Source: Dehalococcoidia bacterium (GTDB lineage: Bacteria > Chloroflexota > Dehalococcoidia > Bin125). Taken from it: a stretch of 64,000 nucleotides of DNA. Location: contig CBDBPH010000001.1 of the NCBI GenBank assembly GCA_965208665.1, forward strand, positions 131,045 through 195,044. The letters are read 5' to 3'. Shown piece after piece: positions 1 to 64,000 of this stretch (position 1 is its first letter; each line of letters opens with the position of its first letter). The notes beneath the pieces are model-generated. The model was not told where the DNA came from and made no database searches. It saw only the letters and a list, made by a program, of their open reading frames with translations. The position numbers were made by a program, and so were the translations under genes.

Positions 1-1011
1 TGCCGAGCGCGACGGCGCAGGAGACGGGGTTCGCGCCCCAGGTGATCCCGCCGATTGTGCCGTCCTTGCCGGCCTCTTCGAAGGTCCTCGCGATTTCGTC
101 GTTGACGAGCGTGGCAGCGATAGGTGAGTAGCCGGATGAGATCTGCTTGGCGGTGGTCATGATGTCGGGCTGGACGCCGAAGTGGTCCATGCCGAACCAC
201 TTGCCGGTGCGGCCGAAGCCGTTAATGACCTCGTCGGCGATCAGCACGATGTCGTGCTTGTCGCAGATCTCGCGCAGGGTCTGCCAGTACTTCGGGTCGG
301 GGACGTAGCTGCCGTTGGCGGTGGAGATCGGCTCGGCGATGAGCGCCGCTACCGTGTCGGGTCCAGCGGCCGCCACGACATCCTCGATTGTGCGCGCGCA
401 GAAGACATCGCACTCGGGGAAGGTCTTTTCGTAGGGGCAGCGGTCGCAGTTGACGCCGGGCACGTGGATCGAGCCTGGCACCAGCGGCTCGTAGGGCGCG
501 CGCATCGAGTAGGTGGCGGCGTTGACCGAGAGCGCCCCGGCGGTCTGGCCGTGGTAGGAACCGATTCGCGAGATCACCTTGAACTTGGCGGCGTTGCCTC
601 GGATCTTGTGGTACTGCTTGGCGATCTTGAGGGCTGTTTCGACGGCTTCGGAGCCGCCGTTGACGAAGACGGCCTTGCGAATGTTCGAGGGGGTCAGTTC
701 GAAGAGCTTGGTCGCCAGGTTGACGGCAGGCTCGGATGCGTAAGCGAAGGTGTTCTGGTAGGCGAGTTGCGACATCTGCTCATGGGCGATGTCGGCGAGT
801 TCCGTGCGGCCATGTCCGACCGCGTTGAGCCAGAGACCGGACATGGCATCCATGTACTCGCGTCCCTGGTCGTCGTGCAGGAAGATTCCTTCGCCCTTAC
901 GGATGACGAGCAGTCCATCGTCGGCCGCGAGGTCGGCGTGCGACTGTGTGGGGATCCAGAGGTGATCCAACGATTGCTTGCGTAGCGCTTCCTGGGTCGG
1001 GGTGGTCATCG
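1..1011 (-). CDS. class-III (omega-type) PLP-dependent aminotransferase; N-terminal ~337 aa, C-terminus beyond window edge
   Basis: Minus-strand translation from ATG (rc of 1009-1011) reads MTTPTQEALRKQSLDHLWIP...DEVINGFGRTGKWFGMDHFGVQPDIMTTAKQISSGY, i.e. the DEVxxGFGRTG and T-x-AK(Lys) PLP signatures of class-III aminotransferases. The + strand ORF 182..985 is its antisense shadow. Confidence 0.75.
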
Positions 1012-1131
1012 AAGGTCCTGTCGTGCCATGGGTTGTTCCGACAGGATAGGCGCATCGCAGCGAGGGCGAAGATGAGTCAGAGGGGAGGGCAGCCACAAGG
1101 GCTGCCCCTACAGCGTCAAGATGTCAATGCA

Positions 1132-1737
1132 TTAGCGTTGGGCGGAGGTGGGGGCGCCTCGGGCGCGGAGGTCGTAGGCCATGACGACGAGGTCTCTCAG
1201 GCGACCGCTGCGGTCCATGACCCAACCGGGCAGGGTCGCGACGGCCTGGAAACCGAGCGACTCGAACACTGCCTGCGCACTGAGCTGATCGTGGGTCATG
1301 CGGGCGGAGATGCGCTCGAGGCCGATGGAGTCGGCGATGGCGAAGATCTCTTCGGCCAGGAAGCGACCGAGTCCCTGGCCACGGATCTGAGAGTTGACGG
1401 TGACGCGGATTTCGCCGATGTGGTCGGTCCAGCCGGCTTCGTTGTGGACCAGTGACGCCTCGCCGACGATGTCTCCGGCGTCCACGGCGAGGACGGTGGT
1501 GGTGCGGTGTTGGGCGATGTTCTCGAGCCAGCGGTCAACGACGCCTTCGTCGGTGATGTCCCAGGGCAGGTAGAGCAAATCGTCGCGCGAGAGGGAGCGG
1601 GCGAAGGCGAGGAAGCGGGCCTTGTCGGCGGGAGACATCAGGCGCATGTCGATCTCGCGGCCGCCGCGCAGGGTGGCGCGGCTGGGGTATCGCCGTGCAA
1701 TCAGGGCGGCCTGGCGGGCGGATGCATCGGTGGTCAT
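1132..1737 (-). CDS. GNAT family N-acetyltransferase
   Basis: Sequence ...IRGQGLGRFLAEEIFAIADSIGLERISA... is an acetyl-CoA-binding Q/RxxGxG/A motif typical of GNAT. ATG at 1737 (MTTDASARQAALIARRYP) chosen over the upstream low-complexity extension. Confidence 0.7.
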   Translation of the reverse strand: MTTDASARQAALIARRYPSRATLRGGREIDMRLMSPADKARFLAFARSLSRDDLLYLPWDITDEGVVDRWLENIAQHRTTTVLAVDAGDIVGEASLVHNEAGWTDHIGEIRVTVNSQIRGQGLGRFLAEEIFAIADSIGLERISARMTHDQLSAQAVFESLGFQAVATLPGWVMDRSGRLRDLVVMAYDLRARGAPTSAQR

Positions 1738-1866
1738 CGTTCTACTCCCGTTCCAAAGACCTGGCGAGTCGCGTTCTCTCGATCGGACATCGCATTCGCG
1801 TGCGCGCAGAGTATCACTGCGCGGTGCCATTGATTGCAACGGCGCTGCGGATTTGCGGGGAGGAAA

Positions 1867-2412
1867 TCAGCTTGACGGCGGACGCCAACGAGTGGTTTTG
1901 GGCTGTAGCCGAGCGCCTCGGTCAGCGGCGGAGTCGGCTTCGATCGTGACGTCGTCGCCCGGATACATGGTCCCCTGTCGGACGACGCGGGCGTAGAGGC
2001 GGGATCGGCCTGGATGGGTGGCCTGGTTGATGCGGTTGAAGTCGCCGTCGCGGAAGCAGTGGCCGATGATGCGGCAGGGGGCGGCGTAGGAGGTGATCTC
2101 CACGATCACCTGTTCGCCGAGGTGCACGCGCGAGCCGGGGACGAGCTTCTTCCAGTCGATGCCGCGGATGGTCACGTTCTCTCCGGTTGCGCCGGGACCG
2201 ATCTGGTGGCCGTCGGCGCGAAGGCTGTCGAGGATTTCGGCGGCGAACAGGCAGACGGCGCGCTCGGTGCCGCCGTGGTGGCGGCGGTCGCGCTGTCGGT
2301 CCTGGGTGAGGCCATACTCGTTGACGACGGCCTCGGGGACGGCACGCTTGGGGACGCCGCCTGGTGAGACGTTGAGTTGTTCGATTCGCCCTGTGGATTT
2401 CGCTGTGGTCAT
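1867..2412 (-). CDS. MOSC domain-containing protein (YiiM-like)
   Basis: 181-aa ORF from ATG at 2412 (MTTAKSTGRIEQLNVSPGG...); ~180 aa MOSC-like beta-barrel protein with conserved Cys (AAPCRIIGHCF). Confidence 0.6.
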   Translation of the reverse strand: MTTAKSTGRIEQLNVSPGGVPKRAVPEAVVNEYGLTQDRQRDRRHHGGTERAVCLFAAEILDSLRADGHQIGPGATGENVTIRGIDWKKLVPGSRVHLGEQVIVEITSYAAPCRIIGHCFRDGDFNRINQATHPGRSRLYARVVRQGTMYPGDDVTIEADSAADRGARLQPKTTRWRPPSS

Positions 2413-2524
2413 GTCGGCTGCCTGCAACTGGTCCGCTTTGCTGCGGGTTCGGGGCGACTCTCGTGGTGGCCCGCGCCTAGGGTAATCAACCCATTGCGCA
2501 GACGGGCAACCACAAGGGTTGCCC

Positions 2525-4183
2525 CTACATCGTCGGCGATGACTCGGTGCTCCAGCCGGAAATCATCCCATCGACGTAGAGGACGCGGAGGGCGGTGAGG
2601 AGGCCGGGGAGGAGTTGGGCTCGCTGCGTCAATTCGACTCCTTCGAGGAGGTCGTTGAGGAGGTCTCGGACCGGGCGTTGGCCGTCGATTCGGGTGGCGA
2701 GCGCGGCGATGAGCACCGAGATTGGGGCTCCCTGGGGGCGGGTCGGGGAGGAGATGACGGCTCCCCACTCGAACTGTCCGTCGCCGATGACGGGCTTGCG
2801 GGCCAGGGTGACGCCCGAGGCGAGCGTGGGGACGGCGTCGAGCATCGGGCTGCGATCGGGCCAGGCGGAATCGATCAGTTTGGCCATGGCGGCGTCGCGC
2901 TCGGCGCGTTCTATTTCGACGGCGGCGACGCCTTCGACGAAGTCCGGCGGCGCTTCGCCTCGCTCGAGGACGACGCGCTCGTAGCCCTGGGGCGGTTGTC
3001 CGGCGACGGCGGCGATGAAGGCTTCGCGGGGTGAGACGTCGTTCGAGGTCTGCGTGATGCGGCGGGCTTCCCAAAAGTAGGAGTCGGAGGTGCGGTTGGA
3101 GGCGTAGAAGAGGGCGGCCATCTCTCGGAACTGGTGGTACTGCTGCATGTAGAGCTGGGTGTAGACCTCGGCGGCGGGCTCGCGCATGTCGGGATCTCTG
3201 AGGGCCGAGGTGACGTAGGCCGAGGCGAGGACGGCCGAGGACAGCGCCAGATGGACGCCGGAGGAGAAGAGCGGATCGATAAAGCAGGCGGCGTCGCCGA
3301 CAAGGATGTAGCCGTCGCCGACGAGGTGTTGTGAGGTGTATGACCAGTCGCGGATGACACGCGGCTGGTCGATCATCTGGGCCGGCTTGAGCATCGCGGC
3401 CGTGCGTCCCGTCATCGCGAGCTGGCGGCGATAGAACTCGTCGGTCGGCGCTTCGCTGAGATGCGAGCCGCCCCAGGCTGCATCGACCACGATTCCGACC
3501 GACATGATGTCGTCGGGCAGGGGGATCGCCCAGGACCATCCGTGTTCGTAGGCCTCGATGAAGATGTTGCCGGCGTCGGGCTCGGGCAGACGGTCTGCGC
3601 CGCGGAAGTAGGTGTAGACGGCCAGGTTGCGAAAGAACTCGTCGTTGACTCGCAGGTCGAGTCGGCGAGAGAGGAAGCCGTTTTGGCCGCTGGCGTCGAC
3701 GATCCAGTCGGCCCCGTGGGTCCGCGTCTCGCCGTCCGGCGATTCGACCGCCACTGACTTGCGGTCGCCCGCATCGAGGCTGACGTCGATGACGCGCGAG
3801 CCTTCGTGGACGGAAACTCCGTTGCGTTCGGCGTTGCGCAGGAGTATCTGGTCGAAGGTGGGGCGCCAGACCTGATAGGCGTGGGGATAGCTGGCGTTGG
3901 TTTCGGCGAAGTGCCAGGACCAGGGTTCCGGGTTTCGTCCCCAGACCATGGTCGCGCCGTATTTGGGGGTGAAGCCGGCGGCCTGGATCTCGTCGATGAC
4001 GCCGAGGGTCTCGAGGATGGGAATCGAAGCAGGGAGGAGGGACTCCCCGACGTGCTCTCTGGGGAAGACTTCGCGCTCGAAGATGGTGACGTCGAAGCCC
4101 TGGCGGGCGAGGAGGGTGGCGGCGGTGGAGCCGCCCGGTCCGCCTCCGATGACTATCACGGATGCGTTGGTTCCATTAGCCAT
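2525..4183 (-). CDS. FAD-dependent (flavin-dependent) halogenase family protein
   Basis: All three hallmark motifs seen in translation: GGGPGGSTAA (GxGxxG), EHGWSWAIPL (WxWxIP), FIDPLFSSG (FxxPxxSxG). ~550 aa like PrnA/RebH-type enzymes. Confidence 0.7.
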   Translation of the reverse strand: MANGTNASVIVIGGGPGGSTAATLLARQGFDVTIFEREVFPREHVGESLLPASIPILETLGVIDEIQAAGFTPKYGATMVWGRNPEPWSWHFAETNASYPHAYQVWRPTFDQILLRNAERNGVSVHEGSRVIDVSLDAGDRKSVAVESPDGETRTHGADWIVDASGQNGFLSRRLDLRVNDEFFRNLAVYTYFRGADRLPEPDAGNIFIEAYEHGWSWAIPLPDDIMSVGIVVDAAWGGSHLSEAPTDEFYRRQLAMTGRTAAMLKPAQMIDQPRVIRDWSYTSQHLVGDGYILVGDAACFIDPLFSSGVHLALSSAVLASAYVTSALRDPDMREPAAEVYTQLYMQQYHQFREMAALFYASNRTSDSYFWEARRITQTSNDVSPREAFIAAVAGQPPQGYERVVLERGEAPPDFVEGVAAVEIERAERDAAMAKLIDSAWPDRSPMLDAVPTLASGVTLARKPVIGDGQFEWGAVISSPTRPQGAPISVLIAALATRIDGQRPVRDLLNDLLEGVELTQRAQLLPGLLTALRVLYVDGMISGWSTESSPTM

Positions 4184-4265
4184 TGAGGTCAGCGTACTCG
4201 CGGATGCAGGCGTCCAATTCGGCGCCCATTGGCTTCGACGGGAGTCTCGCCCGCCGCCTGCGCAG

Positions 4266-4326
4266 GGGCCCTCACGCTCGGCTGCGTGGGGGCCCTCACC
4301 CTAGCCCTCTCCCAGAGGGAGAGGGG
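4266..4326. repeat. REP-like dispersed palindromic element, copy A (duplicated GGCCCTCAC leader + CCCTCTCCC-AGA-GGGAGAGGG hairpin)
   Basis: ggccctcacgctcggctgcgtgggggccctcaccctagccctctcccagagggagagggga; intergenic between halogenase stop and HTH gene stop; same family recurs at 23548, 26086, 34581, 38749, 39000. Confidence 0.8.
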
Positions 4327-4342
4327 AACAGAAGGAGAACCG

Positions 4343-5059
4343 CTAGGCGGCTTCGGCGCGGATTGGGGTTGGGATCTCGGGGTTTTGGCGGTCGGGATCG
4401 GTGAGTTGGTCGAGGAAGGCGAGGATTTGTTCGGTCGATTGGCCCTTGAGGTGGGGGAAGTGGTCGATGGCTTCGCTGATCAGGGCGTCCAGGTCGGTTG
4501 GATTGGGGAGGTGGACAGTTTCGGGGGCATTTTTTTCCTCCTGGGGCCGATCCGCGACGATCTCCTGCGCTGGACTGGAGATCGTGGGTTCGGGGTGGTC
4601 AGTTTTGTCAGTTTCGGAGGTGGATTCCGCTAGTTTCTGTGGTTCTGCCTGCGGTGCTTCATCAAAGAGGCCGGGTTGGTCGGGGCGCTGTTCGGCGCGG
4701 CGGTAGATGTCCTGGGCGGTGCGGCGGATCTCGCGGGCGAGCGCGTTGAGCTGGGTCTCTCGGCCCTCGCGGGCGCGCAGGTAGTCGACTGGCGTGAGCC
4801 GGTCGGTATTGGCGGCCACGTCGTCGTACTTGATGGCGAGCGAGAGGCGGAGGTGGAGCAGGTGCAGCGATTCGAGGAGGATGTCGTCCGCGGCGGCCGA
4901 GGCGATGCTGTTCCAGTGGGTCTCGACGAGCTGGAGGTCAGCGCGGACGGTGGCGTGCGAGACCTCGAGCTGCTTGGCGATCTGCCGCTGGGAGTTTCCG
5001 CGCTGGCGGAGGTAATGGACGCGGAGGCAGCGTTGTCGCCGCTTGGATGGGATGTGCAT
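4343..5059 (-). CDS. HTH domain protein (sigma-70 region-4-like / terminase-small-like HTH) with long acidic disordered C-terminal tail
   Basis: N-terminus LRQRGNSQRQIAKQLEVSHATVRADL is a helix-turn-helix; the rest is E/D/P/Q-rich low complexity. GGAAGG RBS 8 nt upstream of ATG at 5059. Confidence 0.45.
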   Translation of the reverse strand: MHIPSKRRQRCLRVHYLRQRGNSQRQIAKQLEVSHATVRADLQLVETHWNSIASAAADDILLESLHLLHLRLSLAIKYDDVAANTDRLTPVDYLRAREGRETQLNALAREIRRTAQDIYRRAEQRPDQPGLFDEAPQAEPQKLAESTSETDKTDHPEPTISSPAQEIVADRPQEEKNAPETVHLPNPTDLDALISEAIDHFPHLKGQSTEQILAFLDQLTDPDRQNPEIPTPIRAEAA

Positions 5060-5158
5060 GGTTGGGACCTTCCATGGTGCGTACAGATGTTCGGTGAGTG
5101 TAGCGAATGTGTGTTCCGTGTTGCTGTGTCGTGGTTGTCGGAGGGGGTTAACGCAGAA

Positions 5159-5190
5159 GACCCGCGCCGGAGCGCGGGTCTCTGTTGGGT
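5159..5190 (-). terminator. putative intrinsic terminator downstream of LLM oxidoreductase gene
   Basis: Perfect 9-bp GC stem GACCCGCGC-CGGA-GCGCGGGTC (5159-5180) flanked by U-rich tracts on both strands, 26 nt after the stop of the minus-strand gene. Confidence 0.4.
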
Positions 5191-5205
5191 GAACCGGGGG
5201 CGGGA

Positions 5206-6501
5206 TTAGTCGCCGGACATTGGGTCTCCGGTGAGGGTGTTGACCTCGAAGGCGCCCTTGAGGTCGAGTTCCTTACCCATCTCGCGGACGGCGGGGATGA
5301 CTTCCTCGCCGAACAGCTTGAGGGAGCGCATTGCGTCGTCGTGGTTCATGGCGCCGTCGCCGTCCCAGAAGAAGATGTTGCCGGGGCGCAGTTCTTCGAG
5401 GACGTGCCGGATCTTGGGGATCACGGTCTTCGGCGTACCGGTGATGATCGAGTACTTGTTGATCTGCTCCTCGTAGGTGCCGAAGGCGTCGGCGTCGACC
5501 TTGTCGGTCTCAGCATCCTTCTCCGCGAGGGCGGCCTTCTGCTCTTCCTGGCGTCCACGCGCGGCGGCAGCGAAGGTGCTGACGGTCGGCAGGAGCTGCG
5601 TGCGCGAAGTCAGACCAGGCAGGTTCTGCAGGTTGCTGCGAACGGTGCCCTGGTTGCCCTCGAGGAAGGGGTTGGCCGGACCGGAGATGTACTTGCGGCC
5701 GGCTTCCTCGGCCAGTTCCTCGGTCTCGTCGACGTGGACCTTGAAGAGGTAGCCGTGGTGCTCGGTCGAGGCTTCGTAGCCGTTCTCTTGCGCGACCTCG
5801 TCGTAGTAGTCGAACGACTTCTTGGTCGGCTCGATCTCGGTGGCGAGCATGACGTAGGGGTAGCGATGCTCGGCGCACCACTTGACGGTGTTGCGGCTCA
5901 TCACGCCGGGGATCCAGATCTGGGGGTGCGGCTCCTGGTAGGGGCGGGCCCAGGGGTTGACGTAGCGGTACTGGTAGTGCTCGCCTTCCCAGCGGAAGGG
6001 GCCGGGGGTGGACCAGGCCTTGACCACGAAGTCGTGGGCTTCCTGGAAGCGCTCCCAGTTGAAGGGGGCCTGGGAGTTGTGGGCGACCGACTCGCGGCCG
6101 GTGCCGCGGACCCAGCCGGTGACCAGGCGGCCACGGGAGATCATGTCGATCTCGGCCAGTTCCTCGGCGAGCCACAGGGGGTCTTCCCAAATGGGGAGGA
6201 CGTTGCCGAGCAGGACGATCTTGGCTCGCTTGGTGATGCGGGCGAGGATCGCGGCTTCGACGTTCATCACGCCGCCCATGCAGAAGGGCGTGGAGTGATG
6301 CTCGTTGAGCATCAGGCCGTCAAAGCCCATCTCCTCGGCGTAGACCTTCTCGTCGAGGTAGCGGTTGTAGAGTTCGGCGCCGATTCGGGGGTCGTAATCC
6401 CCGTTGGTCATCCCGAGGTCTTCGATCTCGCGGCCGGTCGCTCCGACCCAGCCCGATTCGAAGTCCTGGTAGGGACGTTCCGTGAAATAGCCAATGAACA
6501 T
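5206..6501 (-). CDS. LLM-class (luciferase-like) flavin-dependent oxidoreductase/monooxygenase
   Basis: 431 aa; ...FDGLMLNEHHSTPF... TIM-barrel bacterial-luciferase-family pattern; length and composition typical of F420/FMN-dependent LLM enzymes. Confidence 0.75.
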   Translation of the reverse strand: MFIGYFTERPYQDFESGWVGATGREIEDLGMTNGDYDPRIGAELYNRYLDEKVYAEEMGFDGLMLNEHHSTPFCMGGVMNVEAAILARITKRAKIVLLGNVLPIWEDPLWLAEELAEIDMISRGRLVTGWVRGTGRESVAHNSQAPFNWERFQEAHDFVVKAWSTPGPFRWEGEHYQYRYVNPWARPYQEPHPQIWIPGVMSRNTVKWCAEHRYPYVMLATEIEPTKKSFDYYDEVAQENGYEASTEHHGYLFKVHVDETEELAEEAGRKYISGPANPFLEGNQGTVRSNLQNLPGLTSRTQLLPTVSTFAAAARGRQEEQKAALAEKDAETDKVDADAFGTYEEQINKYSIITGTPKTVIPKIRHVLEELRPGNIFFWDGDGAMNHDDAMRSLKLFGEEVIPAVREMGKELDLKGAFEVNTLTGDPMSGD

Positions 6502-6610
6502 GGTTCCGGTTCCTGTTCCCTCCGGCTCAACGTGTGGATGCCCGAGCCGGTTGTACGTTCCTCAAGATGATACGTGACGGCGAATCGTCACGCCTCGATC
6601 GTCTGCTTCG

Positions 6611-7399
6611 CTACGAGCTGATGTGCGCGATCACGGCGTCGGCCGTGGCCTGGGCGTCTTCCAACTCGACGAGATGGCCGAGCCCGTCGAGCACCTGAAT
6701 CCTGCTGTTGGGCAGGCTGGAGTCGTAGACCTCGGCGACGCCCTGGGGAACGACGCGGTCGTTCTCGCCCCAGAGCAGGAGGGTCGGAGTCTCGAGTTCG
6801 GTGAGCAGATGCGGAAGCTGGCGATTGAACATCCAGGGCTTCCAGGTCAGACGCGCGGTCATCTCGCGCGAGAAGTCCCAGAGTTCCTTCAGTTCGGGGG
6901 CGGCCTCGTCGCCAAAGATGTCGGCGTAGGCCTCGTCGGAGGAGAAGCCGAGCTTCACGTACTCCTCGAACTCGTAGAAGATGACATCGGCGATCTCGCC
7001 CTCTTCGGGCTGGACGCCGGCCGCGCCGATCAGGGTGAGGCTGTCGAGGCCGTGTAGGTGCATGCAGGCGAGCTCGGCCGCAACCCAGCCGCCGAAGCCC
7101 ATGCCGACGAGGTTGGCGTCGGTGTCGATGCCCATCTTGTGGATGGCGCTGTGCAGCATGATCGCGATGTCGCGAGGGTGGCGAGCCCAAACCGGTCGCT
7201 CGGACTGTCCGTAGCCGGGCATGTCGATGGCGGTGACGGTGTGGTTTTGGGCGAGCAGGTCGTAGAACGGGATCCAACCGGGTCCTGTGGAGTGGTGCAG
7301 GACGACGATGTTGGGTCCGCTGCCGTCCTGAAGCGCGTTGACCTTGAGGCCGGAGACCTCAACGGCGATCTGTGTGTGCGTTTCTGCCTGTGTCGTCAT
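6611..7399 (-). CDS. alpha/beta hydrolase fold protein
   Basis: 262 aa; nucleophile elbow GMGFGGW (G-x-S/N-x-G-like), HHSTGPG oxyanion region, C-terminal catalytic His (GLGHLVELE). Confidence 0.7.
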   Translation of the reverse strand: MTTQAETHTQIAVEVSGLKVNALQDGSGPNIVVLHHSTGPGWIPFYDLLAQNHTVTAIDMPGYGQSERPVWARHPRDIAIMLHSAIHKMGIDTDANLVGMGFGGWVAAELACMHLHGLDSLTLIGAAGVQPEEGEIADVIFYEFEEYVKLGFSSDEAYADIFGDEAAPELKELWDFSREMTARLTWKPWMFNRQLPHLLTELETPTLLLWGENDRVVPQGVAEVYDSSLPNSRIQVLDGLGHLVELEDAQATADAVIAHISS

Positions 7400-7592
7400 A
7401 CACGTGCTCCTGACGGTGATTCCGGCGAGGTTGAGTCGGCTCGGAAGGGGTGTACGGGCGTTCCGTCGGTAGACCGAGCGGAAGAACTAGTTAGGCGCAG
7501 GCTAAGCGCCTATCGGCTCAGCGGCAACTGAGCGGGGAGACGGCGGAGCTTCAGGCGGTTGACGGTACGGCCAGTCGTAGCATTGGAGCATC

Positions 7593-10500
7593 ATGTTCGG
7601 ACTTTTTCGCCTACTCAGGCTCGCCGCCCTACGCGAATTGCGGGGCGGCTGGCTATTGATGTTCGGGGCGGCCTCGCTGCTGATCATCGCGGCCGGGCTG
7701 GTCGCGTTGCCGCTGGTCTTTCGAGCGGCCTCGGCGGACCTGGCACTTCGTGAGTTGATCGAGCAATCGCCGCGCGGGACCACCTTTGCGGACCACTCGC
7801 GCGCCTTCCGTCCGGCCAGCGCGGAGGACTTCGATTTCGTGGAGCGGGATGCGGCGGAGGCGCGCGAGCGGCATCTGGAACGGTTCCCGGGACTGGTCGG
7901 CGACACGCGGCGGATCATGGAGACTCCCGAGATCTTCGCCGGGTTCACGCGGCTCGACAACGGACTGAATGAGTCGATTCAGGCGTACCTGATGTCGTTC
8001 GAACAACTGCGGTCGAACGCGCGGCTGGTACGTGGCGATTGGGCCGGTTCGGCGGACGAGGTGGTGATCGGCTCGCGACTCGCCGAACAGCTCAACATCG
8101 ATGTCGGCAGCGTGGTCAGTTTCAGCGAGGCGATGCAGTTCGAGATCAGCGGGGTCATCGAGCCGGTTGTGGCGGATGTCACGCGGGTGCTGGCGTTCCA
8201 CTACACGGACGTCTGGTTCGAGTTGCAGTTCGATATCACGCTGGGCGGCGCCGAGGTGCCGTACTTCGGCATGTTCGCGGAGTCGGAGGCGCTGGAGCGA
8301 CTCGGGGCTCCGGTGACGCATCGGATGCGGACCGAATTGGATACGGACGCGATCAACTCCGACCAGGTTGAGGATGTGATCGAGTCTCTGGGCGCGTGGC
8401 AACAACAGCTGAGCCGACTGGAGGGTGGCTCGGCGGGCACGCTGTTGGTGGGGGCGCTGCAGTCCTTCGTACGCCAGGCGCAGTTTTCGGCCGGGCAGTC
8501 GCTGCTGGCCGGTCTGCAGATCGCTGCGGTGGCGATGTTCGGCGTCGCGCTGGTCGGCCGGGTGATGGCGCAGCGGACTCGCGTCGATCGCGAACGGCTG
8601 GCGGCTCGGGGGGCGAAGCCCTGGCAACAGGCGGGGGCGCAGGCGATGCTCGGCGGTGTCGCGGCGCTGCCGGCGGCGATTCTGGGCGCTCCATTGGCCG
8701 CGTTCGCGTTGAGTCACGCCGGACGGTTGGAGGCGGTGGCGCGTGTCTCGGGCGGTGAGCCGTTCGATACGCGGCTGACAGTGGAGGCCTGGGGCCTGGC
8801 GATTGCGGGCGCGGTGATCGCCTGGATCGCATTTGCCGCGCCGGCCTGGTTCGATGCTCGGCAGCGGACGAATGAGCGCGTGGCGCAGGGGCGGCCACAG
8901 CGGCAGTCCCTGGTGCAACGGGCCTGGCTTGATGTGGCGCTCTTGGCGCTGGCGACGGTGCTGTTTCTGCAGTTCGAGACCGAGGCGTCGGGCGGGGCGC
9001 TTGCGGCGTTTGAGTCGGGTGGGATCAATCCGGTGCTGATGTTGAGCCCGGGACTGCTGCTGCTGGGCGCGGCGTTGACGATCATGCGGCTGGCGCCTCG
9101 AGTCTGGGGCTTCGCGGCGGCGGTGCTCTCCAGATCACCGATTCCGTCGTGGCTGTATCTCGGAGTGCTCAACGTCGCTCGGAATCCGACCGGTCCGATG
9201 TTGCTGACGGCGCTGGTTGCATTCGTCACGGCGGTGGGACTGATCTCGGCGACGTATGCGTCGACGATTCGGACCGTCGAGCGGTCGCGGATCGAGTATG
9301 AGGTCGGCTCGGACCTTCGCGGCGTGTCGATCGGCGGCAACCTGTCGAACTCGACGGTGGGCCGCGTGACGGAACCACTGCAGAGCCGTCAAGGGATTAT
9401 GGCGGCAGCGGCGTATCGCGGGATCGGTGCGATCGGCGGGGACCGCGAGGGCAGCCGCGTCGTGTTGTTGGGGCTGCAGACGAGCCGGTTATCCGAGATC
9501 GTGTCACTGGATGAGGACTTGCTGGGTACGCCGCCGGACGAGTTGTTGGCGGCGATCGAACGGGAGCCGGGGCGCGCCGGTCAGGAGTTGCCGGACGGGG
9601 CAGAGGCGCTGACGGTGCGCGTGCGCAGCGATCCCGGGAACAGCAACCTTGAACTGGCGGCGCGGGTGCTCGACGCCCGTGGGCAGGTGCACATGCGGCC
9701 GTTTCGGACGAACACGGCGTCCATCGTGGACGGGGACTGGAACACGTTTCGCGCGCCGCTGGGCGGGCTTGAGCAACCGCTGCGGATCGCCGCGATCATT
9801 CTGCGGCCGCAGGCGCGGGTCGTGAGAGCGCCGACGGGCACGTTGTACATCGACGAGTTGAACGCGCAGGTGGGGGAGCAATCCGTCGCGGTGGATGCGT
9901 TTGACGAGGATGGGCCGTGGTTGCCCGCCTCGGGCGGTGCGGGCGAGGACCGGATTTCCTTCGAGGGCGGAGGGCTGCGCTACCACTGGTCGCAACTTGC
10001 GGCGAGCGATGAGCGCATCATCGTGCGCGAGTCGCCGAACCTGCCGGTCAATGCGGCGATGGATCGAACGTCGATGGAGACCGCCGATCTGAGTGTCGGC
10101 GACATTGTGCCGATCGGGGTCAGCAACGCGAATATCCCGGTGCGGATCCAGGCGGCCGTTGATTACTTTCCGACGCTCAATCCGGCGCAGGGTGGATTCC
10201 TGATCGTGGATCTGCTGGCGCTGCGGGGGGCGGCGCTGGTCGCGGCGGTTCAGGCGGTGCTGCCGATCACGGAGGTGTGGACAGCGACTGGGACCAACGC
10301 GGGGCGTCTCGTAGCGGGCGAGTTGCTGGACGATGTGTACCTGGCCAGCACGGTGCTGGACGCGGAGGCGAAGATTGCAGCGGCGGAGGAGGATCCGTTT
10401 CGCTCGGGCGGCGCGGCTGCGTTGTTCGTGGTTGGATTCATTGGCCTTCTGATCGTAGGTTCGGCGGCGTTGATTTTCACGCTCGCCGCTGCCGGCGGGG

Positions 10501-10835
10501 AGCGTGCTCGTGAGTTTGCGCTGATGCGGACGGTCGGCTCGGGTCGCGCCGGATTGACCGCGCAGGCCGCAGTGGAGGTCAGCCTCGTGTTGGCGGCCGG
10601 TGTGGCGCTTGGTTTCGGTCTGGGGCGGGCCGTGGCGGGCGCGTTGTTGGCCTTCCTTGATGTCACGGCTGAAGGGGTGGCGGCGGCTCCGCCGACTGCG
10701 CTTTCGATCGACTGGGTGCTGGCCGGTATTGGGGTCGGGGTGATCGTGTTGTGCGCGGTGCTGGGCACGACGGCGATTTCACGCTGGGCGACGGGCCGTG
10801 AAGCTGCTCCTCTGCTGCGGGAGGGGGCCGACTGA
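7593..10835 (+). CDS. giant FtsX-like ABC transporter permease (two FtsX 4-TM modules, large extracytoplasmic domains), 1080 aa
   Basis: N-terminal TM segment, two extracytoplasmic domains each followed by a 3-4 helix hydrophobic cluster; C-terminus EFALMRTVGSGRAGL... resembles the FtsX/MacB permease signature. Confidence 0.65.
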   Translation: MFGLFRLLRLAALRELRGGWLLMFGAASLLIIAAGLVALPLVFRAASADLALRELIEQSPRGTTFADHSRAFRPASAEDFDFVERDAAEARERHLERFPGLVGDTRRIMETPEIFAGFTRLDNGLNESIQAYLMSFEQLRSNARLVRGDWAGSADEVVIGSRLAEQLNIDVGSVVSFSEAMQFEISGVIEPVVADVTRVLAFHYTDVWFELQFDITLGGAEVPYFGMFAESEALERLGAPVTHRMRTELDTDAINSDQVEDVIESLGAWQQQLSRLEGGSAGTLLVGALQSFVRQAQFSAGQSLLAGLQIAAVAMFGVALVGRVMAQRTRVDRERLAARGAKPWQQAGAQAMLGGVAALPAAILGAPLAAFALSHAGRLEAVARVSGGEPFDTRLTVEAWGLAIAGAVIAWIAFAAPAWFDARQRTNERVAQGRPQRQSLVQRAWLDVALLALATVLFLQFETEASGGALAAFESGGINPVLMLSPGLLLLGAALTIMRLAPRVWGFAAAVLSRSPIPSWLYLGVLNVARNPTGPMLLTALVAFVTAVGLISATYASTIRTVERSRIEYEVGSDLRGVSIGGNLSNSTVGRVTEPLQSRQGIMAAAAYRGIGAIGGDREGSRVVLLGLQTSRLSEIVSLDEDLLGTPPDELLAAIEREPGRAGQELPDGAEALTVRVRSDPGNSNLELAARVLDARGQVHMRPFRTNTASIVDGDWNTFRAPLGGLEQPLRIAAIILRPQARVVRAPTGTLYIDELNAQVGEQSVAVDAFDEDGPWLPASGGAGEDRISFEGGGLRYHWSQLAASDERIIVRESPNLPVNAAMDRTSMETADLSVGDIVPIGVSNANIPVRIQAAVDYFPTLNPAQGGFLIVDLLALRGAALVAAVQAVLPITEVWTATGTNAGRLVAGELLDDVYLASTVLDAEAKIAAAEEDPFRSGGAAALFVVGFIGLLIVGSAALIFTLAAAGGERAREFALMRTVGSGRAGLTAQAAVEVSLVLAAGVALGFGLGRAVAGALLAFLDVTAEGVAAAPPTALSIDWVLAGIGVGVIVLCAVLGTTAISRWATGREAAPLLREGAD

Positions 10836-13800
10836 TGTCGCAGCAGGTGCCGACTCGACGCGGCGAAACGGCACGTGAGCTGGGCAGGCTAGCGCTGCGG
10901 CGTATCGCTTCGGCGCCCAGGCTCTCGACGGTGCTGCTGATCGGGGCCCTGTTAGCGGTGGGTCTGGCGAGCAGCGCACCGATCTTCATCGAAGCGGTGC
11001 GTGATCTGGGGCTGCGGCAGACACTCGCCGATGCCGAACCCGCGTCGCTGGACCTGCGATTCAACCAGACCAACGTGACCGCGGACTCGACGTCGGTTGA
11101 CGACGTTGAGTCGCTCATCCATGAGGAGGTCACGGCGGCGGCCTCGTCGCTGACGGTTGGCCGGATGACGGCTCTGCGAACCGGCGGATACATCTTGCGA
11201 ACGGACGATCAGCCGTTCGATCCGCCGGACGCCGATCACGCCACATTCGTCGCGCAGAGCGACGTGTCGGACCTCTCGGAAATCGTGGCCGGGCGTAGAC
11301 CGGAGGCAACGACCGAGCTTTTGGAGGTGATGGTCGAGCGGAGGCAGGCGCGGGAGTTTGGTCTCGACGTTGGGGACGAACGATTGGCCCAGCCGTTCTG
11401 GCTGGGGACCGAGCATGAGACTCGCGTGCGGATCGTCGGCGTCATCGAGCCGTCGACCGACCAGCGGCGTTGGTCGACGCTCGATCCGCTGTTCCTACCG
11501 ATCGCTGCGCTGGACACGGAGCTGCGCTTCTGGACCACGCGGGAGGGGATTCTCGGCATTCTCGCCGAGCAGTCGCCCACGTTGCGGCTGTCGTTACTGC
11601 AGCGGTTCCGGACCGACTTGCAGGGCGCGTCGGCGGCGGAAGCGTCGGCGGCGGCCGATTCGCTGGAGCAGATGACGCGGCGGATATCGCAGTCCGTGGA
11701 CGGGATCCAGCTGGAGACGGAACTGGTCGACACGCTGGTCGGGTTCAGCCAACGTTTCCAGTTCGCCCAGTCGACGCTGTTGATGATCGTGCTGCAGCTC
11801 GTGGGCGCGGTGTTGGTCTATGCGGTGGTGGCGTCGGCGATGCTTGCCGAGCAACGCACCGAGGACACGGCGTGGCTTCGGTCGCGAGGCGCCCGGCAGC
11901 GCGACGTCGCGGTGATGCACATCGTTGAGGCCGCGATCCTGACGGCTCCGGCGATATTGCTGGGACCGTTGATCGGCATGGGTCTGGTCAGTCTGCTGGG
12001 ATACGTCCCACCTTTCGACGAGGCGCTGGCCGCTACGGGCGTGGGTCCGTTCCTGCCGGTCTCGCTGCCGATCGAGTCGTGGTACCTGGCGATCGGTGCG
12101 GGCGCGCTGGCGCTGCTGGCTCAGGCGGTGCCGACCTATCGAGCGACTCGTCAGACGATGGTCACGACCCGTCGGGAACGTGGTCGGCCGCCCGCGTCGT
12201 GGACGCAGCGCGCCTTGATCGACGCGGCCGTGGCGGCGCTGGGAGCTCTGCTGATCTTTGAACTGCAGTGGGCCGGTGACCCGATCGACTCGCCGTTGGT
12301 CGGTGAGACGCGGCTGGACTGGTTGGCAGTTGCGACACCGACCGTGTTGCTGTTCGTGGTTGGGCTGATCGTGCTGCGCTTGTTCCCGCCGACGATGCGA
12401 CTGCTGGCCCGAGTTGCTTCGCCGTGGCGCTCGCTGACGCTGTTGATGGGCGCCTGGTATCTGGGGCGCACACCGACGCACTACGCGCGGACGGTGTTGT
12501 TGCTCACGATCGCGGGTGCGCTGGCGGTGTTTGCGGCCTCGTTCCGGACGACGCTCGACACGTCCTACCACGATCGCTCGCTGCATGCAGTGGGTGCGTC
12601 GGTGCGTCTGACCGAGCCGGTCTCGGACATCGTTCCGTATGAGGAGATTGAGGAGGCCAGCGGCGCATCGGTGGCACAGATTCGGCGGATTGTGGGGGCG
12701 TTCGAAGGGGACGAAGACTCAGGTCGGCTGCAGATTGCGGCGTTGGACTCGGCGGTGGTCGCCGATCAGTTGGCCGAACAAGGGGCTGATTGGGCGTTGC
12801 CGCCGGCGGACCTGAAGGAGATTGCGATAGTGCCGAACGAAGTGCAGGGAACGGTGATTGACGACTTCGGCGGCCGCCTGGAACTACAGATTGCAGCTGC
12901 ACGGCTCGGGCAGGAGACGGTGATCGGCATCAAGGTGCTGGACGCCATTGGGCGCTATTGGTGGTACGCCATCGACACGCTCAGCCCCGCTCCGGTTCAA
13001 GATGATCCGGAGTGGCTCACCATCTCCAGCCGCTTGACGGAGGAACCGGCCGCCTATCTGCCACTGGAGGGCGCGCGGCTGATCCAGGGACAAAGCAGGT
13101 TCAGCCCGACCGTGGCGGAGCGTCCAGTCGCGCCGCTGACCCTGGTATCGCTTGACCTGGCGATCACCCGCGCCGCGGGAGAGATCGTACTTGGCGAATT
13201 GACCTACACGAGGCGTGGTGAGCGCTCCCTATTGGCCGACTTCAGCTCAGGACGCTGGGAGGCGACGCCGTTGGAGGTCGGCGAGGAACCACTGGATTTC
13301 CTCGTCGTCACCGAAGAAGGCGCACGCTATCGGTGGAATGCGATTCCATCATCTCTGCGCGGGGTGCGCTACATCGCAGACCGGGGGCCATTGCCGGCAC
13401 TGTTCTCGGCGCAGGCCATCGAACAAGGCCGGCTCAACATCGGCGAGACGGTCAAACTGCGCATCGGGCCGTCCTCGATGACGTTTCTGGTCGCGGGACA
13501 GTTTGAGACCTTCCCCAGCTACGATCCGCAGCGCGACGATCCGCTTGTGTTGATCGATCGGGCGGCGTTCATCGATCGGCTGTATGGCAGCGCGGCGGCG
13601 GGCGTGGCCCTGGCCGTGAGCAACGAACTGTGGGCTTCGGCCTCGCTGCAGCGGTGGGGCGGACTATTGGTCGAGTACGAGCTGCCGAGCCAGAGCGATG
13701 GCATCGCCACGATCGAGAGCGCCCGGGAGGAGCTTGCGGCCGACCCGCTGATCGTCGCTTCGTGGAATGGCGTCTTCATCGGCGCGCTGGCGGCGGTGGC

Positions 13801-14182
13801 GATCGCGTCGGCGTTCGGGCTGGTGGTGTTGACAGCCGTGACGGCGCAGGCGCGGCGGGTGGAGTTCGCCGTCTGTCAGAGCGTCGGGATGAGCATGCGC
13901 CAGATCCTGGGTCTGATCGCGCTGGAACAACTGATCATCATCGCGATTGGACTGGGAGCAGGGTTGATCGTGGGGACGCAGGCCGGCGCGGTGTTGTTGG
14001 ACTTCTTCGCGCTCACGCCGGATGGTCGGGACGTGGTGCCGGCGCTGCAGTTCATCATCGACTGGCCGGGCGTCGGCATCCTGTTCGGGGCGTTGGCGGC
14101 GCTGTTCGCGCTCAATCTGGGCGCGTTCCTGTGGTTCCTGAGGCGGATCGAGCTACACGGGGCGCTGCGGCTGGCGGCGTAG
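10835..14182 (+). CDS. giant FtsX-like ABC transporter permease, paralogue, 1115 aa
   Basis: Start overlaps the previous stop (ATGA). Same architecture; C-terminal RRVEFAVCQSVGMSMRQIL... FtsX motif. Confidence 0.65.
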   Translation: MSQQVPTRRGETARELGRLALRRIASAPRLSTVLLIGALLAVGLASSAPIFIEAVRDLGLRQTLADAEPASLDLRFNQTNVTADSTSVDDVESLIHEEVTAAASSLTVGRMTALRTGGYILRTDDQPFDPPDADHATFVAQSDVSDLSEIVAGRRPEATTELLEVMVERRQAREFGLDVGDERLAQPFWLGTEHETRVRIVGVIEPSTDQRRWSTLDPLFLPIAALDTELRFWTTREGILGILAEQSPTLRLSLLQRFRTDLQGASAAEASAAADSLEQMTRRISQSVDGIQLETELVDTLVGFSQRFQFAQSTLLMIVLQLVGAVLVYAVVASAMLAEQRTEDTAWLRSRGARQRDVAVMHIVEAAILTAPAILLGPLIGMGLVSLLGYVPPFDEALAATGVGPFLPVSLPIESWYLAIGAGALALLAQAVPTYRATRQTMVTTRRERGRPPASWTQRALIDAAVAALGALLIFELQWAGDPIDSPLVGETRLDWLAVATPTVLLFVVGLIVLRLFPPTMRLLARVASPWRSLTLLMGAWYLGRTPTHYARTVLLLTIAGALAVFAASFRTTLDTSYHDRSLHAVGASVRLTEPVSDIVPYEEIEEASGASVAQIRRIVGAFEGDEDSGRLQIAALDSAVVADQLAEQGADWALPPADLKEIAIVPNEVQGTVIDDFGGRLELQIAAARLGQETVIGIKVLDAIGRYWWYAIDTLSPAPVQDDPEWLTISSRLTEEPAAYLPLEGARLIQGQSRFSPTVAERPVAPLTLVSLDLAITRAAGEIVLGELTYTRRGERSLLADFSSGRWEATPLEVGEEPLDFLVVTEEGARYRWNAIPSSLRGVRYIADRGPLPALFSAQAIEQGRLNIGETVKLRIGPSSMTFLVAGQFETFPSYDPQRDDPLVLIDRAAFIDRLYGSAAAGVALAVSNELWASASLQRWGGLLVEYELPSQSDGIATIESAREELAADPLIVASWNGVFIGALAAVAIASAFGLVVLTAVTAQARRVEFAVCQSVGMSMRQILGLIALEQLIIIAIGLGAGLIVGTQAGAVLLDFFALTPDGRDVVPALQFIIDWPGVGILFGALAALFALNLGAFLWFLRRIELHGALRLAA

Positions 14183-14185
14183 CGG

Positions 14186-14755
14186 CTAGCCGAGGCGGAA
14201 TGGCGGGTAGCGGTCGGTGATCAGGAGGAAGGCGTAGGCCTCGACGCGCAGGATCCAGCGCTCGACGTTGAGCATGAAGGTGAACAACGGTCGTGGGTAG
14301 GTTCCGCTGAACAGGATCGCGAACCAGGCGATCAACACGACGATGTTCTGGATGCCGACCAGCACCCAGATGATGACGTAGTGCGGAATTGCGAGGAACC
14401 ACTTGACCAGCGGCAGCCATCGGTTGAGCTGGGCTGCGTCGGGATAGTCGAGGTCGAGGCGAACCGACTGTTCCTCGTCGGTTGATGGGTAGCGGTCGGT
14501 CATCAGGTTGAGGTACGCATAAACCCGGTTGTGGAAGCGGGTGGCCTCGAGATTGAAGTCGAACCACCAGCGCGGGTACTTGCGGCGCACGACCAGCACC
14601 AGAGCGACGGGCGTACAGAGCATCGGCGGGATGAACCAGAGCAGGACGACGACGGGGAGTGCGAGAATCGGTCGGAGCAGCGTCGAGATGCGATCGAGTG
14701 TTTGCGGGTACTCGATATCGAGACGGGCCGGGTAGTCGTCGGCGGTGCGTTGCAT
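14186..14755 (-). CDS. DUF4389 domain membrane protein
   Basis: YPARLDIEYPQTLDR...LPLVKWFLAIPHYVIIW... matches the DUF4389 pattern (two TM hairpins, conserved AIPHY). Confidence 0.55.
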   Translation of the reverse strand: MQRTADDYPARLDIEYPQTLDRISTLLRPILALPVVVLLWFIPPMLCTPVALVLVVRRKYPRWWFDFNLEATRFHNRVYAYLNLMTDRYPSTDEEQSVRLDLDYPDAAQLNRWLPLVKWFLAIPHYVIIWVLVGIQNIVVLIAWFAILFSGTYPRPLFTFMLNVERWILRVEAYAFLLITDRYPPFRLG

Positions 14756-14836
14756 GGCGAAGCTCCCTGAACGAACGGAATGCGCGGGGCCGGTGCGCGC
14801 AGGCTATCGATTATGGCAAGCGGGAGCGGATGGCGA

Positions 14837-15391
14837 TCAGGGAGCGATGCCGAGCGTGCGCTGGATCTGGCGGACATGGAAGAGCTGGTGATCGGCGGCG
14901 GTGAGCGCGATCGTTCGCAGGGACATATCGAGTACATCGCCGTCCAATTCGATGTTGGCCGGTTCGCGGAGTTGGTCGGATGACAGGTCGGCAAGCAGGC
15001 GCTCGGTGTCTTCGCGGACGCTGGTCAGGGCCCATCGCAGTTCTGGCAGCGATGCTTCAGACTCGGTGTCGGGCAGGTTGACGCCGCCGACGGGCGGGAT
15101 CGGGAGGTGCGGCGCGACCTCGCGGCGCAGCAGCATGAGCTGCGGATGGAGCCAACGCTCGGAGTGGACGACGTGCAGGAGGATTTCGCGAACAGACCAT
15201 TCGGCGGGCCCGAGGCGTTCGTCGAGGCGGTCATCGGTGGAGGCGTCGAGCAACGATCGCAGTTCTTCGAAGTTCTGGGCGAGCGCGGCCTGGACGTTTA
15301 CAGAATCAGCGATGATGTTTACCTCAACCCGTATCCAACGCGTGGGGCGTCGCGCACAGTGTCGATGAACGACGGCGGCGGGACAACTCAC
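14837..15391 (-). CDS. DinB/YfiT-like (DinB_2) family protein
   Basis: 184 aa four-helix-bundle-like protein with conserved His (ILLHVVHSERWLHP, DHQLFHVRQI); start codon uncertain. Confidence 0.45.
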   Translation of the reverse strand: MSCPAAVVHRHCARRPTRWIRVEVNIIADSVNVQAALAQNFEELRSLLDASTDDRLDERLGPAEWSVREILLHVVHSERWLHPQLMLLRREVAPHLPIPPVGGVNLPDTESEASLPELRWALTSVREDTERLLADLSSDQLREPANIELDGDVLDMSLRTIALTAADHQLFHVRQIQRTLGIAP

Positions 15392-15422
15392 TGATCAGCG
15401 AACGCAGAAGGCGGCCGGCCTG

Positions 15423-16307
15423 ATGGCCCGAGTTCGTGAGATCCCGTCCCGAGCCGAACAGCTCGCGCTTGAACCGACAGTTTCCACAGCGCATCGCGCG
15501 GAACTCGCGAAGGGCGCGTCGGAGTGGGACGCGAAGCAGTTCTTCGACGCGCATGAGACGTGGGAAGAGATCTGGCAGGTTGAGCGTCGCGCGATCCGCA
15601 GCTTCTACCAGGGGCTGATCTTGCTGGCCGCCGGCCTGCATCACTGGACCGGAACGCATCGGCCGCGCGGAGTGAGAATCAAGCTGTCATCCGGAATTGA
15701 GCGTCTGGCGCCGTATGCGCCGTCGTATCTGGGAGTTGACGTGTCGACGACGATCGGCGATGCGGCGGCTCTGCTGCGCCAGGCGCCCGACGATCCAGCC
15801 GCGTTGGCAGACACGCCGCTGGACACCTTCCCACCGTTCCGTTGGGCTGTGACGGACGGCGGCAGGCTCGGAGCCCTGCGCGTGCGGCGATTGCGCGCGG
15901 CGGCGCAGTTGCCCACGCGGGGCTCCGAGCTGTCTTCGGGCCTGGACCTGTATGCAGACCTGTCGGAGTTGGGCGGGTCGCTCGGTCTCACGCAGATGCC
16001 GCAACCGGTGCCGACCGGCATTGCCTGCGCACCGCCGCCGGGGTACGAAATCCAGATCCGCCCGCGTTCGGGGCTGACGCGCAGAGGAGTGGAGATTGGC
16101 TGGGGGACTGTCGATGCGGACTATCGCGGTGAGTTGTTGGTCTCGATGTCGTTGCGCGGGCCGTCGGGACGCGGCTACCGCGTCAATCACGGTGATCGGA
16201 TTGCGCAGCTCGTCGTGGCGCCGGTAGCGCTGACTGCCGTGGAGGAAGTGGACGAACTGGACGACACCGCCCGCGGCTCCGGCGGGTTCGGATCGACGGG
16301 CCGCTGA
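15423..16307 (+). CDS. dut: DUF309-dUTP diphosphatase fusion protein
   Basis: N-terminus FFDAHETWEEIWQ...QGLILLAAGLHHW is DUF309. C-terminal half carries all five trimeric dUTPase motifs (SSGLDLYA, RSGL, GTVDADYRGEL, GDRIAQLV, RGSGGFGSTGR). Confidence 0.75.
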   Translation: MARVREIPSRAEQLALEPTVSTAHRAELAKGASEWDAKQFFDAHETWEEIWQVERRAIRSFYQGLILLAAGLHHWTGTHRPRGVRIKLSSGIERLAPYAPSYLGVDVSTTIGDAAALLRQAPDDPAALADTPLDTFPPFRWAVTDGGRLGALRVRRLRAAAQLPTRGSELSSGLDLYADLSELGGSLGLTQMPQPVPTGIACAPPPGYEIQIRPRSGLTRRGVEIGWGTVDADYRGELLVSMSLRGPSGRGYRVNHGDRIAQLVVAPVALTAVEEVDELDDTARGSGGFGSTGR

Positions 16308-16310
16308 TCG

Positions 16311-16682
16311 ATGACGGTCGCGGCGATCGCTTCGATTGCGCTCGGCGGCGCGGCCGGATCCGTGCTGCGCTACGTCCTCAATCGCTGGATCGGTCAGCCC
16401 GACGGCTTGCCGCTGGGGATCCTCGTGGTGAACCTGAGCGGGACGCTGGTGCTGGGACTTGTGGCGACACTGTTCCTCGAGCGACTCGGGGTGTCGGACA
16501 ACATGCGTCTGGCGATCACGGTGGGGTTGCTGGGCGGATTCACCACGTTTTCGACGGTATGGCTGGACACGCTGCATCTGCTCAACGGCGGACGTTGGGT
16601 ATGGGCGTTGACGAATCTGCTCGTGTCGGCGGTGGGCGGATTGGCGGCGGCGTGGCTGGGCCAGCAGCTCGCTCGTCTTTAG
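16311..16682 (+). CDS. crcB: fluoride-specific ion channel FluC/CrcB
   Basis: 123 aa, 4 TM, GGAAGSVLRY...GLLGGFTTFSTV (GxxTTFSTF signature of CrcB); starts 4 nt after the dut stop. Confidence 0.85.
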   Translation: MTVAAIASIALGGAAGSVLRYVLNRWIGQPDGLPLGILVVNLSGTLVLGLVATLFLERLGVSDNMRLAITVGLLGGFTTFSTVWLDTLHLLNGGRWVWALTNLLVSAVGGLAAAWLGQQLARL

Positions 16683-16801
16683 CCGCGACACGTATCTTCG
16701 ACACGTAACCTCGAAGGCAGCCTCGACCCGGTTTGGTGCTGCGCCCTCAAGGCGGGAATGTGTATAGAGTGGCTACAGGCGACGGGGCGGTTGTGCCACT
16801 G

Positions 16802-18196
16802 ATGTCCCAAATACGTACGTATCCTCGACGGCGTGGCGTCGGGTTCGTCGCTCTGTTTGCCATCTTGCTCATTTGCTCATTCATCCTCTCGGCGTGTGGC
16901 TTGTTCGGCGGCGACGACGAGCAGCCGGATGTCGTCGAGCGCCCGGACACGGCGGCTGAGACGACGCAGACCAGCGAGCCCACGGCCGCGGCGGCAACGA
17001 CTCAATCCGACGCACAGCAGCAACAGACCGCTCAACCTACCGAGGCCGTGAGGGTGACGACATCGTCATCGCAGGACGATGCCGCGCAGCAGGAGCAAGC
17101 AGCTGCTGACGTCGAGGAGCCCGAGACGGACCCCAGCATCTACATCGTGCAGCCGGGCGACACGCTGGCCCAGATCGCGAACCGATTCAACGTGCGTATC
17201 GATGACCTGATCACCCTGAACGGCATTCAGGACCCCGACGTTCTGCATGTGGGACAAGAACTGAGGATTCCGGGTCAGGAACCGGCCAGCACTGAATCGG
17301 AAGATGCGGAACCGGATCAAGCGGCTCAGGACGAGCAGCAAGAGACAGAGGACGAGCAGATAGAGCCGCCGAGTGTCGAGCTGCCGACAGTCGCGGTTCC
17401 GGCAGCCACGCCGACGCAGGTCTCGTACACCCAGTTCCCGCAGCCGGGACCGGAGCAGACCACCGACACGATTCCCGATCCGCCGACCAACTTCCTGCAA
17501 TACGGTGCGGCCGCATTGCCGTGGTTGCACGGGATCAACGAGGTGGAGCCGATCATCGAGCTGTTCAAGGCCTGGCCGATGCCGCCATTGGCTGTAGGCC
17601 ACGATCGCATCGTGCTCGTCGACACCACCGACGACGGCCAGTTCTCCGCTTCGATCATCTACACCGATCCGAACTCGTTCGGCGCTGCCGTCCCGTACTC
17701 GAACCTGGTCGTCTATGACCCGGTGCCGGGAGATCCGTCGAAGTATCGGATTGCTTACGACCACGCGCTGAGCTATGCGCGGGAGGTTCAGGGGTTGCAG
17801 CAGCTCGTCGACGTCGATCTCACCGGTGACGCCGTCCGCGACCTTGCGTTCCGCGAGATCACGTGCGACGAGTCGGGGTGCGTGAGCAGTTTCTATGTGC
17901 TGTCCTCGACCGGTGACGGCTACCGGACCGTGACGAGCACGGCTGCGCAGGTGGGCGCCGTTTCAGCGATAGAGATCCTGGATCGCACCGGCGATGGGGT
18001 TCCCGACATCGTGGTCAATGGCCTGGCGATGGATGAGTCGGTGGCGTCGCGCTACACCTTCGTGTTCACGGTCCAGGGCGACAGCCTGGTCGAAGCGCTG
18101 AGGATCTCGTTGGACGGCAATTCGGTGGCCGAGACGGGCGCAGGGAACAGTGGGGATGCCGAGGGGCAGGAGGAAGACGCGCTGGAGGAGGAGTAG
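16802..18196 (+). CDS. LysM domain lipoprotein with low-complexity linker and C-terminal domain of unknown function
   Basis: Signal/lipobox FILSACG; LysM YIVQPGDTLAQIANRFNVRIDDLITLNGIQDPDVLHVGQELRIPG; ATG at 16802 preferred over GTG at 16733. Confidence 0.6.
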   Translation: MSQIRTYPRRRGVGFVALFAILLICSFILSACGLFGGDDEQPDVVERPDTAAETTQTSEPTAAAATTQSDAQQQQTAQPTEAVRVTTSSSQDDAAQQEQAAADVEEPETDPSIYIVQPGDTLAQIANRFNVRIDDLITLNGIQDPDVLHVGQELRIPGQEPASTESEDAEPDQAAQDEQQETEDEQIEPPSVELPTVAVPAATPTQVSYTQFPQPGPEQTTDTIPDPPTNFLQYGAAALPWLHGINEVEPIIELFKAWPMPPLAVGHDRIVLVDTTDDGQFSASIIYTDPNSFGAAVPYSNLVVYDPVPGDPSKYRIAYDHALSYAREVQGLQQLVDVDLTGDAVRDLAFREITCDESGCVSSFYVLSSTGDGYRTVTSTAAQVGAVSAIEILDRTGDGVPDIVVNGLAMDESVASRYTFVFTVQGDSLVEALRISLDGNSVAETGAGNSGDAEGQEEDALEEE

Positions 18197-18339
18197 CCGC
18201 AACCTGCGGCAAACTGCCGGGTTCGCAGAGCCTGATTGCCCGCTGCCATCGGGAGGCATAGCCTCAGACGGGTAGCTCCCGCAGCCCGAGCATGGTTCGA
18301 GTCGTGTTGGCCGGCTGCGTCGAGCGGGTGATGTAGCCG

Positions 18340-20439
18340 ATGTCCCTCGTCAGCCGTCCGTCCAGGCGATTCGGCACCCGGTCGGCGCATCTCTTCTGGC
18401 GTCTGCCGCTGGTCGGCTGGGTTCGCGTCCCGCGCAACCTGGCGCCACTGTTGCTTGCGGTGGCGGTCGGCCTGGCAGCGGGATTCGCGGCAGTGGCGCT
18501 GAGCGCGCTGGTCGACGGTCTGACCATGGTGTTCGACGAGCTCACGTCGCTGCTCGACAATCTGGCAGGCGGCTGGACGCTGATGCTGGTTCCGGCGATC
18601 GCGGCGATTCCGGTGGCGTTCGTCGTTTCGCGGGTTGCCTCGGAATCGCAGGGCGCCGGGGTGCCTTATGTCATGGTGGCAGTGGAACGCGCCGGCGGAT
18701 TCGTGCGACCGATCATTGCTCCGGCCAAGCTGGTCGCGACCGGATTTACGCTGGGCGGCGGCGGCGCCGCAGGACGCGAGGGTCCGATTGTCCTGATCGC
18801 CGCGTCGCTGGCCTCGACGATCGGACGGCTGGCGAAGCAACCGTCCGACATGCTGGTCTTGATGGTCGCGGCGGCGGCGGCGGGCGGAATCTCGGCCACA
18901 TTCAACACCCCAATCGCCGGCACATTCTTCGCGCTCGAGGTGGTGCTGCGGCGGTTCAACGTGCGCAACTTCACGATTGTGGTCGTTGCCGCGGTGGTCG
19001 CGAACATCGTCGCGGTGGCGTTCTACGGGGACTCGGCCGGACTCGATCTGCCCGACTTCGACATCAACAGCAGTTGGGAACTGTTCCTGCATGCGATCGT
19101 CGGCATCTCCGCGGCGATCGCCGGGATTCTCTTTGTGCGCACCCGCTTCTTCACCGAGGACGTGTTTGAGTTTCTGGGCGTGTCGATGTCGGTCCGGCCG
19201 ATTCTGGGTCTGTTCGGCGTCGGTGTGCTGGCATTGATCGAATCGAACATTCTGGGGTCGGGGCTGGACCAGATCCGGATCTTTGCCGAAGGTGAGACGG
19301 CCGTCTCGACGCTGGCGATCCTGATGGTGCTCAAGCTGATTGCGGCGTCACTAACGATTGGATCGGGCGCATCGGGCGGGGCGTTTGCTCCGCTGCTGTT
19401 CGTGGGGGCGACGTTGGGCGCACTGATGGGCGCGGGCTTCGAGTCGGCGCTGCCGAGCATCGTGGGGCCGACCGGTACGTATGTCGTGGTCGGCATGGCG
19501 GCGGTCTTTGCCGCCGCTGCGCGCGCGCCGTTGACCTCGCTGTTCATCGTTTTCGAGCTCAGCGGATACTCGCTGATCCTGCCGTTGATGACAGCGGTGG
19601 CGCTTGCCGCGGCGCTGGCCCAGCTGTTGACCCGCGACACGATCTACAACGTCCGCCTGCGCCGAGCCGGACTGGATGTCCAGGAGGAATCTGCGCCATC
19701 GCCGCTGGACGATCTGACCGTGGCGGCGACGATGCGCACGGACACACCGATCGTGTCGAGGCTGGCGACGATCGAGGATCTGGCCAACGCGATGAGCCAA
19801 TCGCGCGGGAACGTGGTGGCGGTGGCGGACCAGCGCAACCGCTTCATCGGGTTGGTGACGGCGACCGACGTGGCGTCGGCGGTGGAGCGCGGCGAGATGG
19901 ATCGGCGGGCGTTTGATCTGGCGGTGGTCGCGCCGGTCTTCGTGCACCCCGACGACAACCTGCGCTATGCGCTCTCGGTTCTGGTCGATCACGATGTTCG
20001 CCAGTTGCCGGTCGTCGCCCGCGAGGACGAGACGCGCTTGATGGGCATGCTGACGCAGCGGGATGTCCTGCGCGAAGTCGCTCAGCCGAGTGACCGGGAC
20101 TCGGGTCAGCGGTCCGCCCCAGCACCGGTCCGGCGATTGGTCGGGGCGATTGAGATCGAGGCGCGCGTGGAACCGGGTTCACAGGCCGAGTCGAGCATGG
20201 TCTCGCAGTTGCCGCTACCTGAGGCGTCCGTCATTACGGCGATCCACCGACGCGGTGAAATCGTGATCCCGCGAGGGAACGTGAAGCTGTTGGCGAATGA
20301 TCTGGCGATCGTGTTATCGGTGCCGCCGGAGGAGGCGACGGTGCGGTCGCTGTTCATCAACCACTCGACACAGTCGCGGAACAACTGGTGGTTCTTGCCG
20401 CACGCTCCGCCGTCGCCCAACGACGAATCGCAGCGTTGA
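18340..20439 (+). CDS. ClC-family chloride channel/antiporter with C-terminal CBS pair and TrkA-C-like domain
   Basis: ClC selectivity motifs GAGVP, GREGPIVLIAASL, GGAFAPLLFVGA; C-terminal CBS-like repeats and RGEIVIPRGNVKLLANDLAIVL (TrkA-C). Confidence 0.8.
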   Translation: MSLVSRPSRRFGTRSAHLFWRLPLVGWVRVPRNLAPLLLAVAVGLAAGFAAVALSALVDGLTMVFDELTSLLDNLAGGWTLMLVPAIAAIPVAFVVSRVASESQGAGVPYVMVAVERAGGFVRPIIAPAKLVATGFTLGGGGAAGREGPIVLIAASLASTIGRLAKQPSDMLVLMVAAAAAGGISATFNTPIAGTFFALEVVLRRFNVRNFTIVVVAAVVANIVAVAFYGDSAGLDLPDFDINSSWELFLHAIVGISAAIAGILFVRTRFFTEDVFEFLGVSMSVRPILGLFGVGVLALIESNILGSGLDQIRIFAEGETAVSTLAILMVLKLIAASLTIGSGASGGAFAPLLFVGATLGALMGAGFESALPSIVGPTGTYVVVGMAAVFAAAARAPLTSLFIVFELSGYSLILPLMTAVALAAALAQLLTRDTIYNVRLRRAGLDVQEESAPSPLDDLTVAATMRTDTPIVSRLATIEDLANAMSQSRGNVVAVADQRNRFIGLVTATDVASAVERGEMDRRAFDLAVVAPVFVHPDDNLRYALSVLVDHDVRQLPVVAREDETRLMGMLTQRDVLREVAQPSDRDSGQRSAPAPVRRLVGAIEIEARVEPGSQAESSMVSQLPLPEASVITAIHRRGEIVIPRGNVKLLANDLAIVLSVPPEEATVRSLFINHSTQSRNNWWFLPHAPPSPNDESQR

Positions 20440-20489
20440 GCATCGACGTTCGATGAGAGCGAATGAGCGGGACGCCTAGACTCCGTTGC

Positions 20490-20900
20490 ATGGCGCGACT
20501 GTTCACGCTTTCGCAGGCTCGACGGTCCCTGCCGGAGATCGCCGCGGTGGTGACCGTGATGCGCAAACGAGCGCTTCGGCTCGACGAACTCTCGGCGCTC
20601 TCATCGTCGATGAGTCGCACGATGAGTGCGGACGGCGATCCGGTGGTCAATGAGGACTCGGCGATTCGGGCAGAGATAGTCAAACTTGAAGGGCAGATTG
20701 CGGAGCTAATCGAGCACATCCAGCGCCAGGGCGTGGAGGTCAAAGACATCAGGCGGGGCCTGGTCGACTGGCGGGCGGAGCGGGATGGTCGCGAGGTCTA
20801 CCTGTGCTGGCAATACGGCGAGCGGACGGTGAGCTGGTGGCACGAGTTGGCCGATGGGTTCGGAGGGCGGCAGCCGATCATCACCTCCGAGTGGGCCTGA
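20490..20900 (+). CDS. DUF2203 family protein
   Basis: [17 protein letters not shown]... coiled-coil then C-terminal beta region; resembles DUF2203; start ATG at 20490 or 20463. Confidence 0.45.
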
Positions 20901-20910
20901 GGCGTCGGTC

Positions 20911-21693
20911 GTGCCTCACCATCGAACGCTGGCGCCGCCGCTGCGCCTGGGCGGCGAACTGCCGGTCATTCACCGGGAGCTGCAGCGACACTACGACTCG
21001 CTCTACGACCTGCTCCTGAATGGCCGGGCCCCACGCGACGCCCGACCGGTTCTGGACGTCGGAACGGGCGATGGGCTCGCGCTGGCAGCGATCACGATGG
21101 GCACGCCGCTTCACGGCGTCGCGATCGACGCGGCCTCACCCGGGCACTGGTTGGGGCCGGCGGATTGGGGCGTCGTCCGTGCCGATGCGCAGCGTTTGCC
21201 GTTCGCCGATCGGAGCTTCAACTCGGCGTTGCTGGTCGACGTCTTCGAGTGGTTGCGACATCCCACGGTGACGCTGGCCGAGATCGCGCGCGTCAACAGC
21301 GGCCCGATCCTGCTGGTACAGACCGACTGGGAAGGGCTCTGGTTCCAGGTCGACGAGGCTGAGCACGGCCGCGACCTGGTGAGCGCCTTTACGAAGGGGG
21401 CGCCGGAGAACCTGCGGAGCCGGATTCGATCGCGCGGCGCGGAGGCGGGCCTGACGGTCGACGCGATTTCGAACGTCACCATCAGTGCCGACAGCCTGCA
21501 GCCGGGCTCGCTGGCCTGGGACACCCTGGAGGCCATCCGGCGCTACCTGGTGCTGGAATCGGCCCAGATCCGAGCGCGGCGGTTCGACGACTGGCGTCGC
21601 GAGCTGCAATACGCCGAGTCGGAAGGTCAATTCAAGATGTCGGTACGCAGAGTGGTCGCCGTGTTGAGTCGCAACGGCGCTGACCGCGCCTAG
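20911..21693 (+). CDS. class I SAM-dependent methyltransferase
   Basis: VLDVGTGDGLALAAI (motif I), RLPFADRSFNSALLVDVFEWL (motif II/III). GTG start at 20911 proposed to avoid overlap with upstream gene; an ATG alternative exists at 20854. Confidence 0.6.
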   Translation: MPHHRTLAPPLRLGGELPVIHRELQRHYDSLYDLLLNGRAPRDARPVLDVGTGDGLALAAITMGTPLHGVAIDAASPGHWLGPADWGVVRADAQRLPFADRSFNSALLVDVFEWLRHPTVTLAEIARVNSGPILLVQTDWEGLWFQVDEAEHGRDLVSAFTKGAPENLRSRIRSRGAEAGLTVDAISNVTISADSLQPGSLAWDTLEAIRRYLVLESAQIRARRFDDWRRELQYAESEGQFKMSVRRVVAVLSRNGADRA

Positions 21694-22589
21694 TCACGCT
21701 CTCGCGATGCGCCGTGGACATGGCCTGCGCGATGTTCGTGCTCGTCCATGTGTAGCTGCAGCTCGTCGGCGAGACGCAAGGTGTGGTGATCGCCGGTGTC
21801 GTCCTCGTCGGTATGGACGTCTCCCCTGGAGAAGATCGCCAGCTCGCGGCCGAACGTACGGCGCAGTATCTCTTCGGTGAGAACCTCCGTGGGAGGGCCC
21901 TGGGCAACGACCCCGCCCCCGGTGGCGTTGACGCAGATCACCTGGGCGTAGTGCTCGATCACGGTCGACAGATCGTGCGTGGTCATGATCACGGACGTGC
22001 CGAGGTCGGTCAGTTCGCAGAGCACGTCGAAGAGTTGGTCGTCGGAGACGGCGTCGAGTGCGGCGGAGGGCTCGTCGAGCAGCAGGATTCTCGGCTGCCT
22101 AGCCAGGGCTCGCGCGATCAGGGCGCGCTTGCGTTGGCCGCCGGAGAGTTCGTTGATCTGCCGGTGCTGCAGGTCCTCAACATCCATCATCGCCATCGCG
22201 CGGTCAATAGCGATGCGATCCTCCTGCGAGCGGATGAGACGTCCGATGCGGCGCGTCCAGCTGAACTGGTAGCGCCCCATTTCGACGAGTTCACGAACAG
22301 TCAGCGGGAAACGCCAATCGACGTTGCTGACCTGTGGCATGTAACCCAGGTAGGCGCGTGCTTCGCTGGGCGACTCGCCGCCCACCGTGACCTGGCCCTG
22401 GGACGGAGACAGCAGGCCGGCGATGGTCTTGAGCAACGTGCTCTTGCCCGAACCGTTGCCTCCGATGATGCCGGTGAAGACGCCGCCCGGAATGTTCAGG
22501 GTGAGGTGTTCAAAGACGCGATGGCCGCCGTAGCCCACGGTCACATCGCGCAGTGCCACCTCGGCACCGGACACCGGAGCAATCGTCAT
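21690..22589 (-). CDS. metal-type ABC transporter ATP-binding protein (ZnuC/BtuD-like) with His-rich C-terminal tail
   Basis: Walker A GGNGSGKST, Q-loop, signature LSGGQRKR, Walker B LLLDEP, H-loop, then HTDEDDTGDHHTLRLADELQLHMDEHEHRAGHVHG. ATG at 22589 (MTIAPVSG...); the longer ORF to 22910 overlaps the divergent gene. Confidence 0.8.
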   Translation of the reverse strand: MTIAPVSGAEVALRDVTVGYGGHRVFEHLTLNIPGGVFTGIIGGNGSGKSTLLKTIAGLLSPSQGQVTVGGESPSEARAYLGYMPQVSNVDWRFPLTVRELVEMGRYQFSWTRRIGRLIRSQEDRIAIDRAMAMMDVEDLQHRQINELSGGQRKRALIARALARQPRILLLDEPSAALDAVSDDQLFDVLCELTDLGTSVIMTTHDLSTVIEHYAQVICVNATGGGVVAQGPPTEVLTEEILRRTFGRELAIFSRGDVHTDEDDTGDHHTLRLADELQLHMDEHEHRAGHVHGASRERD

Positions 22590-22647
22590 TCGATTTCCAG
22601 ACCAGGCGACACGCAATCGACGGCGCCTCGCTGATAGCCTCAGCGAT

Positions 22648-23544
22648 ATGCCAAGCGTAGTTGATGCGACAGACACCGAAATCGACCTGGAACGTCCGGC
22701 GCGCGAGATCGTCTCGCTCGTGCCGTCGTTCACCGAGCTGGTCTGCTCGATGCGGCTGGGCAACCGGCTGGTCGGAGTGACGAAGTTCTGCGTCGAGCCC
22801 GCCGAGGTCACAAATGCGATCCGCAAGGTGGGGGGAACAAAGAATCCCGACGTTGAGCGGATCATTGGGCTCAAGCCACAGCTCGTGCTCGCCAATCGCG
22901 AGGAGAACAACGAGGAGGATGTGGTCGCGCTGCGCGACGCCGGGCTGAACGTTTATGTCGGCGAGGTGCGCACCGCCGACGAGGCGAAGGCCGAGATCGA
23001 GAACGTGGCTCGCCTGGTCGGCGGAATCACGCTGAAGATCGGCGACGGGCTGGAGGAGGCGCTTGAGGAACAGCGTCACATCCAGCGCTTGCGACCTCGG
23101 GTTCGAGCGGCGGCGTTGATCTGGCGCAACCCGTACATGGCCGCGTCGGGGGATACGTACATTGGCGATCTGCTCCGCGTATGCGGGGCGATCAATGTTT
23201 GCGAGGAATCGGCCCGCGGGCGTTACCCGCGGCTGCGACTCACCGATCTGATCGAACTCGATCCCGAGGTGATTCTGCTGCCGTCGGAGCCGTATCGATT
23301 CCGAGAACGTCACGCGGAGGAATTGCTGGCCCAACACGGGCTGTCGGCGGCGCGGGATGGGCACGTGTACCTGTGCGACGGTCAGAACCTGACCTGGTGG
23401 GGCGTGAGGACGGCGGCGGCGATCGCGGAGGTGTCGGGATTGCTGGACCGGGCGCGAGCCGGCTGGCAGGCGGAGGCGACGATGGTCTCGGAGTTGCCGC
23501 CCGGGTTGAATCTGAACGTGACCCAGCAGGACGTGGTGGAGTAG
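22648..23544 (+). CDS. BtuF/TroA-like (class III helical-backbone) substrate-binding-fold protein lacking a signal peptide
   Basis: EIVSLVPSFTELVCSM..LVGVTKFC pattern of cobalamin/siderophore-type SBPs; in-frame stops immediately upstream of the ATG so no secretion signal. Confidence 0.55.
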   Translation: MPSVVDATDTEIDLERPAREIVSLVPSFTELVCSMRLGNRLVGVTKFCVEPAEVTNAIRKVGGTKNPDVERIIGLKPQLVLANREENNEEDVVALRDAGLNVYVGEVRTADEAKAEIENVARLVGGITLKIGDGLEEALEEQRHIQRLRPRVRAAALIWRNPYMAASGDTYIGDLLRVCGAINVCEESARGRYPRLRLTDLIELDPEVILLPSEPYRFRERHAEELLAQHGLSAARDGHVYLCDGQNLTWWGVRTAAAIAEVSGLLDRARAGWQAEATMVSELPPGLNLNVTQQDVVE

Positions 23545-23547
23545 ATC

Positions 23548-23585
23548 GGGCCCTCACCCTCACCCTCTCCCTCGGGGAGAGGGGA
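23548..23585. repeat. REP-like palindromic element, copy B
   Basis: gggccctcaccctcaccctctccctcggggagagggga between two convergent genes (stops at 23544 and 23627). Confidence 0.8.
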
Positions 23586-23626
23586 CCGGAACGGGCCGAT
23601 TAAGACAGCTCGAACGGGCGAGCCCC

Positions 23627-24457
23627 TTACAGCGGACGGCCGCTGTCGAGCATCAGGGCTCGGGCTGCGATCTGGGCGGCGAGGACGGCTGCGGTGGTGA
23701 GGTAGAGGAGACCCGTGGCGGCCATCATCGAGCGCATTCGCGCCGTGGTCCAGGCCATCCAGCCGAAGACGAGCGGCAGGGCGAATCCGACGACGATACG
23801 CAGCCAGAAGGTTGGGTCGCCGGTCAGCGACTGATCGCGTCCGCCGACCGGATCCTCGATCGAGACGGCGAGCGCGACTCCAAAGAGCACGGCCTGTATG
23901 GCGACGACGATCAGAAACGCCGTGGTGATCTCGACCAGTGGTCGGGCTGGCAGTCGCGGCGTCACCAGATACCAGTGCCCGAGCGCCAATCCGACGGCGG
24001 AGAGGCCGAGGGCCAGCGCGCCGAAACTGAGGCTGAAAGCGGTGAGGGCCTCGGGCGATCCGGCGAGCGTCGCGGCCATGAGCCCCAATGCCGCCAACGA
24101 AAGTCCACTGAGCGCCCAGCCGATTCGACGCGCCCAGGCTTCGCGGTCGGTGTAGAGCGCCAGGTTGTGCAGCACCGAGACGGCGGTCAGCGTCGCGAGC
24201 ACCCAGACCAGTACATCTCGCGGAGCGGAGCGAACCGGGAAGCCCTCGACCAGGTCGCCGTCAAGCGTGAAGGCGGTCCAGAACGCGAGACCGAGGACGA
24301 TGGGCACCATGATCGTGGTGGCGCGGACGAAGCCCGGCGTGGCCTGTCCGCGGAGGTGCACGGCGTGCATGACCAGCGCGCCGCCGACGCCCAACTCGAG
24401 GAGCAGGAGCAAGAGGGTGTAGGGCAATGCTCCCGACACAACCGCGGAGTCTGCCAC
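23627..24457 (-). CDS. polytopic integral membrane protein (~8 TM), function unknown
   Basis: 276 aa, strongly hydrophobic with periodic TM segments; no recognisable catalytic motif. Confidence 0.5.
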   Translation of the reverse strand: MADSAVVSGALPYTLLLLLLELGVGGALVMHAVHLRGQATPGFVRATTIMVPIVLGLAFWTAFTLDGDLVEGFPVRSAPRDVLVWVLATLTAVSVLHNLALYTDREAWARRIGWALSGLSLAALGLMAATLAGSPEALTAFSLSFGALALGLSAVGLALGHWYLVTPRLPARPLVEITTAFLIVVAIQAVLFGVALAVSIEDPVGGRDQSLTGDPTFWLRIVVGFALPLVFGWMAWTTARMRSMMAATGLLYLTTAAVLAAQIAARALMLDSGRPL

Positions 24458-24463
24458 CGTCGA

Positions 24464-24676
24464 CTACGACTCCAACTTCAACAGCAAGACCGTGCGTCTG
24501 AGGCCTTCATCGCCGATTTCCACCTGCACGCTGAGCACGCGGTAGCGATCATCTCTTCCGCCGCGGCGGAAGCGCAGGATGTCGCCCTTGCTCCAGGGGT
24601 AGTCCGTCTCCAGCGTGTCGAGCAGGACTTCGCGCCGCTCGGTGAAGGTGTCAGACTCCCAGAACTCCGTCAGCAT
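24464..24676 (-). CDS. small hypothetical protein (70 aa)
   Basis: ORF 6 nt upstream of the membrane-protein gene on the same strand; non-repetitive sequence with coding-like composition. Confidence 0.35.
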   Translation of the reverse strand: MLTEFWESDTFTERREVLLDTLETDYPWSKGDILRFRRGGRDDRYRVLSVQVEIGDEGLRRTVLLLKLES

Positions 24677-24744
24677 CGCATCCCTCCCGCGACAGACGTA
24701 CCGAACTATCGTAGCCCACCGAGGAGCGCGCTCCGTATGTCAGA

Positions 24745-25197
24745 ATGACGGGCATGAGCGACACGGAGACCTCTCGACGCTGGCTGATGAAGGCCTTGCG
24801 CGAGGCCTCGGGCGAGATGCACGAGCTGATGATGCGCGCACTGCGACGCTCGATGCCGGAGGCCGAGGCGCTGATCGAGCGAGCCTGGCGACACGAGACG
24901 ATCGCCGCCTGGCAACTGGGCCATTTGCTGTTCCAGGACGTCGACGATCTGCCGTTGCACGACTACGAGTGGCTCGAACAGGTGATGATTCCTGACTGCT
25001 ACGAGCAGCTCCGCGAGTGGTATCACACGCGGGAGCAGATCTCGGGCGTGCTCTACATGATGTCGCCGTTCGAGTGGGAGCAGACCGCGAATCACCGGTT
25101 CCGAGGCGAGTTGAGCGTTGAGTCGATTGCTCGCTCGATGCATCAGACGGATCTGGAGATTCTGAACACACTACGGGCGCAGCTGCAGCCGACGTAG
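24745..25197 (+). CDS. hypothetical protein (150 aa), possibly DinB-like helical
   Basis: Clean ORF with ATG start, high-GC third-position bias; no confident family. Confidence 0.4.
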   Translation: MTGMSDTETSRRWLMKALREASGEMHELMMRALRRSMPEAEALIERAWRHETIAAWQLGHLLFQDVDDLPLHDYEWLEQVMIPDCYEQLREWYHTREQISGVLYMMSPFEWEQTANHRFRGELSVESIARSMHQTDLEILNTLRAQLQPT

Positions 25198-26055
25198 TCA
25201 GTCGGCCGTCCAGCCCAGCGCAGCGGCGACTTCGGAGGCGGCGCGGGCAAAGTTCATCGTGTAGATGTGCAGGCCCGGAGCTCCGAGTTCCAGCAGTTCA
25301 CGTCCGAGGTTGGCCGCGACCTCCACCCCGATCTCGCGCCGCTCGGCGGCACCGGAGGCGGCCTCCAGTCTGTCGCGGATCTCGGCCGGGAAGTCGGTGG
25401 CGTTGAGCGCCGACATGCGCTCGATGCCGGCAACGTTGGTGGGCGGCATGATGCCGGGGATGACCGGTGTTTCGACGCCTCGCGCGTCGAGCTGATTGAC
25501 GAACTGCTCGTAGTACTCGGCGCGAAAGCCGAACTGGGTGATGGCGAAGTTGGCCTGGCCCAGCTTGGTTGCCTGGTGGGCGAGGTCTGCCTCAACGGAG
25601 GCAGCCATCGGGTGGCCCTCGGGATGGGCGGCGACGCCGATGTCCCAGTCGGCTCGTTGTCGAATGAAGTCGGCGAGTTGTGCGGCGGTGTCGAATGCCT
25701 GGGTGCTTGATTGGGTTCCTTGCGGCAGATCTCCGCGGAGGGCGAGGATGTTCTCGATCTCGTCGGACCGGTAGCTCTCGATGATGTCAGCGACTTCGTC
25801 ACGGGAGTGGGCGACGCAGGTGAGGTGAGGCATGGCCTCGACCTGGAAGTCGTCTCGGATGGTCTGGACCCAGTCCCGTGTGGGGCCTCGGGTGGTGCCT
25901 CCGGCTCCGTAGGTGACCGACATGAACTGGGGGTGGTGCTTCGAGAGTCGGGCCAGCGTCCGCCTCAGACGCTCGGCGCCTTCCTCGTCTCGGGGGGCGG
26001 AGAATTCAAAGGACAGTGTTGGGCCCGCATCAAGCAGTTGCGTGATGCGGGCCAT
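25198..26055 (-). CDS. metF: 5,10-methylenetetrahydrofolate reductase
   Basis: 285 aa, LSFEFSAPRD..., HLTCV, LALRGD motifs characteristic of MetF. Confidence 0.85.
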   Translation of the reverse strand: MARITQLLDAGPTLSFEFSAPRDEEGAERLRRTLARLSKHHPQFMSVTYGAGGTTRGPTRDWVQTIRDDFQVEAMPHLTCVAHSRDEVADIIESYRSDEIENILALRGDLPQGTQSSTQAFDTAAQLADFIRQRADWDIGVAAHPEGHPMAASVEADLAHQATKLGQANFAITQFGFRAEYYEQFVNQLDARGVETPVIPGIMPPTNVAGIERMSALNATDFPAEIRDRLEAASGAAERREIGVEVAANLGRELLELGAPGLHIYTMNFARAASEVAAALGWTAD

Positions 26056-26085
26056 TGGTTGTGTCCATCTATGGCTGGTGCAGGT

Positions 26086-26134
26086 CTCTCACCCTGACCC
26101 CCTCCCCAGGGAGAGGGAACCGGAAGGGGGAGAG
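26086..26134. repeat. REP-like palindromic element, copy C (inverted orientation, degenerate)
   Basis: rc reads ccctctccctggggagggggtcagggtgagag, same family in opposite orientation; between metF start and erpA stop. Confidence 0.65.
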
Positions 26135-26144
26135 GAATGAGCGC

Positions 26145-26528
26145 CTAGATGCAGGAGCGGGCCTGTGAGGCGCCACCGGCGTCGGCGGTGTCGAAGCTGG
26201 AGCCGCAGGCGCAGGAGTGCGATGCGTTCGGGTTCGAGATTGAGAAGCCCTGCTTCATCACGTCGTCGATGTAGTCGACGCGCGAGCCGGCGATCAGCGG
26301 AGCGGACTCCTCGTCGACGAGGAAGCGGACGCCGTTCTTCTCGATGATCTGGTCGCCTGTCTCGGCGTCCATGGCGAGCGCCATGCCGTACTGGTAGCCG
26401 GAGCAGCCGCCGCCGACCACGAAGACGCGCAGCGCGCCTTCGGCAAAGCCCTTGTCCTCGAGCAGAGACTTGGCCTTCTCGGCGGCCAGGTCGGAAACAT
26501 CCAGCATCTCAGTCATTTGAAAGACCAT
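26145..26528 (-). CDS. erpA: HesB/IscA/ErpA family iron-sulfur cluster insertion protein
   Basis: 128 aa; GGGCSGYQYGMALA and C-terminal SCACGSSF (CxC) motif; AGAGGA RBS 8 nt upstream of ATG at 26528. Confidence 0.8.
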   Translation of the reverse strand: MVFQMTEMLDVSDLAAEKAKSLLEDKGFAEGALRVFVVGGGCSGYQYGMALAMDAETGDQIIEKNGVRFLVDEESAPLIAGSRVDYIDDVMKQGFSISNPNASHSCACGSSFDTADAGGASQARSCI

Positions 26529-26705
26529 CGCAACAGTCCTCTCATCGCCTCGTTGTCGGGAGGTTGGAGCCAGTGTAGCAGGCGCCGCCGGCCGATCGGG
26601 TGTTCCGGGTTGACGGCCATGGGATTTGCGATCAGTGCGGGACGGCCCGGATTCAGTAATGGACTGTCCACAGATTGTCACAACGCGGGGTTGTCGTGCT
26701 GCTAC

Positions 26706-26719
26706 AGAACTATAGTTCG
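26706..26719 (+). promoter_or_regulatory. putative LexA (Cheo-type SOS) box AGAACTATAGTTCG overlapping the -35 region of the imuB-dnaE2 promoter
   Basis: Perfect GAAC-N4-GTTC palindrome 3 nt upstream of a TATAAT hexamer (26722-26727), ~35 nt upstream of the imuB ATG. Confidence 0.55.
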
Positions 26720-26721
26720 GT

Positions 26722-26727
26722 ATAATG
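26722..26727 (+). promoter_or_regulatory. putative -10 hexamer TATAAT for imuB-dnaE2
   Basis: Consensus -10 in an otherwise GC-rich region, directly downstream of the SOS box. Confidence 0.4.
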
Positions 26728-26753
26728 TTTTTCGACTCTGAGTGGAGCCAGAC

Positions 26754-28187
26754 ATGTCACCAGTTTCCTCCGTGCAAGTGACGCACTTCCGGGCACGGGC
26801 GGAGTTAGCCCGGCGGCCCGAGTTGGCGGATTGCGCCGGCCTGATCGTCGATCGTTCGAGGCGCAAGGCCGTGGTGGTCGATTGCCTGCCCGCGGTTTCC
26901 GGATCATTGCTGGGGATGTCGTTGGAGCGTGCGCGCTCGTTTGTGCCGGACGCGGTGGTGATCGATGCGGATGAGCCGCATTACCGGCACGAGTTCGAGC
27001 GGATGCTGTGCGCACTTGAGCAGGTCAGCGAGCAGGTCGAAGGAGCGGAGCTGGGCGTCGCCTACGTGGGAGTGGACGGCACGTCGGCGATGAGCGAGGA
27101 ACTGCTCGGTGCGATGCCTGAGCGCTACCAGCCGCGCATCGGGATCGGCGAGAACAAGTTTGGCGCGTTCGTCGCCGCGTACACGCGTCGTTCGTCGGGC
27201 GTGAGTCGCGTTCCGCCTGACGCGGCAGCGTTTCTCGCGCCACATTCGATTGATTTGCTGCCCTGCTCAACCGCTCTGACCGACGAGCTACGGCTGCTTG
27301 ATCTGCGCACGCTGGGCGAGGTCGCGGCGCAAGATGTCAACGCGTTGCTGGATCGCTTCGGGCACGAGGGGCGGCGTGCCTGGGAACTCTCGCGCGGGAT
27401 CGACGACCGTCCGCTTGTTGCTCGCACGCACGAGGAATCGATCACGGAGACGCTCGCGCTGCCGGCCGAGGCGACCACACTGGAACTGCTGCGGGCGGCG
27501 GTGGACCGGCTGTTGCAACGGGCATTCGCGCAGCCGAGAATGCAAGGCCGCTACGCCAGCACAGTCAGGCTGAGCTGCTCGCTCGACGACGCGCCGGACT
27601 GGGAGCAGACGTTTCATTTCAAGAGCGGCGTGGGCGGTTGGCAGCGAGCGGCAGAGATCATCAAGGGACGGTTGGAAACGGAGCATCCGCCGGCTCCGGT
27701 CGAAGCGATGACGGTCATGCTGGCGAACCTCGGCGGGGCGACAGGCGAGCAGGGTTCGCTCTTCCCCGATCTGCGCCACGACCGCGAGCGGCGCCTGTTG
27801 GAGACCGAGCGACAGCTCCGGGTGCGGCTGAACGGCCAGCGCTCGCTCAGCCGCCTGGTCGAGGTCGCGCCCTGGCATCCGGTCCCGGAACTGCGCACGG
27901 CGCAGGTCTCGATCGATCCGTCGAGCGACGACGGCATGCGGCCGTTGAGCAGACCGGAGATCGTCGCGGTGCGCGCGGGGCCGACGCAAGAACCGCTCGC
28001 GGTTCAGATCGGCGAGCGCTGGCGAGAGGTGACGCGGATCGAAGAGCAGTGGAGTTTCGATCTCTGGTGGAGAGCCAGGCCAACGACCCGGACGTACTAC
28101 CGGGTGAGCCAGGCGAACGACCAGCAGCTCGTCTTGTTCCGCGATCAACACGAAGGCTGCTGGTATCGGCAGGGCGGGGTCGGATGA
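26754..28187 (+). CDS. imuB: ImuB-like Y-family DNA polymerase homologue (SOS mutagenesis cassette protein)
   Basis: 478 aa Y-family-like N-terminal region (LIVDRS..VVDCLPAV..GMSLERARSFVPDAVV) without obvious catalytic DxD/E triad; stop overlaps the dnaE2 start (ATGA). Confidence 0.65.
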   Translation: MSPVSSVQVTHFRARAELARRPELADCAGLIVDRSRRKAVVVDCLPAVSGSLLGMSLERARSFVPDAVVIDADEPHYRHEFERMLCALEQVSEQVEGAELGVAYVGVDGTSAMSEELLGAMPERYQPRIGIGENKFGAFVAAYTRRSSGVSRVPPDAAAFLAPHSIDLLPCSTALTDELRLLDLRTLGEVAAQDVNALLDRFGHEGRRAWELSRGIDDRPLVARTHEESITETLALPAEATTLELLRAAVDRLLQRAFAQPRMQGRYASTVRLSCSLDDAPDWEQTFHFKSGVGGWQRAAEIIKGRLETEHPPAPVEAMTVMLANLGGATGEQGSLFPDLRHDRERRLLETERQLRVRLNGQRSLSRLVEVAPWHPVPELRTAQVSIDPSSDDGMRPLSRPEIVAVRAGPTQEPLAVQIGERWREVTRIEEQWSFDLWWRARPTTRTYYRVSQANDQQLVLFRDQHEGCWYRQGGVG

Positions 28188-31100
28188 GCTACATCGAACT
28201 GCATGCCAAGAGCTTCTGCTCCTTCGGGCTGGGCTCGTCTCACGTCCACGAGCTGCTGGCGCAAGCCGCCGAGTTCGGGATGCCCGCACTGGCACTGACC
28301 GATACCAACCTCTGCGGCGCGCTGGAGTTCGCGCGGCTGGCAACCAGCCTCGAGATCCAGCCGATCACGGGCGGCGAGCTGACTCTGACGGACGGCTCTC
28401 GTCTCGTCTTGCTGACCAAAACACGCACGGGCTACGCCAACCTCTCGCGCCTGTTCACGCTGGCCAACGAGGTCGACCGGCGCGATCCGAAACTCGATCC
28501 GGCGCTCCTGGCCGAGCACGCCGAAGGTCTGGTGCTGCTCAGCGGCGGACGCAATGGACCACTCTCGCGGCTCGTCCTGGCGGGTGATCGAGCCACAGCG
28601 CGCGAGCTGCTGGGGAGCTATCGGGAGTGGTACGGAGCCGATTCGGTCTACGTCGAGTTGCAGCGCAACTTCCTGCGCGGCGACCGCGAGCACAACCGCG
28701 AGCTCGTTTCGCTAGCCCGCGAGGTAGACGCGCGGCTGGTCGCCACAAACGACGTGCATTACCACGCGCCCGAGCGTCACCGCCTGCAACAGGCGCTGGT
28801 CGCAGCGAAACACAACACGACGCTGGACCAGGCGCTGCGCCATCTCCACCCGAATTGCCACTTGCACCTCAAGTCCGAGGCGGAGATGGCGCAGCTGTTC
28901 GCCGATCTGCCCGAAGCGCTCGACAACAGTCAACGAATCGCCGCGCAGTGCAGCTTCCGGCTCGACGCCGACCTCGGCTATACGCTGCCGCAGCCATTGG
29001 TGCCGGAGGGCTACTCGACGGAGAGCTACCTCAGGCGGCTCTGCGACGAAGCCGCGGTCCGACGTTACGGCTCGCTCAACCGGCAGGTTGCGGCGCGGCT
29101 GGACGAAGAGTTCGGCCTGATCAACCGGCACAACCTGGCCGGCTTCCTGCTGCTCTACCGCGAGATCGTGCGTCTGGCGCGGCGGATCATGGAGGAGCGC
29201 GGCCTGGTCGAGCCGGAGACGCCGCTCGAGCAGCAGCCACCCGGACGCGGGCGCGGCTCGTCCGTGGCGTTCCTGGTCGGGTACCTGATCGGGATCAGCC
29301 ACATCGATCCGCTGCGCTGGGACCTCACGCTCGAACGCTTCCTGCCAGAGGACATGACCTCGCTGCCCGATATCGATCTCGACTTCCCGCGCGGTCTGCG
29401 CGAGGAGCTGATCGAGCGGGTGCACACACACTTTGGCCGCGACTACGCCGTCCTGGCGGGCGCGATCTCGACCTACTCCATCAAGGGCATAATCCAGGAC
29501 CTGGGCAAAGCGCTGGATTTGCCGCCGGACGAGCTGCGCTCGTTGTCGGAGCAGCTGCACTCGCGCGGCGGAGGCGGGCTGCGCGAGCAGATGGAACAGC
29601 TGCCCACATTCAGAGACAAGGTGGACGCGTACGGCTGGCGCACCCTCGTCGAACTGGCGCCGCAGTTGATCGGCGCGCCGCGCGGACTGAGCCAGCATGT
29701 CGGCGGGATGATCCTGAGCAGTTCGCCAATCCCAGAGATGGTTCCGGTACGAGCCGGCGCGATCGCCGGCCGTTACATCATGGACTGGGACAAGGACAGC
29801 GTGGCCGACGCCAACTTCGCCAAGATCGATCTGCTCTCGCTGCCCGTCCTGGATCAACTCGATGAAGCGTTGGATCTGGTCGAGCAGCGGGAAGGCGAGC
29901 GTCCCGACCTGAGCCGGATCAGTCCCGAGGACGACGGCGTCTACGACCTGATCAACGAGGGCCGGTCGAAGGGTGTGTTCCTGCTCCAATCGCCGGCCCA
30001 GCTCAAGATGGCGCAACGGCTCAGGTCACGCAATCTGCGCGATCTGGCGTACCAGATTGCCCTGATCCGGCCGGGCGTCGGCACCCAGGGCAGCGCGGTG
30101 AGCCAGTTCGTCGAGCGCTACCGCCATGGTGCGGAATGGGAATACGATCATCCGCTCGAGCAACGCGCGCTGGAGCGTGGCTACGGCGTGATCGTGTGGC
30201 AGGAACAGGTCGTGCAGCTGATCATGGACGTCGCCGGGATGACCAGCGCCGAGGCCGATCAGGTGCGGCGCGCGTTTGCGAAAACGAACAACGAGCATCT
30301 GATCAAGATGCACCGCGAACACTTTCTCAAGGGTGCGCGAGCGAACGGCGTCGCGAGCGATATCTCGCAGCGCATCTTCGCCAAGATCAACGGACACTAC
30401 ATGTTCCCCGAGTCGCACTCGCACGCCTTCGCGATCACCGCCTTCCAGGCCGCCTGGCTGAAGCGCTACCACCCGTTGGAGTTTTTCGTCTCGTTGATCA
30501 ACAACCAGCCGATGGGCTTCTACCCGGTCGAGACGCTGAAAGAGGACGCGCGCAAGTTCGGCATTTTTTTCCTCAACCCCTGCGTCAACCGCAGCCGGGT
30601 GCGCTGCGCGCCCGAGGACGGCGCGGCCAGGCTGGGGTTGGGCATGATCAAGGACATCGGTCCCGAGTCGGCCAAGCTGATCGTGAAGGAGCGCGAGCTT
30701 CACGGCCCCTATTCGGATGCCGGCGAGCTCGTGCGCCGCACGGGCCTCAAGCCGCAGTCCGTCCGCTCGCTGGTCGAGGCAGGTGCGTTCGACGCGCTGA
30801 CGCCCAACCGCCGCGAGGCGCTCTGGGATGCGGGGCTCTCGATCCGGCCGGCGCGCCACGGGCAGCGCGCCTTCCCCGTCGCTACGGCAGACCCGCCACC
30901 AACGTTCAACGACTTCACGGACTTCGAGAAGATGGCCGGCGAGTACCGCGTTCTCGGGATCTATCCCCGCGGCCACGTGATGGAGTTCATCCGCCCCAGC
31001 CTCGACGCCAGCGTGCGTACGACCGCGGAGACGTATCAGGCTGATGACGGCGAGCGGATCCAGGTCGCGGGTTGGCCGATCGCACGGCAGCACCCACGAG

Positions 31101-31324
31101 GCGCAGACGGGATCGTGTTCGTCACGATCGAAGATGAGACCGGCGACGTGCAGGCCTTCATCTCGCCCAAGGTGTTCGCTCGCTCTCGGCGGGCGGTGGC
31201 GAATCAGATCATCCTGCTTACGGGCCGGATCGATCGTTGGGACGGCACAACCAACATCTTCGCCGAGCGGGTTGATGTCGTCGGCGCCGACGTCCGCCTA
31301 CCTTCCGCTCACGACTGGCATTGA
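28184..31324 (+). CDS. dnaE2: error-prone DNA polymerase III alpha-subunit paralogue DnaE2
   Basis: 1046 aa; N-terminal PHP domain MSYIELHAKSFCSFGLGSSHVHELLAQAAEFGMPALALTDTNLCGALEFARLA; polymerase core, OB-fold C-terminus; no tau-binding tail. Confidence 0.85.
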   Translation: MSYIELHAKSFCSFGLGSSHVHELLAQAAEFGMPALALTDTNLCGALEFARLATSLEIQPITGGELTLTDGSRLVLLTKTRTGYANLSRLFTLANEVDRRDPKLDPALLAEHAEGLVLLSGGRNGPLSRLVLAGDRATARELLGSYREWYGADSVYVELQRNFLRGDREHNRELVSLAREVDARLVATNDVHYHAPERHRLQQALVAAKHNTTLDQALRHLHPNCHLHLKSEAEMAQLFADLPEALDNSQRIAAQCSFRLDADLGYTLPQPLVPEGYSTESYLRRLCDEAAVRRYGSLNRQVAARLDEEFGLINRHNLAGFLLLYREIVRLARRIMEERGLVEPETPLEQQPPGRGRGSSVAFLVGYLIGISHIDPLRWDLTLERFLPEDMTSLPDIDLDFPRGLREELIERVHTHFGRDYAVLAGAISTYSIKGIIQDLGKALDLPPDELRSLSEQLHSRGGGGLREQMEQLPTFRDKVDAYGWRTLVELAPQLIGAPRGLSQHVGGMILSSSPIPEMVPVRAGAIAGRYIMDWDKDSVADANFAKIDLLSLPVLDQLDEALDLVEQREGERPDLSRISPEDDGVYDLINEGRSKGVFLLQSPAQLKMAQRLRSRNLRDLAYQIALIRPGVGTQGSAVSQFVERYRHGAEWEYDHPLEQRALERGYGVIVWQEQVVQLIMDVAGMTSAEADQVRRAFAKTNNEHLIKMHREHFLKGARANGVASDISQRIFAKINGHYMFPESHSHAFAITAFQAAWLKRYHPLEFFVSLINNQPMGFYPVETLKEDARKFGIFFLNPCVNRSRVRCAPEDGAARLGLGMIKDIGPESAKLIVKERELHGPYSDAGELVRRTGLKPQSVRSLVEAGAFDALTPNRREALWDAGLSIRPARHGQRAFPVATADPPPTFNDFTDFEKMAGEYRVLGIYPRGHVMEFIRPSLDASVRTTAETYQADDGERIQVAGWPIARQHPRGADGIVFVTIEDETGDVQAFISPKVFARSRRAVANQIILLTGRIDRWDGTTNIFAERVDVVGADVRLPSAHDWH

Positions 31325-31399
31325 TTCCGATCGAGGATCGCATCGTGCCGAACGGGACGCCTCAGGACAGTGAATTCGACGAATCGTTACCCTGATCCC

Positions 31400-32563
31400 A
31401 TGGACCGCGCATACTTCGACCATGCAGCGACGACGCCGTTGGAGCCTCGGGTGTTGGAGGCGATGGTTCCGGCCCTCCAGTACGGCTGGGGGAATCCTTC
31501 GGGAATTTATCGCGAAGCTCAGTATGCGGCCGGGCTGTTGGATCAGGCGCGGGATGACATCGCGGGGGTTCTGGCGTGTTCTGCCTCGGAGGTGGTGCTG
31601 ACGTCGGGCGGGACGGAGTCTGACAACCTGGCGATTCGGGGGGCGGCGCTGGCACGCCAAGCGGCGGGCCGGCACTTGATTACCCAGGCGACCGAGCATC
31701 ATGCGGTGCTGCATGTGATGGAACAGCTGGAGCATGAAGGCTTCGAGCTGACGGTGCTCGGGGTGGACGGCGAGGGCTTTGTCGAACCTGATGAGGTGGC
31801 ATCGGCGGTACGCGAGGACACGACGGTGGTCAGCATCATGCTGGCAAACAACGAGATCGGCGCGGTGCAGCCGATGGCGGAGATTACGCGTGCGGTGAAA
31901 GCGCGGAACCGGCGGACGATCGTGCACACCGATGCGGTGCAGGCGGCGGGGGCTGTCGATATCCGTCCCGACGTGCTGGGCGTCGACTTGATGTCGCTGA
32001 CGGCGCACAAGATTTACGGGCCGAAGGGCGCGGGGGCACTCTATGTACGGCGTCGGACGCCGCTACAGCCGCTGCAGTTGGGGGGCGGTCAGGAGGAGGA
32101 GCGCCGGGCGGGCACGGAGTCGGTGGCGCAGGCGGTCGGTCTGGCGAAGGCGCTGCAGTTGGCGGAGGAGGAGCGCCTGCAGCGGACTGGGCATACGTCG
32201 GAGTTGCGCAATCGTCTGTGGCGCGAGCTGAACGAGCGCGTGCATCCGATCAGGTTGAACGGTCCGTCGGACTGGTCGCGTCGGTTGGCGAACAATCTGA
32301 ATGTGAGTTTCCCCGGGGTCGAAGGCGAGAGCATCCTGTTGCAGCTCGATCTGGAGGGCTTCGCTGCTTCATCGGGCTCGGCATGTAGTACCGGGAGTAA
32401 CGAGCCGAGTCATGTGCTGACGGCACTCGGGCTCGATCCCGATACCGCGCATAGCACGCTGCGGTTGAGCCTGGGGCAGTCGAATACCGAGGAGCAGATC
32501 GACGGGATAGCGCGGACGATCGAGGAGATTACGGCGCGTCTGCGGGCGTTGTCGCCGGTCTAG
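31400..32563 (+). CDS. iscS: cysteine desulfurase (IscS/NifS family, class V aminotransferase)
   Basis: MDRAYFDHAATTP..., SGGTESDN, Lys in SLTAHKIYGPKG, active-site Cys loop SSGSACSTGS. Confidence 0.8.
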   Translation: MDRAYFDHAATTPLEPRVLEAMVPALQYGWGNPSGIYREAQYAAGLLDQARDDIAGVLACSASEVVLTSGGTESDNLAIRGAALARQAAGRHLITQATEHHAVLHVMEQLEHEGFELTVLGVDGEGFVEPDEVASAVREDTTVVSIMLANNEIGAVQPMAEITRAVKARNRRTIVHTDAVQAAGAVDIRPDVLGVDLMSLTAHKIYGPKGAGALYVRRRTPLQPLQLGGGQEEERRAGTESVAQAVGLAKALQLAEEERLQRTGHTSELRNRLWRELNERVHPIRLNGPSDWSRRLANNLNVSFPGVEGESILLQLDLEGFAASSGSACSTGSNEPSHVLTALGLDPDTAHSTLRLSLGQSNTEEQIDGIARTIEEITARLRALSPV

Positions 32564-32574
32564 GCGCGCGAGGA

Positions 32575-33699
32575 TCACGCAGTTGGGTCGAGTTGCGCAG
32601 ACCAGTCGATATCGGTTTCGAGGAATCGCCCGACTTCAGCGAACTCGGCTTCCAGTTGCGTTTGTGCGCTCTCTGACAATTCTTCGAAGCATGTGACCCT
32701 GACGGTCAGTCCGCGGGCACGGCGTTTGCGGTCCCAGGTTGCGACCAATCGGCCCTCGATCAAGACGCAGGGACGGAGCATCCCGCCGCCGGCGTTGACT
32801 CGCTTGAGGAGATGGTCGGGGACGTCGAGGTCTCGTTTGGCGTAGCCGACGATGTACGGATCGAATGGTCCCAACACTCGCAAGACGTCCTGTGGAGCGT
32901 CCAGCACATCGTTGAGCCGATCCAAGCCGTCCTGCGACATCCACATCGTCTGGCCATCGACGTCTACCTCGGTCAGAGCTTCCATCGCGGCTTGTAGACA
33001 TTGACGGGTGTCGGCAGCGGGCAGGCCGGACCACCAGCGGAAATCGGACTGGGTTGCCGGGCCGTAGGCGGCGAAGTAGCGGCGGGCGAGTTCGGCGCCG
33101 GGGTCCGGAGGTGGATCGGCCTGGGGCAGCCAGTCGTCGATCAGGACGTGGGTCGTGTCGCCGTTGCGTTCGGGACCGAAGCAGGTGACGCCCAGCAACG
33201 ACGTGGTACGGAGCAGGTGGGGTGTGGCCTGGCCGTCCGACGGAAGGCCCGCCGAACGGAAGGCGTCGCCAATCTCGGCTCGGGTCATTGGTCCCCTGGC
33301 TGCGAGTTCCTTGCGCAGGAACTTGAGCACCTTGGCATGGTCGTCGTCGGAGATGCCTAGGTCGGCTCGGCGTTTGAGCGCCTTGGCGTCGATGGCTTCG
33401 CCGAGCAGGTCGAGCATCCAGCGGAGATCCTCGGATGGGACGAGATGGAGGGTGCCGCGCATGAGCCAGTTGCGGACGATCGAGCGGTCGACGAGGCGGG
33501 CGTGATCGACGTTGGCGGCGGTCAGGCCCGTCGAGCGGGTGCCGACGCCGAGTTGCTCGCCGAGGCGGTCCTGGGCCTGGATGGCGGCGGCGGATCGGAC
33601 GGTGTCGGGCACGGCTGTGCCGCGCCGGGCGCTCAACAGCTGGGCGTGGAGGCGAAGGCGATGGGCCTCGCGGCGGGTGAGGGCGATTTCGGCGGGCAT
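32575..33699 (-). CDS. AlkZ/YcaQ-like winged-helix DNA glycosylase (DUF1006; interstrand-crosslink repair family)
   Basis: 374 aa; N-terminal AAIQAQD (Q-hydrophobic-Q catalytic motif as in AlkZ), HLVPSEDLRW, C-terminal winged-helix region. Confidence 0.6.
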   Translation of the reverse strand: MPAEIALTRREAHRLRLHAQLLSARRGTAVPDTVRSAAAIQAQDRLGEQLGVGTRSTGLTAANVDHARLVDRSIVRNWLMRGTLHLVPSEDLRWMLDLLGEAIDAKALKRRADLGISDDDHAKVLKFLRKELAARGPMTRAEIGDAFRSAGLPSDGQATPHLLRTTSLLGVTCFGPERNGDTTHVLIDDWLPQADPPPDPGAELARRYFAAYGPATQSDFRWWSGLPAADTRQCLQAAMEALTEVDVDGQTMWMSQDGLDRLNDVLDAPQDVLRVLGPFDPYIVGYAKRDLDVPDHLLKRVNAGGGMLRPCVLIEGRLVATWDRKRRARGLTVRVTCFEELSESAQTQLEAEFAEVGRFLETDIDWSAQLDPTA

Positions 33700-33713
33700 G
33701 AGTATCAGCCTAG

Positions 33714-34550
33714 GTGGGCGGAATTGGTAGGCTCACGCTCGTGACCAGTCCACCCAGTCCACCCAGTCCACGCGGCGATGGATGGCAGCCGGACCAGTAC
33801 GCCCGGTTCAAGGCGGAGCGGGAGCAGCCGTTCTACGACCTGCTGGACCTGGTAGAGCCGGTGCTCGCGGGGCGCGTGGTCGATCTGGGTTGCGGTACCG
33901 GCGCGCTGACTGTGGCGTTGCACACGAAGACGTTGGCGGACGAGACGGTCGGGCTGGACCGGTCGGAGGCGATGCTGGAGCAGAGCGCTGAGCACGCGGG
34001 TGGCGGTGTGCGGTTTGTGCGCGGCGACATTGCCGAGTTCAGCGGGTTGGATGGCGGCGGGCTGGATGTGGTGTTCGCCAACGCGTCGATCCAGTGGGTG
34101 CCGGACCATGCGTCGCTGTTTCCTCGGCTGGCCGCGACGCTGAGGCCGGGCGGGCAACTGGCGGTGCAGATGCCGGCCAACGAGGATCATCCGTCGCACG
34201 CGGTGGCTCGCGCGGTGGCGCAGGAGTCGCCGCACGCGGAGGCGCTGGGCGGGTTCGTGTATCGGCACTCGATCGAGTCGGCGGAGTGGTACGCGGAGCA
34301 GCTGGCGCGGCTCGGATTCGTCGAGCAGCACGTGCGCGTGCAGGTCTATCTGCACCGGTTGCCGGGGCCGGAGGACGTGATCGAGTGGGTCAAGGGGTCG
34401 CTGCTGACGGGCTATCGGAATCGGATGTCGGCGGAGGACTACGAGGCGTTCCTGGCGGACTATCGGGAGCGCCTGCTGTCGGTGTTGCCCGACGAGCGTC
34501 CGTTCCTCTACCCGTTCAAGCGGCTCCTGCTGTGGGGGCGGATGGGCTAG
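33714..34550 (+). CDS. tam: trans-aconitate 2-methyltransferase-like SAM methyltransferase
   Basis: WQPDQYARFKAEREQPFYDLL (Tam N-terminal signature), VVDLGCGTGALT motif I. True start may be the GTG at 33741 because the AlkZ-like gene starts at 33699 on the other strand. Confidence 0.65.
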   Translation: MGGIGRLTLVTSPPSPPSPRGDGWQPDQYARFKAEREQPFYDLLDLVEPVLAGRVVDLGCGTGALTVALHTKTLADETVGLDRSEAMLEQSAEHAGGGVRFVRGDIAEFSGLDGGGLDVVFANASIQWVPDHASLFPRLAATLRPGGQLAVQMPANEDHPSHAVARAVAQESPHAEALGGFVYRHSIESAEWYAEQLARLGFVEQHVRVQVYLHRLPGPEDVIEWVKGSLLTGYRNRMSAEDYEAFLADYRERLLSVLPDERPFLYPFKRLLLWGRMG

Positions 34551-34564
34551 GCGGTGGTCAGGGT

Positions 34565-34639
34565 GGTTGGGTTTGGTCGAGGCCCTCACCCTAGCCCTCT
34601 CCCTCGGGGAGAGGGGACTGGAGATGGTTGGGTTTGGTC
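34565..34639. repeat. REP-like palindromic element, copy D, flanked by a 14-bp direct repeat GGTTGGGTTTGGTC
   Basis: ggttgggtttggtc-gaggccctcaccctagccctctccctcggggagaggggactggagat-ggttgggtttggtc; immediately after the tam stop; left border of a lower-GC accessory segment. Confidence 0.8.
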
Positions 34640-34777
34640 AGGTTCGGTAGGCGTGTTATGTCGAGTGGGATTGCGAATTCCCTGTGTTTTGCTGGGTTTC
34701 GTGATCGGTGGTAGGTCGTCAGGTGAGAATTTTTCCTGGGCGCTGGGAAACGAAAAAACGGGTTCGGGTGCTCAGAC

Positions 34778-34807
34778 TTGTCCAGATCTGTCCAGATTCG
34801 TCCAGAT
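34778..34807. repeat. 10-nt x3 tandem repeat (TTGTCCAGAT/CTGTCCAGAT/TCGTCCAGAT) in a ~400-bp lower-GC non-coding stretch
   Basis: Read directly from the sequence; lies 3' of the MTase gene. Confidence 0.7.
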
Positions 34808-35014
34808 GCGGCTCGATTTTGCCAGTTTTGTTCCAGGTGAGTCCGCGCGAGTTCAGGAGCGTCCGGGTTGGCGGCTGGATGCTGACTGGCTGGATATTGG
34901 CGGGGCACGTGGGTTGCCTCCCGGCTGCGTGAGCGCATATGTTCTGATTGTATTCGATTTCGGCATCCTGTGGGGACGCGGGGCGAACCGGGCTTGTGGT
35001 CGGATTGACAGGGA

Positions 35015-36658
35015 CTACGCGTCGAGGGATTGCTGGACGCCTTGCTGGCGCCGCCGGCGTGGGGCTTTGCGGAAGGTCTGGGGGGCGGCGAAGCGGGGGT
35101 AGTCGGGCTGGTCGCCGTTGAGGAGCTGCTCGATGGTGAGGATCTGGACCTTGGGGTACCTCCGGGTCTCGAGTCCCGATGATTCGTAGAAGCCGGCGGC
35201 GATCGCTTCCTGGCGCATCGGCTTGGTCGGTTCTTCAAGGGTGATGAAGATGCCGATGGCGGCGTCCTCGCGCTCCATGTCGCCCTTGAGCGTGGCGACC
35301 ATGCCGCGGTTGACGTGACCGCTCTTGACCTGGACGATGATGCGCCTGGCCTTGCCGGAGTTGTCGTCGAAGAAGTTGATGTAGCCGTCAATGCCGGAGT
35401 CGGCGCCCTTCTTGCCGGTGGCGGGCCGGGCGTCGACGAGGCCGAGCGCCCAGTACTCGAACTGGTAGCGGCCGTCATGCTCGGACTCGGTGGCGAGCGC
35501 GCGGGCACTGGCGACATCCTCTGGGAGCCCGACGATCTGGTAGGCGGACAGTTCGGTGCCGAACGTGTCGTGCAGGCGGTGCTTCATCAATGAGATTGAC
35601 ACGTGAGTGAGATCAATGCCGATCCAGCGCCGCTTGAGCCGCTCGGCCACGGCGACGGCGGTGCCGCAGCCGCAGAAGGGATCGAGGACGATGTCGCCCT
35701 CGTTGCTGCTGGCATCGATGATGCGTTCGAGCAGAGCTTCAGGCTTCTGTGTCGGGTAGCCGAGGCGTTCCTTATGGGCACCAGAAAGCGACGGAATGTC
35801 GCTCCAGATGTCTTGAACTGGCACACCCTTCGAATCTTCCAAGTACAGCTTCTGTCGCGGGTATCCGGTCCTGGAATAGTAGAGCCGGCCTTCGTCATGA
35901 AGCCGCTGCATGGTTTCCTTGCTGTATCTCCATGCGCGAGTGTGACCATTCCAGTCGAAGACGGGATTGCCCTTCTCCGCGCCACCCGGACCAGTCAGAG
36001 GTGTGGTAGTAAAGCGCTTACCGGTCTCCTCATCGATGTGCCTGTAGGTCGATTTGACGTAGCTTTCATCCAGCGGGACAAAACCTTGGTTCCATATGAC
36101 CGAGTCACCCTTGTTATAGAGCAACAGAATGTCGTGGACTCGTCCAAAGTGCCTGGAGCCTTGCCCGACATCGTTATGAGCGCCGTAACGCCGCCAAGTG
36201 ACTTCGTTGGTGAACATGTCGTGTCCGAAGACCGCATCCATCACCAGCTTCAGATAGTGGCTCGCGGTCGGGTCGCAGTGGAGGTAGATGCTTCCGGTTG
36301 GTTTGAGGACGCGGTGGAGTTCGGCGAGGCGCTGGGCCATCATCGTGAGGTAGGCCATCATGTCGTTCTGGCCGAGGAACTCGCGCATCGCCTGGAGCAG
36401 CTTGCCCAGCTTGTCGGGGCCCTCGGTGACAACCTCCTGGTAGGCGCGCTCGGAGTCGAGGGTCCAGTGCCAGGTGTCGTCGAAGGCGGTGATCTGTGCC
36501 GCGGAGTCCTCGCCGGATCGCTCCTTGAAGAGGACGTTGTAGGTGGCGTTGGAGTTGAAGGGCGGGTCGAGGTAGATGAGGTCGACGGACTCGGAAGGGA
36601 TGTGTTCGCGGAGGACGGAGAGGTTGTCGCCGAAGTAGAGCTGGTTGGTCCAGGTCAT
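35015..36658 (-). CDS. DNA methyltransferase (N6-adenine/N4-cytosine, DPPF-type) fused to a C-terminal Mrr-like PD-(D/E)xK nuclease domain
   Basis: SVDLIYLDPPFNSN (motif IV DPPF), C-terminal SAM-binding motif VLDPFCGCGT. Then GADSGIDGYINFF...RRIIVQVKSG (Mrr_cat-type D...QxK). GGAGG RBS upstream of ATG at 36658. Confidence 0.75.
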   Translation of the reverse strand: MTWTNQLYFGDNLSVLREHIPSESVDLIYLDPPFNSNATYNVLFKERSGEDSAAQITAFDDTWHWTLDSERAYQEVVTEGPDKLGKLLQAMREFLGQNDMMAYLTMMAQRLAELHRVLKPTGSIYLHCDPTASHYLKLVMDAVFGHDMFTNEVTWRRYGAHNDVGQGSRHFGRVHDILLLYNKGDSVIWNQGFVPLDESYVKSTYRHIDEETGKRFTTTPLTGPGGAEKGNPVFDWNGHTRAWRYSKETMQRLHDEGRLYYSRTGYPRQKLYLEDSKGVPVQDIWSDIPSLSGAHKERLGYPTQKPEALLERIIDASSNEGDIVLDPFCGCGTAVAVAERLKRRWIGIDLTHVSISLMKHRLHDTFGTELSAYQIVGLPEDVASARALATESEHDGRYQFEYWALGLVDARPATGKKGADSGIDGYINFFDDNSGKARRIIVQVKSGHVNRGMVATLKGDMEREDAAIGIFITLEEPTKPMRQEAIAAGFYESSGLETRRYPKVQILTIEQLLNGDQPDYPRFAAPQTFRKAPRRRRQQGVQQSLDA

Positions 36659-36807
36659 TTGGGGCCTCCGGTGGTCAGGGTAAGGGCAGTCGGGCGTTAG
36701 CAGAGCCGGTCCCGGTTCAAGCGGTGAGTAGCACGTTCCGGGAGCCAAGCATCGACCATCCGTTCGTAGATAGTAGACTAGCGACAGAGACGAGGAGGCT
36801 GACAACG

Positions 36808-37665
36808 ATGCCTGGTGAACTCATTGCGGGTGCTGCCGCAGGCTTGACGAACCCGGCAACTGCGTTGATCGAAAGGGTGTCCGATGCAGTCGGCGGCATC
36901 GCGAGGCCTGCTCAGATTCGTCGTGTCGCTAGGGCTGAGGCCGATGCGAAGGTGATCATGGCCGAAGCGGACATCAAGATCACCGAGATCCAGCAGCGCG
37001 CAGCGCGCCGCTTCATTGAGGAGGAAACGAAGAACCAGATCAACATAGAGAACATTACCCATCAGGCGATACCTCACCTCAATGAAAATGCAGAGCCCGA
37101 GAAGATCGAAGACGACTTTCTCAGGAACTTCTTCGATAAGTCGCGGCTGGTGTCGGACGAACAGATGCAGGAGATCTGGGCCCGCATACTCGCCGGCGAG
37201 GCGAACAACCCGGGAACCTTCGCAAGGAAGACGATCAACATCGTGGCCGATATGGACAAGTCCGACGCCGACCGATTCGCTATCCTCCTCAGTTTTTCCT
37301 GGGTCGTCGGCGGCAACCCGGTGGCCATTGTCTACAACGACGACAGCTATTTCGATGAGAGGGGGATCGATCTAGAGATGTTGGCTGATCAGGAGTCGCT
37401 TGGTCTGATCTCGACGAATTCTCTTCCGTACGGGTTCTACCTCAGCGGGGTATCACTCCGTGCTGCTTACTTCGATAAGTCTGCTCAAATCACTCTGTCA
37501 AACAAAGACAAGAACTTTCTGAGCACGGGCAATGTGTTTCTTACTCCGGCTGGCCGACAGCTCGCATCAATGTGTCGCGTGAGACCGATCGAGGGTTTCT
37601 TTGACTTCATGTGCAGAAGGTGGGAAGAGGACTCGAGCGTAGAGTCGGTCAGGACACTCAACTGA
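36808..37665 (+). CDS. DUF2806-like protein (N-terminal coiled coil), noticeably lower GC than surroundings
   Basis: SDEQMQEIWARILAGEANNPGTFARKTINIVADMDKSDADRF resembles the conserved DUF2806 core; GAGGAGG RBS before ATG at 36808. Confidence 0.45.
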   Translation: MPGELIAGAAAGLTNPATALIERVSDAVGGIARPAQIRRVARAEADAKVIMAEADIKITEIQQRAARRFIEEETKNQINIENITHQAIPHLNENAEPEKIEDDFLRNFFDKSRLVSDEQMQEIWARILAGEANNPGTFARKTINIVADMDKSDADRFAILLSFSWVVGGNPVAIVYNDDSYFDERGIDLEMLADQESLGLISTNSLPYGFYLSGVSLRAAYFDKSAQITLSNKDKNFLSTGNVFLTPAGRQLASMCRVRPIEGFFDFMCRRWEEDSSVESVRTLN

Positions 37666-37685
37666 GTGGCTGAGTGAGGGGAGGG

Positions 37686-37727
37686 GGCCCGTCCCCGAGC
37701 GAGTCGGGGAACGGACGGGGGCTCTGC
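37686..37727 (+). terminator. putative terminator hairpin after DUF2806-like gene
   Basis: Imperfect GC-rich inverted repeat GGGGGCCCGTCCCCGA-GCGAGT-CGGGGAACGGACGGGGGC 20 nt after the stop. Confidence 0.3.
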
Positions 37728-37836
37728 TTGAGGCTTCGATGAGGGGGACGATGTCGTCGAAGTTGGTGGTGGCTCGAACGGTGTCGAGGTCGTAGAAGCG
37801 CTGTAGGGTAGTCGGCTGATGCTTTTGGAGCGCTGA

Positions 37837-38076
37837 GTGAAGACGACCGATCACTTCTGGAAGGCGCGCTTTCTGATGCCCGACCGCGGGCGCATCCAAC
37901 TGCATTGGATTCAGCGAGTAGTGGATCGGCCGCTCCGACGTGAAGTGCAGTCGGATGGCCGAATCCGATGCTGGGGGCGTGTACCGGAACTGGGTGGACG
38001 GGCGCTCAGAGTGGTAATCTTGGCCGACGGCGAGACGGTCCACACTGCGTTCGTCGACGGAAGATTCAGGCCATGA
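37837..38076 (+). CDS. DUF4258-family toxin (type II TA)
   Basis: MKTTDHFWKARFLMPDRGRI... matches the T-DH-x-x-AR-x-x-x-RGI opening of DUF4258; 79 aa; stop overlaps the start of the downstream DUF2283 gene. Confidence 0.55.
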   Translation: MKTTDHFWKARFLMPDRGRIQLHWIQRVVDRPLRREVQSDGRIRCWGRVPELGGRALRVVILADGETVHTAFVDGRFRP

Positions 38077-38270
38077 AGCGGTTCTACTCCAAAGACACCG
38101 ACACGCTCATGTTCGTCTTTTCCGACGAGCGCGTTACTGATTATGTTGATCTGGACTTCCAAACGCTGCTCGAACTGGACTGCGACGGCAATCCCGTTGC
38201 CCTGACCATCGAGCACGCCCGCGAACGCAAGGTGCTGCCAGAGGTCGATTCTGAACGGATTCCCGCCTGA
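38073..38270 (+). CDS. DUF2283-family antitoxin
   Basis: MKRFYSKDTDTLMFVFSDERVTDYVDLDFQTLLELDCDGNPVALTIEHARE is the classic DUF2283 pattern; ATGA overlap with the toxin. Confidence 0.6.
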   Translation: MKRFYSKDTDTLMFVFSDERVTDYVDLDFQTLLELDCDGNPVALTIEHARERKVLPEVDSERIPA

Positions 38271-38720
38271 TTGCGGAGACGATCGATGTTGCGAGCGGTG
38301 GCGGAGCCGGCGGCGATTGAGCGCCTGGCGAGCCAGATCAAGGAGTCGCCGATGGATGAGGTGCGAATGCCGGCGCAAGTCGCCAATCCCGATGCGCCCG
38401 ACCGCTACTGGGAGGCGGATTTCCTGCTCGACAGCGGCGCGAGCGTTTCGGTCGTGCCGGTCGACGTCCTCGAGCGGCTCGGCGTTAGTCCGCGTCGCCT
38501 GGGCCGCTCCTATCTCGCCGATGAGTCGTCGATCGTGCGGCGCGTGGGACTGGCGACGTTTACCGTCGCGGGCGAGACGGAAGACGCGAGCGTCATGTTT
38601 GGCGAGGAGGGCACGGAACCGATCCTCGGCCTGACGGTGCTGCAATCGATGGGGTTTCTCGTTGATCCGCTGCGTGAGCGTCTGCTGCCTCGTTCGGCGC
38701 TCGCGGAGGCGTTGGATTAG
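38271..38720 (+). CDS. retropepsin-like (clan AA) aspartic protease
   Basis: FLLDSGASVSVV carries the D-S-G-A catalytic motif; ~145 aa single-domain bacterial retropepsin-like protein. Confidence 0.55.
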   Translation: MRRRSMLRAVAEPAAIERLASQIKESPMDEVRMPAQVANPDAPDRYWEADFLLDSGASVSVVPVDVLERLGVSPRRLGRSYLADESSIVRRVGLATFTVAGETEDASVMFGEEGTEPILGLTVLQSMGFLVDPLRERLLPRSALAEALD

Positions 38721-38744
38721 GGATCTTCCCGGGACTGGGGTGCT

Positions 38745-39110
38745 GTGGAGGCCCTCACCCCAGCCCTCTCCCTCGGGGAGAGGGGGTCAGAAGGGGCGGG
38801 ATTCCGTAGCGGGGTCGGGAATGAGGGTGAGAGGTGGGTACTGTGGGCGGGTGCCCCCCTCTGTCTCTACGAGACATCTCCCCCCGCTGGCGCGGGGGGA
38901 GAGAAGAAGGGGCGGGTCTCCGGGTTCGAGCGCGGTGGGAGAGGGGAAGGGGCTGGTCCCCGCTCGGGGGTGGGGAACGGGAGGATTCTGCCGTGGGAGG
39001 GGCCCTCACCCCCCGCCTTCGCGGGGGCAGGCTCTAACCCTCTCCCTCGGGGAGAGGGGATTCGCGAGCGGGTCGGGGAGCTGGGAGGGCTCGTGTATCC
39101 TGAGGCGGAT
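38745..39110. repeat. complex array: two full REP-like units (38749-38788, 39000-39062) plus degenerate ~40-45-nt tandem GGGG-rich sub-repeats and additional CCCCGC-N-GCGGGG hairpins
   Basis: Repeated gaaggggc(g/t)gg...cgggg...gggga blocks; the shadow ORF 38745..39116 translates to repetitive GERG/GEGAG peptides. Confidence 0.75.
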
Positions 39111-39127
39111 GGGTGAATGGAGTTGGG

Positions 39128-39835
39128 ATGGTTTCTCCGACGTTTGACACTGGGGGGGCTCCGATCCCCCTGTTGGACCCGGTGACGGATGTTGAGGACG
39201 AGCTTCGGTCTCAACTTCTGATCTCGACGGTGGACAAGGTGTTTGGCTGGGCTCGGCGGTCGTCTCTGTGGCCGGCGATGTTTGGGTTGGCCTGCTGCGC
39301 GATCGAGATGATCGCGACGGCGAACGCTCGCTACGACCTGGCCCGGTTTGGGGCCGAGGTGTTCCGGGCGTCGCCTCGACAGGCGGACCTGATGATCGTG
39401 GCCGGCACGGTGACCTGGAAGATGGCGCCTCCGGTTCGGCGGATCTACCTGCAGATGGCCGAGCCGAAGTGGGTGATCTCGATGGGCTCGTGCTCGAACA
39501 TCGGCGGACCGTTCGCGCACGGCTACTCGACGCTGCCGGGTGTGAACAACATCGTTCCGGTCGACGTCTACGTGCCTGGTTGCCCGCCGCGGCCGGAGTC
39601 GTTGCTGGCCGGTCTGATGCTGCTGCAGCAGGTGATCGACGAGGAGCACGCGAACGGGCATCGCAAGCGTCGACCGGAGCCGACGGGCGACTTCTCGCGG
39701 ATGCTGCCCGAGGGCGACCCGATCCGGCAGGAGCTGGAATCGCTGTTCCCGCCGTACCTGACGGCGGACGGTCAGCCTCGTGACAAGTGGACGGGCGCGC
39801 TGCCGCACGACCAGAACTTCTTCACGAGCCGCTAG
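39128..39835 (+). CDS. nuoB: NADH-quinone oxidoreductase subunit B (NuoB/Nqo6) with ~60-aa C-terminal extension
   Basis: [16 protein letters not shown]...[22 protein letters not shown]...WVISMGSCS...[14 protein letters not shown]: all four [4Fe-4S] N2 cysteine motifs. Confidence 0.8.
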
Positions 39836-39885
39836 ACGATAGAGCGGGCAAGGCCGCTAGTCGGTTGAGCGGGCAAAGCCGCTAG
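39836..39885. repeat. 25-nt x2 tandem repeat, each unit an AGCGG-N6-CCGCT palindrome ending in TAG
   Basis: acgatagagcgggcaaggccgctag / tcggttgagcgggcaaagccgctag; the nuoB stop context (gagccgctag) is a third partial copy exactly 25 nt upstream. Confidence 0.7.
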
Positions 39886-39897
39886 AGAGACGGGCAC

Positions 39898-40383
39898 ATG
39901 GTCTTCGGCAAGGGCATCGCCAAGGGACTGATGACCGTGGTCAAGCACGTGCGCAAGGCACCGGTGACGGTGCAGTTCCCGGAGGAAGAGCGCAACATCC
40001 CGCCGCGGGCGCGGACGAACCTGGTCTGGTTCGTGGAGCGCTGCACGGGCTGCTCGACGTGCGCGCAGGCCTGTCCCGACGGTTGCATCCTGGTCGACAC
40101 GGAGCCTCGGGAAGACGGCTCGTTCCTGGTCAACCGGTACGAGATCGATTTCCGGCTGTGCATGTACTGCGGCCTATGCGCCGAGGCGTGTCCGTATGAG
40201 GCGATCCAGGTGGGCGGGTCATACACGAACGTCGTGACGAATCCGAATCGTCTGTACAAGGACAAGGGCGACCTGATCGAGCTGGCCAACGAGTATCTGG
40301 AGCAGCACGACTGGGTCTATCCGAACGGTCAGCAGGCGGTGCAGCAGACAGTGCATCCTGAGGAGCGTCGGCAGCACCACTAG
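39898..40383 (+). CDS. nuoI: NADH-quinone oxidoreductase subunit I (NuoI/Nqo9), 2x[4Fe-4S] ferredoxin
   Basis: Two CxxCxxCxxxCP motifs (CTGCSTCAQACP, CMYCGLCAEACP); N-terminus KAPVTVQFPEE like Nqo9. Confidence 0.8.
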   Translation: MVFGKGIAKGLMTVVKHVRKAPVTVQFPEEERNIPPRARTNLVWFVERCTGCSTCAQACPDGCILVDTEPREDGSFLVNRYEIDFRLCMYCGLCAEACPYEAIQVGGSYTNVVTNPNRLYKDKGDLIELANEYLEQHDWVYPNGQQAVQQTVHPEERRQHH

Positions 40384-40395
40384 GGCGTCGGCAGC

Positions 40396-42621
40396 CTAGG
40401 AATCGCAGACATTCGGCGGGATCATAATCTCCAAGTCCGAGATGTTCTGATGCTTCATCTTTAGCGGGATCGCATCTCCTGGGTCGGTAGAAAAGCCATT
40501 CTCTCCAAAGTAGACGTAGCAGAACGGTGTAGAAACCATCAGGATGTGTTCTCCTGGACGGTCGACGGATAGCGCAAAGGAACCGTCGGCTTGAACCTTT
40601 GGATTTGAAGTGAACCACGAGTAGTAGATTCCAACGAACGATTCGCTAGCAGGTTCGCCGCGCTCATCGAGCACTCTTCCGCTAATCTGACCGGCGCAGG
40701 CGCCGACGGGAAGCCGCAGTTCCAACTCTCGGCCGGCCAGGTACTGGGCCTCGAAGAGTGTGTCGGCTGAGACCTCGCTCGCGAGTCCTGTGCCGTCGAA
40801 CGCATAGATGCAATCCTCGAACCTGACTCGCAAGCGGTACTTGTCCGCCTCGGGAAGTCTCAGACTGAACGTCCCATCGGAGCGAGTCCATTGGTATGTC
40901 GTACCTTCATCTCTTCTGGCCGATACAGACAGCGCGCTGACCGGAGCGCCCTGCGCATTCACTACTCTCCCAGTGATCCGGTGGTGGCAGAGATCCACGG
41001 GCAGTTGGACCGATATGCTCAAATCTTCATTGCCGACCGCGATTGTCTCAGCCGATCGCTGCTTCAGCATGAGTCCGGACTGGGCGTAGTAGACATTGCA
41101 ACCCTCAACCGTGACCAGTAACAGGTAGCCACCCGGCTCAACAAACGCGCTGACCGTGCCGTCCTGCCAGGTACGGGTCCGAATCGCAGTTTGCTCACTC
41201 GAGCGTGGATTCAGGGTCAATCTCACGTCGGCCAGGGATTCTCCATCCGAGCCAAGCATCGTCATGCTGACCAAGCTTTTTCGAGTCGCGCCCTGGCTCC
41301 TCGCCTCTGCGCGATGGCATGTGGCACTGAGGTCGGCCACGCCCAGGGTTTCGGCCACCAGGTGAGCTAATGACGGCACGAACTGCGACAGCTCGATTCG
41401 GTTGCTGATGCCGGAGTAGCTCTGGCCACGTAGGCCGAACCAGTAGAGGACGCCCTCGGCCCAGTACTCGGCTGAGTTGGTCATCGCGTATGTTCCCTCC
41501 AGCCACCCGGCCTCTCGAGCCTGCCGGTAAGACTGAACGAGGGCGCTGCGGAAGCTGCCTGAGCTGGATCCTCGGCTAATGGCGAAATCGATTGCGTGGG
41601 CGAACTCGTGAACGGCGACGTCATAGCCGTTGTAGCGATCGCCCTCGTAACAGAGGAGGTTTTCCTCGGGGACCAGCGTCGGGGTGTAGCCGTTCGGACC
41701 AAGACCTCGAGGTCCTCCTGGACCATGTCCCTCTAGTTCAATTCGATCTCGATACTGCCGATAAGGAGCCAGATCAAAGGTCTGTTCGGACTCGCCGACG
41801 ACGACGATGTGTTCGCGTCTCCTGATCAGCGTCTCGCGGACATCGGGACGGTTGACGAGTAGTTCGTCGACGATAGCGGCGGCGCGGAAGAGCGCCTCGT
41901 CGGCGACGTTTTCCGTGGCCATGATCGCCAGTCCGTCGGCGTCTAGGTACTTATCGAATGTGGCGTACCAGCGCAGATGGTCTGGCGGCGGTCCGAGCGG
42001 ATAGAGCGCGCGATCGCCGCTCGGTTGCAACCAGCTCGCTTCGGTCGTGTTGAAGACCCAGAGGCCGTCGCCGCGGCGCAGCTGGTGTTGGGGTCCGGGG
42101 GCTGGACGGGAGCCAGCCTGATAGAGCGCGAGTTCGCCACTATCGGGAGTGGAGTAGAGGGCCTGCGTGAATGACGCGCCGATGGACCGGACTGCCAGGT
42201 CGATCGGCGTGCCGCTCGGGCCAGTCCAGGCGACGAGGTTTGGCCCCGGCTTGAGCGCGACCCACTCGCCGTCGGCGACCGTCGGTTGATGCCACTCGAC
42301 CGGCTGCTCGCCGGCGATGCGGACGATCAGGCCCATTCCGGGCTCGATCGCGCTGAGGGTCGCAGAAAATCCGGGGGTGGAGAAGCGGTAACGGGCGTCG
42401 TCGGCGTCCCAGGTGTAGATAAGTTCCGCGTTCGGGATCTGGTCGAACAGCGCTTGCGGCGTGGTTGCGAAGCCGACCCAGCCGATCAGATTGTCCCCGG
42501 GGTGAAGCGTTCTGCTTGCCGGCGGAGACTCTTCACCAGCGACGAGTATCTGGGTCAGCAGCAGGGTGGCGAGCAGCGCGGAGAGGATAGTCGCGAGGCG
42601 TACGAGCCGACGCTGGCGCAT
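40396..42621 (-). CDS. secreted zinc metalloprotease with MtfA(M90)/ATLF-like gluzincin domain and three carboxypeptidase-regulatory-like beta-sandwich repeats
   Basis: Signal peptide MRQRRLVRLATILSALLATLLL; HEFAHAIDF (HExxH) with downstream NSAEYWAEG (third zinc ligand Glu as in MtfA/anthrax-LF-like fold). C-terminal repeats ITGRVVNAQGAPV / ISGRVLDERGEPA. ATG at 42621. Confidence 0.6.
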   Translation of the reverse strand: MRQRRLVRLATILSALLATLLLTQILVAGEESPPASRTLHPGDNLIGWVGFATTPQALFDQIPNAELIYTWDADDARYRFSTPGFSATLSAIEPGMGLIVRIAGEQPVEWHQPTVADGEWVALKPGPNLVAWTGPSGTPIDLAVRSIGASFTQALYSTPDSGELALYQAGSRPAPGPQHQLRRGDGLWVFNTTEASWLQPSGDRALYPLGPPPDHLRWYATFDKYLDADGLAIMATENVADEALFRAAAIVDELLVNRPDVRETLIRRREHIVVVGESEQTFDLAPYRQYRDRIELEGHGPGGPRGLGPNGYTPTLVPEENLLCYEGDRYNGYDVAVHEFAHAIDFAISRGSSSGSFRSALVQSYRQAREAGWLEGTYAMTNSAEYWAEGVLYWFGLRGQSYSGISNRIELSQFVPSLAHLVAETLGVADLSATCHRAEARSQGATRKSLVSMTMLGSDGESLADVRLTLNPRSSEQTAIRTRTWQDGTVSAFVEPGGYLLLVTVEGCNVYYAQSGLMLKQRSAETIAVGNEDLSISVQLPVDLCHHRITGRVVNAQGAPVSALSVSARRDEGTTYQWTRSDGTFSLRLPEADKYRLRVRFEDCIYAFDGTGLASEVSADTLFEAQYLAGRELELRLPVGACAGQISGRVLDERGEPASESFVGIYYSWFTSNPKVQADGSFALSVDRPGEHILMVSTPFCYVYFGENGFSTDPGDAIPLKMKHQNISDLEIMIPPNVCDS

Positions 42622-42664
42622 TATCGGGGCTCCAGAGTTCGTCCTGGCGTCCACTGGTCGTGCG

Positions 42665-43549
42665 TCACGACGGCTTTGGCAAACAGACGATTCCCCACGA
42701 GGCGGACTCGCCGGCGGTGATCGACAGTGTCGGGGTGATCCCAATTCCGTGCTCGCCGGTCAGCTCATACTCGACTTCGCCGGACCAGGTCGCCGCTGAG
42801 ACATCGACGAGGGTCAGTTCGCGGAGCGCAACCTTGAACTGCGTCTCGCCGCCGTCATCGGCGAAGTTGCCGGTCACGTCGATTCGACAGGTGTATACGT
42901 CGGGAATCGCGGAAATCATCGCGGTTCCAGAACCCCGACCGGAGGAAGAGGAGAGGTTGCCCCGAGGCTCATCGTTCAATGTCACGGTGAGCTGGATCGT
43001 GCTGCGAGAGCCTCGGTCAGCACGACCGAGTTCGGCGCGGCGGTCGCACTTGAGCGACCACTCGCTCGCCGGCGCCGCTTGCAACCTGACGTCGACCAGG
43101 CTGGTTGCCGTCTGCGCACTGCCGGCCAAGAGCAGGTCGAAGTTCGTCGTCCAGTCCGATTGCGTCGTGTCGACGAGCGCCGGATTCAGCGGCTCACGGC
43201 TGACGAAGTGGATCCGAAACGGAGCCGCCTGTTCACCCTGCACGTTGCCTTGCAGATCGATGCTGCATCGGTACAGGCCGGCCGCAAGCTCATGCTCGAC
43301 CTGGGCATCACCGGAGCCGCTCATCTGGAACGACTCGGGGGCGGTGACGGCGGGAGCGTCTCTCTGGGCGTCCGTGGTGAGGTTGGCCAACTCGGACTGC
43401 TGTTGTACTTCAGCGATGGGTGCACTACGGCGTTCGACCGACGGTTCGGGTTGCGTCAGCGGTTCCGAGCGTTCCCGGGGCGTGGCACAGGCGACCAGCG
43501 TGGCGGCGGAGAGCGCGAAGATGGCGAGCGCGATCTTTGTGAGCTTCAC
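42665..43549 (-). CDS. lipoprotein with internal tandem duplication, unknown function
   Basis: Lipobox LVAC; two related modules (GLYRCSIDLQGNVQGE... and DVYTCRIDVTGNFADDGGE...); 43 nt upstream of the metalloprotease gene on the same strand. Confidence 0.5.
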   Translation of the reverse strand: MKLTKIALAIFALSAATLVACATPRERSEPLTQPEPSVERRSAPIAEVQQQSELANLTTDAQRDAPAVTAPESFQMSGSGDAQVEHELAAGLYRCSIDLQGNVQGEQAAPFRIHFVSREPLNPALVDTTQSDWTTNFDLLLAGSAQTATSLVDVRLQAAPASEWSLKCDRRAELGRADRGSRSTIQLTVTLNDEPRGNLSSSSGRGSGTAMISAIPDVYTCRIDVTGNFADDGGETQFKVALRELTLVDVSAATWSGEVEYELTGEHGIGITPTLSITAGESASWGIVCLPKPS

Positions 43550-43601
43550 GAGGAGCGCCAGACTTCCTGAACGCGTGTCCGCAGATTGGCGAGCCGCCGA
43601 C

Positions 43602-44294
43602 TTAGTCCGCCTCCGTGCGCTCTTCGTCGACGATCGCCCAGACCTCGGTCATGTCGACCGTTAGGCCTTCGAGCGTGGATTCGCCCGAGAGCGTGGCCGG
43701 GCGCTCGAGCCGTTCAGGGTCTTGATTCGGGCGGTAGATCCAGACTGTCTGGTCGAGCGGGTCGACGAGCCAGCCGAGCTCGACGCCGAATGTCAGCCAG
43801 TGCTCCATCCGCTGTCGTTGTGCGGACTGAGAGTCGGACGGAGAGCGAACCTCGATGACGAATGTCGGACAGACACGCCAAAAGCCCCGCCGTGGTCGAT
43901 CCTCGGCTTGAAGCGACGCGATCAGCTCCGGGCTGATCCACGAGCAATCGGGCGCCCAGGTGCGCTCGCCGAGATCGGGGTGGCTGAGTTTGTAGGTACC
44001 GTCAGGATCGCGAGCGCGCCCGCCTCCGCCAGCGACTCGCCAGTTGGCAACTTGGCGGCCTAGTTCGATACTGACATCTGAGCTATCGCCCCCCGCGATC
44101 ATCCTCACCTCCAGTTCGGCGTTCGGCCCGAGTTCGATCTTCCAACCTGCGTTGACCTGATTGAGCCGTTCCAGTTCCTCATCGGTCGGGGCGGCCGGCA
44201 TCTGAATGCGCAGGCAAACATCACGCAGTTCGGGTGCGACGAGCAAGGAGTCTGCGGTGGTCTCTACCTTTGTGCGTGCTTCGGCGGTGGTCAT
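43602..44294 (-). CDS. Uma2-family (DUF820) PD-(D/E)xK endonuclease
   Basis: CPTFVIEVRSPSDS...WLVDPLDQTVWIYR matches the Uma2 core (E-V-x-SPS, D, K region). Confidence 0.7.
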   Translation of the reverse strand: MTTAEARTKVETTADSLLVAPELRDVCLRIQMPAAPTDEELERLNQVNAGWKIELGPNAELEVRMIAGGDSSDVSIELGRQVANWRVAGGGGRARDPDGTYKLSHPDLGERTWAPDCSWISPELIASLQAEDRPRRGFWRVCPTFVIEVRSPSDSQSAQRQRMEHWLTFGVELGWLVDPLDQTVWIYRPNQDPERLERPATLSGESTLEGLTVDMTEVWAIVDEERTEAD

Positions 44295-44407
44295 GCTCGC
44301 TCTCCGTTGTCAGGATCGTACACGGCGTGGCAGCTGGTCGAATCGGGGACACCATGCCTACTGATAGACTGCGGCTTGGTTCTGCGTGCCTTGAGCGGGG
44401 AGACGTT

Positions 44408-47032
44408 ATGGCGACGATCACGATCAATGGACGGTCGGTTGAGGCCGAGGTTGGCGCTCCGCTGGTCGAGGTGATCAAGAACGCCGGCTTCGAGATCTCC
44501 AACCTCTGCTACGTCGACGGCCTGGCTCCGTACGCCGGTTGCCGCACCTGCGCGGTCGAGGTCGAGGGGATGCGCGGACTGCCGCTGTCCTGTACGACGA
44601 CGGTGATGGACGGCATGGTCGTGCGCACCGACACGCCCGAGGTGACCGAGATGCGCCAGGAGGTCCTGGCGGTCATCCTGGCCAACCACTCCGATCGCTG
44701 CCTGACCTGTCACCGAGTCGAGCATTGCCGGACCGGCGAGATCTGTCTACGCGACAACGAGGTCACGCACCGCTGCGTGACCTGCTCGAAGAACTACCGC
44801 TGCGAGCTTCAAACGACGTGCGACGCTGCCGATGTAGGCCGCGCCAACGTTGAGCCGTACATTGATGAGGCGCGCACCTACTACCGCTTCCAGCAGCCGG
44901 AGCCCGACCGGGCGAACCCGTTCTTCGAGTTTGACCCGCAGATGTGCATCATCTGTACGCGTTGCGTCCGCGCCTGCGACGACCTGCGCCACACGACAGC
45001 GATCACGCTGGCCGGGCGCGGATTCTCGACGCGGATCGCGTTCGGCGCGGGCGGACAGATTCACGAATCGAACTGCGATTTCTGCGGTGCGTGCATTGAT
45101 GTCTGTCCGACAGCGACGCTGATGGAAGCGCCGAACAAGTGGGTGGCACGACCCGATCGCTGGGTCACGACGACCTGCACCGAGTGCTCGATGGGCTGCA
45201 CGATCCAGATGGGGGTCCGGGACGGCCGCGGGATCCAGGTACGGCCGGGCAACGGCAATGACGTTTCGCGCTCGCAGATCTGTGTGCGGGGACGCTTCGG
45301 GTACGACCAGACGCGAGACAAGGATCGCCTGCGTGCTGCGTCGATTGGCCGCGGCGAGGACGCGTTCGAGCAGGATGGCGATGCGGTGGTCGAGCATGCA
45401 GCGGCGGCGATTTCGGCGATCCTGGAATCGAATGGGCCGGCGGCGGTGGGCGTACTCGGTTCGGGCCAGATGACGCTCGAAGAGCTCTACGCCGTGAAGA
45501 CGCTGGCGACTCGGCTTGGGGTGACGAATCTCGACTCGTCGCTGGGGCCGGTGACGGCGGCGATCGGCGACGCGTTGAATGACGCCTTCGGGTCGGAGCA
45601 CTTGCCATCGCGCCTTACGTCGGTCGAGACGGCTGACTTGATCATTGCCATCGGCGACGACATCTCGGCCTCGAACAATGTGCTGGGCGTACGGATCAAG
45701 GACGCCGTGGCCAACAGCGGCGCATCATTAATCAGCATCTCGTCGCGACGCAACCCGCTGGCCGAGTATGCAGTCGACGACGACCACACACTTCATCCCG
45801 CTGACGGCGACCTCGCGGGCGTCGCCCAGGCCCTGGCGACTGCTGTGGTCAAGGATCTCGATATTCGGACGGCGCTGACTGAGATTGACGGGCTGTCGGA
45901 TGTGAGCGGCTCGGTTGAGGGCATTGACGCTGCGTCCGCAACCGTGCTGCGTCGACGCGGCGGTTCGGTCGCGATCGTGGTGGCGCCGTCACGCTCGAAC
46001 TCCGCACAGGCGGGCGCTCAGGTTCGGGCGGCCGCCAACCTGGCGATCGCTCTGGCCGGCCCGGCCGACGCTCCCGCATCGCTACATGTACTCCCGCCGG
46101 AGTCGAATTCCGTCGGACTTCGAGACCTCGGCATCGTCCCTGGCGCCGGCGGGCTGGACGTCTCCGGGATGCTGCAGGCGGCGCGCGATGGCAGCCTCAA
46201 GGCGCTCATCGTCGCCCGTGACAACCCGGTGCTGCTGCACCCGGACCGGGCAGGCACGATCGCCGCGCTGGAGAGCCTGGACGCGCTGGTCGTGATCGAC
46301 GAGGTTGCGACGGAGACGGTGGAGCGCGCGACGCACGTGATGCCAGACGTCTCGGCGTTCGGCAAGGACGGGCACATCACCAACGCCGACCGTCAGATCC
46401 TTCGTCTGCGCAGCGCGACGGTCGAGCAACGCAACGCGCGCGGCCTGGGCGACTGGCTGCATTCGCTGGCCGAGCGGCTTCCGGCGGTTGAGACTCCAAC
46501 AACCAACGAGGATGGCGAACCGGGCGAGCCGGTTCCCGCGCCGAGCCAGCCGCAGAACGTGCGCGAGGCTCGAACGGCGTTGGCGGCATCCGACAGCCGT
46601 TATGCGTCGTTGGACGAGCCGGGCGCGACGCAGACACGCATGCCGGTCAACGGGGCGGCGACGCAGCGCTTCCTGGCGGTTCCTTCGACCGGCGCGACGA
46701 ATGGCGACGATTCGCTGACGCTGCTTATGGGCCGCGACCTATACACCGATCGCCTCAGCGCGGCTCGGGGTGATGTCAATGCCGATCTGTTGCACCGCTC
46801 GGAGGGCGTGCAGATCAATCCCGCAGACGCTGCAACGCGGGGGATCGAAGAGGGCTCGGCGGTCAGTGTGTCGGCGAACGGAACGCAGATCATCCTGACA
46901 GCCGAGATCACCGAGGACGTGCCCGCGGGCGCGGTCTGGACCTCCAGCCTGGCCCAGCGCGGCGCGGTGCAGTCGGTGCAGTCAGCCGACGCAGAGCGTC
47001 TGGCATCTGTCGGCGTGGCGTCAGCGGAATAG
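44408..47032 (+). CDS. nuoG: NuoG/Nqo3-like molybdopterin-oxidoreductase-fold Fe-S subunit (NADH dehydrogenase 75-kDa subunit family; a formate-dehydrogenase-alpha-like assignment cannot be excluded)
   Basis: N-terminal 2Fe-2S ferredoxin (CRTCAVEVEG), His-Cys3 and 4Fe-4S clusters (CIICTRCVRACDD, CDFCGACIDVCP), MopB-type CTECSMGC, ~870 aa. Confidence 0.65.
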   Translation: MATITINGRSVEAEVGAPLVEVIKNAGFEISNLCYVDGLAPYAGCRTCAVEVEGMRGLPLSCTTTVMDGMVVRTDTPEVTEMRQEVLAVILANHSDRCLTCHRVEHCRTGEICLRDNEVTHRCVTCSKNYRCELQTTCDAADVGRANVEPYIDEARTYYRFQQPEPDRANPFFEFDPQMCIICTRCVRACDDLRHTTAITLAGRGFSTRIAFGAGGQIHESNCDFCGACIDVCPTATLMEAPNKWVARPDRWVTTTCTECSMGCTIQMGVRDGRGIQVRPGNGNDVSRSQICVRGRFGYDQTRDKDRLRAASIGRGEDAFEQDGDAVVEHAAAAISAILESNGPAAVGVLGSGQMTLEELYAVKTLATRLGVTNLDSSLGPVTAAIGDALNDAFGSEHLPSRLTSVETADLIIAIGDDISASNNVLGVRIKDAVANSGASLISISSRRNPLAEYAVDDDHTLHPADGDLAGVAQALATAVVKDLDIRTALTEIDGLSDVSGSVEGIDAASATVLRRRGGSVAIVVAPSRSNSAQAGAQVRAAANLAIALAGPADAPASLHVLPPESNSVGLRDLGIVPGAGGLDVSGMLQAARDGSLKALIVARDNPVLLHPDRAGTIAALESLDALVVIDEVATETVERATHVMPDVSAFGKDGHITNADRQILRLRSATVEQRNARGLGDWLHSLAERLPAVETPTTNEDGEPGEPVPAPSQPQNVREARTALAASDSRYASLDEPGATQTRMPVNGAATQRFLAVPSTGATNGDDSLTLLMGRDLYTDRLSAARGDVNADLLHRSEGVQINPADAATRGIEEGSAVSVSANGTQIILTAEITEDVPAGAVWTSSLAQRGAVQSVQSADAERLASVGVASAE

Positions 47033-47040
47033 GCGACGAC

Positions 47041-47063
47041 GCCCGTCCGGGGCCCTTTTCGCG
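47041..47063 (+). terminator. weak putative intrinsic terminator after nuoG-like gene
   Basis: GCCC-gtccg-GGGC hairpin followed by CCTTTTCG, 9 nt after the stop. Confidence 0.3.
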
Positions 47064-47199
47064 CCTGCGACGTCACGCCGGCATTAATCGATCTACCCTA
47101 GTCCTAACGCCCTTCTGACCCCTCTAGAGAGGCTAGGAGACCCGAGGCAGTTAGCCAGTAGACATCGTTCGCCTATCACATTCCCGAATCGATTCCGCC

Positions 47200-48456
47200 A
47201 TGACGTTGCAACATCCCGATCCTCCCTTCGCTCCTCCTCGCGGACACCACGTATTCATCGATGGTCCGTCTATTGACGGCACGCTGGGCCGCGTGATCGG
47301 TCAACCGCCGGGACCAGACACGCGACCGGACTGGCGCCGGCTCGAATCCTTCGTCAAGCAGAATTGCGGTCCGGCTCCGTACACGGCCACGTTCGTCTTC
47401 TGGGCCCCCGGACAGCAGGGATTCATGCATTTCCTGCAATCGTCCGGATTCATGATCGCGCTCGGCGATCGCTTCGTCCCCGGTCAGAGTTGCGCGGATT
47501 TGATTCGCGAGCGCGTCGGCCGTCTGAACGACGCAGCGCTGGCGGAGCAGGAGTGGCAGATCATCGTCGGCACACACAACGAGGATCTGATCGCCGACCT
47601 GCCTCGACTCGCCGATCAGGCGGACCGGGTCAGCGTGTTCGGCTTCACCGAGTTCTTCCCGGACGCGCCGGAACTTGAAGACCAGATCGACTTCTACGAC
47701 ATTGAGGACGACGCCCAACTCTTTCGGTCGCCCTTACCGCGGGTCGAGTTTGAAGACGATGGCGAGGCACTCTTTGAGGCTGATCCCTCCGCGCCGTTTC
47801 AACCGCACCTGGTCGAGCCGCAGGCGCTGGAGCAGCCGGCCGCTCCGCCGACATTCCAACGGCTGGAGAGCGAAGGGGTTCGCGACTTCTACCTGATCGT
47901 TGACGGTCGCAGCATCGAGAAGGAACTCGGGGAGATCCTCGGCGAGAAGCCGAATCCGGGGACGCGACCGGACTGGGGGACGGTGCTCGACTTCGCGCGC
48001 AGCCGATCACAATCCGCCGACGGCGACGTCCGGGCGTTGTTTGCGCACATCGCTCCCGGTCATGCGGGATTTCGGCGCGCGCTGAAGGATCTGGGGTACA
48101 CGTCCAGTCCGGTACGGCCGGACGACTCGCAGCCGATGCGACCTGTCGTAGAGGAGTTCATCTGTGGGCTCCTGGGAGCCAAGACGCTGAGCGGGGACAA
48201 CGGCGAAGCACCCGACATCATGGTGCTGGGGCACGGACCGGCCATGTTCGAGGCTCTGAGCAGCATCCCCGACCGCGGCCAACGGCTCTGCGCGTTGGGG
48301 TTTCCCGAGCGTATGCCTCCCGTCGAGTTTTATCCGCGGATCGAGCAGCTCGACATCGAACGGGACGCGCAGGCGTTTGGCGCGGAGTTGCCGCGTGAGT
48401 TCGGAGTTGACGTGGACGACTTCGATCCGGACGAAGAGCTGGCCAAGCTGTTTTAG
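47200..48456 (+). CDS. tandem NYN (LabA-like PIN-fold) domain protein
   Basis: Two homologous halves: HVFIDGPSIDGTLGRVIGQPPGPDTRPDWRRLESFV... and FYLIVDGRSIEKELGEILGEKPNPGTRPDWGTVLDFA...; each has the NYN-type Asp-Gly opening and downstream acidic residues. Confidence 0.55.
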   Translation: MTLQHPDPPFAPPRGHHVFIDGPSIDGTLGRVIGQPPGPDTRPDWRRLESFVKQNCGPAPYTATFVFWAPGQQGFMHFLQSSGFMIALGDRFVPGQSCADLIRERVGRLNDAALAEQEWQIIVGTHNEDLIADLPRLADQADRVSVFGFTEFFPDAPELEDQIDFYDIEDDAQLFRSPLPRVEFEDDGEALFEADPSAPFQPHLVEPQALEQPAAPPTFQRLESEGVRDFYLIVDGRSIEKELGEILGEKPNPGTRPDWGTVLDFARSRSQSADGDVRALFAHIAPGHAGFRRALKDLGYTSSPVRPDDSQPMRPVVEEFICGLLGAKTLSGDNGEAPDIMVLGHGPAMFEALSSIPDRGQRLCALGFPERMPPVEFYPRIEQLDIERDAQAFGAELPREFGVDVDDFDPDEELAKLF

Positions 48457-48468
48457 CGGCGCGGTGAG

Positions 48469-49629
48469 CTACAGGTCGAACGGCAGGGCGCTGCCGATGG
48501 CGAATGTGATTCCCGCGAATACGACGCCGACGAAGACTGATCGAGCGGCGGAGTAGAGCGGGTTGCGGCTGGTGACGAGCGAGGTGAACAGCCCGGCGAT
48601 AGCGAGTGTGACGATGCTGGCGACGACGCCGGCGACGAGCGCCCAGTAGTTGACCGTCCAGTCGGCCGCGTGCCAGAGCAGGAATGGGATGAGCGGAATC
48701 AACGCGCCGAACGAGAACGACATGAACGAACTCGCGGCGGCCTTCCAGGGATTGGCGAGACCTTCCGGATCGAGCCCGAGTTCTTCGCGGACCATAGTGT
48801 CGACCAGGGCGTCGGGCTTCTGCGCTAGCTCGGCGGCGACCTGTTCGGCCAGTCCCTGGGAGAGTCCCTTGGCTCGGTAGATGCTGATCAGCTCGCGCCG
48901 CTCCTCGCCCGGATCGAGCAGCACTTCGTCGCGCTCCATCGCGATCTGGCGCTGTAGCACCTCGGACTGGCTGCGAACGGAAATGTACTCACCGCCTGCC
49001 ATGGAGAATGCGCCGGCGAGCCAACCGCCGATCCCGGCAACCAGCACGGCTTCGGAGCCGATGGCGACGCCGGCAACGCCGGCGATCAGGGCGAGATTGG
49101 AGACGATCCCGTCGTTGAGACCGAACAGCGCGGCGCGAAAGGTCGAGGCGCCCTTTGCGCCGACGCCGGCATGGCCTTCGCCGATCGCTCCCTCGGCGCC
49201 GAACTGCGGGGCCAGCTCCGCGAGGGTCGCTCGGTGCTCTCGTTCCTCCTCGGCGAGGCCACCTGAATCGGGATCGGCGACGTAGCGTTGGATATCGGTG
49301 AGTTCTTCGCGGCGGAGCTGGGAGATGATGTAGCCGAGGCCGAAGACACGTGCCTCGAACGCCATCAGCCGAACGCGCAACGACGGATGATGCGCCTCGA
49401 CGTACGCGGTCGGTTCGTTGTCGCCGAGCAGCGAGATCCAGTGGGCCGCGTGCTCGCGCTCCGATTCGGCCATGCTGCGCAAGACCGTGCCGGGTTGGGG
49501 GTCGCTCATGCCGGCCAGGCGGTCGTAGAGCCAGGCTGCATCGAGCTCGTCGCCGATCATCTCACGCAGACGCTCGATCCGCTCATCGGTGAGCGGCACG
49601 TGGGTCTGAGGCTGCTCCATGGTCGCCAT
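48469..49629 (-). CDS. ferritin-like (rubrerythrin/Er-type) domain fused to VIT1/CCC1 iron transporter
   Basis: N-terminal di-iron helix bundle with ExxH pairs (ESEREHAAHW, EEEREHRATL); C-terminal VIT1 signature ALFGLNDGIVSNLALIAGVAG and 3 further TM helices. Confidence 0.7.
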   Translation of the reverse strand: MATMEQPQTHVPLTDERIERLREMIGDELDAAWLYDRLAGMSDPQPGTVLRSMAESEREHAAHWISLLGDNEPTAYVEAHHPSLRVRLMAFEARVFGLGYIISQLRREELTDIQRYVADPDSGGLAEEEREHRATLAELAPQFGAEGAIGEGHAGVGAKGASTFRAALFGLNDGIVSNLALIAGVAGVAIGSEAVLVAGIGGWLAGAFSMAGGEYISVRSQSEVLQRQIAMERDEVLLDPGEERRELISIYRAKGLSQGLAEQVAAELAQKPDALVDTMVREELGLDPEGLANPWKAAASSFMSFSFGALIPLIPFLLWHAADWTVNYWALVAGVVASIVTLAIAGLFTSLVTSRNPLYSAARSVFVGVVFAGITFAIGSALPFDL

Positions 49630-49727
49630 GCGGCCAGTGTATCCCGCTACACCGGGCATTCCTCGGTATGCGCGATGATCAGCACGTAGCAGCGGGAACG
49701 ACACAGACCTACTACGGAGCCGGCGCC

Positions 49728-50597
49728 ATGCTCAAGTTGGGATTGCCCAAGGGATCGCTCGAAGCGTCCACATTCGATCTGTTTCGGCGCGCCGGGTTTC
49801 ATGTGTCGGTCAACTCGCGCTCATACTTCCCGGAGATCGATGACGAGAGCATCAGTTGCACGATGTTCCGCGCGCAGGAAATGGCGCGTTACGTCGAGGA
49901 CGGCGTGGTGGACATGGGAATCACGGGCCACGACTGGGTGGTCGAGACGGGAGCGGACGTCGTCGAGGTTGCGGAGATGACCTACAGCAAGGCCACCAGC
50001 CGACCGGCTCGCTGGGTGCTGGCGGTCCCGGCCGAATCGCATGTCCAGGAGATCGAGCAGCTCGAGGGGGGCGTGATCGCTACGGAACTGGTCCGCACGA
50101 CGCGTCAGTACTTCGAGCAACGCGGCATTGATGTGCGAGTCGAGTTCAGCTGGGGCGCGACCGAGGTCAAGGCGCGAATCATCGACGCGATCGTTGACGT
50201 GACGGAGACCGGCTCGTCGCTGCGAGCCAACAACCTGCGCGTGATCGCGGAAGTGCTTGAGAGCACGGCTCGTCTGATCGCGAACAAGGACGCCTGGGCC
50301 GATCCGCAGCGGCGGGAGAAGATTGAAGCGATCAACACGCTGCTGCAGGGCGCGATTGCGGCGACGAGCAAGGTCGGGCTCAAGCTCAACACGCCTCAGG
50401 AGCGGCTGGAGGACGTGCTCGCCATCATCGGCAAATTCGGCGAGCACGCCCCCACGATCAGTCCGCTGATCGACAGCTCATGGGTTGCGCTGGAGATTAT
50501 TCTCGATGAGCGCCAGGAGCGAGAGATGATCCCCGAACTGCGCCGTGCCGGCGCCAGCGGCCTGGTCAGCTACCCGCTGAACAAGGTCATCTCTTAA
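49728..50597 (+). CDS. hisG: ATP phosphoribosyltransferase, long form with C-terminal regulatory domain
   Basis: MLKLGLPKGSLE..., TGSSLRANNL (PRPP-binding), C-terminus LVSYPLNKVIS. Confidence 0.85.
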   Translation: MLKLGLPKGSLEASTFDLFRRAGFHVSVNSRSYFPEIDDESISCTMFRAQEMARYVEDGVVDMGITGHDWVVETGADVVEVAEMTYSKATSRPARWVLAVPAESHVQEIEQLEGGVIATELVRTTRQYFEQRGIDVRVEFSWGATEVKARIIDAIVDVTETGSSLRANNLRVIAEVLESTARLIANKDAWADPQRREKIEAINTLLQGAIAATSKVGLKLNTPQERLEDVLAIIGKFGEHAPTISPLIDSSWVALEIILDERQEREMIPELRRAGASGLVSYPLNKVIS

Positions 50598-53099
50598 GCC
50601 CGGGCCCCGCTCGAGTTCGGCGCTGCCCAGCCAGGCGTTGACCGGAGCGTCCTGCGGCACGAGCCATCGCATCGTGGACTCCATGTCGGCACCACTGGGC
50701 ACATAGGTAGCCTGCACGAGGCCGTTGCTGAGGCGGCGCGCGTAGATCCGTCCGAGCTCCTCGCCCTCGTGAGTCACCGGCGCGGTGCGCAGCCATACGT
50801 CGGCAGGAGCGTCAACGCGCAGTGTTCGCCGGCCTGGGAGCGATCGGTCGCCATTGGAGAGATCGGCCGCGAATTCGACCCGTCCATCCCCAAGAACGCG
50901 GGCGAGCAGTCGGGTGGCGGTCACGACTGCGGGAGCCGGGGGAGCCACTTCGACTTCCGGCTCGGGGATAGCCGGATTCGAGTCCAGACCGAGACCGGTG
51001 AGCAACAGATCGTGATCCTCACTGGCGGTCGCCGCGCCACAATAGGCGCGATCCAGCATGCCGCCATAGATCGGCGACTGTAGGCGCAACGCGCCGTCGG
51101 AGAAGGCAAGTGCGCTGGCGTCGACACCGCAGTCGATGCCGGCGGCGAAGCTGTTAAGGCCAGCTGCGACCTCAGGGTCATTCCAACCGTCCTCGGCGTC
51201 CCGCTTCGCCAACACCAGGACGGCGGCTTCGACCAGTCGGGCATCAACGTGCTGGGCGAACGCCAGCTGGGCCTGAATGTCCAGCGCCTCGTCCGGCGAG
51301 ATCACCCGGTCCTCGTTCAGCAATATCGCCCAGTCGCGTGTGAACTGTTCGATTCGGCGTGCCGCGGCCTCGCCAGCCAGCACAACGATCTCTTCAGCGG
51401 CTTCGGCGCTCTGGAAGTGCTGTGTGTCGAATCGGGCGTTGATGAGCGTCTCACTGTGCGCCGAGGTGAGTGTCGCAACCAACGCGTCGAGCGTTGGAGC
51501 CGACGGCATCGCAACTTCGGATATCGGCAATCCGCCTCGCCCAACGAGGGAGAAGAGGGATTCCGCCTGCGCGTTCAGAGAGTCGAGGGTCGAACCGAAG
51601 TCGCCGAGTACCTGCGTCCGCACGCCGGCGGCGTAGGTGGCCAGGGCGGTGATTTCCGGATCGAGACCCTCGTCCTCGTCTGACTCGGAGTCGTCGGAGG
51701 CTTCCTCAGTCTGGTCGGTTGTGTCGGTTGCGTCGGTCGCTTCTTGTTCTACCTCCGCCGCCGGAGTGACGGTCGTCTCAACGTCGCCATCCTCGGCGGC
51801 GATCGCCGATACCTGGTACTCGACGCCATCGACGTTGACGTTCACTGGATCGAACTCGAAGCCGGTGAGCACCATAATCGGCCGCGCCAGGGCGTGAAAC
51901 GAGAGGGTCTCGAAGTCGTCGTTGATGACGGCGACCATCAGCATCACATCGGTAGGTCCGGTGCGCCACCTGAACAATCCCTCAAAGGGATGGAGCCGAG
52001 ACGTGGACTGGCTCCCGAATGCCTGGAGGGCCTCGTCGGAGTGGTAGGAGGCGCCCACGGGCAAGAGTTCCTCATCTCCGTCCAGGACATCGATCCAGGG
52101 AGTCCGCCAGGTGTCGATGTACGGCCAGCGGACTTGCACCCGAATTCTGGCATCGGGGTCGAGCGTAGAAAGTGGCTCGTCGCCCAGGTTGCCCACCCGG
52201 TAGTTGATGGTGAACGGCAGGCCGAGGACAACACGGTCGGGCGCGTCGATCGCCTCCAGTTTGACGATCGGGCCGTCCGCAGCTGCCGCGATGGTGAGCT
52301 CGAACTCGGCTGCGATCAGCCCCTTGAGGTCGCGATCACCCCAGTTGGTCGCCTCGATCATGTACGTGCCGGCGCCGAGGAATCGCTCGATCCGTGAGTT
52401 GTATCCAACGCCGCCGTCGTCGTCGGACTCAAGCAAAGCCCCGTCGTCGTTCAGGAGATACACGTAGGCGTCGGCCAGTTCTGATGTCAGATCAATCCGA
52501 ATGCGACGGTTGTCGGTCAACTCGAAGCGGTAGCGCTGCCCGGCGCGATCGGGTCGGTAGTCGGATTCGCATCCGAAGTGTGACCACTCGCCCGTCGTGT
52601 TGAGCGTGTCCATGAGCACGCCCAGGTCGACCACCTCGAGGCAGCCATCGACGACACGAATGCTGAGCTCAAAGGCGCCGCCCTCGCGCTCTGACCAGCC
52701 GAGGGCGCTGACCTCGAGTTGGTAGGTGCCGGCTGCGAGCGCGCGCTCGATACGGGCGTTGTTGCCCGCGCCGGTGTCGTCATCGGCCTCAATCAACCGC
52801 CCATCCTCGGCGAGGAGATAGAGGAGGGCGTCCCGTTCGGGCGAACTCACGTCGATCCTGACCTCGGCCTCTTCGGCGATGGAAAAGGTGAACGATTGGC
52901 CAGGCCGACTGTCGAGGAACTGCGATTGGTCGCAATCGTCGGCCGACCACGCGCCACTGACGGTCAGCACATCAGCCAGTTCGCCCAGTGCGGTCGGCGC
53001 GGGACAGCCGGGTGATTGCTCCTGGGCACGAGCGGACCCCCATCCGGTGAACACCACATAGACCAACAGCAATGCCAACGCAGCCGGGAGTACTCGCAT
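50478..53099 (-). CDS. large secreted protein with two N-terminal PPC (pre-peptidase C-terminal)-like beta-sandwich domains, acidic linker, and C-terminal domain of unknown function
   Basis: Signal peptide MRVLPAALALLLVYVVFTG; repeated AGTYQLEVSAL...GAFELSI / GAGTYMIEATNWG...AEFELTI PPC-like modules; D/E/T-rich linker; 3' end overlaps hisG by 120 nt. Confidence 0.5.
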   Translation of the reverse strand: MRVLPAALALLLVYVVFTGWGSARAQEQSPGCPAPTALGELADVLTVSGAWSADDCDQSQFLDSRPGQSFTFSIAEEAEVRIDVSSPERDALLYLLAEDGRLIEADDDTGAGNNARIERALAAGTYQLEVSALGWSEREGGAFELSIRVVDGCLEVVDLGVLMDTLNTTGEWSHFGCESDYRPDRAGQRYRFELTDNRRIRIDLTSELADAYVYLLNDDGALLESDDDGGVGYNSRIERFLGAGTYMIEATNWGDRDLKGLIAAEFELTIAAAADGPIVKLEAIDAPDRVVLGLPFTINYRVGNLGDEPLSTLDPDARIRVQVRWPYIDTWRTPWIDVLDGDEELLPVGASYHSDEALQAFGSQSTSRLHPFEGLFRWRTGPTDVMLMVAVINDDFETLSFHALARPIMVLTGFEFDPVNVNVDGVEYQVSAIAAEDGDVETTVTPAAEVEQEATDATDTTDQTEEASDDSESDEDEGLDPEITALATYAAGVRTQVLGDFGSTLDSLNAQAESLFSLVGRGGLPISEVAMPSAPTLDALVATLTSAHSETLINARFDTQHFQSAEAAEEIVVLAGEAAARRIEQFTRDWAILLNEDRVISPDEALDIQAQLAFAQHVDARLVEAAVLVLAKRDAEDGWNDPEVAAGLNSFAAGIDCGVDASALAFSDGALRLQSPIYGGMLDRAYCGAATASEDHDLLLTGLGLDSNPAIPEPEVEVAPPAPAVVTATRLLARVLGDGRVEFAADLSNGDRSLPGRRTLRVDAPADVWLRTAPVTHEGEELGRIYARRLSNGLVQATYVPSGADMESTMRWLVPQDAPVNAWLGSAELERGPGLRDDLVQRVADQAAGAGTAQFGDHLSLLALIENNLQRNP

Positions 53100-53207
53100 C
53101 GGAGGATCCTATCGATATGCCTTATGTCCGCAACACATGCTATCCCCACCTCGTGGCGAGCACGATATGGCCAGCGGGATCACGATCCCTGCCGAGAACT
53201 CTTGCTC

Positions 53208-54353
53208 CTACTGATCGTCCTCGTCAGGAGGTGCGGGTTCCTCCGCGGGAGGTTCGGGCTCCTCAGGCGGAGGCAGCGGACGGAAGCGATCGGGGACGTC
53301 GTGGCGGGGGTCGTCGTCGAAATCGCTCCAGCAATCGATTTGGCCGTCGTTGGTGATGGCGCAAGCGGCCTGAGCGCCGAACAGCCGCACGTAGGAGCGG
53401 GCAGCGGTGGTTTCCTCGTCGGGGCCGCCTTCGAAGAGGATGGTGAAGGGGATGGCCCAGTACTGGAATCGGATGCGGTCCGGAGGGCAGAAGTCGATCT
53501 CCGGAGCGATCAGGTCCAAACAGTGGTGGAAGGTCTGGCGACACTGGATGGAGCCGTCGTCGAGGATTGCGCAGCCTTGCGATCCAAGCAGGTGGACATT
53601 GCGGAACAGCTGCGTGTACGGCTGGGGCGGGCCCGGAGCGGTGCGAGCCTGAGCCGTGCGGCAGCGCACGTCGCCAGCGGCGGTTACTCCGCATAGGCCG
53701 TTACCGCTGGGAGCGATGGAGACGAAGGGGCCGGCATCGGAAACGAACCGGTCGATGGTCAGGTCGCCCCAGCAGGTCGTGCTGCCTTCGGAATCGAGGG
53801 CACAGAATTCTCGGCCGGTGTTGATCAGCTCGACGAAGTTGTCGGCGTCCGGGGCGGCTCGGTGAGGTTGTAGCAGCCCCCAACAGTCGATTTCGCCCTG
53901 AGCCGTGAGTGCGCAGGCGTAGTGTCGCCAGGGATGAACGACGATCTGGACGAGATCGGTACGGTCCGGGGGAACAAGCTGAGCAAGACCGACGAAGTGG
54001 AGGTCGGCTTCGGGGTCGCGGGCCAGGAGTCCGTCGATCTTGGCCTGCACGGACGCGTAGGTGACGCCCCAGCAGACGGCGGCGCCTTTTGTGGAAATGG
54101 CGCAGGCGTCATTCGGTCCGATGCTGAGGTCCGTAAAGGCGCCCTGCGGAACGTCCTGGACGAGGGGGATGTCGAATCCCCAGCAAGCGATCTCGCCGCT
54201 GTCCAACAGGGCGCAGGCGGCGGTCGGGCTGATGTCGATCTCGACGGGCGTCTCGGCGCGGGCCGGTGCAGCGAGGAGCAAGACGAGCAGCAATATGGCG
54301 GCGAGCGGTATGAGGACGCGGATGACGTAACGGAGCGGTGGCATGAGAAGCAT
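53208..54353 (-). CDS. secreted RCC1-like beta-propeller repeat protein with acidic Pro/Glu-rich C-terminal tail
   Basis: ATG at 54353 gives signal peptide MLLMPPLRYVIRVLIPLAAILLLVLLLAAPARA. Seven repeats of h-C-A-h-x-x-x-G-x-h-x-C-W-G (ACALLDSGEIACWG, ACAISTKGAAVCWG, ACALTAQGEIDCWG, FCALDSEGSTTCWG, ...). Confidence 0.5.
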   Translation of the reverse strand: MLLMPPLRYVIRVLIPLAAILLLVLLLAAPARAETPVEIDISPTAACALLDSGEIACWGFDIPLVQDVPQGAFTDLSIGPNDACAISTKGAAVCWGVTYASVQAKIDGLLARDPEADLHFVGLAQLVPPDRTDLVQIVVHPWRHYACALTAQGEIDCWGLLQPHRAAPDADNFVELINTGREFCALDSEGSTTCWGDLTIDRFVSDAGPFVSIAPSGNGLCGVTAAGDVRCRTAQARTAPGPPQPYTQLFRNVHLLGSQGCAILDDGSIQCRQTFHHCLDLIAPEIDFCPPDRIRFQYWAIPFTILFEGGPDEETTAARSYVRLFGAQAACAITNDGQIDCWSDFDDDPRHDVPDRFRPLPPPEEPEPPAEEPAPPDEDDQ

Positions 54354-54468
54354 CTTCGCGGTGGTTGCGAGCAAGATAGAGGAGCGCGAACGGGTTGTTG
54401 TGGGCCGCTGGAGCGTCAGCAGGCGTCGGCTACGATCGCGGCACGATACAGCGTGATTGGAATACGAG

Positions 54469-55908
54469 ATGGCACTCCGAACTGCTGCCGAATACGTTGA
54501 GTCACTGCGCGACGGACGAGAAATCTGGTACCGAGGCGAGCGCGTTGACGATGTGACGACGCACCCGACGATCAGCAAGGCGGTCAAGCACGCCTGCATC
54601 GACTACGAGATGGCGGAGTCGGACGAGTATCGCGATCTGGCCACTTACGAGGAGGGTGGCGAGAGCTACTCGGCCTACTACCGCATCCCGCGGAGCACCG
54701 ATGATTTGCTCAATCGGTCGAAGCTGATTGAAGCAGCGACAGCCGAGGGCGACACGCTCGTCGTGCTGATCAAGGAGATCGGGACCGACGCGCTGTTTGC
54801 GCTGCTGGCGGTGACATCCGAGTTCGAGGATCCGGTCTACTTCGAGCGGGCCCAGGCGTTCTACGATCACTGCCGCTCGAACGATCTCTCCCTGGCGGTG
54901 GCGCAGACGGACGCGAAGGGCGATCGGATCCGTCGACCATCGCAGCAGTCTGATCCGGACATGTACCTGCGCGTCGTGGAGCGGCGGCCTGATGGGGTCG
55001 TCGTGCGTGGGGCCAAGGCTCACACCTCGGTGGTGACCAACACCAACGAGGTAATCGTCCTGCCCACTCGGGCAATGGGACCGGATGAAGAGGACTGGGC
55101 GATCGCGTTCGCGCTGCCGGTCGATACGCCGAATCTGCGCTTCATCGCGTCACCGTTCGGCGACGGCGCTCAGCATGAGGGCGAGCGCCCAATCTCGGCA
55201 GTGCGCAAGATGATGGAAACGATCACGATCTTCGACGATGTGTTCGTGCCCAACGATCGAATCTTCCTCGACGGCGACACCGAAGCGGCAGGCAATCTGG
55301 CGCTGACGTTCGTCGAATACCACCGCTTCACTGCGGTCTCGTACAAGCTGCCGTTGATCGACGCGCTGGGCGGCTGCGCGGCGCTGGCGGCGGACTACAA
55401 CGGAATCATTGGGGTCTCGCACGTGCGCGAGAAGTTCGTCGATCTGATCTCGTACGCGGAGACCACGCGCGCGCTGATCGAGAAATCGGCGGAACGTTGC
55501 ATCCCAAAGCCCAACGGTCAGGTGGCGCCCGACCCGATGACGGTCAACCTGGCCAAGTCGCACTTCGCGCATGGCTACCACGAGGCTGTGCAGCACGTTC
55601 AGGAGATCGCGGGCGGGATCCTGGTGACCGGTCCCGGGGACGAGGACTGGGAGACGGAAGAGCTGCGTCCGTTCTTGCAGAAGTATCTGGCCGGGCGCGA
55701 CGGCGTAGACGGCGAGCAACGGATGAGGCTGCTCAACTTCATTCGCGATTTGACGTCGTCCGATTACGGCGCCTACCAGGAAGTGCTGGCGATCCACGCC
55801 GAGGGATCGCTGCAAGCGGAGCGGCTGCAGGTGTTCCGCGCGTTCAACGAAAACGGCAATGCCCGTCGGGTGATGCGTCTCGCCGGTAGAATGGCTGGCG
55901 TCAGGTAG
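54469..55908 (+). CDS. 4-hydroxyphenylacetate 3-hydroxylase / 4-hydroxybutyryl-CoA dehydratase family protein (HpaB/AbfD fold)
   Basis: ~480 aa acyl-CoA-dehydrogenase-like fold with HpaB-family N-terminus (EYVESLRDGREIWYRGERVDDVTTHP). Confidence 0.65.
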   Translation: MALRTAAEYVESLRDGREIWYRGERVDDVTTHPTISKAVKHACIDYEMAESDEYRDLATYEEGGESYSAYYRIPRSTDDLLNRSKLIEAATAEGDTLVVLIKEIGTDALFALLAVTSEFEDPVYFERAQAFYDHCRSNDLSLAVAQTDAKGDRIRRPSQQSDPDMYLRVVERRPDGVVVRGAKAHTSVVTNTNEVIVLPTRAMGPDEEDWAIAFALPVDTPNLRFIASPFGDGAQHEGERPISAVRKMMETITIFDDVFVPNDRIFLDGDTEAAGNLALTFVEYHRFTAVSYKLPLIDALGGCAALAADYNGIIGVSHVREKFVDLISYAETTRALIEKSAERCIPKPNGQVAPDPMTVNLAKSHFAHGYHEAVQHVQEIAGGILVTGPGDEDWETEELRPFLQKYLAGRDGVDGEQRMRLLNFIRDLTSSDYGAYQEVLAIHAEGSLQAERLQVFRAFNENGNARRVMRLAGRMAGVR

Positions 55909-55939
55909 CGCCTTACCGGGCGACTCGGAAATCAGGAGC

Positions 55940-56605
55940 ATGCCGGAACTGCCGCTCTTTCCGCTGCAGATTGTCGTGTTTCCCGGCGAGTCCGTGCCCC
56001 TGCACATTTTTGAGCCCCGCTATCGGCAACTGGTCAAAGACACGCTCGAGACGGGTGATCCATTTGGCATCGTTCTGACGCGCCGCACGCGCCAACAAGC
56101 CAGCGCGGAGGAGCGGGAGCCGACGCATGAGGTCGGCTGCACGGTGCGCATGGAGTCGAACGAAGCGTTCCCCGACGGGCGATTCAACATCGGTTGCGTC
56201 GGCGAGCGTCGCTTCCGGATCATCGAGAAGCTGGGTGAGCGTCCGTACTGGGTGGCCAACGTGGAGTATCTCGACGATCCGGAGGACGCAGAGTCGTCCG
56301 ACGCCTACGCCGCGTACGACACGTCGGCCTCTCTGTACCGCGACCACCTGGGTTTCGCGTTGGCACTCCAGAATTCGTGGCAGAGAACGTATCGCCTGCC
56401 GAAACAGCCCTACCCGCTGGTCAATCACATCGCCTCAAGTATTGAAGCGCCGGCCTCGGTGAAGCAGGAGATCCTGAAGTCGGAATCGACGGTGGAGCAG
56501 CTCAACCTGCTGAGCCGGATCCTGAGGGCTTCAAATCGCCAACTGATGGATCGGGTGAGCCTGCATCACCAGCAGCGATACGAAGGTCTCGGGGTTGGGA
56601 ACTGA
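55940..56605 (+). CDS. Lon N-terminal (LON substrate-binding) domain protein
   Basis: LPLFPLQIVVFPGESVPLHIFEPRYRQLV is the canonical LON N-domain opening; 221 aa stand-alone. Confidence 0.75.
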   Translation: MPELPLFPLQIVVFPGESVPLHIFEPRYRQLVKDTLETGDPFGIVLTRRTRQQASAEEREPTHEVGCTVRMESNEAFPDGRFNIGCVGERRFRIIEKLGERPYWVANVEYLDDPEDAESSDAYAAYDTSASLYRDHLGFALALQNSWQRTYRLPKQPYPLVNHIASSIEAPASVKQEILKSESTVEQLNLLSRILRASNRQLMDRVSLHHQQRYEGLGVGN

Positions 56606-56691
56606 CTGGCGGTCGATACTCGGCGACCGACATCCTCGCAACCGAACGCCCGCGTCTCGCTCACGCTCGTGACACGCAACGCGGGCCAGTC

Positions 56692-57846
56692 CTACAGCGC
56701 GGCGGCGCCGTTTTGTCGCACGTGCCGGGTCACGGTCAGGCGGAGGAGTTCGGTAGGGCCTTCGGCGATTCTCGATGAACGGCTGGTGCGATAGAGGCGC
56801 TCCAATGGATGTCCTCTGAGCAGGGCCTGGGCTCCGTGGAGCTGGATCGCCCGATCGACTGTTCGATGCAGGCACTCGGAGGCGAGCCATTTGGCTGCGG
56901 CGACCTGCGTGCCGGCAGTTGACTCGTCGGCCTCGCGCGCCTCGGCGGCCTGATACAGCGCCGTCCTCGCCGAGAACGTGTCCGCCACCATATCGGCGAA
57001 GATCGCCTGGACCTGTTGTTGCTCGCTGAGCGGCTGACCGCTTCTGTGTGGACCCTCGATTCGCTCGAGCGTTGTGCGATTCGCCCAACGAGCCCAACCA
57101 ACGCAATCCGCCGCGACGCTCAGGCGCATCCGATCGATGTTCTGCAGAGCGCGGGGCAGACCGTCGCCCACGTTACCCAGCAGCCTCGAGGCGGGCACCT
57201 CGACGGACTCGAAGTTGAACGGGGAGTGCGTGCTGCCGTCGATCGATGCGCCCAGCTCGCCTGCCGTTACTCCGTCGGCGTCGCGGTCGATGACGAGCAG
57301 CGCCGTTCCCTCGTCGGGCACGTTGGCAACGACCACAAGCCAGTCCGACGCTGCGCCTCCCGTCACGAAGCCCTTTGTACCGGTGACCAGGAATCCGTCT
57401 GATCCGTTCCCGATTGTGGCTCTCACCGCCTGCGTCGGCTGGCGCGACCCGTCCGGTCGCAGCGCTTCAGTAAAGGCGAAGGCGGCAGTTCGTTCGCCAC
57501 GGACGACGGGGCGGTACAGCTCCTCTCGCTGCGCGTCGTTGTCGGCGAGGCGCATGATCCCTGGGCCCGAGCCAAGCGCGCGCGAGGCGAAGGGATTGCC
57601 GCTCAGCGCCAGCGCCTCGTGGGCCGCGGTGATGACCCGGGGTCCCGCGCCGAGGCCGCCGTCGGACTCGGGGACCGCCAGTTGATAGAAGCCGGCATCA
57701 TCCGATCTCCTGGCGATCTCGCGGCGTAGCTCTGGCGATGGGGACTCGGGGTCTGCGCCGGTCGTGATTGGGTCAATCTCTTCCTGGACGAAGGTGAGCA
57801 GTCGAGACTGTAGGTCCGCGAGGTCGTCGGCCAGTTCAAAGTGCAT
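56692..57846 (-). CDS. acyl-CoA dehydrogenase family protein
   Basis: 384 aa; ACAD three-domain pattern, C-terminal catalytic region ...RIAEGPTELLRLTV... Confidence 0.75.
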   Translation of the reverse strand: MHFELADDLADLQSRLLTFVQEEIDPITTGADPESPSPELRREIARRSDDAGFYQLAVPESDGGLGAGPRVITAAHEALALSGNPFASRALGSGPGIMRLADNDAQREELYRPVVRGERTAAFAFTEALRPDGSRQPTQAVRATIGNGSDGFLVTGTKGFVTGGAASDWLVVVANVPDEGTALLVIDRDADGVTAGELGASIDGSTHSPFNFESVEVPASRLLGNVGDGLPRALQNIDRMRLSVAADCVGWARWANRTTLERIEGPHRSGQPLSEQQQVQAIFADMVADTFSARTALYQAAEAREADESTAGTQVAAAKWLASECLHRTVDRAIQLHGAQALLRGHPLERLYRTSRSSRIAEGPTELLRLTVTRHVRQNGAAAL

Positions 57847-57898
57847 CAGTACGGCTCCGAGATCGGTGAAGCAGGGACATGCTCATCTGTGGATACCG

Positions 57899-59068
57899 CT
57901 AATCGGCCATCTGCGCCAGTTCGAATTCGCGCAGTTCCGGCGTTCGCGCCTGAGTCAATGCGACGCCCAGCAGGCGAGCAGAGCCCAGCATCAGCCGGGC
58001 ATGGACCAGTTCGCTGTCCGATGCATCGGCCCGGGCGAGCAGGATCACTCCGGCCGCAGACTCCAGGACGTCAATGGTGGCCTCGTCGCTGAGCGAGTCG
58101 GTGAGCAGAATGACGTAACCGTTGGTGCGGCGAGCCTCCGTCGCGGCGCGCAGCATCAACTCCGATCGGCGCAGCGGTGTCCATGTCCCGCCGCCCAGCC
58201 AGGTGGGCGGGGCGGTGTATGCGAGCTCGAAGGCCGGCCGCCGGCCATCCAACCAGACCACAGGTCGACCACGGGCCGCAAGCGTGCGAGCGGTCCGGAT
58301 CAGGGTGGCGGTGACGCCGGACGCATCGTCGAGCGGCACGAGCGCGACGATTCCGGACACATCATTGATCGCGTTGGCGAGCAGCACGGCTTCGTCCTTG
58401 CTTCCGCGCTCTTCTGTTGCCCGGACGACCACGCCGGACGACTGCCCGGTCGCGTCGGCGGAGCCGTGTTCTGCTTCGGCGGATATGACGGCCAGGGGCC
58501 GGAAGCCGATTCGACCGAGCCGACCGAGGGCCGAGGCGGGACCACTCGACCTCCTGGCAGTGCCCCAGGCCAACGCAAGACCGCCGGCCAAGCCGATTGC
58601 CGAGGCCCAGGCTGCCGCCCATTCCGTCGCCGGCGCGACCTTCCTCGCGCCCGGCCGAACCAGTCCGAGCACATCGAGGCCCGCATCTTCGCCGTAACGG
58701 ACGTAGGCTTCGTTGACCGTTGCATGAGCGAGCGAAATCGCGAGGGCTTCGGCGTCGGCCTCGCGCGGGGCACGCACCGTCACGCGGATCAACGTATCGG
58801 TCAGTTCGATCGCGATGCCGTCGAGTTCCGGCGCTCCGTGCTCGGTGGCCATCATGCCGGAAGTGGCCGCATCCTGGACTGCCGGGTCCAGTACCAGCTC
58901 CGCATATTCGGCAGCGGTGGGACCTTCGCGCGCCCAGAGATGCACGTCGGCGTCCCAGGCGGACGCGACCGTCTGGGAGGCGAGGACCGCAATCGCAGCA
59001 GCCAGCGCCGCCATAACGAGCGGCAACCACCAGGCGAACCCGTCCCGAAGTCCTCGCGTCGTCGGCAC
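57899..59068 (-). CDS. membrane-anchored hypothetical protein with degenerate ParA/BY-kinase-like C-terminal domain
   Basis: N-terminal TM, ~130-aa extracytoplasmic segment, second TM, then ParA-like strands (VVWLDGRRP..., VILLTDSL...VILLARADASD) but no intact Walker A GKT/S. Confidence 0.35.
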   Translation of the reverse strand: MPTTRGLRDGFAWWLPLVMAALAAAIAVLASQTVASAWDADVHLWAREGPTAAEYAELVLDPAVQDAATSGMMATEHGAPELDGIAIELTDTLIRVTVRAPREADAEALAISLAHATVNEAYVRYGEDAGLDVLGLVRPGARKVAPATEWAAAWASAIGLAGGLALAWGTARRSSGPASALGRLGRIGFRPLAVISAEAEHGSADATGQSSGVVVRATEERGSKDEAVLLANAINDVSGIVALVPLDDASGVTATLIRTARTLAARGRPVVWLDGRRPAFELAYTAPPTWLGGGTWTPLRRSELMLRAATEARRTNGYVILLTDSLSDEATIDVLESAAGVILLARADASDSELVHARLMLGSARLLGVALTQARTPELREFELAQMAD

Positions 59069-59240
59069 AGTTCGAGTGTATCTGTGCGAGTGGCGGCCAC
59101 AGCCGGCTGAACGGTCGATTTACGTACGGTTTCAACGGGTCTCCGGGGCCGGATTGACGCACACAGCTTCTGTCGGGTGCAGTGAAGCGAGACGGGATTA
59201 CGTCGGTATGGAACACCGCCCGCTCAAGTAATCTCGGGCC

Positions 59241-62200
59241 ATGCGACGCGGCTTCCATTTCCTGTGCCTGGCGGTCCTCGTGACGGCGATATGCTCCCTG
59301 CTCGCCCGGAGCGCGGGGGCGGCTGAGGTCCGCGTACACGTCGATGTGCGAATCGAACAGTCCGGACCGCAGACCGAGCGGCTATTGACTGAAGCGGGTC
59401 TCGAGATCGAGCTCGCGGATTCGGAGCTCGGACGCTGGCAAGGCTGGCTGGACGCGAGTCGAATCGAGGAGATCTGGGCGCTCGATGGCGTTGTCGCGAT
59501 TCAACGCCCGCTCTATGCGAGCTTCGCTGCCGGCAGCGCACTGACCGAGGGCGATGAAGCGCTGAACGCCTCGCTCGCGCGCACGCGATTCAATGTCGAC
59601 GGCTCGGGGGTTCGGGTCGCGGTGGTTTCCGATGGCATCAAGGGACTTGAACAGGCGCAGCGCGCCGGAGAAGCTCCCAAACTGGGCGACGCGAGAGCGT
59701 TCGGGGCTGGGGATCTCAACCGAGGTCAAGAAGGCACCGTGATGATTGAGATCGTCCACGATCTTGCGCCGGGCGCCGAAATCTTCTTCGCGGCAGTCAC
59801 AACTGATCTTGATCACATCGCCGCCGTCAAACACTACGCGCGATACGTGGACATCATTGTCGACGACGTGTCGTATGCCTTCCCCGCCGATCAGCGGAGC
59901 GACGTCTCGGTGAATACCACGCGGGCTCTGGAACACCCCAACTGGCCGCTGCGACTTTACGTGACCGCGGCGGGCAACTGGGCTGAATCCCACTGGGCCG
60001 GACCCTGGCGCGCTGGTGTCAGTGCGGTTGACCTCGGTCTGCCACAGCCTGGGACGGTGCATGCGTTCAGCGCCTCGGGCGGGCCGGAGCCTCTGTACGG
60101 AGCCGGCAACGGCATCCGCGTTGAGCCGGGTGACCACATCCGTCTGGCGTTGTTCTGGGACGATCAATGGGGCGGATCGACCAACGACTACGACCTCTAC
60201 CTCATGTCCAGCGTCGGCATAATCCTGGCCTCGAGCGAGACGCGCCAGGGCATCGGCATCCTCAATCACTATCCACGTGAGCACCTGGAATACGTGCATG
60301 AGGGCGAGGCGATCTACGTCTACGTCGTCATCCAGAACCGCAACGACGACGCCGCTTCGGTGAACTTCGACCTCTTCGCCTTTCATCTCGGCGGGATTCA
60401 GCTTCGCCTGCACCACCGTACGGCCGAGGGCAGCATCCTCGCCCAATCCGATGCCGACGGCGCGCTCACGGTCGGCGCGGTGAACGTCGGCGAGCAGACG
60501 GTGGCGCCTTACTCGAGCCGAGGACCGACAATCAACGGAGACCCTAAGCCTGAGATCAGCGCCGTCGACCGCGTGACCGTTTCCGATACGACGCGCTTTG
60601 CGCCGCGCTTCTCGGGTTCATCGGCGGCGGCGCCTCATGTCGCCGGTGTGGCGGCGCTCATGCTTGAGGCTCAACCGGTGCTGTTGTCGCTTGACGGCGG
60701 GAACGCCATCCTCGAACGTCGACTGATCCGCGAGATCCTGATCGACACGGCCGTCGACATTCCTCCCGCAGGTCCCGACCTCGCTTCGGGCGCGGGCCTG
60801 ATCGATGCAGATGCAGCGTTGGAGCTTGCGCGCAACGGAGCGGCAGTCGTCAGGTCGGAAGCGGACAGCGGACCCGGAACGCTCAGACAGGCTCTGTCGA
60901 GCGGCGCCAGGATCATCGTCTTCCAGGCCGATCGAGCCACGCCAACCATCGTGCTGGAGTCTCCCCTTCCGGCCGTCCCGCCGGACACCATCCTCGACGG
61001 CACTGATTGGAGCATCGATGCGTCGGGTGTCGATGTGGGTCTCGAACTTGGCGATGGCGCTGAACTCTGGGGGCTGACCATCTACGGCGCCAACGACGCT
61101 GCCATCCTGCTCAGCGGGGACAACACCCGAGTCTCGAACGTAGAGACCCGTTACAACCGGGTCGGCATTTTGGTGGCCGGCTTGAACGCTCAAATCGAAG
61201 CCGTCAGCGTCGTCAACAGCTCCTCGCACGGCATCGTCGTGGGACCGGCGGCGTCCGCCTCCATTTCGGCCAGCATGATCGAACGGAACCGCGACTCCGG
61301 CGTGAGCGTCGACGCCGCTGCCGGCGATGTACTCATCGGGCCACTCGACGATCCCCCGGCGCTGGCGTCTGCCAGTGTGTCGTGGCCACCGATCGGCCCG
61401 ATCGATTCGGCCGCGATCGAGCCTCGGACGGGCCGCTCGCACCGTGTTGCGGGAACGGTAAGCATCGATGGCTTGCCCGCGCCGTCCGGCACGTCCGTGG
61501 ACATCTATCTCGATCGGCGGCTCGCCGCATCGGTCAGTGCTGACGATTTCGCCGGCTTCAGCGCGACGATCACCGGTCCAGGGGCCGAGTTGCGGTTCGC
61601 GGTCAACCAGGTTGCGATTGCGCAGCGGCTCGACTTCGCCGCCGGGGCCGATTCGAGAGTCACCTTGCGGGCAACGACCGCGTCGCTGCTCATCTCGGCG
61701 AATGGCAGCGACGATTTCTCGGCGGGGGCCAACCTGATTCGTGACAACCGGGTCGGGATTGATATTCGTTCAACGCCAGCGGCGCAGACGGGTAGGCGGT
61801 TTGTGTGGGGCAACCGGATGCAGGGCAATCGCTTGAGCATTTCCTCGGCCCTGAGCGCGCCGGTCATCGAGGACTACAGCTGGAGTGCTGCCGGCCTCAA
61901 CGTTTCGGGCACGGCGCAGCACGCGACGATCGCGCATCTCTACACGGGTCCCCGCAACGAACGTCGCTTCGCCGCCGCGGTTCCCGTCCTCGACGGCCGA
62001 TTTCGCTTCGAGGACATCGGCGTCGATGCACTGGCCTCGGAGTTCTCCGTGATCGGTCACAGCGAGTCGGGTTACGCCACGTCGGAAAGCGAGGCGTTGG
62101 CCATGTCTCCGCAGGGCAAGATCACCAGCATTACACCAGCTCGCGGATACATCGATGGAGGCGAATCCGTCCAGATTTGCGGAGCGGGCTTGGCCACCGA

Positions 62201-62633
62201 CGCGATGGCGCCAAGGGTCTGGTTCGGCAATCAGCAGGCTCGCATCGCGTTCTGGTCCGAGCAATGCGTGACGGTTACGACGCCGCCTGCGGCGGCCGGT
62301 CGAGCGGACGTCGCCGTATTGCTGACCGGTCAGCGCCCGATCCTCGTCGAGAGTGCCTTCGACTACCGAGCGGAGCGCATCGTCCGACTGCGGCAAGGTT
62401 GGAACTTCGTCACCTGGAGCGGGCCGACGACGCGCGTCACCAATGCGCTGGCCCCGCTCGCAGGTGCGGCCCTGGACGTCTACTCGTGGGACGCGATTCA
62501 GCAGCAATGGCGGCTGTTCTCGACGAGTTTGCCACCGCGCCTCAATACCCTGCGGACGATCAGCCACGACCAGCCGCTCTGGATCTTCCTCGATTCAGCG
62601 GACGTCGATTGGCTTCAGCCATCGCCCAGATAG
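59241..62633 (+). CDS. secreted subtilisin-like (S8) serine peptidase with right-handed beta-helix region and C-terminal IPT/TIG domain
   Basis: Signal peptide; catalytic triad regions VRVAVVSDGI (Asp), EGTVMIEIVHDLAPG (His), GSSAAAPHVAGVAAL (Ser); parallel beta-helix-like repeats (NDAAILLSGDNTRVSNVE...VGILVAG...); IPT-like ITSITPARGYIDGGESVQICGAGL. Confidence 0.7.
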   Translation: MRRGFHFLCLAVLVTAICSLLARSAGAAEVRVHVDVRIEQSGPQTERLLTEAGLEIELADSELGRWQGWLDASRIEEIWALDGVVAIQRPLYASFAAGSALTEGDEALNASLARTRFNVDGSGVRVAVVSDGIKGLEQAQRAGEAPKLGDARAFGAGDLNRGQEGTVMIEIVHDLAPGAEIFFAAVTTDLDHIAAVKHYARYVDIIVDDVSYAFPADQRSDVSVNTTRALEHPNWPLRLYVTAAGNWAESHWAGPWRAGVSAVDLGLPQPGTVHAFSASGGPEPLYGAGNGIRVEPGDHIRLALFWDDQWGGSTNDYDLYLMSSVGIILASSETRQGIGILNHYPREHLEYVHEGEAIYVYVVIQNRNDDAASVNFDLFAFHLGGIQLRLHHRTAEGSILAQSDADGALTVGAVNVGEQTVAPYSSRGPTINGDPKPEISAVDRVTVSDTTRFAPRFSGSSAAAPHVAGVAALMLEAQPVLLSLDGGNAILERRLIREILIDTAVDIPPAGPDLASGAGLIDADAALELARNGAAVVRSEADSGPGTLRQALSSGARIIVFQADRATPTIVLESPLPAVPPDTILDGTDWSIDASGVDVGLELGDGAELWGLTIYGANDAAILLSGDNTRVSNVETRYNRVGILVAGLNAQIEAVSVVNSSSHGIVVGPAASASISASMIERNRDSGVSVDAAAGDVLIGPLDDPPALASASVSWPPIGPIDSAAIEPRTGRSHRVAGTVSIDGLPAPSGTSVDIYLDRRLAASVSADDFAGFSATITGPGAELRFAVNQVAIAQRLDFAAGADSRVTLRATTASLLISANGSDDFSAGANLIRDNRVGIDIRSTPAAQTGRRFVWGNRMQGNRLSISSALSAPVIEDYSWSAAGLNVSGTAQHATIAHLYTGPRNERRFAAAVPVLDGRFRFEDIGVDALASEFSVIGHSESGYATSESEALAMSPQGKITSITPARGYIDGGESVQICGAGLATDAMAPRVWFGNQQARIAFWSEQCVTVTTPPAAAGRADVAVLLTGQRPILVESAFDYRAERIVRLRQGWNFVTWSGPTTRVTNALAPLAGAALDVYSWDAIQQQWRLFSTSLPPRLNTLRTISHDQPLWIFLDSADVDWLQPSPR

Positions 62634-62705
62634 GGCGGCCCGACCACTCGTTATCATCGAGTCGAACCAGATCCAGCAACCTTCCGTACCCGAGAGGACT
62701 CTCGC

Positions 62706-63542
62706 GTGGCCATCACCAAGTTTGAAGATCCGCAAGCCGGTGTCGACCTGGGCTCGGCAACGGTCGTCATTGACGAGACCGCGTTGAGCGATTACTTCGA
62801 GGGCCTGGAGCTCGAGCGGCCGGGTGAACTTGAAAGTGCACCCTCGATGGTCGCTGCCAACGCCGACCTCTCGACGCGCATGCACTACGCCAACGACTTC
62901 GGCAATCTCTGGCTGCGCCAGGAGTGGGATTTCCGCAAGCCGCTCAAGCCCGGCGGAAGCTACGAGGCCTCCTGCCGGTCGCTCGACGTCTACGACCGCC
63001 GCGACCGCAGCGTGATTCTGACCGAAACCGTCGTCAAGGACGACGTCGGAGACATCGCCGTGGCGATGCGTCATCACCAGTCGTTCGTGCTCTACCAGAG
63101 CGAGGGTCAGGTGACGCTGCGCGACCCGTCGAAGAAAGAGGGCGCGAGAAGCTACGCATTGCCTGAAGGCGAGGCGTTTGGACCCTTGGTACGGACCATC
63201 TCGCTTGAGATGTGCGGCTCCTTCTTCCATGGCGATCGCAACTATCACACCGACAAGGAAGCGTCCGAAGAACTCGGCTTCACCGACGTCGTGGTCGGCG
63301 GCAAGATGACGATGTCGCTGATCGGCGAGCTGCTCGATCAACGGTTCGGCGACGCCTGGAAGTCCTCCGGGAAGCTGCTGGTCAAGTTCGCCAACATCGT
63401 TTGGCCGAACGAGACCGTCGCCGTCAAGGGCGTGCTGCAGGGCGTCAATCAGGACGACCCGGAGCGCCGCAACATCGCCTGTTGGGTCGAGAAGGACAAC
63501 GGGGTCACCGCGGTGGTCGCCGAGGGCAGCCTCAAGCTCTGA
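62706..63542 (+). CDS. MaoC-like (double hotdog) dehydratase family protein
   Basis: GTG start with GAGAGGA RBS 9 nt upstream; C-terminal hotdog TDVVVGGKMTMSLIGELL; N-terminal hotdog-like half. Confidence 0.65.
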   Translation: MAITKFEDPQAGVDLGSATVVIDETALSDYFEGLELERPGELESAPSMVAANADLSTRMHYANDFGNLWLRQEWDFRKPLKPGGSYEASCRSLDVYDRRDRSVILTETVVKDDVGDIAVAMRHHQSFVLYQSEGQVTLRDPSKKEGARSYALPEGEAFGPLVRTISLEMCGSFFHGDRNYHTDKEASEELGFTDVVVGGKMTMSLIGELLDQRFGDAWKSSGKLLVKFANIVWPNETVAVKGVLQGVNQDDPERRNIACWVEKDNGVTAVVAEGSLKL

Positions 63543-63566
63543 TCCGTTCGCGGCAGGGAAATTGCG

Positions 63567-63932
63567 ATGCCTGCCGATATCACCGTCTTCGTACCGATCG
63601 GCATGAGGCCGTTGACCAACGGTCAGCGCGTGGTGCCCGCCACCGGGCGTACGGTCGCAGAAGTGGTCGACGACCTCGAGGCGAACTACCCGGGATTTCA
63701 CGAGTCGCTGGTCGAAGGGAGCCGTTTGAAGCGGGGCCTGACCATCGCCGTCAACAGTGTCGAACAGCCGCTCGGACTGCTGGCCAAGGTTCCGCCCAAC
63801 GCTGAGGTCCACATCCTGCCGGCGATGGCAGGCGGGCAGCATTGTCGGGCTGCGATTCCCTGCCGATATCATGCCGATGTCCCCCGCAGCGCCCAGCCAA
63901 CGTACGAGCCAAGGAAGTGGAGCCGCCGATGA
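63567..63932 (+). CDS. MoaD/ThiS-like beta-grasp protein whose Gly-Gly (AMAGG) is followed by a 31-aa extension
   Basis: ~90-aa beta-grasp-like sequence ending ...HILPAMAGG, then QHCRAAIPCRYHADVPRSAQPTYEPRKWSRR before the stop; stop overlaps the next start (ATGA). Confidence 0.45.
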   Translation: MPADITVFVPIGMRPLTNGQRVVPATGRTVAEVVDDLEANYPGFHESLVEGSRLKRGLTIAVNSVEQPLGLLAKVPPNAEVHILPAMAGGQHCRAAIPCRYHADVPRSAQPTYEPRKWSRR

Positions 63933-64000
63933 CCACCGAGACCAAGCCCGCCTACAACGTCGTCGGAAGCCGACCGCTGCGCCCCGACGGGGTCGACAAG
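63929..64000 (+). CDS. xanthine dehydrogenase/CO dehydrogenase large (molybdopterin-binding) subunit family protein, N-terminal fragment (continues past window)
   Basis: MTTETKPAYNVVGSRPLRPDGVDK matches the VGxxxxRxDGxxKVTG opening of CoxL/XdhB-type subunits. Confidence 0.45.
   Translation, partial: MTTETKPAYNVVGSRPLRPDGVDK

Follow-up and report, generated by a model that had tools for sequence, protein, structure and literature searches.

A CmlS/CndH-type flavin-dependent halogenase and its conserved luciferase-like monooxygenase neighbour in Dehalococcoidia

Gene content of the seven-gene stretch

The window, a 64,000-nucleotide stretch of DNA from a Dehalococcoidia bacterium, begins with seven co-directional genes that are separated by short spacers and run on the minus strand from position 7399 to the window start, as read from their open reading frames (ORFs). 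All seven genes carry the domains that an earlier sequence-only reading had assigned to them, and Pfam places each domain well over its gathering score, with the exception of an HTH ORF whose matches to HTH families are sub-threshold (E ~1e-3).

The first gene in the direction of transcription encodes an alpha/beta-fold hydrolase (ABH; positions 6611–7399, 262 aa; Pfam Abhydrolase_1/6). It is followed by the gene for a luciferase-like (LLM-class) flavin monooxygenase (LLM; 5206–6501, 431 aa; Bac_luciferase, 118 bits), which carries an NEHH motif and has luciferase alpha chains as its nearest relatives in the PDB. The HTH-like ORF (4343–5059) occupies the slot between the LLM gene and a gene for a flavin-dependent halogenase (FDH; 2525–4183, 552 aa; Trp_halogenase, PF04820, 154.2 bits, where the cut-off is 21). 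The spacer between the HTH ORF and the FDH gene holds a REP-like repeat element (4293–4313, minus strand), of which the window has four copies where none is expected.

Downstream of the halogenase gene lies a gene for a MOSC-domain protein of the YiiM type (1867–2427; MOSC, 70 bits; YiiM in the PDB, E 1.8e-9), followed by one for a GNAT acetyltransferase (1132–1737; Acetyltransf_1/3/7). The GNAT reading frame is open up to position 1839; its orthologs are 200–201 aa long and GGGAG precedes the ATG at 1737, such that the product is likely the 201-aa form that begins there. The last gene encodes a class-III (omega-type) aminotransferase (2–1009; Aminotran_3, 272 bits) that is partial, with the N-terminal 336 aa present and the rest beyond the window start. 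A full-length ortholog in a related locus (L001) has 455 aa, and the nearest PDB relatives are amine/omega-transaminases. Among the window ORFs that reach 90 aa or more, 47 in number, Pfam detected no Flavin_Reduct domain, in agreement with the earlier remark that the window holds no flavin reductase, and a search of the window ORFs for carrier proteins, PKS, NRPS and other biosynthetic genes found none.

Motifs, fold and family placement of the halogenase

Three motifs named in the sequence-only reading can be read directly from the FDH protein: the FAD-binding GxGxxG (G13GGPGG18), WxWxIP (W216-S-W218-A-I220-P221) and FxxPxxSxG (F301-I-D-P-L-F306-S-S-G309, with the F306 codon at 3266–3268). 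Residue K74 (codon 3962–3964) aligns with K71 of the chloramphenicol halogenase CmlS of Streptomyces venezuelae (PDB 3I3L), once a chain numbering offset of 20 in CmlS has been checked, and is the equivalent of the catalytic lysine K79 of PrnA. Likewise, E47 aligns with CmlS E44 and D279 with CmlS D277. The lysine, whose loss the sequence-only reading had named as evidence against it, is invariant among 81 FDH homologs down to roughly 48% identity, as are E47, WxWxIP, D279 and FxDPLFSxG. The GxGxxG motif is kept in 79 of the 81, and the two homologs that lack it are N-terminally truncated gene calls.

The PrnA sequence given in the earlier reading is also correct, as residues 341–349 of PrnA in the PDB read FLEPLESTG, with E346 within PLES, and the corresponding FDH segment FIDPLFSSG has Phe306 at that position. 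The same phenylalanine is found in CmlS (FTDPLFSQG) and in CndH (FVDPVFSSG), the chondrochloren halogenase and 'variant B' FDH (PDB 3E1T). Because Phe306 replaces the glutamate that tryptophan halogenases need, the site fits substrates other than indoles, in line with CmlS and CndH. A tryptophan halogenase of the PrnA/RebH type was thus rejected. PrnA and RebH belong to the same PF04820 superfamily and have the GxGxxG, WxWxIP, lysine and FxxPxxSxG framework in common with FDH, but they match it with only about 30 bits, and their tryptophan-binding C-terminal module is absent from FDH. Together with the retained lysine, this supports the proposed assignment, by sequence, to the phenol/pyrrole/alkyl (non-tryptophan) type.

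Of the solved proteins, those closest to FDH by phmmer are CmlS (314 bits), CndH (291 bits) and FasV (248 bits; PDB 8ZOP). Identity to both CmlS and CndH is roughly 50% in the catalytic domain (residues 1 to ~400; residues 5–401 in the CmlS comparison). Fold comparison with Foldseek, which used a predicted FDH structure, gives the same order, with CmlS as the best match (TM 0.71 over 565 columns), CndH second and FasV third. The nearest solved sequences and folds are all true halogenases (CmlS, CndH, FasV, Mpy16, ChlB4 and PltA), which answers the earlier concern that the protein might group with non-halogenating FAD monooxygenases. FDH is therefore a new member of the known CmlS/CndH-type flavin-dependent halogenases and represents no new kind of system.

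The likeness to CmlS encompasses both the catalytic domain and a C-terminal winged-helix lobe. FDH is nevertheless no CmlS equivalog, scoring 363.6 bits against a cut-off of 900 for NCBIfam NF033113, with only residues 6–397 aligned. It also differs from CmlS in having no chloramphenicol-type cluster around it, and resides instead among housekeeping genes with LLM as its partner. CndH and FasV display the same catalytic-domain motifs as FDH but have no ordered counterpart of its residues 436–552. Both are encoded in clusters for natural products of polyketide or NRPS type, and a cluster of this style is not present around FDH. When combined with an FAD reductase, FasV chlorinates a free aromatic polyketide (PMC11420778).

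Linkage of neighbouring genes across related loci

We surveyed the gene neighbourhoods of 80 related loci, mostly from Dehalococcoidia metagenome-assembled genomes (MAGs), with 76 loci informative for LLM; the MOSC count covered 82 loci. The FDH family forms one cohesive, largely vertically inherited group of Dehalococcoidia (Chloroflexota). The closest relatives (70–99% identity) come from MAGs with names suggesting sponge metagenomes and include ACY25438.1, a putative halogenase from an 'uncultured microorganism'. Members with an LLM partner are also encoded by SAR202 genomes from the open ocean, by genomes from sediment, and by those of Tepidiformales and Entotheonella. The related loci are surrounded by housekeeping genes and show no biosynthetic cluster.

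In 56 of the 76 informative loci (74%), FDH has a co-oriented LLM gene upstream, with LLM identities of 64–99%, and the pairing persists where the surrounding genes differ entirely between lineages. This linkage is distributed over the entire FDH tree; two or three FDH clades have lost the LLM neighbour. A reciprocal survey starting from LLM homologs again finds FDH downstream. Every other flanking family is present in at most 17 of the 80 loci, with the exception of ABH (30), which lies about 100 nt ahead of LLM in 37 loci. MOSC directly follows FDH in 24 of 82 loci (~30%), where it often abuts or overlaps the FDH stop codon. Outside the window's own clade, GNAT and the aminotransferase are not found next to FDH; within it, the distant flanks FtsX, NIPSNAP, 4HBT_3 and HhH-GPD are conserved as well, and thus much of the conservation of the block is plain synteny.

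A GC-rich hairpin (~5157–5182, minus strand) lies about 20 nt past the LLM stop codon. Its 11-bp stem has a predicted folding energy of −29.2 kcal/mol (z = −5.35 relative to shuffled sequences), and its U-tail is weak (UCUGCGUU), which accounts for the fact that a generic terminator scan made no call at this site. Many relatives carry a GC-rich hairpin directly past the LLM stop, with compensatory changes in the stem and, in some cases, a good T-tail. The hairpin is probably a terminator or attenuator that, as had been proposed earlier, separates two units.

The gap between LLM and FDH has a median length of 365 nt and frequently accommodates inserted genes, which among relatives include the HTH ORF, an MmeI restriction-modification gene, ThuA and other ORFs. 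The HTH ORF is found in only three of about 16 close relatives (L001, L002 and L008), where it is 57–63% identical to the copy in the window while the neighbouring genes are 85–99% identical. It is a lineage-specific, non-conserved filler of a variable slot. The conserved hairpin and the frequent insertions make co-transcription of LLM and FDH doubtful, and their coupling could be looser than that of an operon.

These patterns are best explained by two adjacent conserved units, ABH–LLM and FDH–MOSC (extended by GNAT and the aminotransferase in the window's clade), which are separated by the hairpin and the inserted HTH ORF and have a halogenase of the CmlS/CndH branch at their centre. We place the probability of this reading a little above even.

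The features of the LLM–FDH gap could also mean that FDH stands alone and that its adjacency to LLM is inherited gene order without shared function. A good T-tail on the hairpin in some relatives, the unrelated inserts and the loss of the LLM neighbour in some clades are each compatible with such independence, and the far stronger conservation of LLM relative to FDH suggests a different selective regime. Inherited order sits poorly, however, with the retention of LLM as the sole neighbour in most loci and with the survival of the pair between lineages that have wholly different surroundings, and we therefore regard a stand-alone FDH as unlikely, at perhaps one chance in several.

The sequence-only reading had instead viewed the seven genes as a single small tailoring or xenobiotic-transformation locus, which in its fullest form would be one pathway acting on one substrate. 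The shared orientation and short spacers suit such a pathway, and halogenation, oxygenation, hydrolysis, N–O reduction, acetylation and transamination would make a plausible joint chemistry. Moreover, the six-gene block that remains when the HTH ORF is left aside is retained down to 62% FDH identity in a locus (L004) whose flanks are partly different. The survey does not support this view: the genes that stay linked to FDH are LLM, in part together with ABH, and, for certain clades, MOSC, but no others. The seven genes form no single conserved unit, because GNAT and the aminotransferase are bound to one clade, in which the distant flanks are conserved as well, the HTH slot is variable and the surroundings are housekeeping genes. 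Given that the conserved hairpin also splits the block, a single pathway is improbable.

Proposed chemistry and the C-terminal domain

If the locus comprises two adjacent units centred on a CmlS/CndH-type halogenase, a mechanism can be proposed by analogy with known members of the family. CmlS D277 holds FAD covalently through an 8-alpha link, and FDH may hold its FAD in the same manner through D279. The FAD would be reduced by a reductase encoded elsewhere, and reduced FAD, O2 and halide would then yield hypohalous acid, which the enzyme would direct along the WxWxIP wall and on to Lys74 for halogenation of an electron-rich phenol- or enol-type carbon. LLM, too, is an enzyme that depends on reduced flavin. 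Most likely, LLM and the hydrolase act on the same substrate as FDH or on a related one.

The C-terminal domain of FDH (residues ~436–552; positions 2528–2878) is predicted to adopt a winged-helix/RRE/PqqD-like fold with a three-stranded sheet and a three-helix part. Two weak matches (E 0.22 and E 0.023) connect it to the start of the winged-helix domain of QhpG, a peptidyl-tryptophan dihydroxylase (PDB 7CTQ), with which it has a V.VER+PV motif in common at the start of the domain. All Foldseek matches of the domain are weaker than E 1e-3, a Pfam search of residues 400–552 with E values up to 10 returned nothing, PqqD included, and a sequence search with the domain found no match beyond the FDH family itself. 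The RiPP recognition elements PqqD, TbiB1 and TfuB1 have no sequence-level match to FDH. RRE-like folds occur too in the small-molecule carbamoyltransferases NovN and GdmN and in lysine methyltransferases, so the domain does not fix the type of substrate. It probably helps to present the substrate, for which peptides, proteins and tethered molecules are possible candidates. A search near FDH for a conserved small ORF that might encode a precursor peptide, and for other RiPP genes, found none. A 34-aa ORF past FDH in two related loci (L006 and L007) is what is left of the N-terminal part of a cyclase.

The QhpG-like features of this domain bring into consideration a flavoenzyme that, like QhpG, LodB or GoxB, hydroxylates or halogenates a residue in a protein, possibly in LLM. 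The QhpG model NF049967 matches FDH over residues 9–500 with 216.4 bits, and the LodB and GoxB models (NF038171 and NF038174) match with 157 and 105 bits. The nearest structural relative of QhpG is CmlS, with QhpG having the same two-domain plan, and the genes for QhpG and for LodB and GoxB adjoin the gene that encodes the protein they act on, or share an operon with it (PMC7876137). In 74% of loci, FDH comes straight after the gene of a conserved enzyme, which recalls the lodA–lodB and goxA–goxB gene orders. These scores nonetheless miss every curated cut-off (240 bits for QhpG, 400 bits for both LodB and GoxB), and FDH was rejected as an equivalog of all three. Direct similarity to QhpG is also only 49 bits by phmmer, in comparison with 314 bits to CmlS. 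Furthermore, FDH itself retains the halogenase lysine, which is strictly conserved along with WxWxIP, and it is much nearer to the true halogenases. Unlike in the settings of QhpG, LodB and GoxB, no qhp, lodA or goxA genes lie near FDH: window ORFs include no genes for quinohemoprotein amine dehydrogenase, LodA or GoxA, and qhp-type domains (amine dehydrogenase subunits, radical-SAM maturase) were found neither there nor in the related loci. LLM retains the NEHH motif typical of ordinary flavin-dependent LLM enzymes and hence does not resemble a quinone-cofactor protein. Consequently, we give little credence to a protein-modifying role of this kind.

A more specific version, which we regard as a long shot, is that the family constitutes a class-wide, vertically inherited halogenase of a ribosomal peptide or protein, in which a catalytic domain with its halogenase lysine intact is joined to a QhpG/RRE-like recognition domain, with the exceptionally conserved LLM as its potential target. 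If true, the two proteins would represent a LodA/LodB-style maturation pair that operates by halogenation chemistry in SAR202, Tepidiformales and sponge-symbiont Dehalococcoidia.

It is very improbable that FDH is the halogenase with which a Chloroflexota symbiont makes a sponge-holobiont product such as an alkaloid of the bromotyrosine type. In favour of this, the closest relatives include ACY25438.1 and proteins of MAGs with sponge-suggestive names, Chloroflexi have been linked to halogenases and brominated alkaloids in Aplysina (PMC6644159), and the clade-specific transaminase and the MOSC protein (N–O reductase type) could conceivably fit oxime chemistry. Against it, neither PKS or NRPS genes nor those for carrier proteins or other biosynthetic steps are present in the window, the context is one of housekeeping genes, and the FDH family with its LLM partner extends to open-ocean SAR202, sediment, Tepidiformales and Entotheonella genomes.

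The gene run and its conserved core

As the sequence-only reading described, seven co-directional minus-strand genes lie in a row over the initial 7.4 kb of the window: a class-III aminotransferase cut by the window edge (2-1009), a GNAT protein (1132-1737, with the open reading frame (ORF) open to 1839), a MOSC protein (1867-2427), a flavin-dependent halogenase (FDH; 552 aa, 2525-4183), a 238-aa ORF (4343-5059), a luciferase-like monooxygenase (LLM; 431 aa, 5206-6501) and an alpha/beta hydrolase (ABH; 262 aa, 6611-7399). Pfam and NCBIfam back every label except that of the 238-aa ORF, which is present but whose earlier designation as a helix-turn-helix (HTH) protein finds only sub-threshold matches in these databases. 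A pair of FtsX-type permease genes of very large size (1080 and 1115 aa; 7593-14182, plus strand) runs divergently from the hydrolase; the pair is syntenic in close relatives and missing from this spot in the related locus L004.

Over 80 relatives are 70-99% identical to FDH and thousands more are less similar, nearly all of them from Chloroflexota MAGs. A scan using one genome per species yielded more than 548 relatives, from which 80 loci with 10-kb flanks were kept; almost all are Dehalococcoidia, SAR202 and Tepidiformales among them, with one Entotheonella and one Acidimicrobiaceae. These loci were searched with the neighbouring proteins of the window, and every flanking ORF was also grouped by de novo clustering. 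Of the 76 loci with enough upstream sequence, 56 have an LLM gene upstream of FDH on the same strand, and in these loci LLM identity is 64-99% versus about 50-91% for FDH. An ABH gene sits roughly 100 nt before LLM in 37 loci, and MOSC is directly downstream of FDH in 24 of 82, often overlapping the FDH stop codon. Each of the other flanking families occurs in at most 17 of the 80 loci.

On a neighbour-joining tree, the linkage to LLM extends across the whole FDH family, with losses in two or three clades. Searches begun from two LLM homologs again revealed FDH downstream, with a ThuA gene intervening in one case, and both of these loci lie amid housekeeping genes (EF-P, exonuclease VII, NadA, GidB, ribosomal protein L33 and cytochrome oxidase). 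Inherited adjacency of FDH and LLM, with no function shared between them, is an unlikely alternative. The LLM family itself is very large and tightly conserved (top 120 matches at 76-94% identity) and has no match among the curated NCBIfam LLM subfamilies. This 76-94% identity to the window LLM (5206-6501; matches P0121-P0240) holds over more than 100 clusters, and LLM evolves more slowly than the adjacent halogenase.

The seven genes had been proposed to form a single tailoring or xenobiotic-transformation locus. Their shared orientation is compatible with one pathway, but GNAT and aminotransferase genes stand beside FDH in no clade other than that of the window (FDH identity of at least 62%), the HTH ORF is not conserved and LLM is the stable partner, and we regard a seven-gene pathway as improbable. 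The unit to study is ABH-LLM/FDH(-MOSC) rather than the seven-gene run.

Two small ORFs were ruled out as precursor peptides. A 34-aa ORF after FDH (11669-11773 in locus L006 and 1906-2010 in L007) is a remnant, its sequence corresponding to the N-terminal end of a cyclase family found nearby; about 16 other loci have an intact cyclase-family gene downstream of FDH. An 84-aa ORF before LLM in locus L091 is a truncated hydrolase C-terminus.

The spacer between LLM and FDH

The HTH ORF is present only in loci L001, L002 and L008, where it is 57-63% identical versus 85-99% for the neighbouring genes. The same slot elsewhere holds an MmeI-type restriction-modification gene (L004), a 92-aa ORF (L003) or nothing. 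Because the ORF is not conserved, we rejected it as a regulator of the locus. The spacer is an insertion hot spot, occupied in L004 (6820-9998) by the MmeI-type gene plus a 132-aa ORF and in marine relatives by a ThuA-like gene (L088, 9343-10164).

The hairpin following the LLM stop codon, previously suggested to divide the run into two transcripts, is real (11-bp stem, -29.2 kcal/mol, z = -5.35); its U-tail is poor, and a generic terminator scan did not call it. A GC-rich hairpin right after the LLM stop is retained in many lineages with compensatory stem changes (GACCCGCGC/GCGCGGGTC; GGCCCGCTCC/GGAGCGGGCC; GGCGCCGC/GCGGCGCC), and in some of them it is followed by a proper T-run. Because the hairpin is conserved in this manner, a division into two transcription units, ABH-LLM and FDH-MOSC with any genes that follow, is reasonable. 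A scan for sigma-70 promoters found none. A REP-like intergenic element (GGGAGAGGGCTAGGGTGAGGG) occurs in four copies, all on the minus strand (4293-4313, 23551-23571, 34583-34603 and 38752-38772), against a chance expectation of none; one of them, at 4293, forms part of a palindrome, CCCTCTCCC..GGGAGAGGG, in the spacer separating the HTH ORF from the halogenase.

Family placement and C-terminal domain of the halogenase

FDH carries the motifs G13GGPGG18, K74, W216SWAIP221 and F301IDPLFSSG309. The PrnA motif given in the sequence-only reading is correct, as the PDB sequence of this tryptophan halogenase reads FLEPLESTG at 341-349, and E346 corresponds to Phe306 in FDH. Public annotation of these proteins as 'tryptophan 7-halogenase' is contradicted by Phe306 and is wrong. 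Tryptophan halogenases score only about 30 bits against FDH. Over its first 400 residues, FDH shares about 50% identity with the halogenase CmlS (314 bits), followed by the halogenases CndH (291 bits) and FasV (248 bits) and then by the pyrrolyl-carrier halogenases Mpy16, ChlB4 and PltA. Alignment to CmlS pairs K74 with K71, E47 with E44 and D279 with D277, the last of which reportedly binds FAD covalently in CmlS.

Every motif residue, including K74, D279 and F306, is invariant among 81 family members extending to about 48% identity. An AlphaFold model of FDH built from 20 homologs (pLDDT 81) has CmlS as its best fold match (TM 0.71 over 565 columns), and the remaining top matches are all halogenases. 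Neither observation that would have refuted the earlier assignment was made: the lysine is retained, and the closest matches in sequence and fold are halogenases, not non-halogenating FAD monooxygenases. Judged by sequence, FDH is a member of the superfamily and of its CmlS/CndH branch that falls outside both named equivalogs, because it misses the curated cut-offs of CmlS (363 bits versus 900) and of the peptidyl-Trp dihydroxylase QhpG (216 bits versus 240). An exact look-up of the window halogenase in public assemblies returned no record, and the closest entry, P0001, is 99% identical. In a literature search of incomplete coverage, we found no published description of the FDH family, of its pairing with LLM or of any flavin-dependent halogenase fused to a domain resembling a RiPP recognition element (RRE).

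Residues 436-552 are conserved across the family, align to no PDB sequence and, in a search with the C-terminal 150 aa, match nothing in Pfam. Modelled alone (pLDDT 89), this domain forms a beta-sheet followed by three helices, and its best structural matches score well over the winged-helix lobes of CmlS (4.9) and QhpG (4.7); Foldseek returns the same families at E values of only 2e-3 to 1e-1. A domain profile has one match among PDB sequences, at an insignificant E value of 0.22: the opening strand of the winged-helix domain of QhpG (V.VER+PV..). This fits the alignment of the NCBIfam QhpG model to FDH, which extends to residue 500. A search of 1.84 billion representatives with the same profile gave 133 matches, none with another architecture: a few are full-length family members, and the others, which we take to be fragments of family members, are short proteins that carry the domain up to the C-terminus. 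The domain model and profile results characterize this region as a predicted family-specific winged-helix/RRE-like module.

Such a module is suggestive of a substrate that is a peptide, a protein or a tethered molecule, although the fold is no proof of one because small-molecule enzymes have it too. A protein-modifying enzyme resembling QhpG or the maturase LodB, possibly acting on LLM, would suit the winged-helix likeness; with the QhpG cut-off missed and the halogenase Lys and WxWxIP motif strictly conserved, we give this reading a low probability.

Proposed activity and chromosomal setting

The best-supported interpretation of the sequence evidence is that FDH would be a two-component halogenase of the CmlS/CndH type. 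Hypohalous acid would form from reduced FAD, O2 and halide, and Lys74 would direct it onto an electron-rich, non-indole carbon while the C-terminal domain helps to hold the substrate; electrons would come from a reductase encoded elsewhere, and the ABH-LLM pair would act in a related process. The earlier remark that the window lacks a flavin reductase partner was borne out, as Pfam searches of 47 window ORFs revealed no such enzyme, nor any carrier protein, PKS or NRPS.

Flavin-dependent halogenases attract interest both as biocatalysts and as markers for halogenated natural products. This large family appears to belong to the gene set conserved in Dehalococcoidia, among them abundant SAR202 lineages of the ocean and apparent sponge symbionts, and it lies outside any sporadic biosynthetic cluster. 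A sponge natural-product halogenase, as the symbionts and the putative halogenase ACY25438.1 (possibly originating in a 2013 sponge-halogenase study) might suggest, is very improbable for a family so distributed. If the family halogenates, this would point to a widespread, non-secondary-metabolite role of enzymatic halogenation in these bacteria, and an enzyme with a built-in recognition domain would be on offer. Two features deserve follow-up, the conserved pairing with LLM and the recognition-like domain.

Elsewhere the window looks like ordinary chromosome, with genes for DnaE, MTHFR, respiratory complex I subunits, proteases and the like. Rfam has no matches in the whole window, and hence no fluoride or other riboswitch was found. 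At 9-13 kb from the halogenase are genes for a CrcB fluoride channel (16311-16682, plus strand) and a 699-aa CLC-type halide channel/antiporter with CBS and TrkA_C domains (18340-20439, plus strand); in L004, CrcB, DUF309-dUTPase, DinB_2 and DUF4389 directly adjoin the ABH-LLM genes. For the large subunit of an HpaB-family two-component flavin monooxygenase (54457-55908, plus strand), too, the window encodes no reductase partner. A protein in which a DNA methylase is fused to an Mrr-like restriction domain (35015-36805, minus strand) adjoins two stretches at about 36000-42000 with a G+C content of 0.58-0.60 versus about 0.65, and this lower G+C next to such a protein suggests an acquired island.

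Follow-up and report, generated by a model that had tools for sequence, protein, structure and literature searches.

Repeat copies and their genomic setting

The window, by which we mean the whole 64-kb stretch of DNA analyzed here, carries a short GC-rich repeat at five intergenic sites spread across 35 kb, together with a segment of variable DNA upstream of nuoB. A profile search of the window returned exactly six copies of this BoxC-type repeat (A to F) and no other matches; the profile was drawn mostly from elements of other genomes and also recovered the degenerate copy C and the composite copy F. The repeats and the genes that they neighbor are listed below by position and, where assigned, strand.

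4265 to 4275, plus strand: partial duplicate of copy A's outer block (GGGGCCCTCAC), 24 nt upstream of the original
4291 to 4326, minus strand: copy A, CCCTCTCCC-TCT-GGGAGAGGG-CTA-GGGTGAGGG, a full TM_ECO/BoxC match (E = 8e-13), 16 nt past the stop of the minus-strand gene at 4343 to 5059
23549 to 23585, minus strand: copy B, matching TM_ECO in full (second loop TGA), between convergent genes and 4 nt past the stop of a Peripla_BP_2 gene
26088 to 26120, minus strand: copy C, degenerate (E = 1.7e-4), with stem CCCCCTCCC/GGGAGAGGG containing one mismatch and one change in the outer block
34552 to 39089, no strand: variable segment of about 4.5 kb, lower in GC, bracketed by copy D and copies E/F
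34564 to 34578, plus strand: left 15-bp direct repeat around copy D (TGGTTGGGTTTGGTC)
34581 to 34616, minus strand: copy D, matching TM_ECO in full and lying at the variable segment's left edge, between convergent genes and 30 nt past the stop of a SAM-methyltransferase gene
34625 to 34639, plus strand: right 15-bp direct repeat around copy D (TGGTTGGGTTTGGTC)
35015 to 36805, minus strand: DNA methylase fused to an Mrr-like domain, cargo of the variable segment
36724 to 37665: DUF2806 gene, cargo of the variable segment
38271 to 38720: retropepsin-like gene, cargo of the variable segment
38750 to 38786, minus strand: copy E, matching TM_ECO in full (second loop CTG), 29 nt past the stop of the retropepsin-like gene
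38852 to 38903, minus strand: a repeat of a second family ("family 2"), CTCCCCCC-loop-GGGGGGAG-mini hairpin-GAGGGGGG, with the same architecture as the BoxC-type repeat
39001 to 39060, minus strand: copy F, composite, with a perfect TM hairpin, a 26-nt second loop, and then GGGTGAGGG

All six copies are intergenic, on gene calls backed by GC3 and Pfam. Five of them (A, B, C, D, and E) lie 4 to 30 nt past a stop codon, copies A, C, and E being 16 to 29 nt past the stop of the upstream gene in a codirectional pair. Copy F lies 52 nt before nuoB and adjoins sequence that is conserved upstream of this gene. The C-rich strand is on the plus strand in six of six copies, including copy C, which had been described as inverted, and some copies run with the upstream gene and others against it. 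The window has five occurrences of the stem pattern CCCTCTCCC-N3-GGGAGAGGG, where 100 dinucleotide shuffles predict 0.01, and the 23-nt leader plus stem occurs four times against none expected. These counts bear out the original prediction of a dispersed, intergenic GC-rich palindromic family with at least six copies. Two of its details change: the direct repeat at copy D is 15 bp long rather than 14 bp, and the "duplicated leader" of copy A does exist but spans 11 nt (4265 to 4275 and 4289 to 4299).

Three-block architecture and fold

The repeat is about 36 nt long and has three blocks, each of 9 nt. Reading along the G-rich strand, a pyrimidine block, CCCTCTCCC, comes first; GGGAGAGGG follows and pairs with it in Watson-Crick fashion; and the third, GGGTGAGGG, is a purine block mirror-symmetric to the second. 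The published TM_ECO pattern, CCCTCNCCC-N3-6-GGGNGAGGG-N3-GGGNGAGGG, matches the minus strand exactly in copies A, B, D, and E, so the repeat family was already known and is not specific to this genome. Copy C departs from the pattern by a first loop of 2 nt and a single change per purine block, and the 26-nt second loop of copy F contains its own 7-bp hairpin, related to family 2. BoxC (an enterobacterial repeat of the 1990s), PIT (potential intrastrand triplex element), and TM_ECO are names for the same element. The PIT element was reportedly described by Hoyne and Maher in 2000/2002. TM_ECO is the name used, with the regular expression, by Holder et al. (2015, NAR 43:10126, PMC4666352), whose Table 1 also contains the same blocks. 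We found these blocks in Escherichia coli K-12 at hrpB-mrcB and ygfF-gcvP as well. Judged by their blocks, the six window repeats are members of the BoxC/PIT/TM_ECO family, and what had been taken for a mere leader is the third conserved block of that element.

As single-stranded DNA, the E. coli version forms a 9-bp hairpin to which the third block can add as a purine-motif intrastrand triple helix, as seen by CD and NMR. A G-quadruplex (G4) built from four G-tracts is the alternative single-strand fold in the literature, where neither work on double-stranded DNA nor DMS footprinting in vivo is reported to show a stable triplex. For the window repeat, the Watson-Crick hairpin as DNA has a computed stability of about -10 kcal/mol, and nine of nine triplets in copies A, B, D, E, and F are allowed class II purine-motif triplets (G.G:C, A.A:T, and T.A:T). 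A generic purine-triplex finder gave seven matches in the window and none in 20 shuffles; one of the seven, with one mismatch and on the plus strand, overlaps copy D.

Variant repeats retain the mirror symmetry. The third block of family 2, GAGGGGGG, is the mirror image of the second, GGGGGGAG. All three blocks are altered in register in a variant subfamily, CCTTCTCCC/GGGAGAAGG/GGATGAGGG, with the mirror rule kept, and a three-way in-register change that again keeps the rule separates TCTCCCCC/GGGGGAGA/AGAGGGGG from CCTCCCCC/GGGGGAGG/GGAGGGGG. Of the variant types, 15 are better described by a mirror and 4 by a direct repeat; these covariation counts are from loci selected for the canonical element, contain register-shifted duplicates, and lack phylogenetic independence. 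This three-way, mirror-symmetric covariation is as expected for a triplex fold, not for a G4, and it suggests that the triple-block fold itself may be what is maintained.

Turnover, spread, and the variable segment upstream of nuoB

We compared the window with four syntenic relatives (L123, L193, L195, and L196), which share 70 to 84% nucleotide identity or 90 to 94% identity in NuoB. None of the four carries copy B, D, E, or F. Orthologues exist for the degenerate copy C only, which is present in the window, L123, and L195 but not in L196, and each of the three versions carries different, pair-breaking, noncompensated substitutions. At the site of copy B, L123 and L195 have another triplex-type repeat, of family 2. 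The interval from the methyltransferase stop to nuoB holds different cargo in every genome compared: L193, L195, and L196 carry other cargo in place of the variable segment of the window, and in L123 the interval is 560 nt instead. TM copies stand at both edges of the segment in the window, and the suggestion that the family marks both borders of an accessory island holds, with copies D and E/F edging DNA that differs in every relative. This association between repeats and variable DNA is correlative, and it could also arise simply because repeats build up at sites that tolerate insertions.

The repeat extends far beyond this lineage. Among the genome-contig matches listed, the exact 27-base core occurs in genomes labeled as at least 15 phyla, including at least 13 Chloroflexota loci; it is also present in phage contigs, among the IMG/VR matches listed, and on plasmids in 382 PLSDB records. 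Copies are in plus/minus arrangement in 22 multicopy loci, and inverted pairs are frequent outside Chloroflexota. In imperfect copies elsewhere, stem pairs are broken in 16 cases, replaced by wobble pairs in 6, and compensated in 4.

The repeats are probably proliferating, structure-forming BoxC-type elements that mark variable sites, not dedicated terminators. We infer that such a repeat proliferates and then decays and is not a gene-specific regulatory site: young copies would be sequence-perfect and lineage-specific, and the one old orthologous copy, C, would be eroding. Copies would settle just 3' of genes, where they would do little harm. Folding into non-B DNA during replication or repair could favor indels and the acquisition of foreign genes in the intergenic DNA nearby, as has been argued for E. 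coli, and this would account for the copies on either side of the variable segment upstream of nuoB.

Alternative explanations and known elements

The proximity of all six copies to gene 3' ends fits an RNA-level role of the hairpin equally well. The 9-bp GC hairpin would then shield mRNA from 3' exonucleases or help to end transcription, with the third block incidental, an explanation that we regard as unlikely overall. The stem alone would be stable as RNA (about -17.5 kcal/mol), copies A to E all follow a stop codon closely, and because the hairpin is symmetric it would work in either orientation. However, the old orthologous copy C loses pairs in three lineages instead of being maintained, relatives lack the element at the same gene ends, and a hairpin role leaves unexplained why the third block is conserved as strongly as the stem and covaries with it. 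The copies resemble Rho-independent terminators as stable GC-rich stem-loops near stop codons but differ in having no T/U tract; the tails after the hairpins, read directly, are GGGGAC..., and a terminator scan of positions 23000 to 40000, which contain five of the six copies, placed none of its terminator-like sites at a copy. Where Holder et al. (PMC4666352) cite work of Maher's group, the element is reported to have neither promoter nor terminator activity in E. coli. The earlier idea that the hairpins could act as terminators is not supported, whereas a role in stabilizing mRNA 3' ends is possible. A G-quadruplex/hairpin switch of the kind put forward by Kaplan et al. (2016, NAR 44:9083, PMC5100583) would have the G3 tracts in GGG-AGA-GGG-NNN-GGG-TGA-GGG alternate between G4 and hairpin, modulating transcription or replication. 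Copies A, B, D, and E are exactly G3N3G3N3G3N3G3, with loops within the 1- to 7-nt rule; a near-identical 21-mer shifts between G4-like and hairpin-like CD spectra (PMC5100583), and a review table lists melting temperatures for Klebsiella versions. We nevertheless consider such a switch quite improbable: the variant blocks GGGAGAAGG and GGATGAGGG swap G's inside two of the four tracts with the mirror/triplex rule kept, family 2 has just two long G runs, and copies C and F, the latter with a central loop of 26 nt, fall outside the four-G3-tract motif. The mixed orientation relative to genes also argues against it, and the literature consulted demonstrates no function for the element.

A further possibility is a REP/REPIN-type nonautonomous element: a RAYT-like Y1 (HUH) transposase, encoded at another place in the genome, would take the hairpin and flanking block as its substrate and would excise and insert single-stranded copies without target duplication. 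The size of the repeat, its GC-rich palindrome, its intergenic 3'-proximal position, and its high copy identity are all REP-like, copies differ in presence or absence among close relatives, the absence of target-site duplications is what Y1 transposition predicts, and the inverted pairs outside Chloroflexota (the 22 plus/minus multicopy loci) resemble REPINs and BIMEs. This explanation is nonetheless rather improbable, since the core is identical across many phyla, unlike the known REP families, which are species-specific, the window copies are all single and in one orientation, and only ABC ATPases recur as a gene family near the elements. The REP head GTAG/GTGG is not present; over 170 elements, the flank shows G at -3 (55%) and C or T at -2 and -1. 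The RAYT envisaged in the original prediction did not emerge: a phmmer search (E <= 1) with a single distant seed, E. coli RayT, whose own partner is a different REP, gave no homologue among 5702 ORFs from the window, 120 element-bearing 8-kb loci, and the four relatives. The earlier label "REP/MITE-like" survives for REP-like size and placement and fails for its MITE and target-duplication part. A classical MITE with terminal inverted repeats (TIRs) and target duplication is exceedingly improbable and already largely refuted. In 164 elements from 120 loci, the length distribution of flanking direct repeats equals that of mismatched flank pairs. The 15-bp repeat around copy D and long flanking repeats at two elements elsewhere would favor a MITE, but D is one of only three outliers, and at least one of the other two, L058, we take to be a tandem duplication, with its two copies in the same orientation about 95 nt from each other. 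Outside the 36-nt core there is also neither an element body nor a TIR, flank conservation ends after 3 nt, and no transposase is linked.

As BoxC-type elements, the window copies share with REP and BIME elements a short GC-rich intergenic palindrome 3' of genes, high copy identity, and no target duplication, and they differ in their conserved third block and lack of a GTAG head, without a BIME-like alternating arrangement in the window or a RAYT detected nearby. REP/BIME elements and RAYT transposases were reportedly described by Nunvar in 2010 and Ton-Hoang in 2012. HPG1/HPG2 (Kaplan et al. 2016, PMC5100583), the names under which the E. coli motif was also published as a G-quadruplex/hairpin/duplex switch, are likewise intergenic and preceded by a C-rich block that forms a hairpin; their 21-mer is GGGAGAGGG-TTA/CCG-GGGTGAGGG, whereas the middle loop here is CTA, CTG, or TGA, and Kaplan et al. 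read them as G4 whereas our covariation data agree better with a triplex.

The closest likeness is to TM_ECO/BoxC itself, with which the window copies share an identical block set, spacing, and order, a strictly intergenic and multicopy occurrence with variable loops, unequal copy number among close relatives, and a link to variable loci. The differences lie in host and arrangement. TM_ECO was described from 3610 copies in 262 proteobacterial genomes (PMC4666352), whereas this window is Chloroflexota/Dehalococcoidia-like; the second loop is CTA, CTG, or TGA here and TTA or CCG in E. coli; and copies are single and co-oriented here but frequently in inverted A+B pairs in E. coli. Local density is four strict matches per 64 kb, compared with 23 per 4.6 Mb in K-12. 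Holder et al. (2015, PMC4666352) found no link to phages or plasmids, whereas here the core is present in phage contigs and on plasmids. The element itself has already been described, and what is new is its Chloroflexota-type host lineage.

Identity of the copies and their gene setting

We identify the six GC-rich palindromic repeats of the window (copies A to F) with high confidence as BoxC/PIT/TM_ECO elements. Read on the minus strand, the unit is CCCTCTCCC-N3-GGGAGAGGG-N3-GGGTGAGGG; the "leader" that the original prediction placed beside a 9-bp stem is therefore not a flank but the third conserved block of the element. Copies A, B, D, and E match exactly the published TM_ECO pattern, 5'-CCCTCNCCC N3-6 GGGNGAGGG N3 GGGNGAGGG, and TM_ECO is in turn identified with the 1990s BoxC repeat and with Hoyne and Maher's potential intrastrand triplex (PIT) element (Holder et al. 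2015, PMC4666352). The Escherichia coli K-12 examples at hrpB-mrcB and ygfF-gcvP, which we read directly, show identical blocks, and the HPG1/HPG2 "G-quadruplex-hairpin-duplex switch" (Kaplan et al. 2016, PMC5100583) is the same 21-mer with a difference in the middle loop alone. Across genomes, conservation outside the 33-nt core is confined to ~3 nt (G-Y-Y) that precede it on the G-rich strand, and the element has no longer body.

The predicted repeat family is real. The 64 kb contain five occurrences of CCCTCTCCC-N3-GGGAGAGGG versus 0.01 expected from dinucleotide shuffles and four of the 23-nt leader with its stem versus 0 expected, and a family profile built on 156 elements, nearly all taken from other genomes, recovered exactly six window sites and no others.

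Copies of the element in the window
Copy A, 4291-4326, C-rich strand plus, profile match
Copy B, 23549-23585, C-rich strand plus, profile match
Copy C, 26088-26120, C-rich strand plus, degenerate (profile E=1.7e-4)
Copy D, 34581-34616, C-rich strand plus, profile match
Copy E, 38750-38786, C-rich strand plus, profile match
Copy F, 39001-39060, C-rich strand plus, 26 nt between hairpin and outer block

All six copies are co-oriented, and the description of copy C as inverted was wrong. Their intergenic placement holds for 6/6 copies, with gene calls based on GC3 and Pfam: copies B and D are each flanked by a convergent gene pair, copies A, C, and E lie 16 to 29 nt 3' of the upstream gene's stop codon in co-directional pairs, and copy F lies 52 nt upstream of nuoB. 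Relative to the upstream gene, the copies have no uniform orientation. The elements do generate proline/glycine-rich false ORFs, as had been noted. Beside copy A, the first 11 nt of the outer block (GGGGCCCTCAC, 4289-4299) are repeated 24 nt upstream at 4265-4275, which looks like a slippage product adjoining the element. Scans of the window for tRNAs and, at gathering thresholds, for Rfam families gave no matches, and look-ups of three of its proteins by exact sequence found no entry.

The C-rich strand of the six copies, and of a copy of a second triplex-type repeat (family 2), lies on the plus strand, where GC skew is positive throughout; these co-oriented copies amount to only five independent sites. 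Among 94 loci of uniform orientation, the G-rich strand lay on the locally C-skewed strand in 58 versus 36 (p ~0.03), a count resting on noisy 8-kb skews. The E. coli origin, oriC, lies near 3.92 Mb. Relative to it, the E. coli copies split 13 versus 10 in the opposite direction in our own reading of the published table (Holder et al. 2015). With a weak trend in one set and the other count running the other way, we do not claim a replication-strand bias.

Distribution, gain, and decay

We scanned for the exact 27-base core across one genome per species and found it in at least 120 stretches, whose labels span at least 15 phyla. Among the matches listed, these include Pseudomonadota, Planctomycetota, Verrucomicrobiota, Myxococcota, Acidobacteriota, Cyanobacteriota, Bacteroidota/Rhodothermota, Omnitrophota, WOR-3, Calditrichota, Methylomirabilota, and others; some of the genomes are MAGs, and single labels such as Bifidobacterium need caution. 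At least 13 loci with the exact core are labelled Chloroflexota, and complete Dehalococcoidia chromosomes with the motif include OZ242283.1, OZ242013.1, and OY762634.1. The published census counted 3610 copies in 262 proteobacterial genomes (Holder et al. 2015) and therefore does not cover the host lineage of the window, whose NuoB, encoded at 39113, has its closest named homologues in Dehalococcoidia and Chloroflexi MAGs.

The core is also abundant in IMG/VR contigs (L198 to L317 among the matches listed); portal, terminase, tape-measure, tail-fibre, or integrase proteins were encoded at the core locus in nine of ten sampled contigs. It occurs in 382 PLSDB records, small and conjugative plasmids among them. 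Because of these occurrences, phages and plasmids are plausible vehicles for the wide distribution, whereas the 2015 report found no link of TM_ECO to phages or plasmids (Holder et al. 2015). Only two GenBank phage records contain the core, MG065686.1 and MG065691.1, both unannotated Campylobacter phage records with the core twice in each; a GC-rich core is odd in phages of an AT-rich host.

Recent history could be read from syntenic relatives. L123 is a metagenome contig collinear with window positions 20.7 to 50 kb at 70 to 84% nucleotide identity, and L193 (94%), L195 (93%), and L196 (90%) were reached through their NuoB homologues. Copies B, D, E, and F are absent from all four. Copy C of the window has orthologues in L123 and L195 and none in L196, and each of the three versions has its own substitutions breaking stem pairs or the outer block.

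Orthologous versions of copy C
Window, CTCTCACCC..CCCCCTCCC..GGGAGAGGG
L123, ..CTCCCTCCC..GGGAAAGGG
L195, ..CCCTCTCCC..GGGAGAAGG

Because the relatives are without B, D, E, and F and copy C diverges in each lineage, the perfect copies are probably recent and lineage specific, and the old copy C appears to be decaying without visible constraint. Agreeing with decay of old copies, imperfect elements in other genomes had 16 broken, 6 wobble, and 4 compensated stem pairs, counts drawn from a sequence profile and hence biased against double changes. At site B, L123 and L195 have family 2, and the window has a TM_ECO copy with a shorter spacer. Compensatory changes at this site were considered and rejected, the relatives having a different repeat family there and not a diverged copy.

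The variable segment upstream of nuoB

Homology to L123 ends at the methyltransferase stop codon (34551) and restarts at 39090. Within this segment GC content drops to 58 to 62%. As the cargo between the SAM-methyltransferase gene and nuoB differs in every genome, this interval is a gene-exchange hotspot of defence or selfish genes.

Contents of the methyltransferase-nuoB interval
Window, 34552-39089, copy D, methylase-Mrr fusion, DUF2806, retropepsin-like, copy E, family 2, copy F
Window, 35015-36805, minus strand, DNA methylase fused to Mrr-like domain
L123, 560-nt gap
L195, Uma2 gene
L193, HigB/HTH pair (toxin-antitoxin)
L196, DUF4917/ICEA-type genes

TM_ECO copies do stand at both edges of the accessory segment in the window, as predicted (D on one side, E/F on the other), and copy F adjoins sequence conserved with L193. 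The arrangement agrees with a published tie between TM_ECO and variable loci, reported for 56 E. coli strains; the link between copies and variable DNA is a correlation only.

Several other features of the neighborhood were recorded. Uma2-family genes (putative restriction endonucleases) are unusually many in this lineage and repeatedly fill variable gaps between conserved genes, with one at 43602-44294 in the window, four in L195, and two each in L193 and L196. At 26742-31324, an imuB-like gene of the IMS family precedes one for an error-prone polymerase of the dnaE2 type, with PHP, DNA_pol3_alpha, finger, HHH, and OB domains; this ~4.8-kb cassette is missing at the same position in L123, L195, and L196, where an Fe-S gene is followed almost directly by a class-V aminotransferase gene. 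Complex-I-like genes at 39113-47032 (NuoB-like, NuoI-like ferredoxin, and NuoG/molybdopterin-type subunit) are split up by minus-strand genes for a 782-aa CarboxypepD_reg protein, an unknown ORF, and Uma2. At 7593-14182, two neighboring huge proteins of 1080 and 1115 aa have a C-terminal FtsX-like permease as their sole Pfam match.

Structure, copying, and comparison with known repeats

The element has a computed hairpin energy of ~-10 kcal/mol as DNA and ~-17.5 kcal/mol as an RNA stem. A terminator role, which had been suggested, is not supported: no copy of the six has a T-tract, and none of the five in the scanned 23- to 40-kb region received a terminator-like call. A stabilizing role at RNA 3' ends is possible as a minority reading. 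We searched for purine-motif intrastrand triplexes, defined as a perfect 8-bp homopyrimidine/homopurine hairpin with a third block that lies no more than 30 nt away and mirrors the purine arm with one mismatch or none. The window gave seven hits versus 0 in 20 shuffles. Copies A, B, D, E, and F and the 38852-38903 copy of family 2 account for the six hits on the minus strand; the one on the plus strand has one mismatch and overlaps copy D.

Family 2 has the same pyrimidine-purine-mirrored-purine architecture, its second loop being a mini hairpin (TGTCAC..GTGACA or GTCTC..GAGAC). What makes it informative is a purine arm that is not self-mirror; in every case its third block is a mirror and not a direct copy. 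In L123, family 2 lies within a ~190-nt multi-hairpin unit present at two sites.

Family 2 sites and blocks, and canonical-element variants with a mirrored third block
Window site, 38852-38903
L123 sites, 1120-1165, 3201-3241, 4989-5032
L195 site, 1580-1620
Family 2, two L123 sites, TCTCCCCC / GGGGGAGA / AGAGGGGG
Family 2, site B of L123 and L195, CCTCCCCC / GGGGGAGG / GGAGGGGG
Family 2, window, CTCCCCCC / GGGGGGAG / GAGGGGGG
Canonical variant in other genomes, CCTTCTCCC / GGGAGAAGG / GGATGAGGG
Second canonical variant, CCTTCCCCC / GGGGGAAGG / GGATGGGGG

Among variant types that are not self-mirror, the mirror was the better fit in 15, a direct copy in 4, and 8 were ties, counted over loci preselected for the canonical element and copies that are not independent; the four direct-copy types seem to be the canonical element in a shifted register. 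Because the variants keep the mirror although two of their four G3 tracts are interrupted, the conserved property appears, from sequence comparison, to fit a triplex better than a canonical G-quadruplex, and a G-quadruplex switch is a possible but minority explanation. Published work found a stable triplex neither in duplex DNA nor in vivo.

How the element moves was approached through its flanks and neighbors. The direct repeat reported around copy D exists, with a length of 15 bp and not 14 bp (TGGTTGGGTTTGGTC, 34564-34578 and 34625-34639). Across 164 elements at 120 loci, the maximum length of a direct repeat common to both 40-nt flanks was distributed as in mismatched flank pairs, with only three outliers, D among them; target-site duplication is therefore not a property of the family. 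The intergenic DNA of the closest relatives, L123 and, at 85% amino acid identity, L124, is unalignable past the methyltransferase stop and gives no empty site to set against copy D, whose repeat is at most a candidate target duplication. A classical MITE is not supported. A RAYT-type mobilizer is a possible minority reading. A search seeded with E. coli RayT alone detected no RayT-like ORF among 5702 ORFs from the window, from the 120 loci, and from the relatives, and all-against-all ORF clustering of element-bearing loci gave no recurrent gene family except ABC ATPases.

In our main reading, which is probable, the structured repeat multiplies, comes to rest just 3' of genes, and then decays, marking variable intergenic DNA and perhaps promoting it. 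We advance only tentatively, and consider rather unlikely as a whole, the further proposal that BoxC/TM_ECO is a pan-bacterial, phage- and plasmid-borne, still proliferating repeat whose triplex is itself selected as the substrate or trigger of a copying mechanism. If this is true, the three-way covariation of pyrimidine arm, purine arm, and mirrored purine block, in variants and in the unrelated family 2, would mean that the triplex is under selection, most plausibly as substrate or trigger of copying. Copying might be the work of an enzyme acting in trans or of template switching that the structure induces at stalled forks, and it could also swap one triplex repeat for another in situ, as at site B. 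Whatever the mechanism, annotators should mask these sites as BoxC/TM_ECO repeats; they are not terminators.

The repeat family is already known and is not specific to the window genome; what is new is the host lineage plus some comparative detail on an element of known kind. We found in the literature no work on BoxC/TM_ECO newer than the 2015-2016 papers and reviews. The window adds a lineage outside the Proteobacteria with high local density, filled and empty orthologous sites that point to recent gain while an old copy decays neutrally, a gene-exchange hotspot with copies on both sides, and covariation discriminating between triplex and G-quadruplex readings. To our knowledge, no function or spreading mechanism has been accepted for BoxC/TM_ECO in ~30 years; our results do not overturn current views, and the question of what copies the elements is now more sharply testable. 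Chloroflexota loci with multiple copies are co-oriented in 5/5 cases, the window included, whereas in other phyla close inverted pairs dominate (22 loci of +/- type among the matches listed for L001 to L120), an arrangement that is REPIN- or BIME-like.

Follow-up and report, generated by a model that had tools for sequence, protein, structure and literature searches.

The two adjacent genes analysed here encode P1 and P2, paralogous YbbP-like permeases of the type VII (MacB/FtsX) ABC superfamily, each of which is a complete pseudo-dimeric unit with two four-helix FtsX modules, two linker helices and two extracytoplasmic domains. Their operon lacks a linked ATPase gene throughout the window lineage, defined as the related loci at an identity of at least 36% in Dehalococcoidia MAGs, 49 of which hold the whole pair. 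It is probable that the pair belongs to a working type VII ABC system powered in trans by ATPases whose genes are unlinked from the permease operon. The features found in the window (the whole stretch of 64 kb that was analysed) are collected in Table 1.

Table 1. Features of the permease pair and its surroundings, in positions of the window
Feature	Position (nt)	Strand	Description
Alpha/beta hydrolase gene	6611-7399	-	Flank of the pair; Pfam Abhydrolase_1/6
Conserved intergenic block	7485-7528	-	AACTAGTT (7485-7492), AGGCTAA (7499-7505), 17 variable nt, GGCAAC (7523-7528)
Conserved block just 5' of the P1 ATG	7571-7592	+	GTCGTAGCATTGgAGCATC, with TAGCAT (7578-7583) ending 9 nt before the ATG
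Permease P1 gene	7593-10835	+	ORF of 1080 aa, two FtsX modules
P1/P2 stop/start overlap	10833-10837	+	TGATG, 1 nt shared
Permease P2 gene	10835-14182	+	ORF of 1115 aa, two FtsX modules; YbbP-like fused type VII ABC permease
P2 extracytoplasmic domain 1	11054-11716	+	aa 74-294, alpha/beta, TM1-TM2; secondary structure from the AF2 model
P2 coupling helix 1	11867-11893	+	aa 345-353, AWLRSRGA, cytoplasmic TM2-TM3 loop
P2 extracytoplasmic domain 2	12602-13711	+	aa 590-959, TM7-TM8
All-beta insert in P2 extracytoplasmic domain 2	12827-13378	+	About aa 665-848
P2 coupling helix 2	13856-13882	+	aa 1008-1016, TM8-TM9 loop; helix in the AF2 model
DUF4389 protein gene	14186-14755	-	Flank of the pair; Pfam
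Sole ABC ATPase gene of the window	21690-22589	-	Walker A and ABC signature; metal/siderophore importer class
276-aa multi-pass membrane protein	23627-24457		No family match; adjoins the TroA-like binding protein gene

The operon contains no genes besides those for P1 and P2, and its neighbours at either end are encoded on the opposite strand. The original prediction, made from the sequence, had described tandem ORFs for two double-FtsX proteins between an alpha/beta hydrolase and a DUF4389 protein gene; its coordinates match exactly, both flanking genes were found as described, and Pfam detects two copies of FtsX (PF02687) per protein, the two permeases scoring 38 and 64 bits as whole proteins against a cut-off of 25.5. 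No other family, and no nucleotide-binding domain, was detected in P1 or P2 with Pfam, as expected from the earlier statement that the permeases carry no ATPase domain of their own. The paralogues share 24% identity, and the GC3 of their genes (0.81–0.82) is the same as that of neighbouring genes. Translational coupling had been predicted from an ATGA overlap; the coupling stands, whereas the four-base overlap is replaced by a junction (cTGATGt) in which the stop codon TGA (10833-10835) shares a single base with the ATG (10835-10837). As judged from the sequence, this 1-nt overlap indicates translational coupling, and 45 of the 46 loci examined have either this overlap or a gap of one nucleotide (TGAGATG).

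The AF2 model of P2 (pLDDT 84, pTM 0.74) contains 10 TM helices arranged as 4+2+4, and long helices of the stalk type (H28-66/H297-350 and H547-586/H971-1006) border both extracytoplasmic domains. The hydropathy of P1 is consistent with 10 TM helices in the same layout, the extracytoplasmic domains falling at about aa 45-300 and 560-940; large extracytoplasmic domains on stalk helices are therefore seen in the model for P2 and by hydropathy only for P1. In Foldseek searches with the P2 model, the top match was Escherichia coli YbbP (9ge6_A, E = 1.4e-17) over the full length, with 1109 aligned columns, followed by MacB, BceB, LolC/E, HrtB and YtrF. The whole-chain matches also include periplasmic-domain structures of MacB-type permeases (3is6, 5c59). 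Both the model and the Foldseek matches thus show P2 with the YbbP-type topology of 10 TM helices (4+2+4) and two extracytoplasmic domains.

BceB has a single extracytoplasmic domain, MacB a fused ATPase, and LolC/E and FtsX each consist of one four-helix unit; to our knowledge, the ATPase of BceAB, MacB, LolCDE and FtsEX is always fused or encoded in the same operon. P1 and P2 share with these systems the FtsX four-helix module, the stalk helices, the extracytoplasmic domain and the mechanotransmission architecture (PMC5985334). The E. coli YbbAP(-TesA) system (PDB 9GE6/9GE7) resembles P2 more fully, having the same fused 4+2+4 permease with extracytoplasmic domains at TM1-2 and TM7-8. YbbP, with its 10 TM helices, binds two YbbA subunits through the TM2-3 and TM8-9 loops, where its coupling helices lie (PMC12646458). 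Structure-based alignment with YbbP gives only 12–13% identity; P1 and P2 are about 300 aa longer, with an all-beta insert in domain 2, and they occur as two tandem paralogues where YbbAP has one permease. YbbAP is encoded with a ybbA ATPase gene and forms a 2:1 complex, whereas the operon studied here has no ybbA-like ATPase gene; distant relatives of P1/P2 use two different ATPases, in contrast to the homodimer of YbbAP. The NCBIfam equivalog model for YbbP (NF041854) gives P1 18 bits over 46 matched residues, against a cut-off of 999, and does not match P2. No TesA-like secreted partner was found, as the divergent neighbour is a cytoplasmic-looking Abhydrolase_1/6 protein without an N-terminal signal sequence, and this hydrolase neighbour is absent from the sub-clade of locus L002.

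P2 has a cytoplasmic coupling helix between the second and third TM helices of each module, the first of them matching the position of coupling helix 1 in YbbP (PMC12646458). An alignment of 61 sequences, taking in both the window lineage and ATPase-linked relatives, contains 20 invariant columns, among them L348, R351 and G352 of coupling helix 1, whose motif is also found in the ATPase-linked relatives. The region of coupling helix 2 includes the invariant G1018 and the nearly invariant R1007, E1010 and Q1023, and the 30-aa bin containing this helix has a conservation of 0.93 in the window lineage. Across 46 loci of that lineage, conservation is highest in the membrane core and cytoplasmic loops (0.85–0.97) and lower in the outer domains (0.5–0.8), with P2 extracytoplasmic domain 1 at 0.65–0.82, below the membrane core. 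The conservation of the coupling helices could partly stem from constraints of the fold rather than from ATPase docking.

A six-frame motif scan of the window returned a single gene that combines a Walker A motif with an ABC signature (21690-22589, minus strand), and no other ABC ATPase was found in the window with Pfam on the larger ORFs or with an ABC ATPase profile on all ORFs of at least 100 aa. The best NCBIfam matches of this ATPase are MntA, AztA and FecE, and its gene adjoins one for a TroA-like binding protein. Its score with the LolD-type profile is about 90 bits, compared with 300–430 bits for the true partners in distant relatives, which NCBIfam assigns to LolD, MacB and FtsE; it is not the expected partner of P1/P2. 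Profile searches detected no LolD/MacB-type ATPase within 10 kb of the pair in any of the 49 whole-pair loci, and an ATPase of the LolD/MacB/FtsE class is neither fused to the two proteins nor encoded in the window, which spans 7.6 kb upstream and 50 kb downstream of the pair. Motif, Pfam and profile scans and the NCBIfam assignments therefore agree with the claim that no ATPase partner lies close by and that the nearest one is of a metal-import class.

The original prediction had also proposed a comparison with the neighbourhoods of homologous permeases, and this comparison separates a window lineage without a linked ATPase from distant relatives with two ATPase genes downstream. Most of the distant homologues match P2 at 25–31% identity over 98–99% (E 1e-66 to 1e-98), while a few align over only about half its length. 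Relatives at this identity have the gene order permease(s)-ATPase-ATPase, with the ATPases directly downstream and P2 as the counterpart of the ATPase-adjacent permease. In a genome scan, this downstream order was present in all 25 distant loci with enough downstream sequence, one of which (L066) shows the first ATPase only, its contig ending 28 bases after; the sole exception to the two-ATPase rule among such loci is a lone permease (L003). The nearest homologues outside the window lineage are Chloroflexota loci with giant FtsX proteins and two ATPases (L004-L007, L055-L080), with which P2 has the invariant coupling motifs in common. Their ATPase genes lie immediately downstream and are sometimes fused to encode one protein of about 560 aa, and the first ATPase of loci of this type has an AbrB/MraZ-like C-terminal domain. 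They contain one or two permeases, tandem or divergent, whereas the window lineage always has a tandem pair and no ATPase genes. Given the downstream ATPases of distant homologues and the invariant docking motifs, the economical reading is that of an operon that lost its ATPase linkage. Unpartnered permeases had been put forward as a puzzle; the absence is borne out over 49 loci, but the puzzle is weakened by these same two observations. When ATPases of distant relatives served as queries, no window-lineage protein was among the matches listed. A metagenome scan for partner ATPases returned mostly generic ABC ATPases.

By analogy with the known systems, two cytoplasmic ABC ATPase subunits would bind and hydrolyse ATP and push both coupling helices, in the TM2-3 and TM8-9 loops. 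As in YbbAP, MacB and LolCDE, this push would zip and unzip the stalk helices, allowing the extracytoplasmic domains to do work outside the membrane, which may be to extract or expel a compound of the membrane or envelope, or to control a partner protein. In distant relatives the motor would be the two different LolD-type ATPases encoded directly downstream; in the window lineage, the ATPase genes would have lost their linkage to the permease operon, and subunits supplied from another locus would dock onto P1/P2. No candidate for such an ATPase was found in the window, nor up to 10 kb from the pair in the 49 whole-pair loci. The window contains an ATPase (21690-22589) and a binding protein without a recognisable permease, and the L002 locus a binding protein and two permeases without an ATPase, so unlinked ABC components do occur elsewhere in these genomes. 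MceG and MsiK/MsmK, the latter serving sugar importers, are ATPases that serve more than one system and whose genes lie apart from those of their permeases; they provide a precedent for permease operons powered in trans, yet they belong to other ABC classes than P1/P2, and we know of no type VII permease with a separately encoded shared ATPase. MceG is the ABC ATPase of mycobacterial Mce transporters (PMC9947336). Complete and stable unlinking across a whole lineage is somewhat unusual, because every other relative is tightly linked.

The absence of nearby ATPase genes, together with the fragmentation of the duplicate locus L054, might suggest decaying remnants, in which the ATPase genes were lost and the permeases are becoming pseudogenes. 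P1 and P2 are nevertheless functional genes under purifying selection. Both frames are intact and exceed 1000 aa in 46 of 50 related loci; of the remaining four, three are truncated at a contig end or carry a single break. The dN/dS of both genes is 0.07–0.23 in comparisons with closer relatives (0.07–0.19 for P1 at an identity of at least 67%), rising to 0.32–0.34 (0.32 for P1, at 59% identity) against L001, the most distant comparison, in which synonymous sites are near saturation. The start context is conserved as well, and the pair has been kept throughout a lineage that has diverged down to 36% identity. With the gene junction and the conservation profile added to the dN/dS values, the remnant reading is effectively refuted.

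It is also conceivable, although unlikely, that P1 and P2 are FtsX-fold proteins freed from the ABC motor in this lineage, acting as a passive or differently energised envelope device, such as a scaffold or receptor for extracellular partners, or as a unit driven by ligand binding or by interaction between P1 and P2. This would fit the lack of LolD-type ATPases within 10 kb in all 49 whole-pair loci, including two sub-clades with unrelated flanks, where the gene pair itself is the sole conserved unit; the constant duplication and coupling of the permeases, of which ATPase-bearing relatives may have a single one; and the lineage-specific beta-sandwich inserts of the outer domains. However, the coupling-helix motifs for ATPase contact do not vary and belong to the best-conserved segments, these genomes contain other unlinked ABC components, and we know of no MacB/FtsX-fold protein that works without an ATPase. 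In the unlikely event that it holds, P1 and P2 would be the first type VII 'ABC' permeases to dispense with a nucleotide-binding partner or to draw on a non-ABC energy source. That the metal-type ATPase is the motor of P1/P2 has very little probability: it is the only ABC ATPase of the window, Pfam finds no ABC-3 or FecCD permease there for it to serve, and its position 7–9 kb downstream is kept in about 35 related loci, but its class is that of MntA/AztA/FecE rather than LolD/MacB, and it lies on the opposite strand beyond seven unrelated genes, beside a TroA-like binding protein whose adjoining 276-aa membrane protein could be the real permease. Moreover, the 36%-identity sub-clade of L002 has the pair and no ABC ATPase within 10 kb, L053, a relative of L002, being a 6.6 kb contig with little besides the pair. 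Equally improbable is that ATPase genes are present nearby and were missed, being very divergent or just beyond the flanks sampled (10 kb in related loci, the extent given above for the window), since the profile picks up even the unrelated metal-type ATPase, the operon is closed by opposite-strand genes at both ends, and a gene more than 10 kb away would count as unlinked, as in the favoured explanation of ATPases acting in trans.

Upstream of P1, the two adjacent leader hairpins reported earlier do exist, at 7494-7510 and 7515-7533, but the regulatory role suggested for them is unlikely at the RNA level. The predicted fold of the leader is no more stable than that of shuffled sequence (z = -0.57), and a search of Rfam gave no match; in an alignment of 32 related leaders, the pairing of hairpin 2 is possible in only 19% of cells, and hairpin 1 has no covariation above shuffled controls. 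The 32 distinct leaders align without indels, with AGGCTAA and GCAA invariant, and the hairpin loops coincide with these invariant DNA blocks at a fixed spacing of 17 nt. Both hairpins overlap the conserved intergenic block, which reads TTGCCn-17-TAGCCT on the minus strand and may be a promoter or operator directed towards the hydrolase gene, although it does not pass a generic sigma-70 scan. The second conserved block, just 5' of the P1 ATG, is kept across loci whose surroundings are not conserved, and its TAGCAT may, from its sequence and position, be a -10 element producing a transcript with little or no leader.

The two adjacent giant ORFs, the permease genes P1 and P2, are real, lie at precisely the coordinates originally claimed and have a third-codon-position GC of 0.81-0.82, like that of the neighbouring genes. 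In Pfam, each protein has two FtsX matches and no other domain, and therefore neither carries a nucleotide-binding domain of its own, as had been proposed. The two proteins are paralogues that share 24% identity. Since both flanking genes are encoded on the opposite strand, as initially described, the operon comprises P1 and P2 only. Their junction, previously read as ATGA, is in fact TGATG, with the stop and start codons overlapping by one base. The features discussed here are listed in the table.

Features of the window and of related loci (positions are those of the sequence named in the second column)
Feature	Sequence	Position	Strand	Remarks
P1 ORF	window	7593-10835	+	1080 aa
P2 ORF	window	10835-14182	+	1115 aa
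Alpha/beta hydrolase gene	window	6611-7399	opposite to P1/P2	flanking gene
DUF4389 protein gene	window	14186-14755	opposite to P1/P2	flanking gene
Conserved intergenic block	window	7485-7528		AACTAGTT (7485-7492), AGGCTAA (7499-7505), 17 variable bases, GGCAAC (7523-7528)
Conserved block GTCGTAGCATTGnAGCATCATG	window	7571-7595		adjoins P1 start codon; contains TAGCAT, which ends 9 nt 5' of ATG
Metal-type ABC ATPase gene	window	21690-22589	-	best NCBIfam matches MntA, AztA, FecE
TroA-like binding protein gene	window	22648-23544	+	adjoins metal-type ATPase gene
Multi-pass membrane protein ORF	window	23627-24457	-	276 aa; adjoins TroA-like gene
DNA methylase fused to Mrr-like nuclease domain	window	35015-36805	-	adjoins low-GC region
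Small HTH gene	window	4343-5059
SBP_bac_5 peptide-type binding protein and two BPD_transp_1 permeases	L002	14594-18598
Lone giant FtsX permease	L003	10001-13375		25% identical to P2
ATPase-1 with C-terminal extension	L004	16189-17196		also in L055-L080
ATPase-1 with C-terminal extension	L005	10217-11137
ATPase-1 with C-terminal extension	L006	9851-10753
ATPase-1 with C-terminal extension	L007	4727-5593
Conserved protein of ~250 aa	L057	5733-6503		example from the L057-L080 subgroup

An AlphaFold2 model of P2, obtained from a 61-sequence alignment (pLDDT 84, pTM 0.74), contains ten transmembrane helices in a 4+2+4 arrangement, with large extracytoplasmic domains at aa 74-294 (TM1/TM2) and 590-959 (TM7/TM8) and short cytoplasmic helices in both the TM2-3 and the TM8-9 loops. 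Hydropathy indicates a similar ten-helix layout for P1. Using Foldseek, the best PDB match of the P2 model was E. coli YbbP (9ge6_A), with a full-length alignment at E = 1.4e-17, followed by MacB, BceB, LolC/E, HrtB and YtrF. The same topology has been described for YbbP, whose coupling helices in these two loops are the binding sites of two YbbA ATPase subunits (PMC12646458). At the sequence level, the permeases are remote from all solved structures, a search of which returned marginal matches only (E = 0.02-0.2), and they do not pass the NCBIfam YbbP equivalog model (18 bits; cut-off 999). P1 and P2 are a pair of YbbP-like type VII permeases, duplicated and enlarged, the ATPase genes of which are unlinked.

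Type VII ABC systems (MacB, LolCDE, FtsEX, BceAB and YbbAP) are defined by cytoplasmic ATP hydrolysis coupled to extra-membrane work and, to our knowledge, the ATPase is in every case either fused to the permease or co-encoded with it. A six-frame motif scan of the 64 kb window found one gene with both Walker A and ABC signature, the metal-type ATPase gene, and no further ABC ATPase was detected by Pfam scans of the larger ORFs or by an ABC ATPase profile run on all ORFs of at least 100 aa. These scans confirm the original prediction that a MacB-type partner is absent nearby and that the nearest ATPase is of the metal-import type. No ABC-3 or FecCD permease for this ATPase and the adjoining TroA-like protein was recognisable anywhere in the window. 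The multi-pass membrane protein encoded beside the TroA-like gene matched nothing in Pfam or NCBIfam; it might be a divergent permease.

The neighbourhoods of homologous permeases, a comparison suggested as a check of the prediction, were examined in 79 distinct related loci with flanks of up to 10 kb, P2 relatives being sought by a genome scan with a 10-sequence alignment and every ORF being searched with permease and ABC ATPase profiles. P2 homologues belong to Chloroflexota, mostly to Dehalococcoidia MAGs. The record names of several of these suggest a sponge origin, and the contig name of at least one matches a marine metagenome series. The window lineage, with at least 36% identity to P2, consists of 50 loci (L001, L002 and L008-L054; 36-94% identity). 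The whole pair was found in tandem in 49 of them; L051 is a 4 kb contig that holds just the end of P2. The profile search detected a LolD-type ATPase within 10 kb in none of the 50, and the only ABC ATPase in their flanks is the same metal-type gene at the same relative position (~90 bits). Conversely, in the distant relatives (L004-L007 and L055-L080; 25-31% identity), which encode one or two permeases per locus, two ATPase genes (300-430 bits; best NCBIfam matches LolD, MacB and FtsE) lie directly 3' of the permease wherever the contig is long enough. L066 shows the first ATPase gene only, its contig stopping 28 bases beyond. The sole exception among the distant loci is the lone L003 permease, located downstream of an HflX-like GTPase gene with no second permease or ATPase nearby; here, unlinking may have occurred independently. 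P2 is the counterpart of the ATPase-adjacent permease of the distant relatives, and P1 has no clear counterpart. Therefore, the ancestral unit likely comprised one or more permeases and two different ATPases. The linkage to the ATPase genes was lost in the window lineage, and the absence of linked ATPase genes is a lineage-wide trait.

When the flanks of 28 loci with linked ATPases were clustered, only sub-group synteny and no universal partner gene emerged. Within the window lineage, no gene besides the pair is conserved across sub-clades, and the conserved gene context of the pair offers no substrate clue. In one subgroup of distant relatives (L057-L080), a conserved protein of ~250 aa with one N-terminal transmembrane helix is encoded by a gene that ends beside the divergent upstream permease; the synteny of this gene, and of a convergent kinase-like ORF that follows the ATPase genes, extends to 9 loci, all in that subgroup. 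The L002 locus, from a related Dehalococcoidia genome, contains a further unlinked ABC system, a peptide-type binding protein with two permeases, for which no ABC ATPase was found within the 23 kb of the locus. Two records with the same isolate identifier, L054 (CAUVXV020000009.1) and L050 (OY820591.1), differ in that the pair is intact in L050 and heavily fragmented in L054. The fragmentation probably stems from errors of assembly or from frameshift errors, and not from a real pseudogene.

Comparison with closer relatives (at least 67% identity) gave dN/dS values of 0.07-0.23 for the P1 and P2 genes, and that with L001 gave 0.32-0.34, with synonymous sites there near saturation. Both genes are under purifying selection. 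Reading frames, start context and the coupled junction are conserved across 45 loci. An alignment of 61 sequences spanning the window lineage and the distant relatives has 20 invariant columns, three of which (L348, R351 and G352) fall in coupling helix 1 of P2 (AWLRSRGA), a motif identical in ATPase-linked and ATPase-less permeases. G1018, directly after coupling helix 2, is also invariant. Conservation within the window lineage is highest in the membrane core and the cytoplasmic loops (0.85-0.97) and lower in the outer domains (0.5-0.8). This pattern fits an ATPase still docking at the coupling loops but is not proof of it, as the same loops also matter for the fold.

Candidates encoded elsewhere were sought using the first of the two LolD-type ATPases of the distant relatives, ATPase-1. 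It has a two-residue insert (WQQTGRNL) and a conserved C-terminal extension of ~70 aa (EY.LVD..GRLQIPR...), which precomputed Pfam matches on fragments assign to AbrB/MazE (PF04014) or MraZ (PF02381). In many Anaerolineae, it is fused with the second, ATPase-2, in one protein of ~560 aa. When a profile built from four distant loci was searched in a set of 5.8 billion proteins, every match listed was a double ATPase fused into one chain of ~560 aa, from Anaerolineae or similar groups, and no listed match was tied to the window lineage. A profile of the C-terminal domain gave 721 matches; the best 120 of these 721 were short fragments, and two on long contigs were frameshift pieces in ordinary permease-permease-ATPase-ATPase loci. 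A metagenome scan with the ATPase-1 alignment and generic ABC patterns recovered the C-terminal domain in 6 of 80 loci among the matches listed, and none of the loci listed was tied to the window lineage.

The most likely explanation is that the operon was split and that the ATPases are supplied in trans. P1 and P2 would each form a complete pseudo-dimeric type VII membrane unit, and we infer that the two coupling helices would be bound by two ABC ATPase subunits, the genes of which would lie elsewhere in the genome. The stalk helices would then relay ATP-driven closure to the outer domains, and these would do their work on the outer side of the membrane, possibly extracting or expelling a hydrophobic or envelope compound or controlling a partner protein. 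This proposal is modelled on the mechanotransmission described for MacB and YbbAP (PMC5985334; PMC12646458). ABC components are scattered in these genomes, with an ATPase and a binding protein lacking a recognisable permease in the window and a binding protein with two permeases lacking an ATPase in L002; therefore, the unlinking of the P1/P2 ATPase is unsurprising. In other ABC classes, separately encoded, shared ATPases exist, such as MceG. One paper dealing with MceG is PMC9947336.

Because the searches made did not locate a trans ATPase, an ATPase-independent function of P1 and P2 keeps a small share of probability, although we consider it improbable. The metal-type ATPase, the only ABC ATPase of the window, is also unlikely to be their motor, as it is of the wrong class, its gene lies on the opposite strand with seven unrelated genes between it and the pair, and the L002 sub-clade keeps the pair without a counterpart of it. 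Gene decay is excluded by the selection on P1 and P2 and by their conservation. An analogy to YbbAP-TesA involving the divergent alpha/beta hydrolase was rejected, since this protein lacks a signal peptide, belongs to PF00561/PF12697 rather than being an SGNH-type hydrolase like TesA, and is not kept as a neighbour in the L002 sub-clade.

These data document a large, uncharacterised YbbP-like family in Chloroflexota, in one lineage of which the permease genes stand cleanly apart from the two ATPase genes. With ATPases acting in trans, such systems would be misjudged by annotation pipelines and by transporter counts based on operons, and they would also provide a natural test of permease-ATPase pairing specificity. 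If no ATPase is used, the definition of the type VII family would change.

The two hairpins proposed as regulatory (7494-7510 and 7515-7533) are both present in the window sequence, but a role as regulatory RNA was rejected. The fold of the 193-nt leader is not more stable than that of shuffled sequence (z = -0.57), and a search of Rfam gave no match. Among 32 distinct related leaders, hairpin 2 is paired in only 19% of cells and hairpin 1 in 63%, with pairing and covariation not above shuffled controls. The intergenic block overlapping them, which occurs in the window and in L008-L049, keeps a fixed spacing, with zero indels, in the 32 leaders. All seven bases of its AGGCTAA are invariant, more than a plain -10 element needs. 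On the minus strand, the block reads TTGCCn-17-TAGCCT, a -35/-10-like layout directed toward the hydrolase gene that matches the E. coli consensus weakly and was not called by a generic promoter scan. Judging from this layout, the block may be a promoter for the divergent hydrolase gene or, equally possibly, an operator or other DNA-level signal. Given that TAGCAT ends so close to the P1 start codon and that no obvious Shine-Dalgarno sequence was found at 7571-7595, the P1 mRNA may have little or no leader.

Elsewhere in the window, there are dips in GC to 0.58-0.60 at about 36-38 and 40-42 kb, next to the methylase-nuclease gene and to the gene for a 782-aa protein that contains a CarboxypepD_reg domain. 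The region (35015-42744) may have been horizontally acquired. In the syntenic locus L001, the place of the small HTH gene is taken by an MmeI-type restriction-modification gene.
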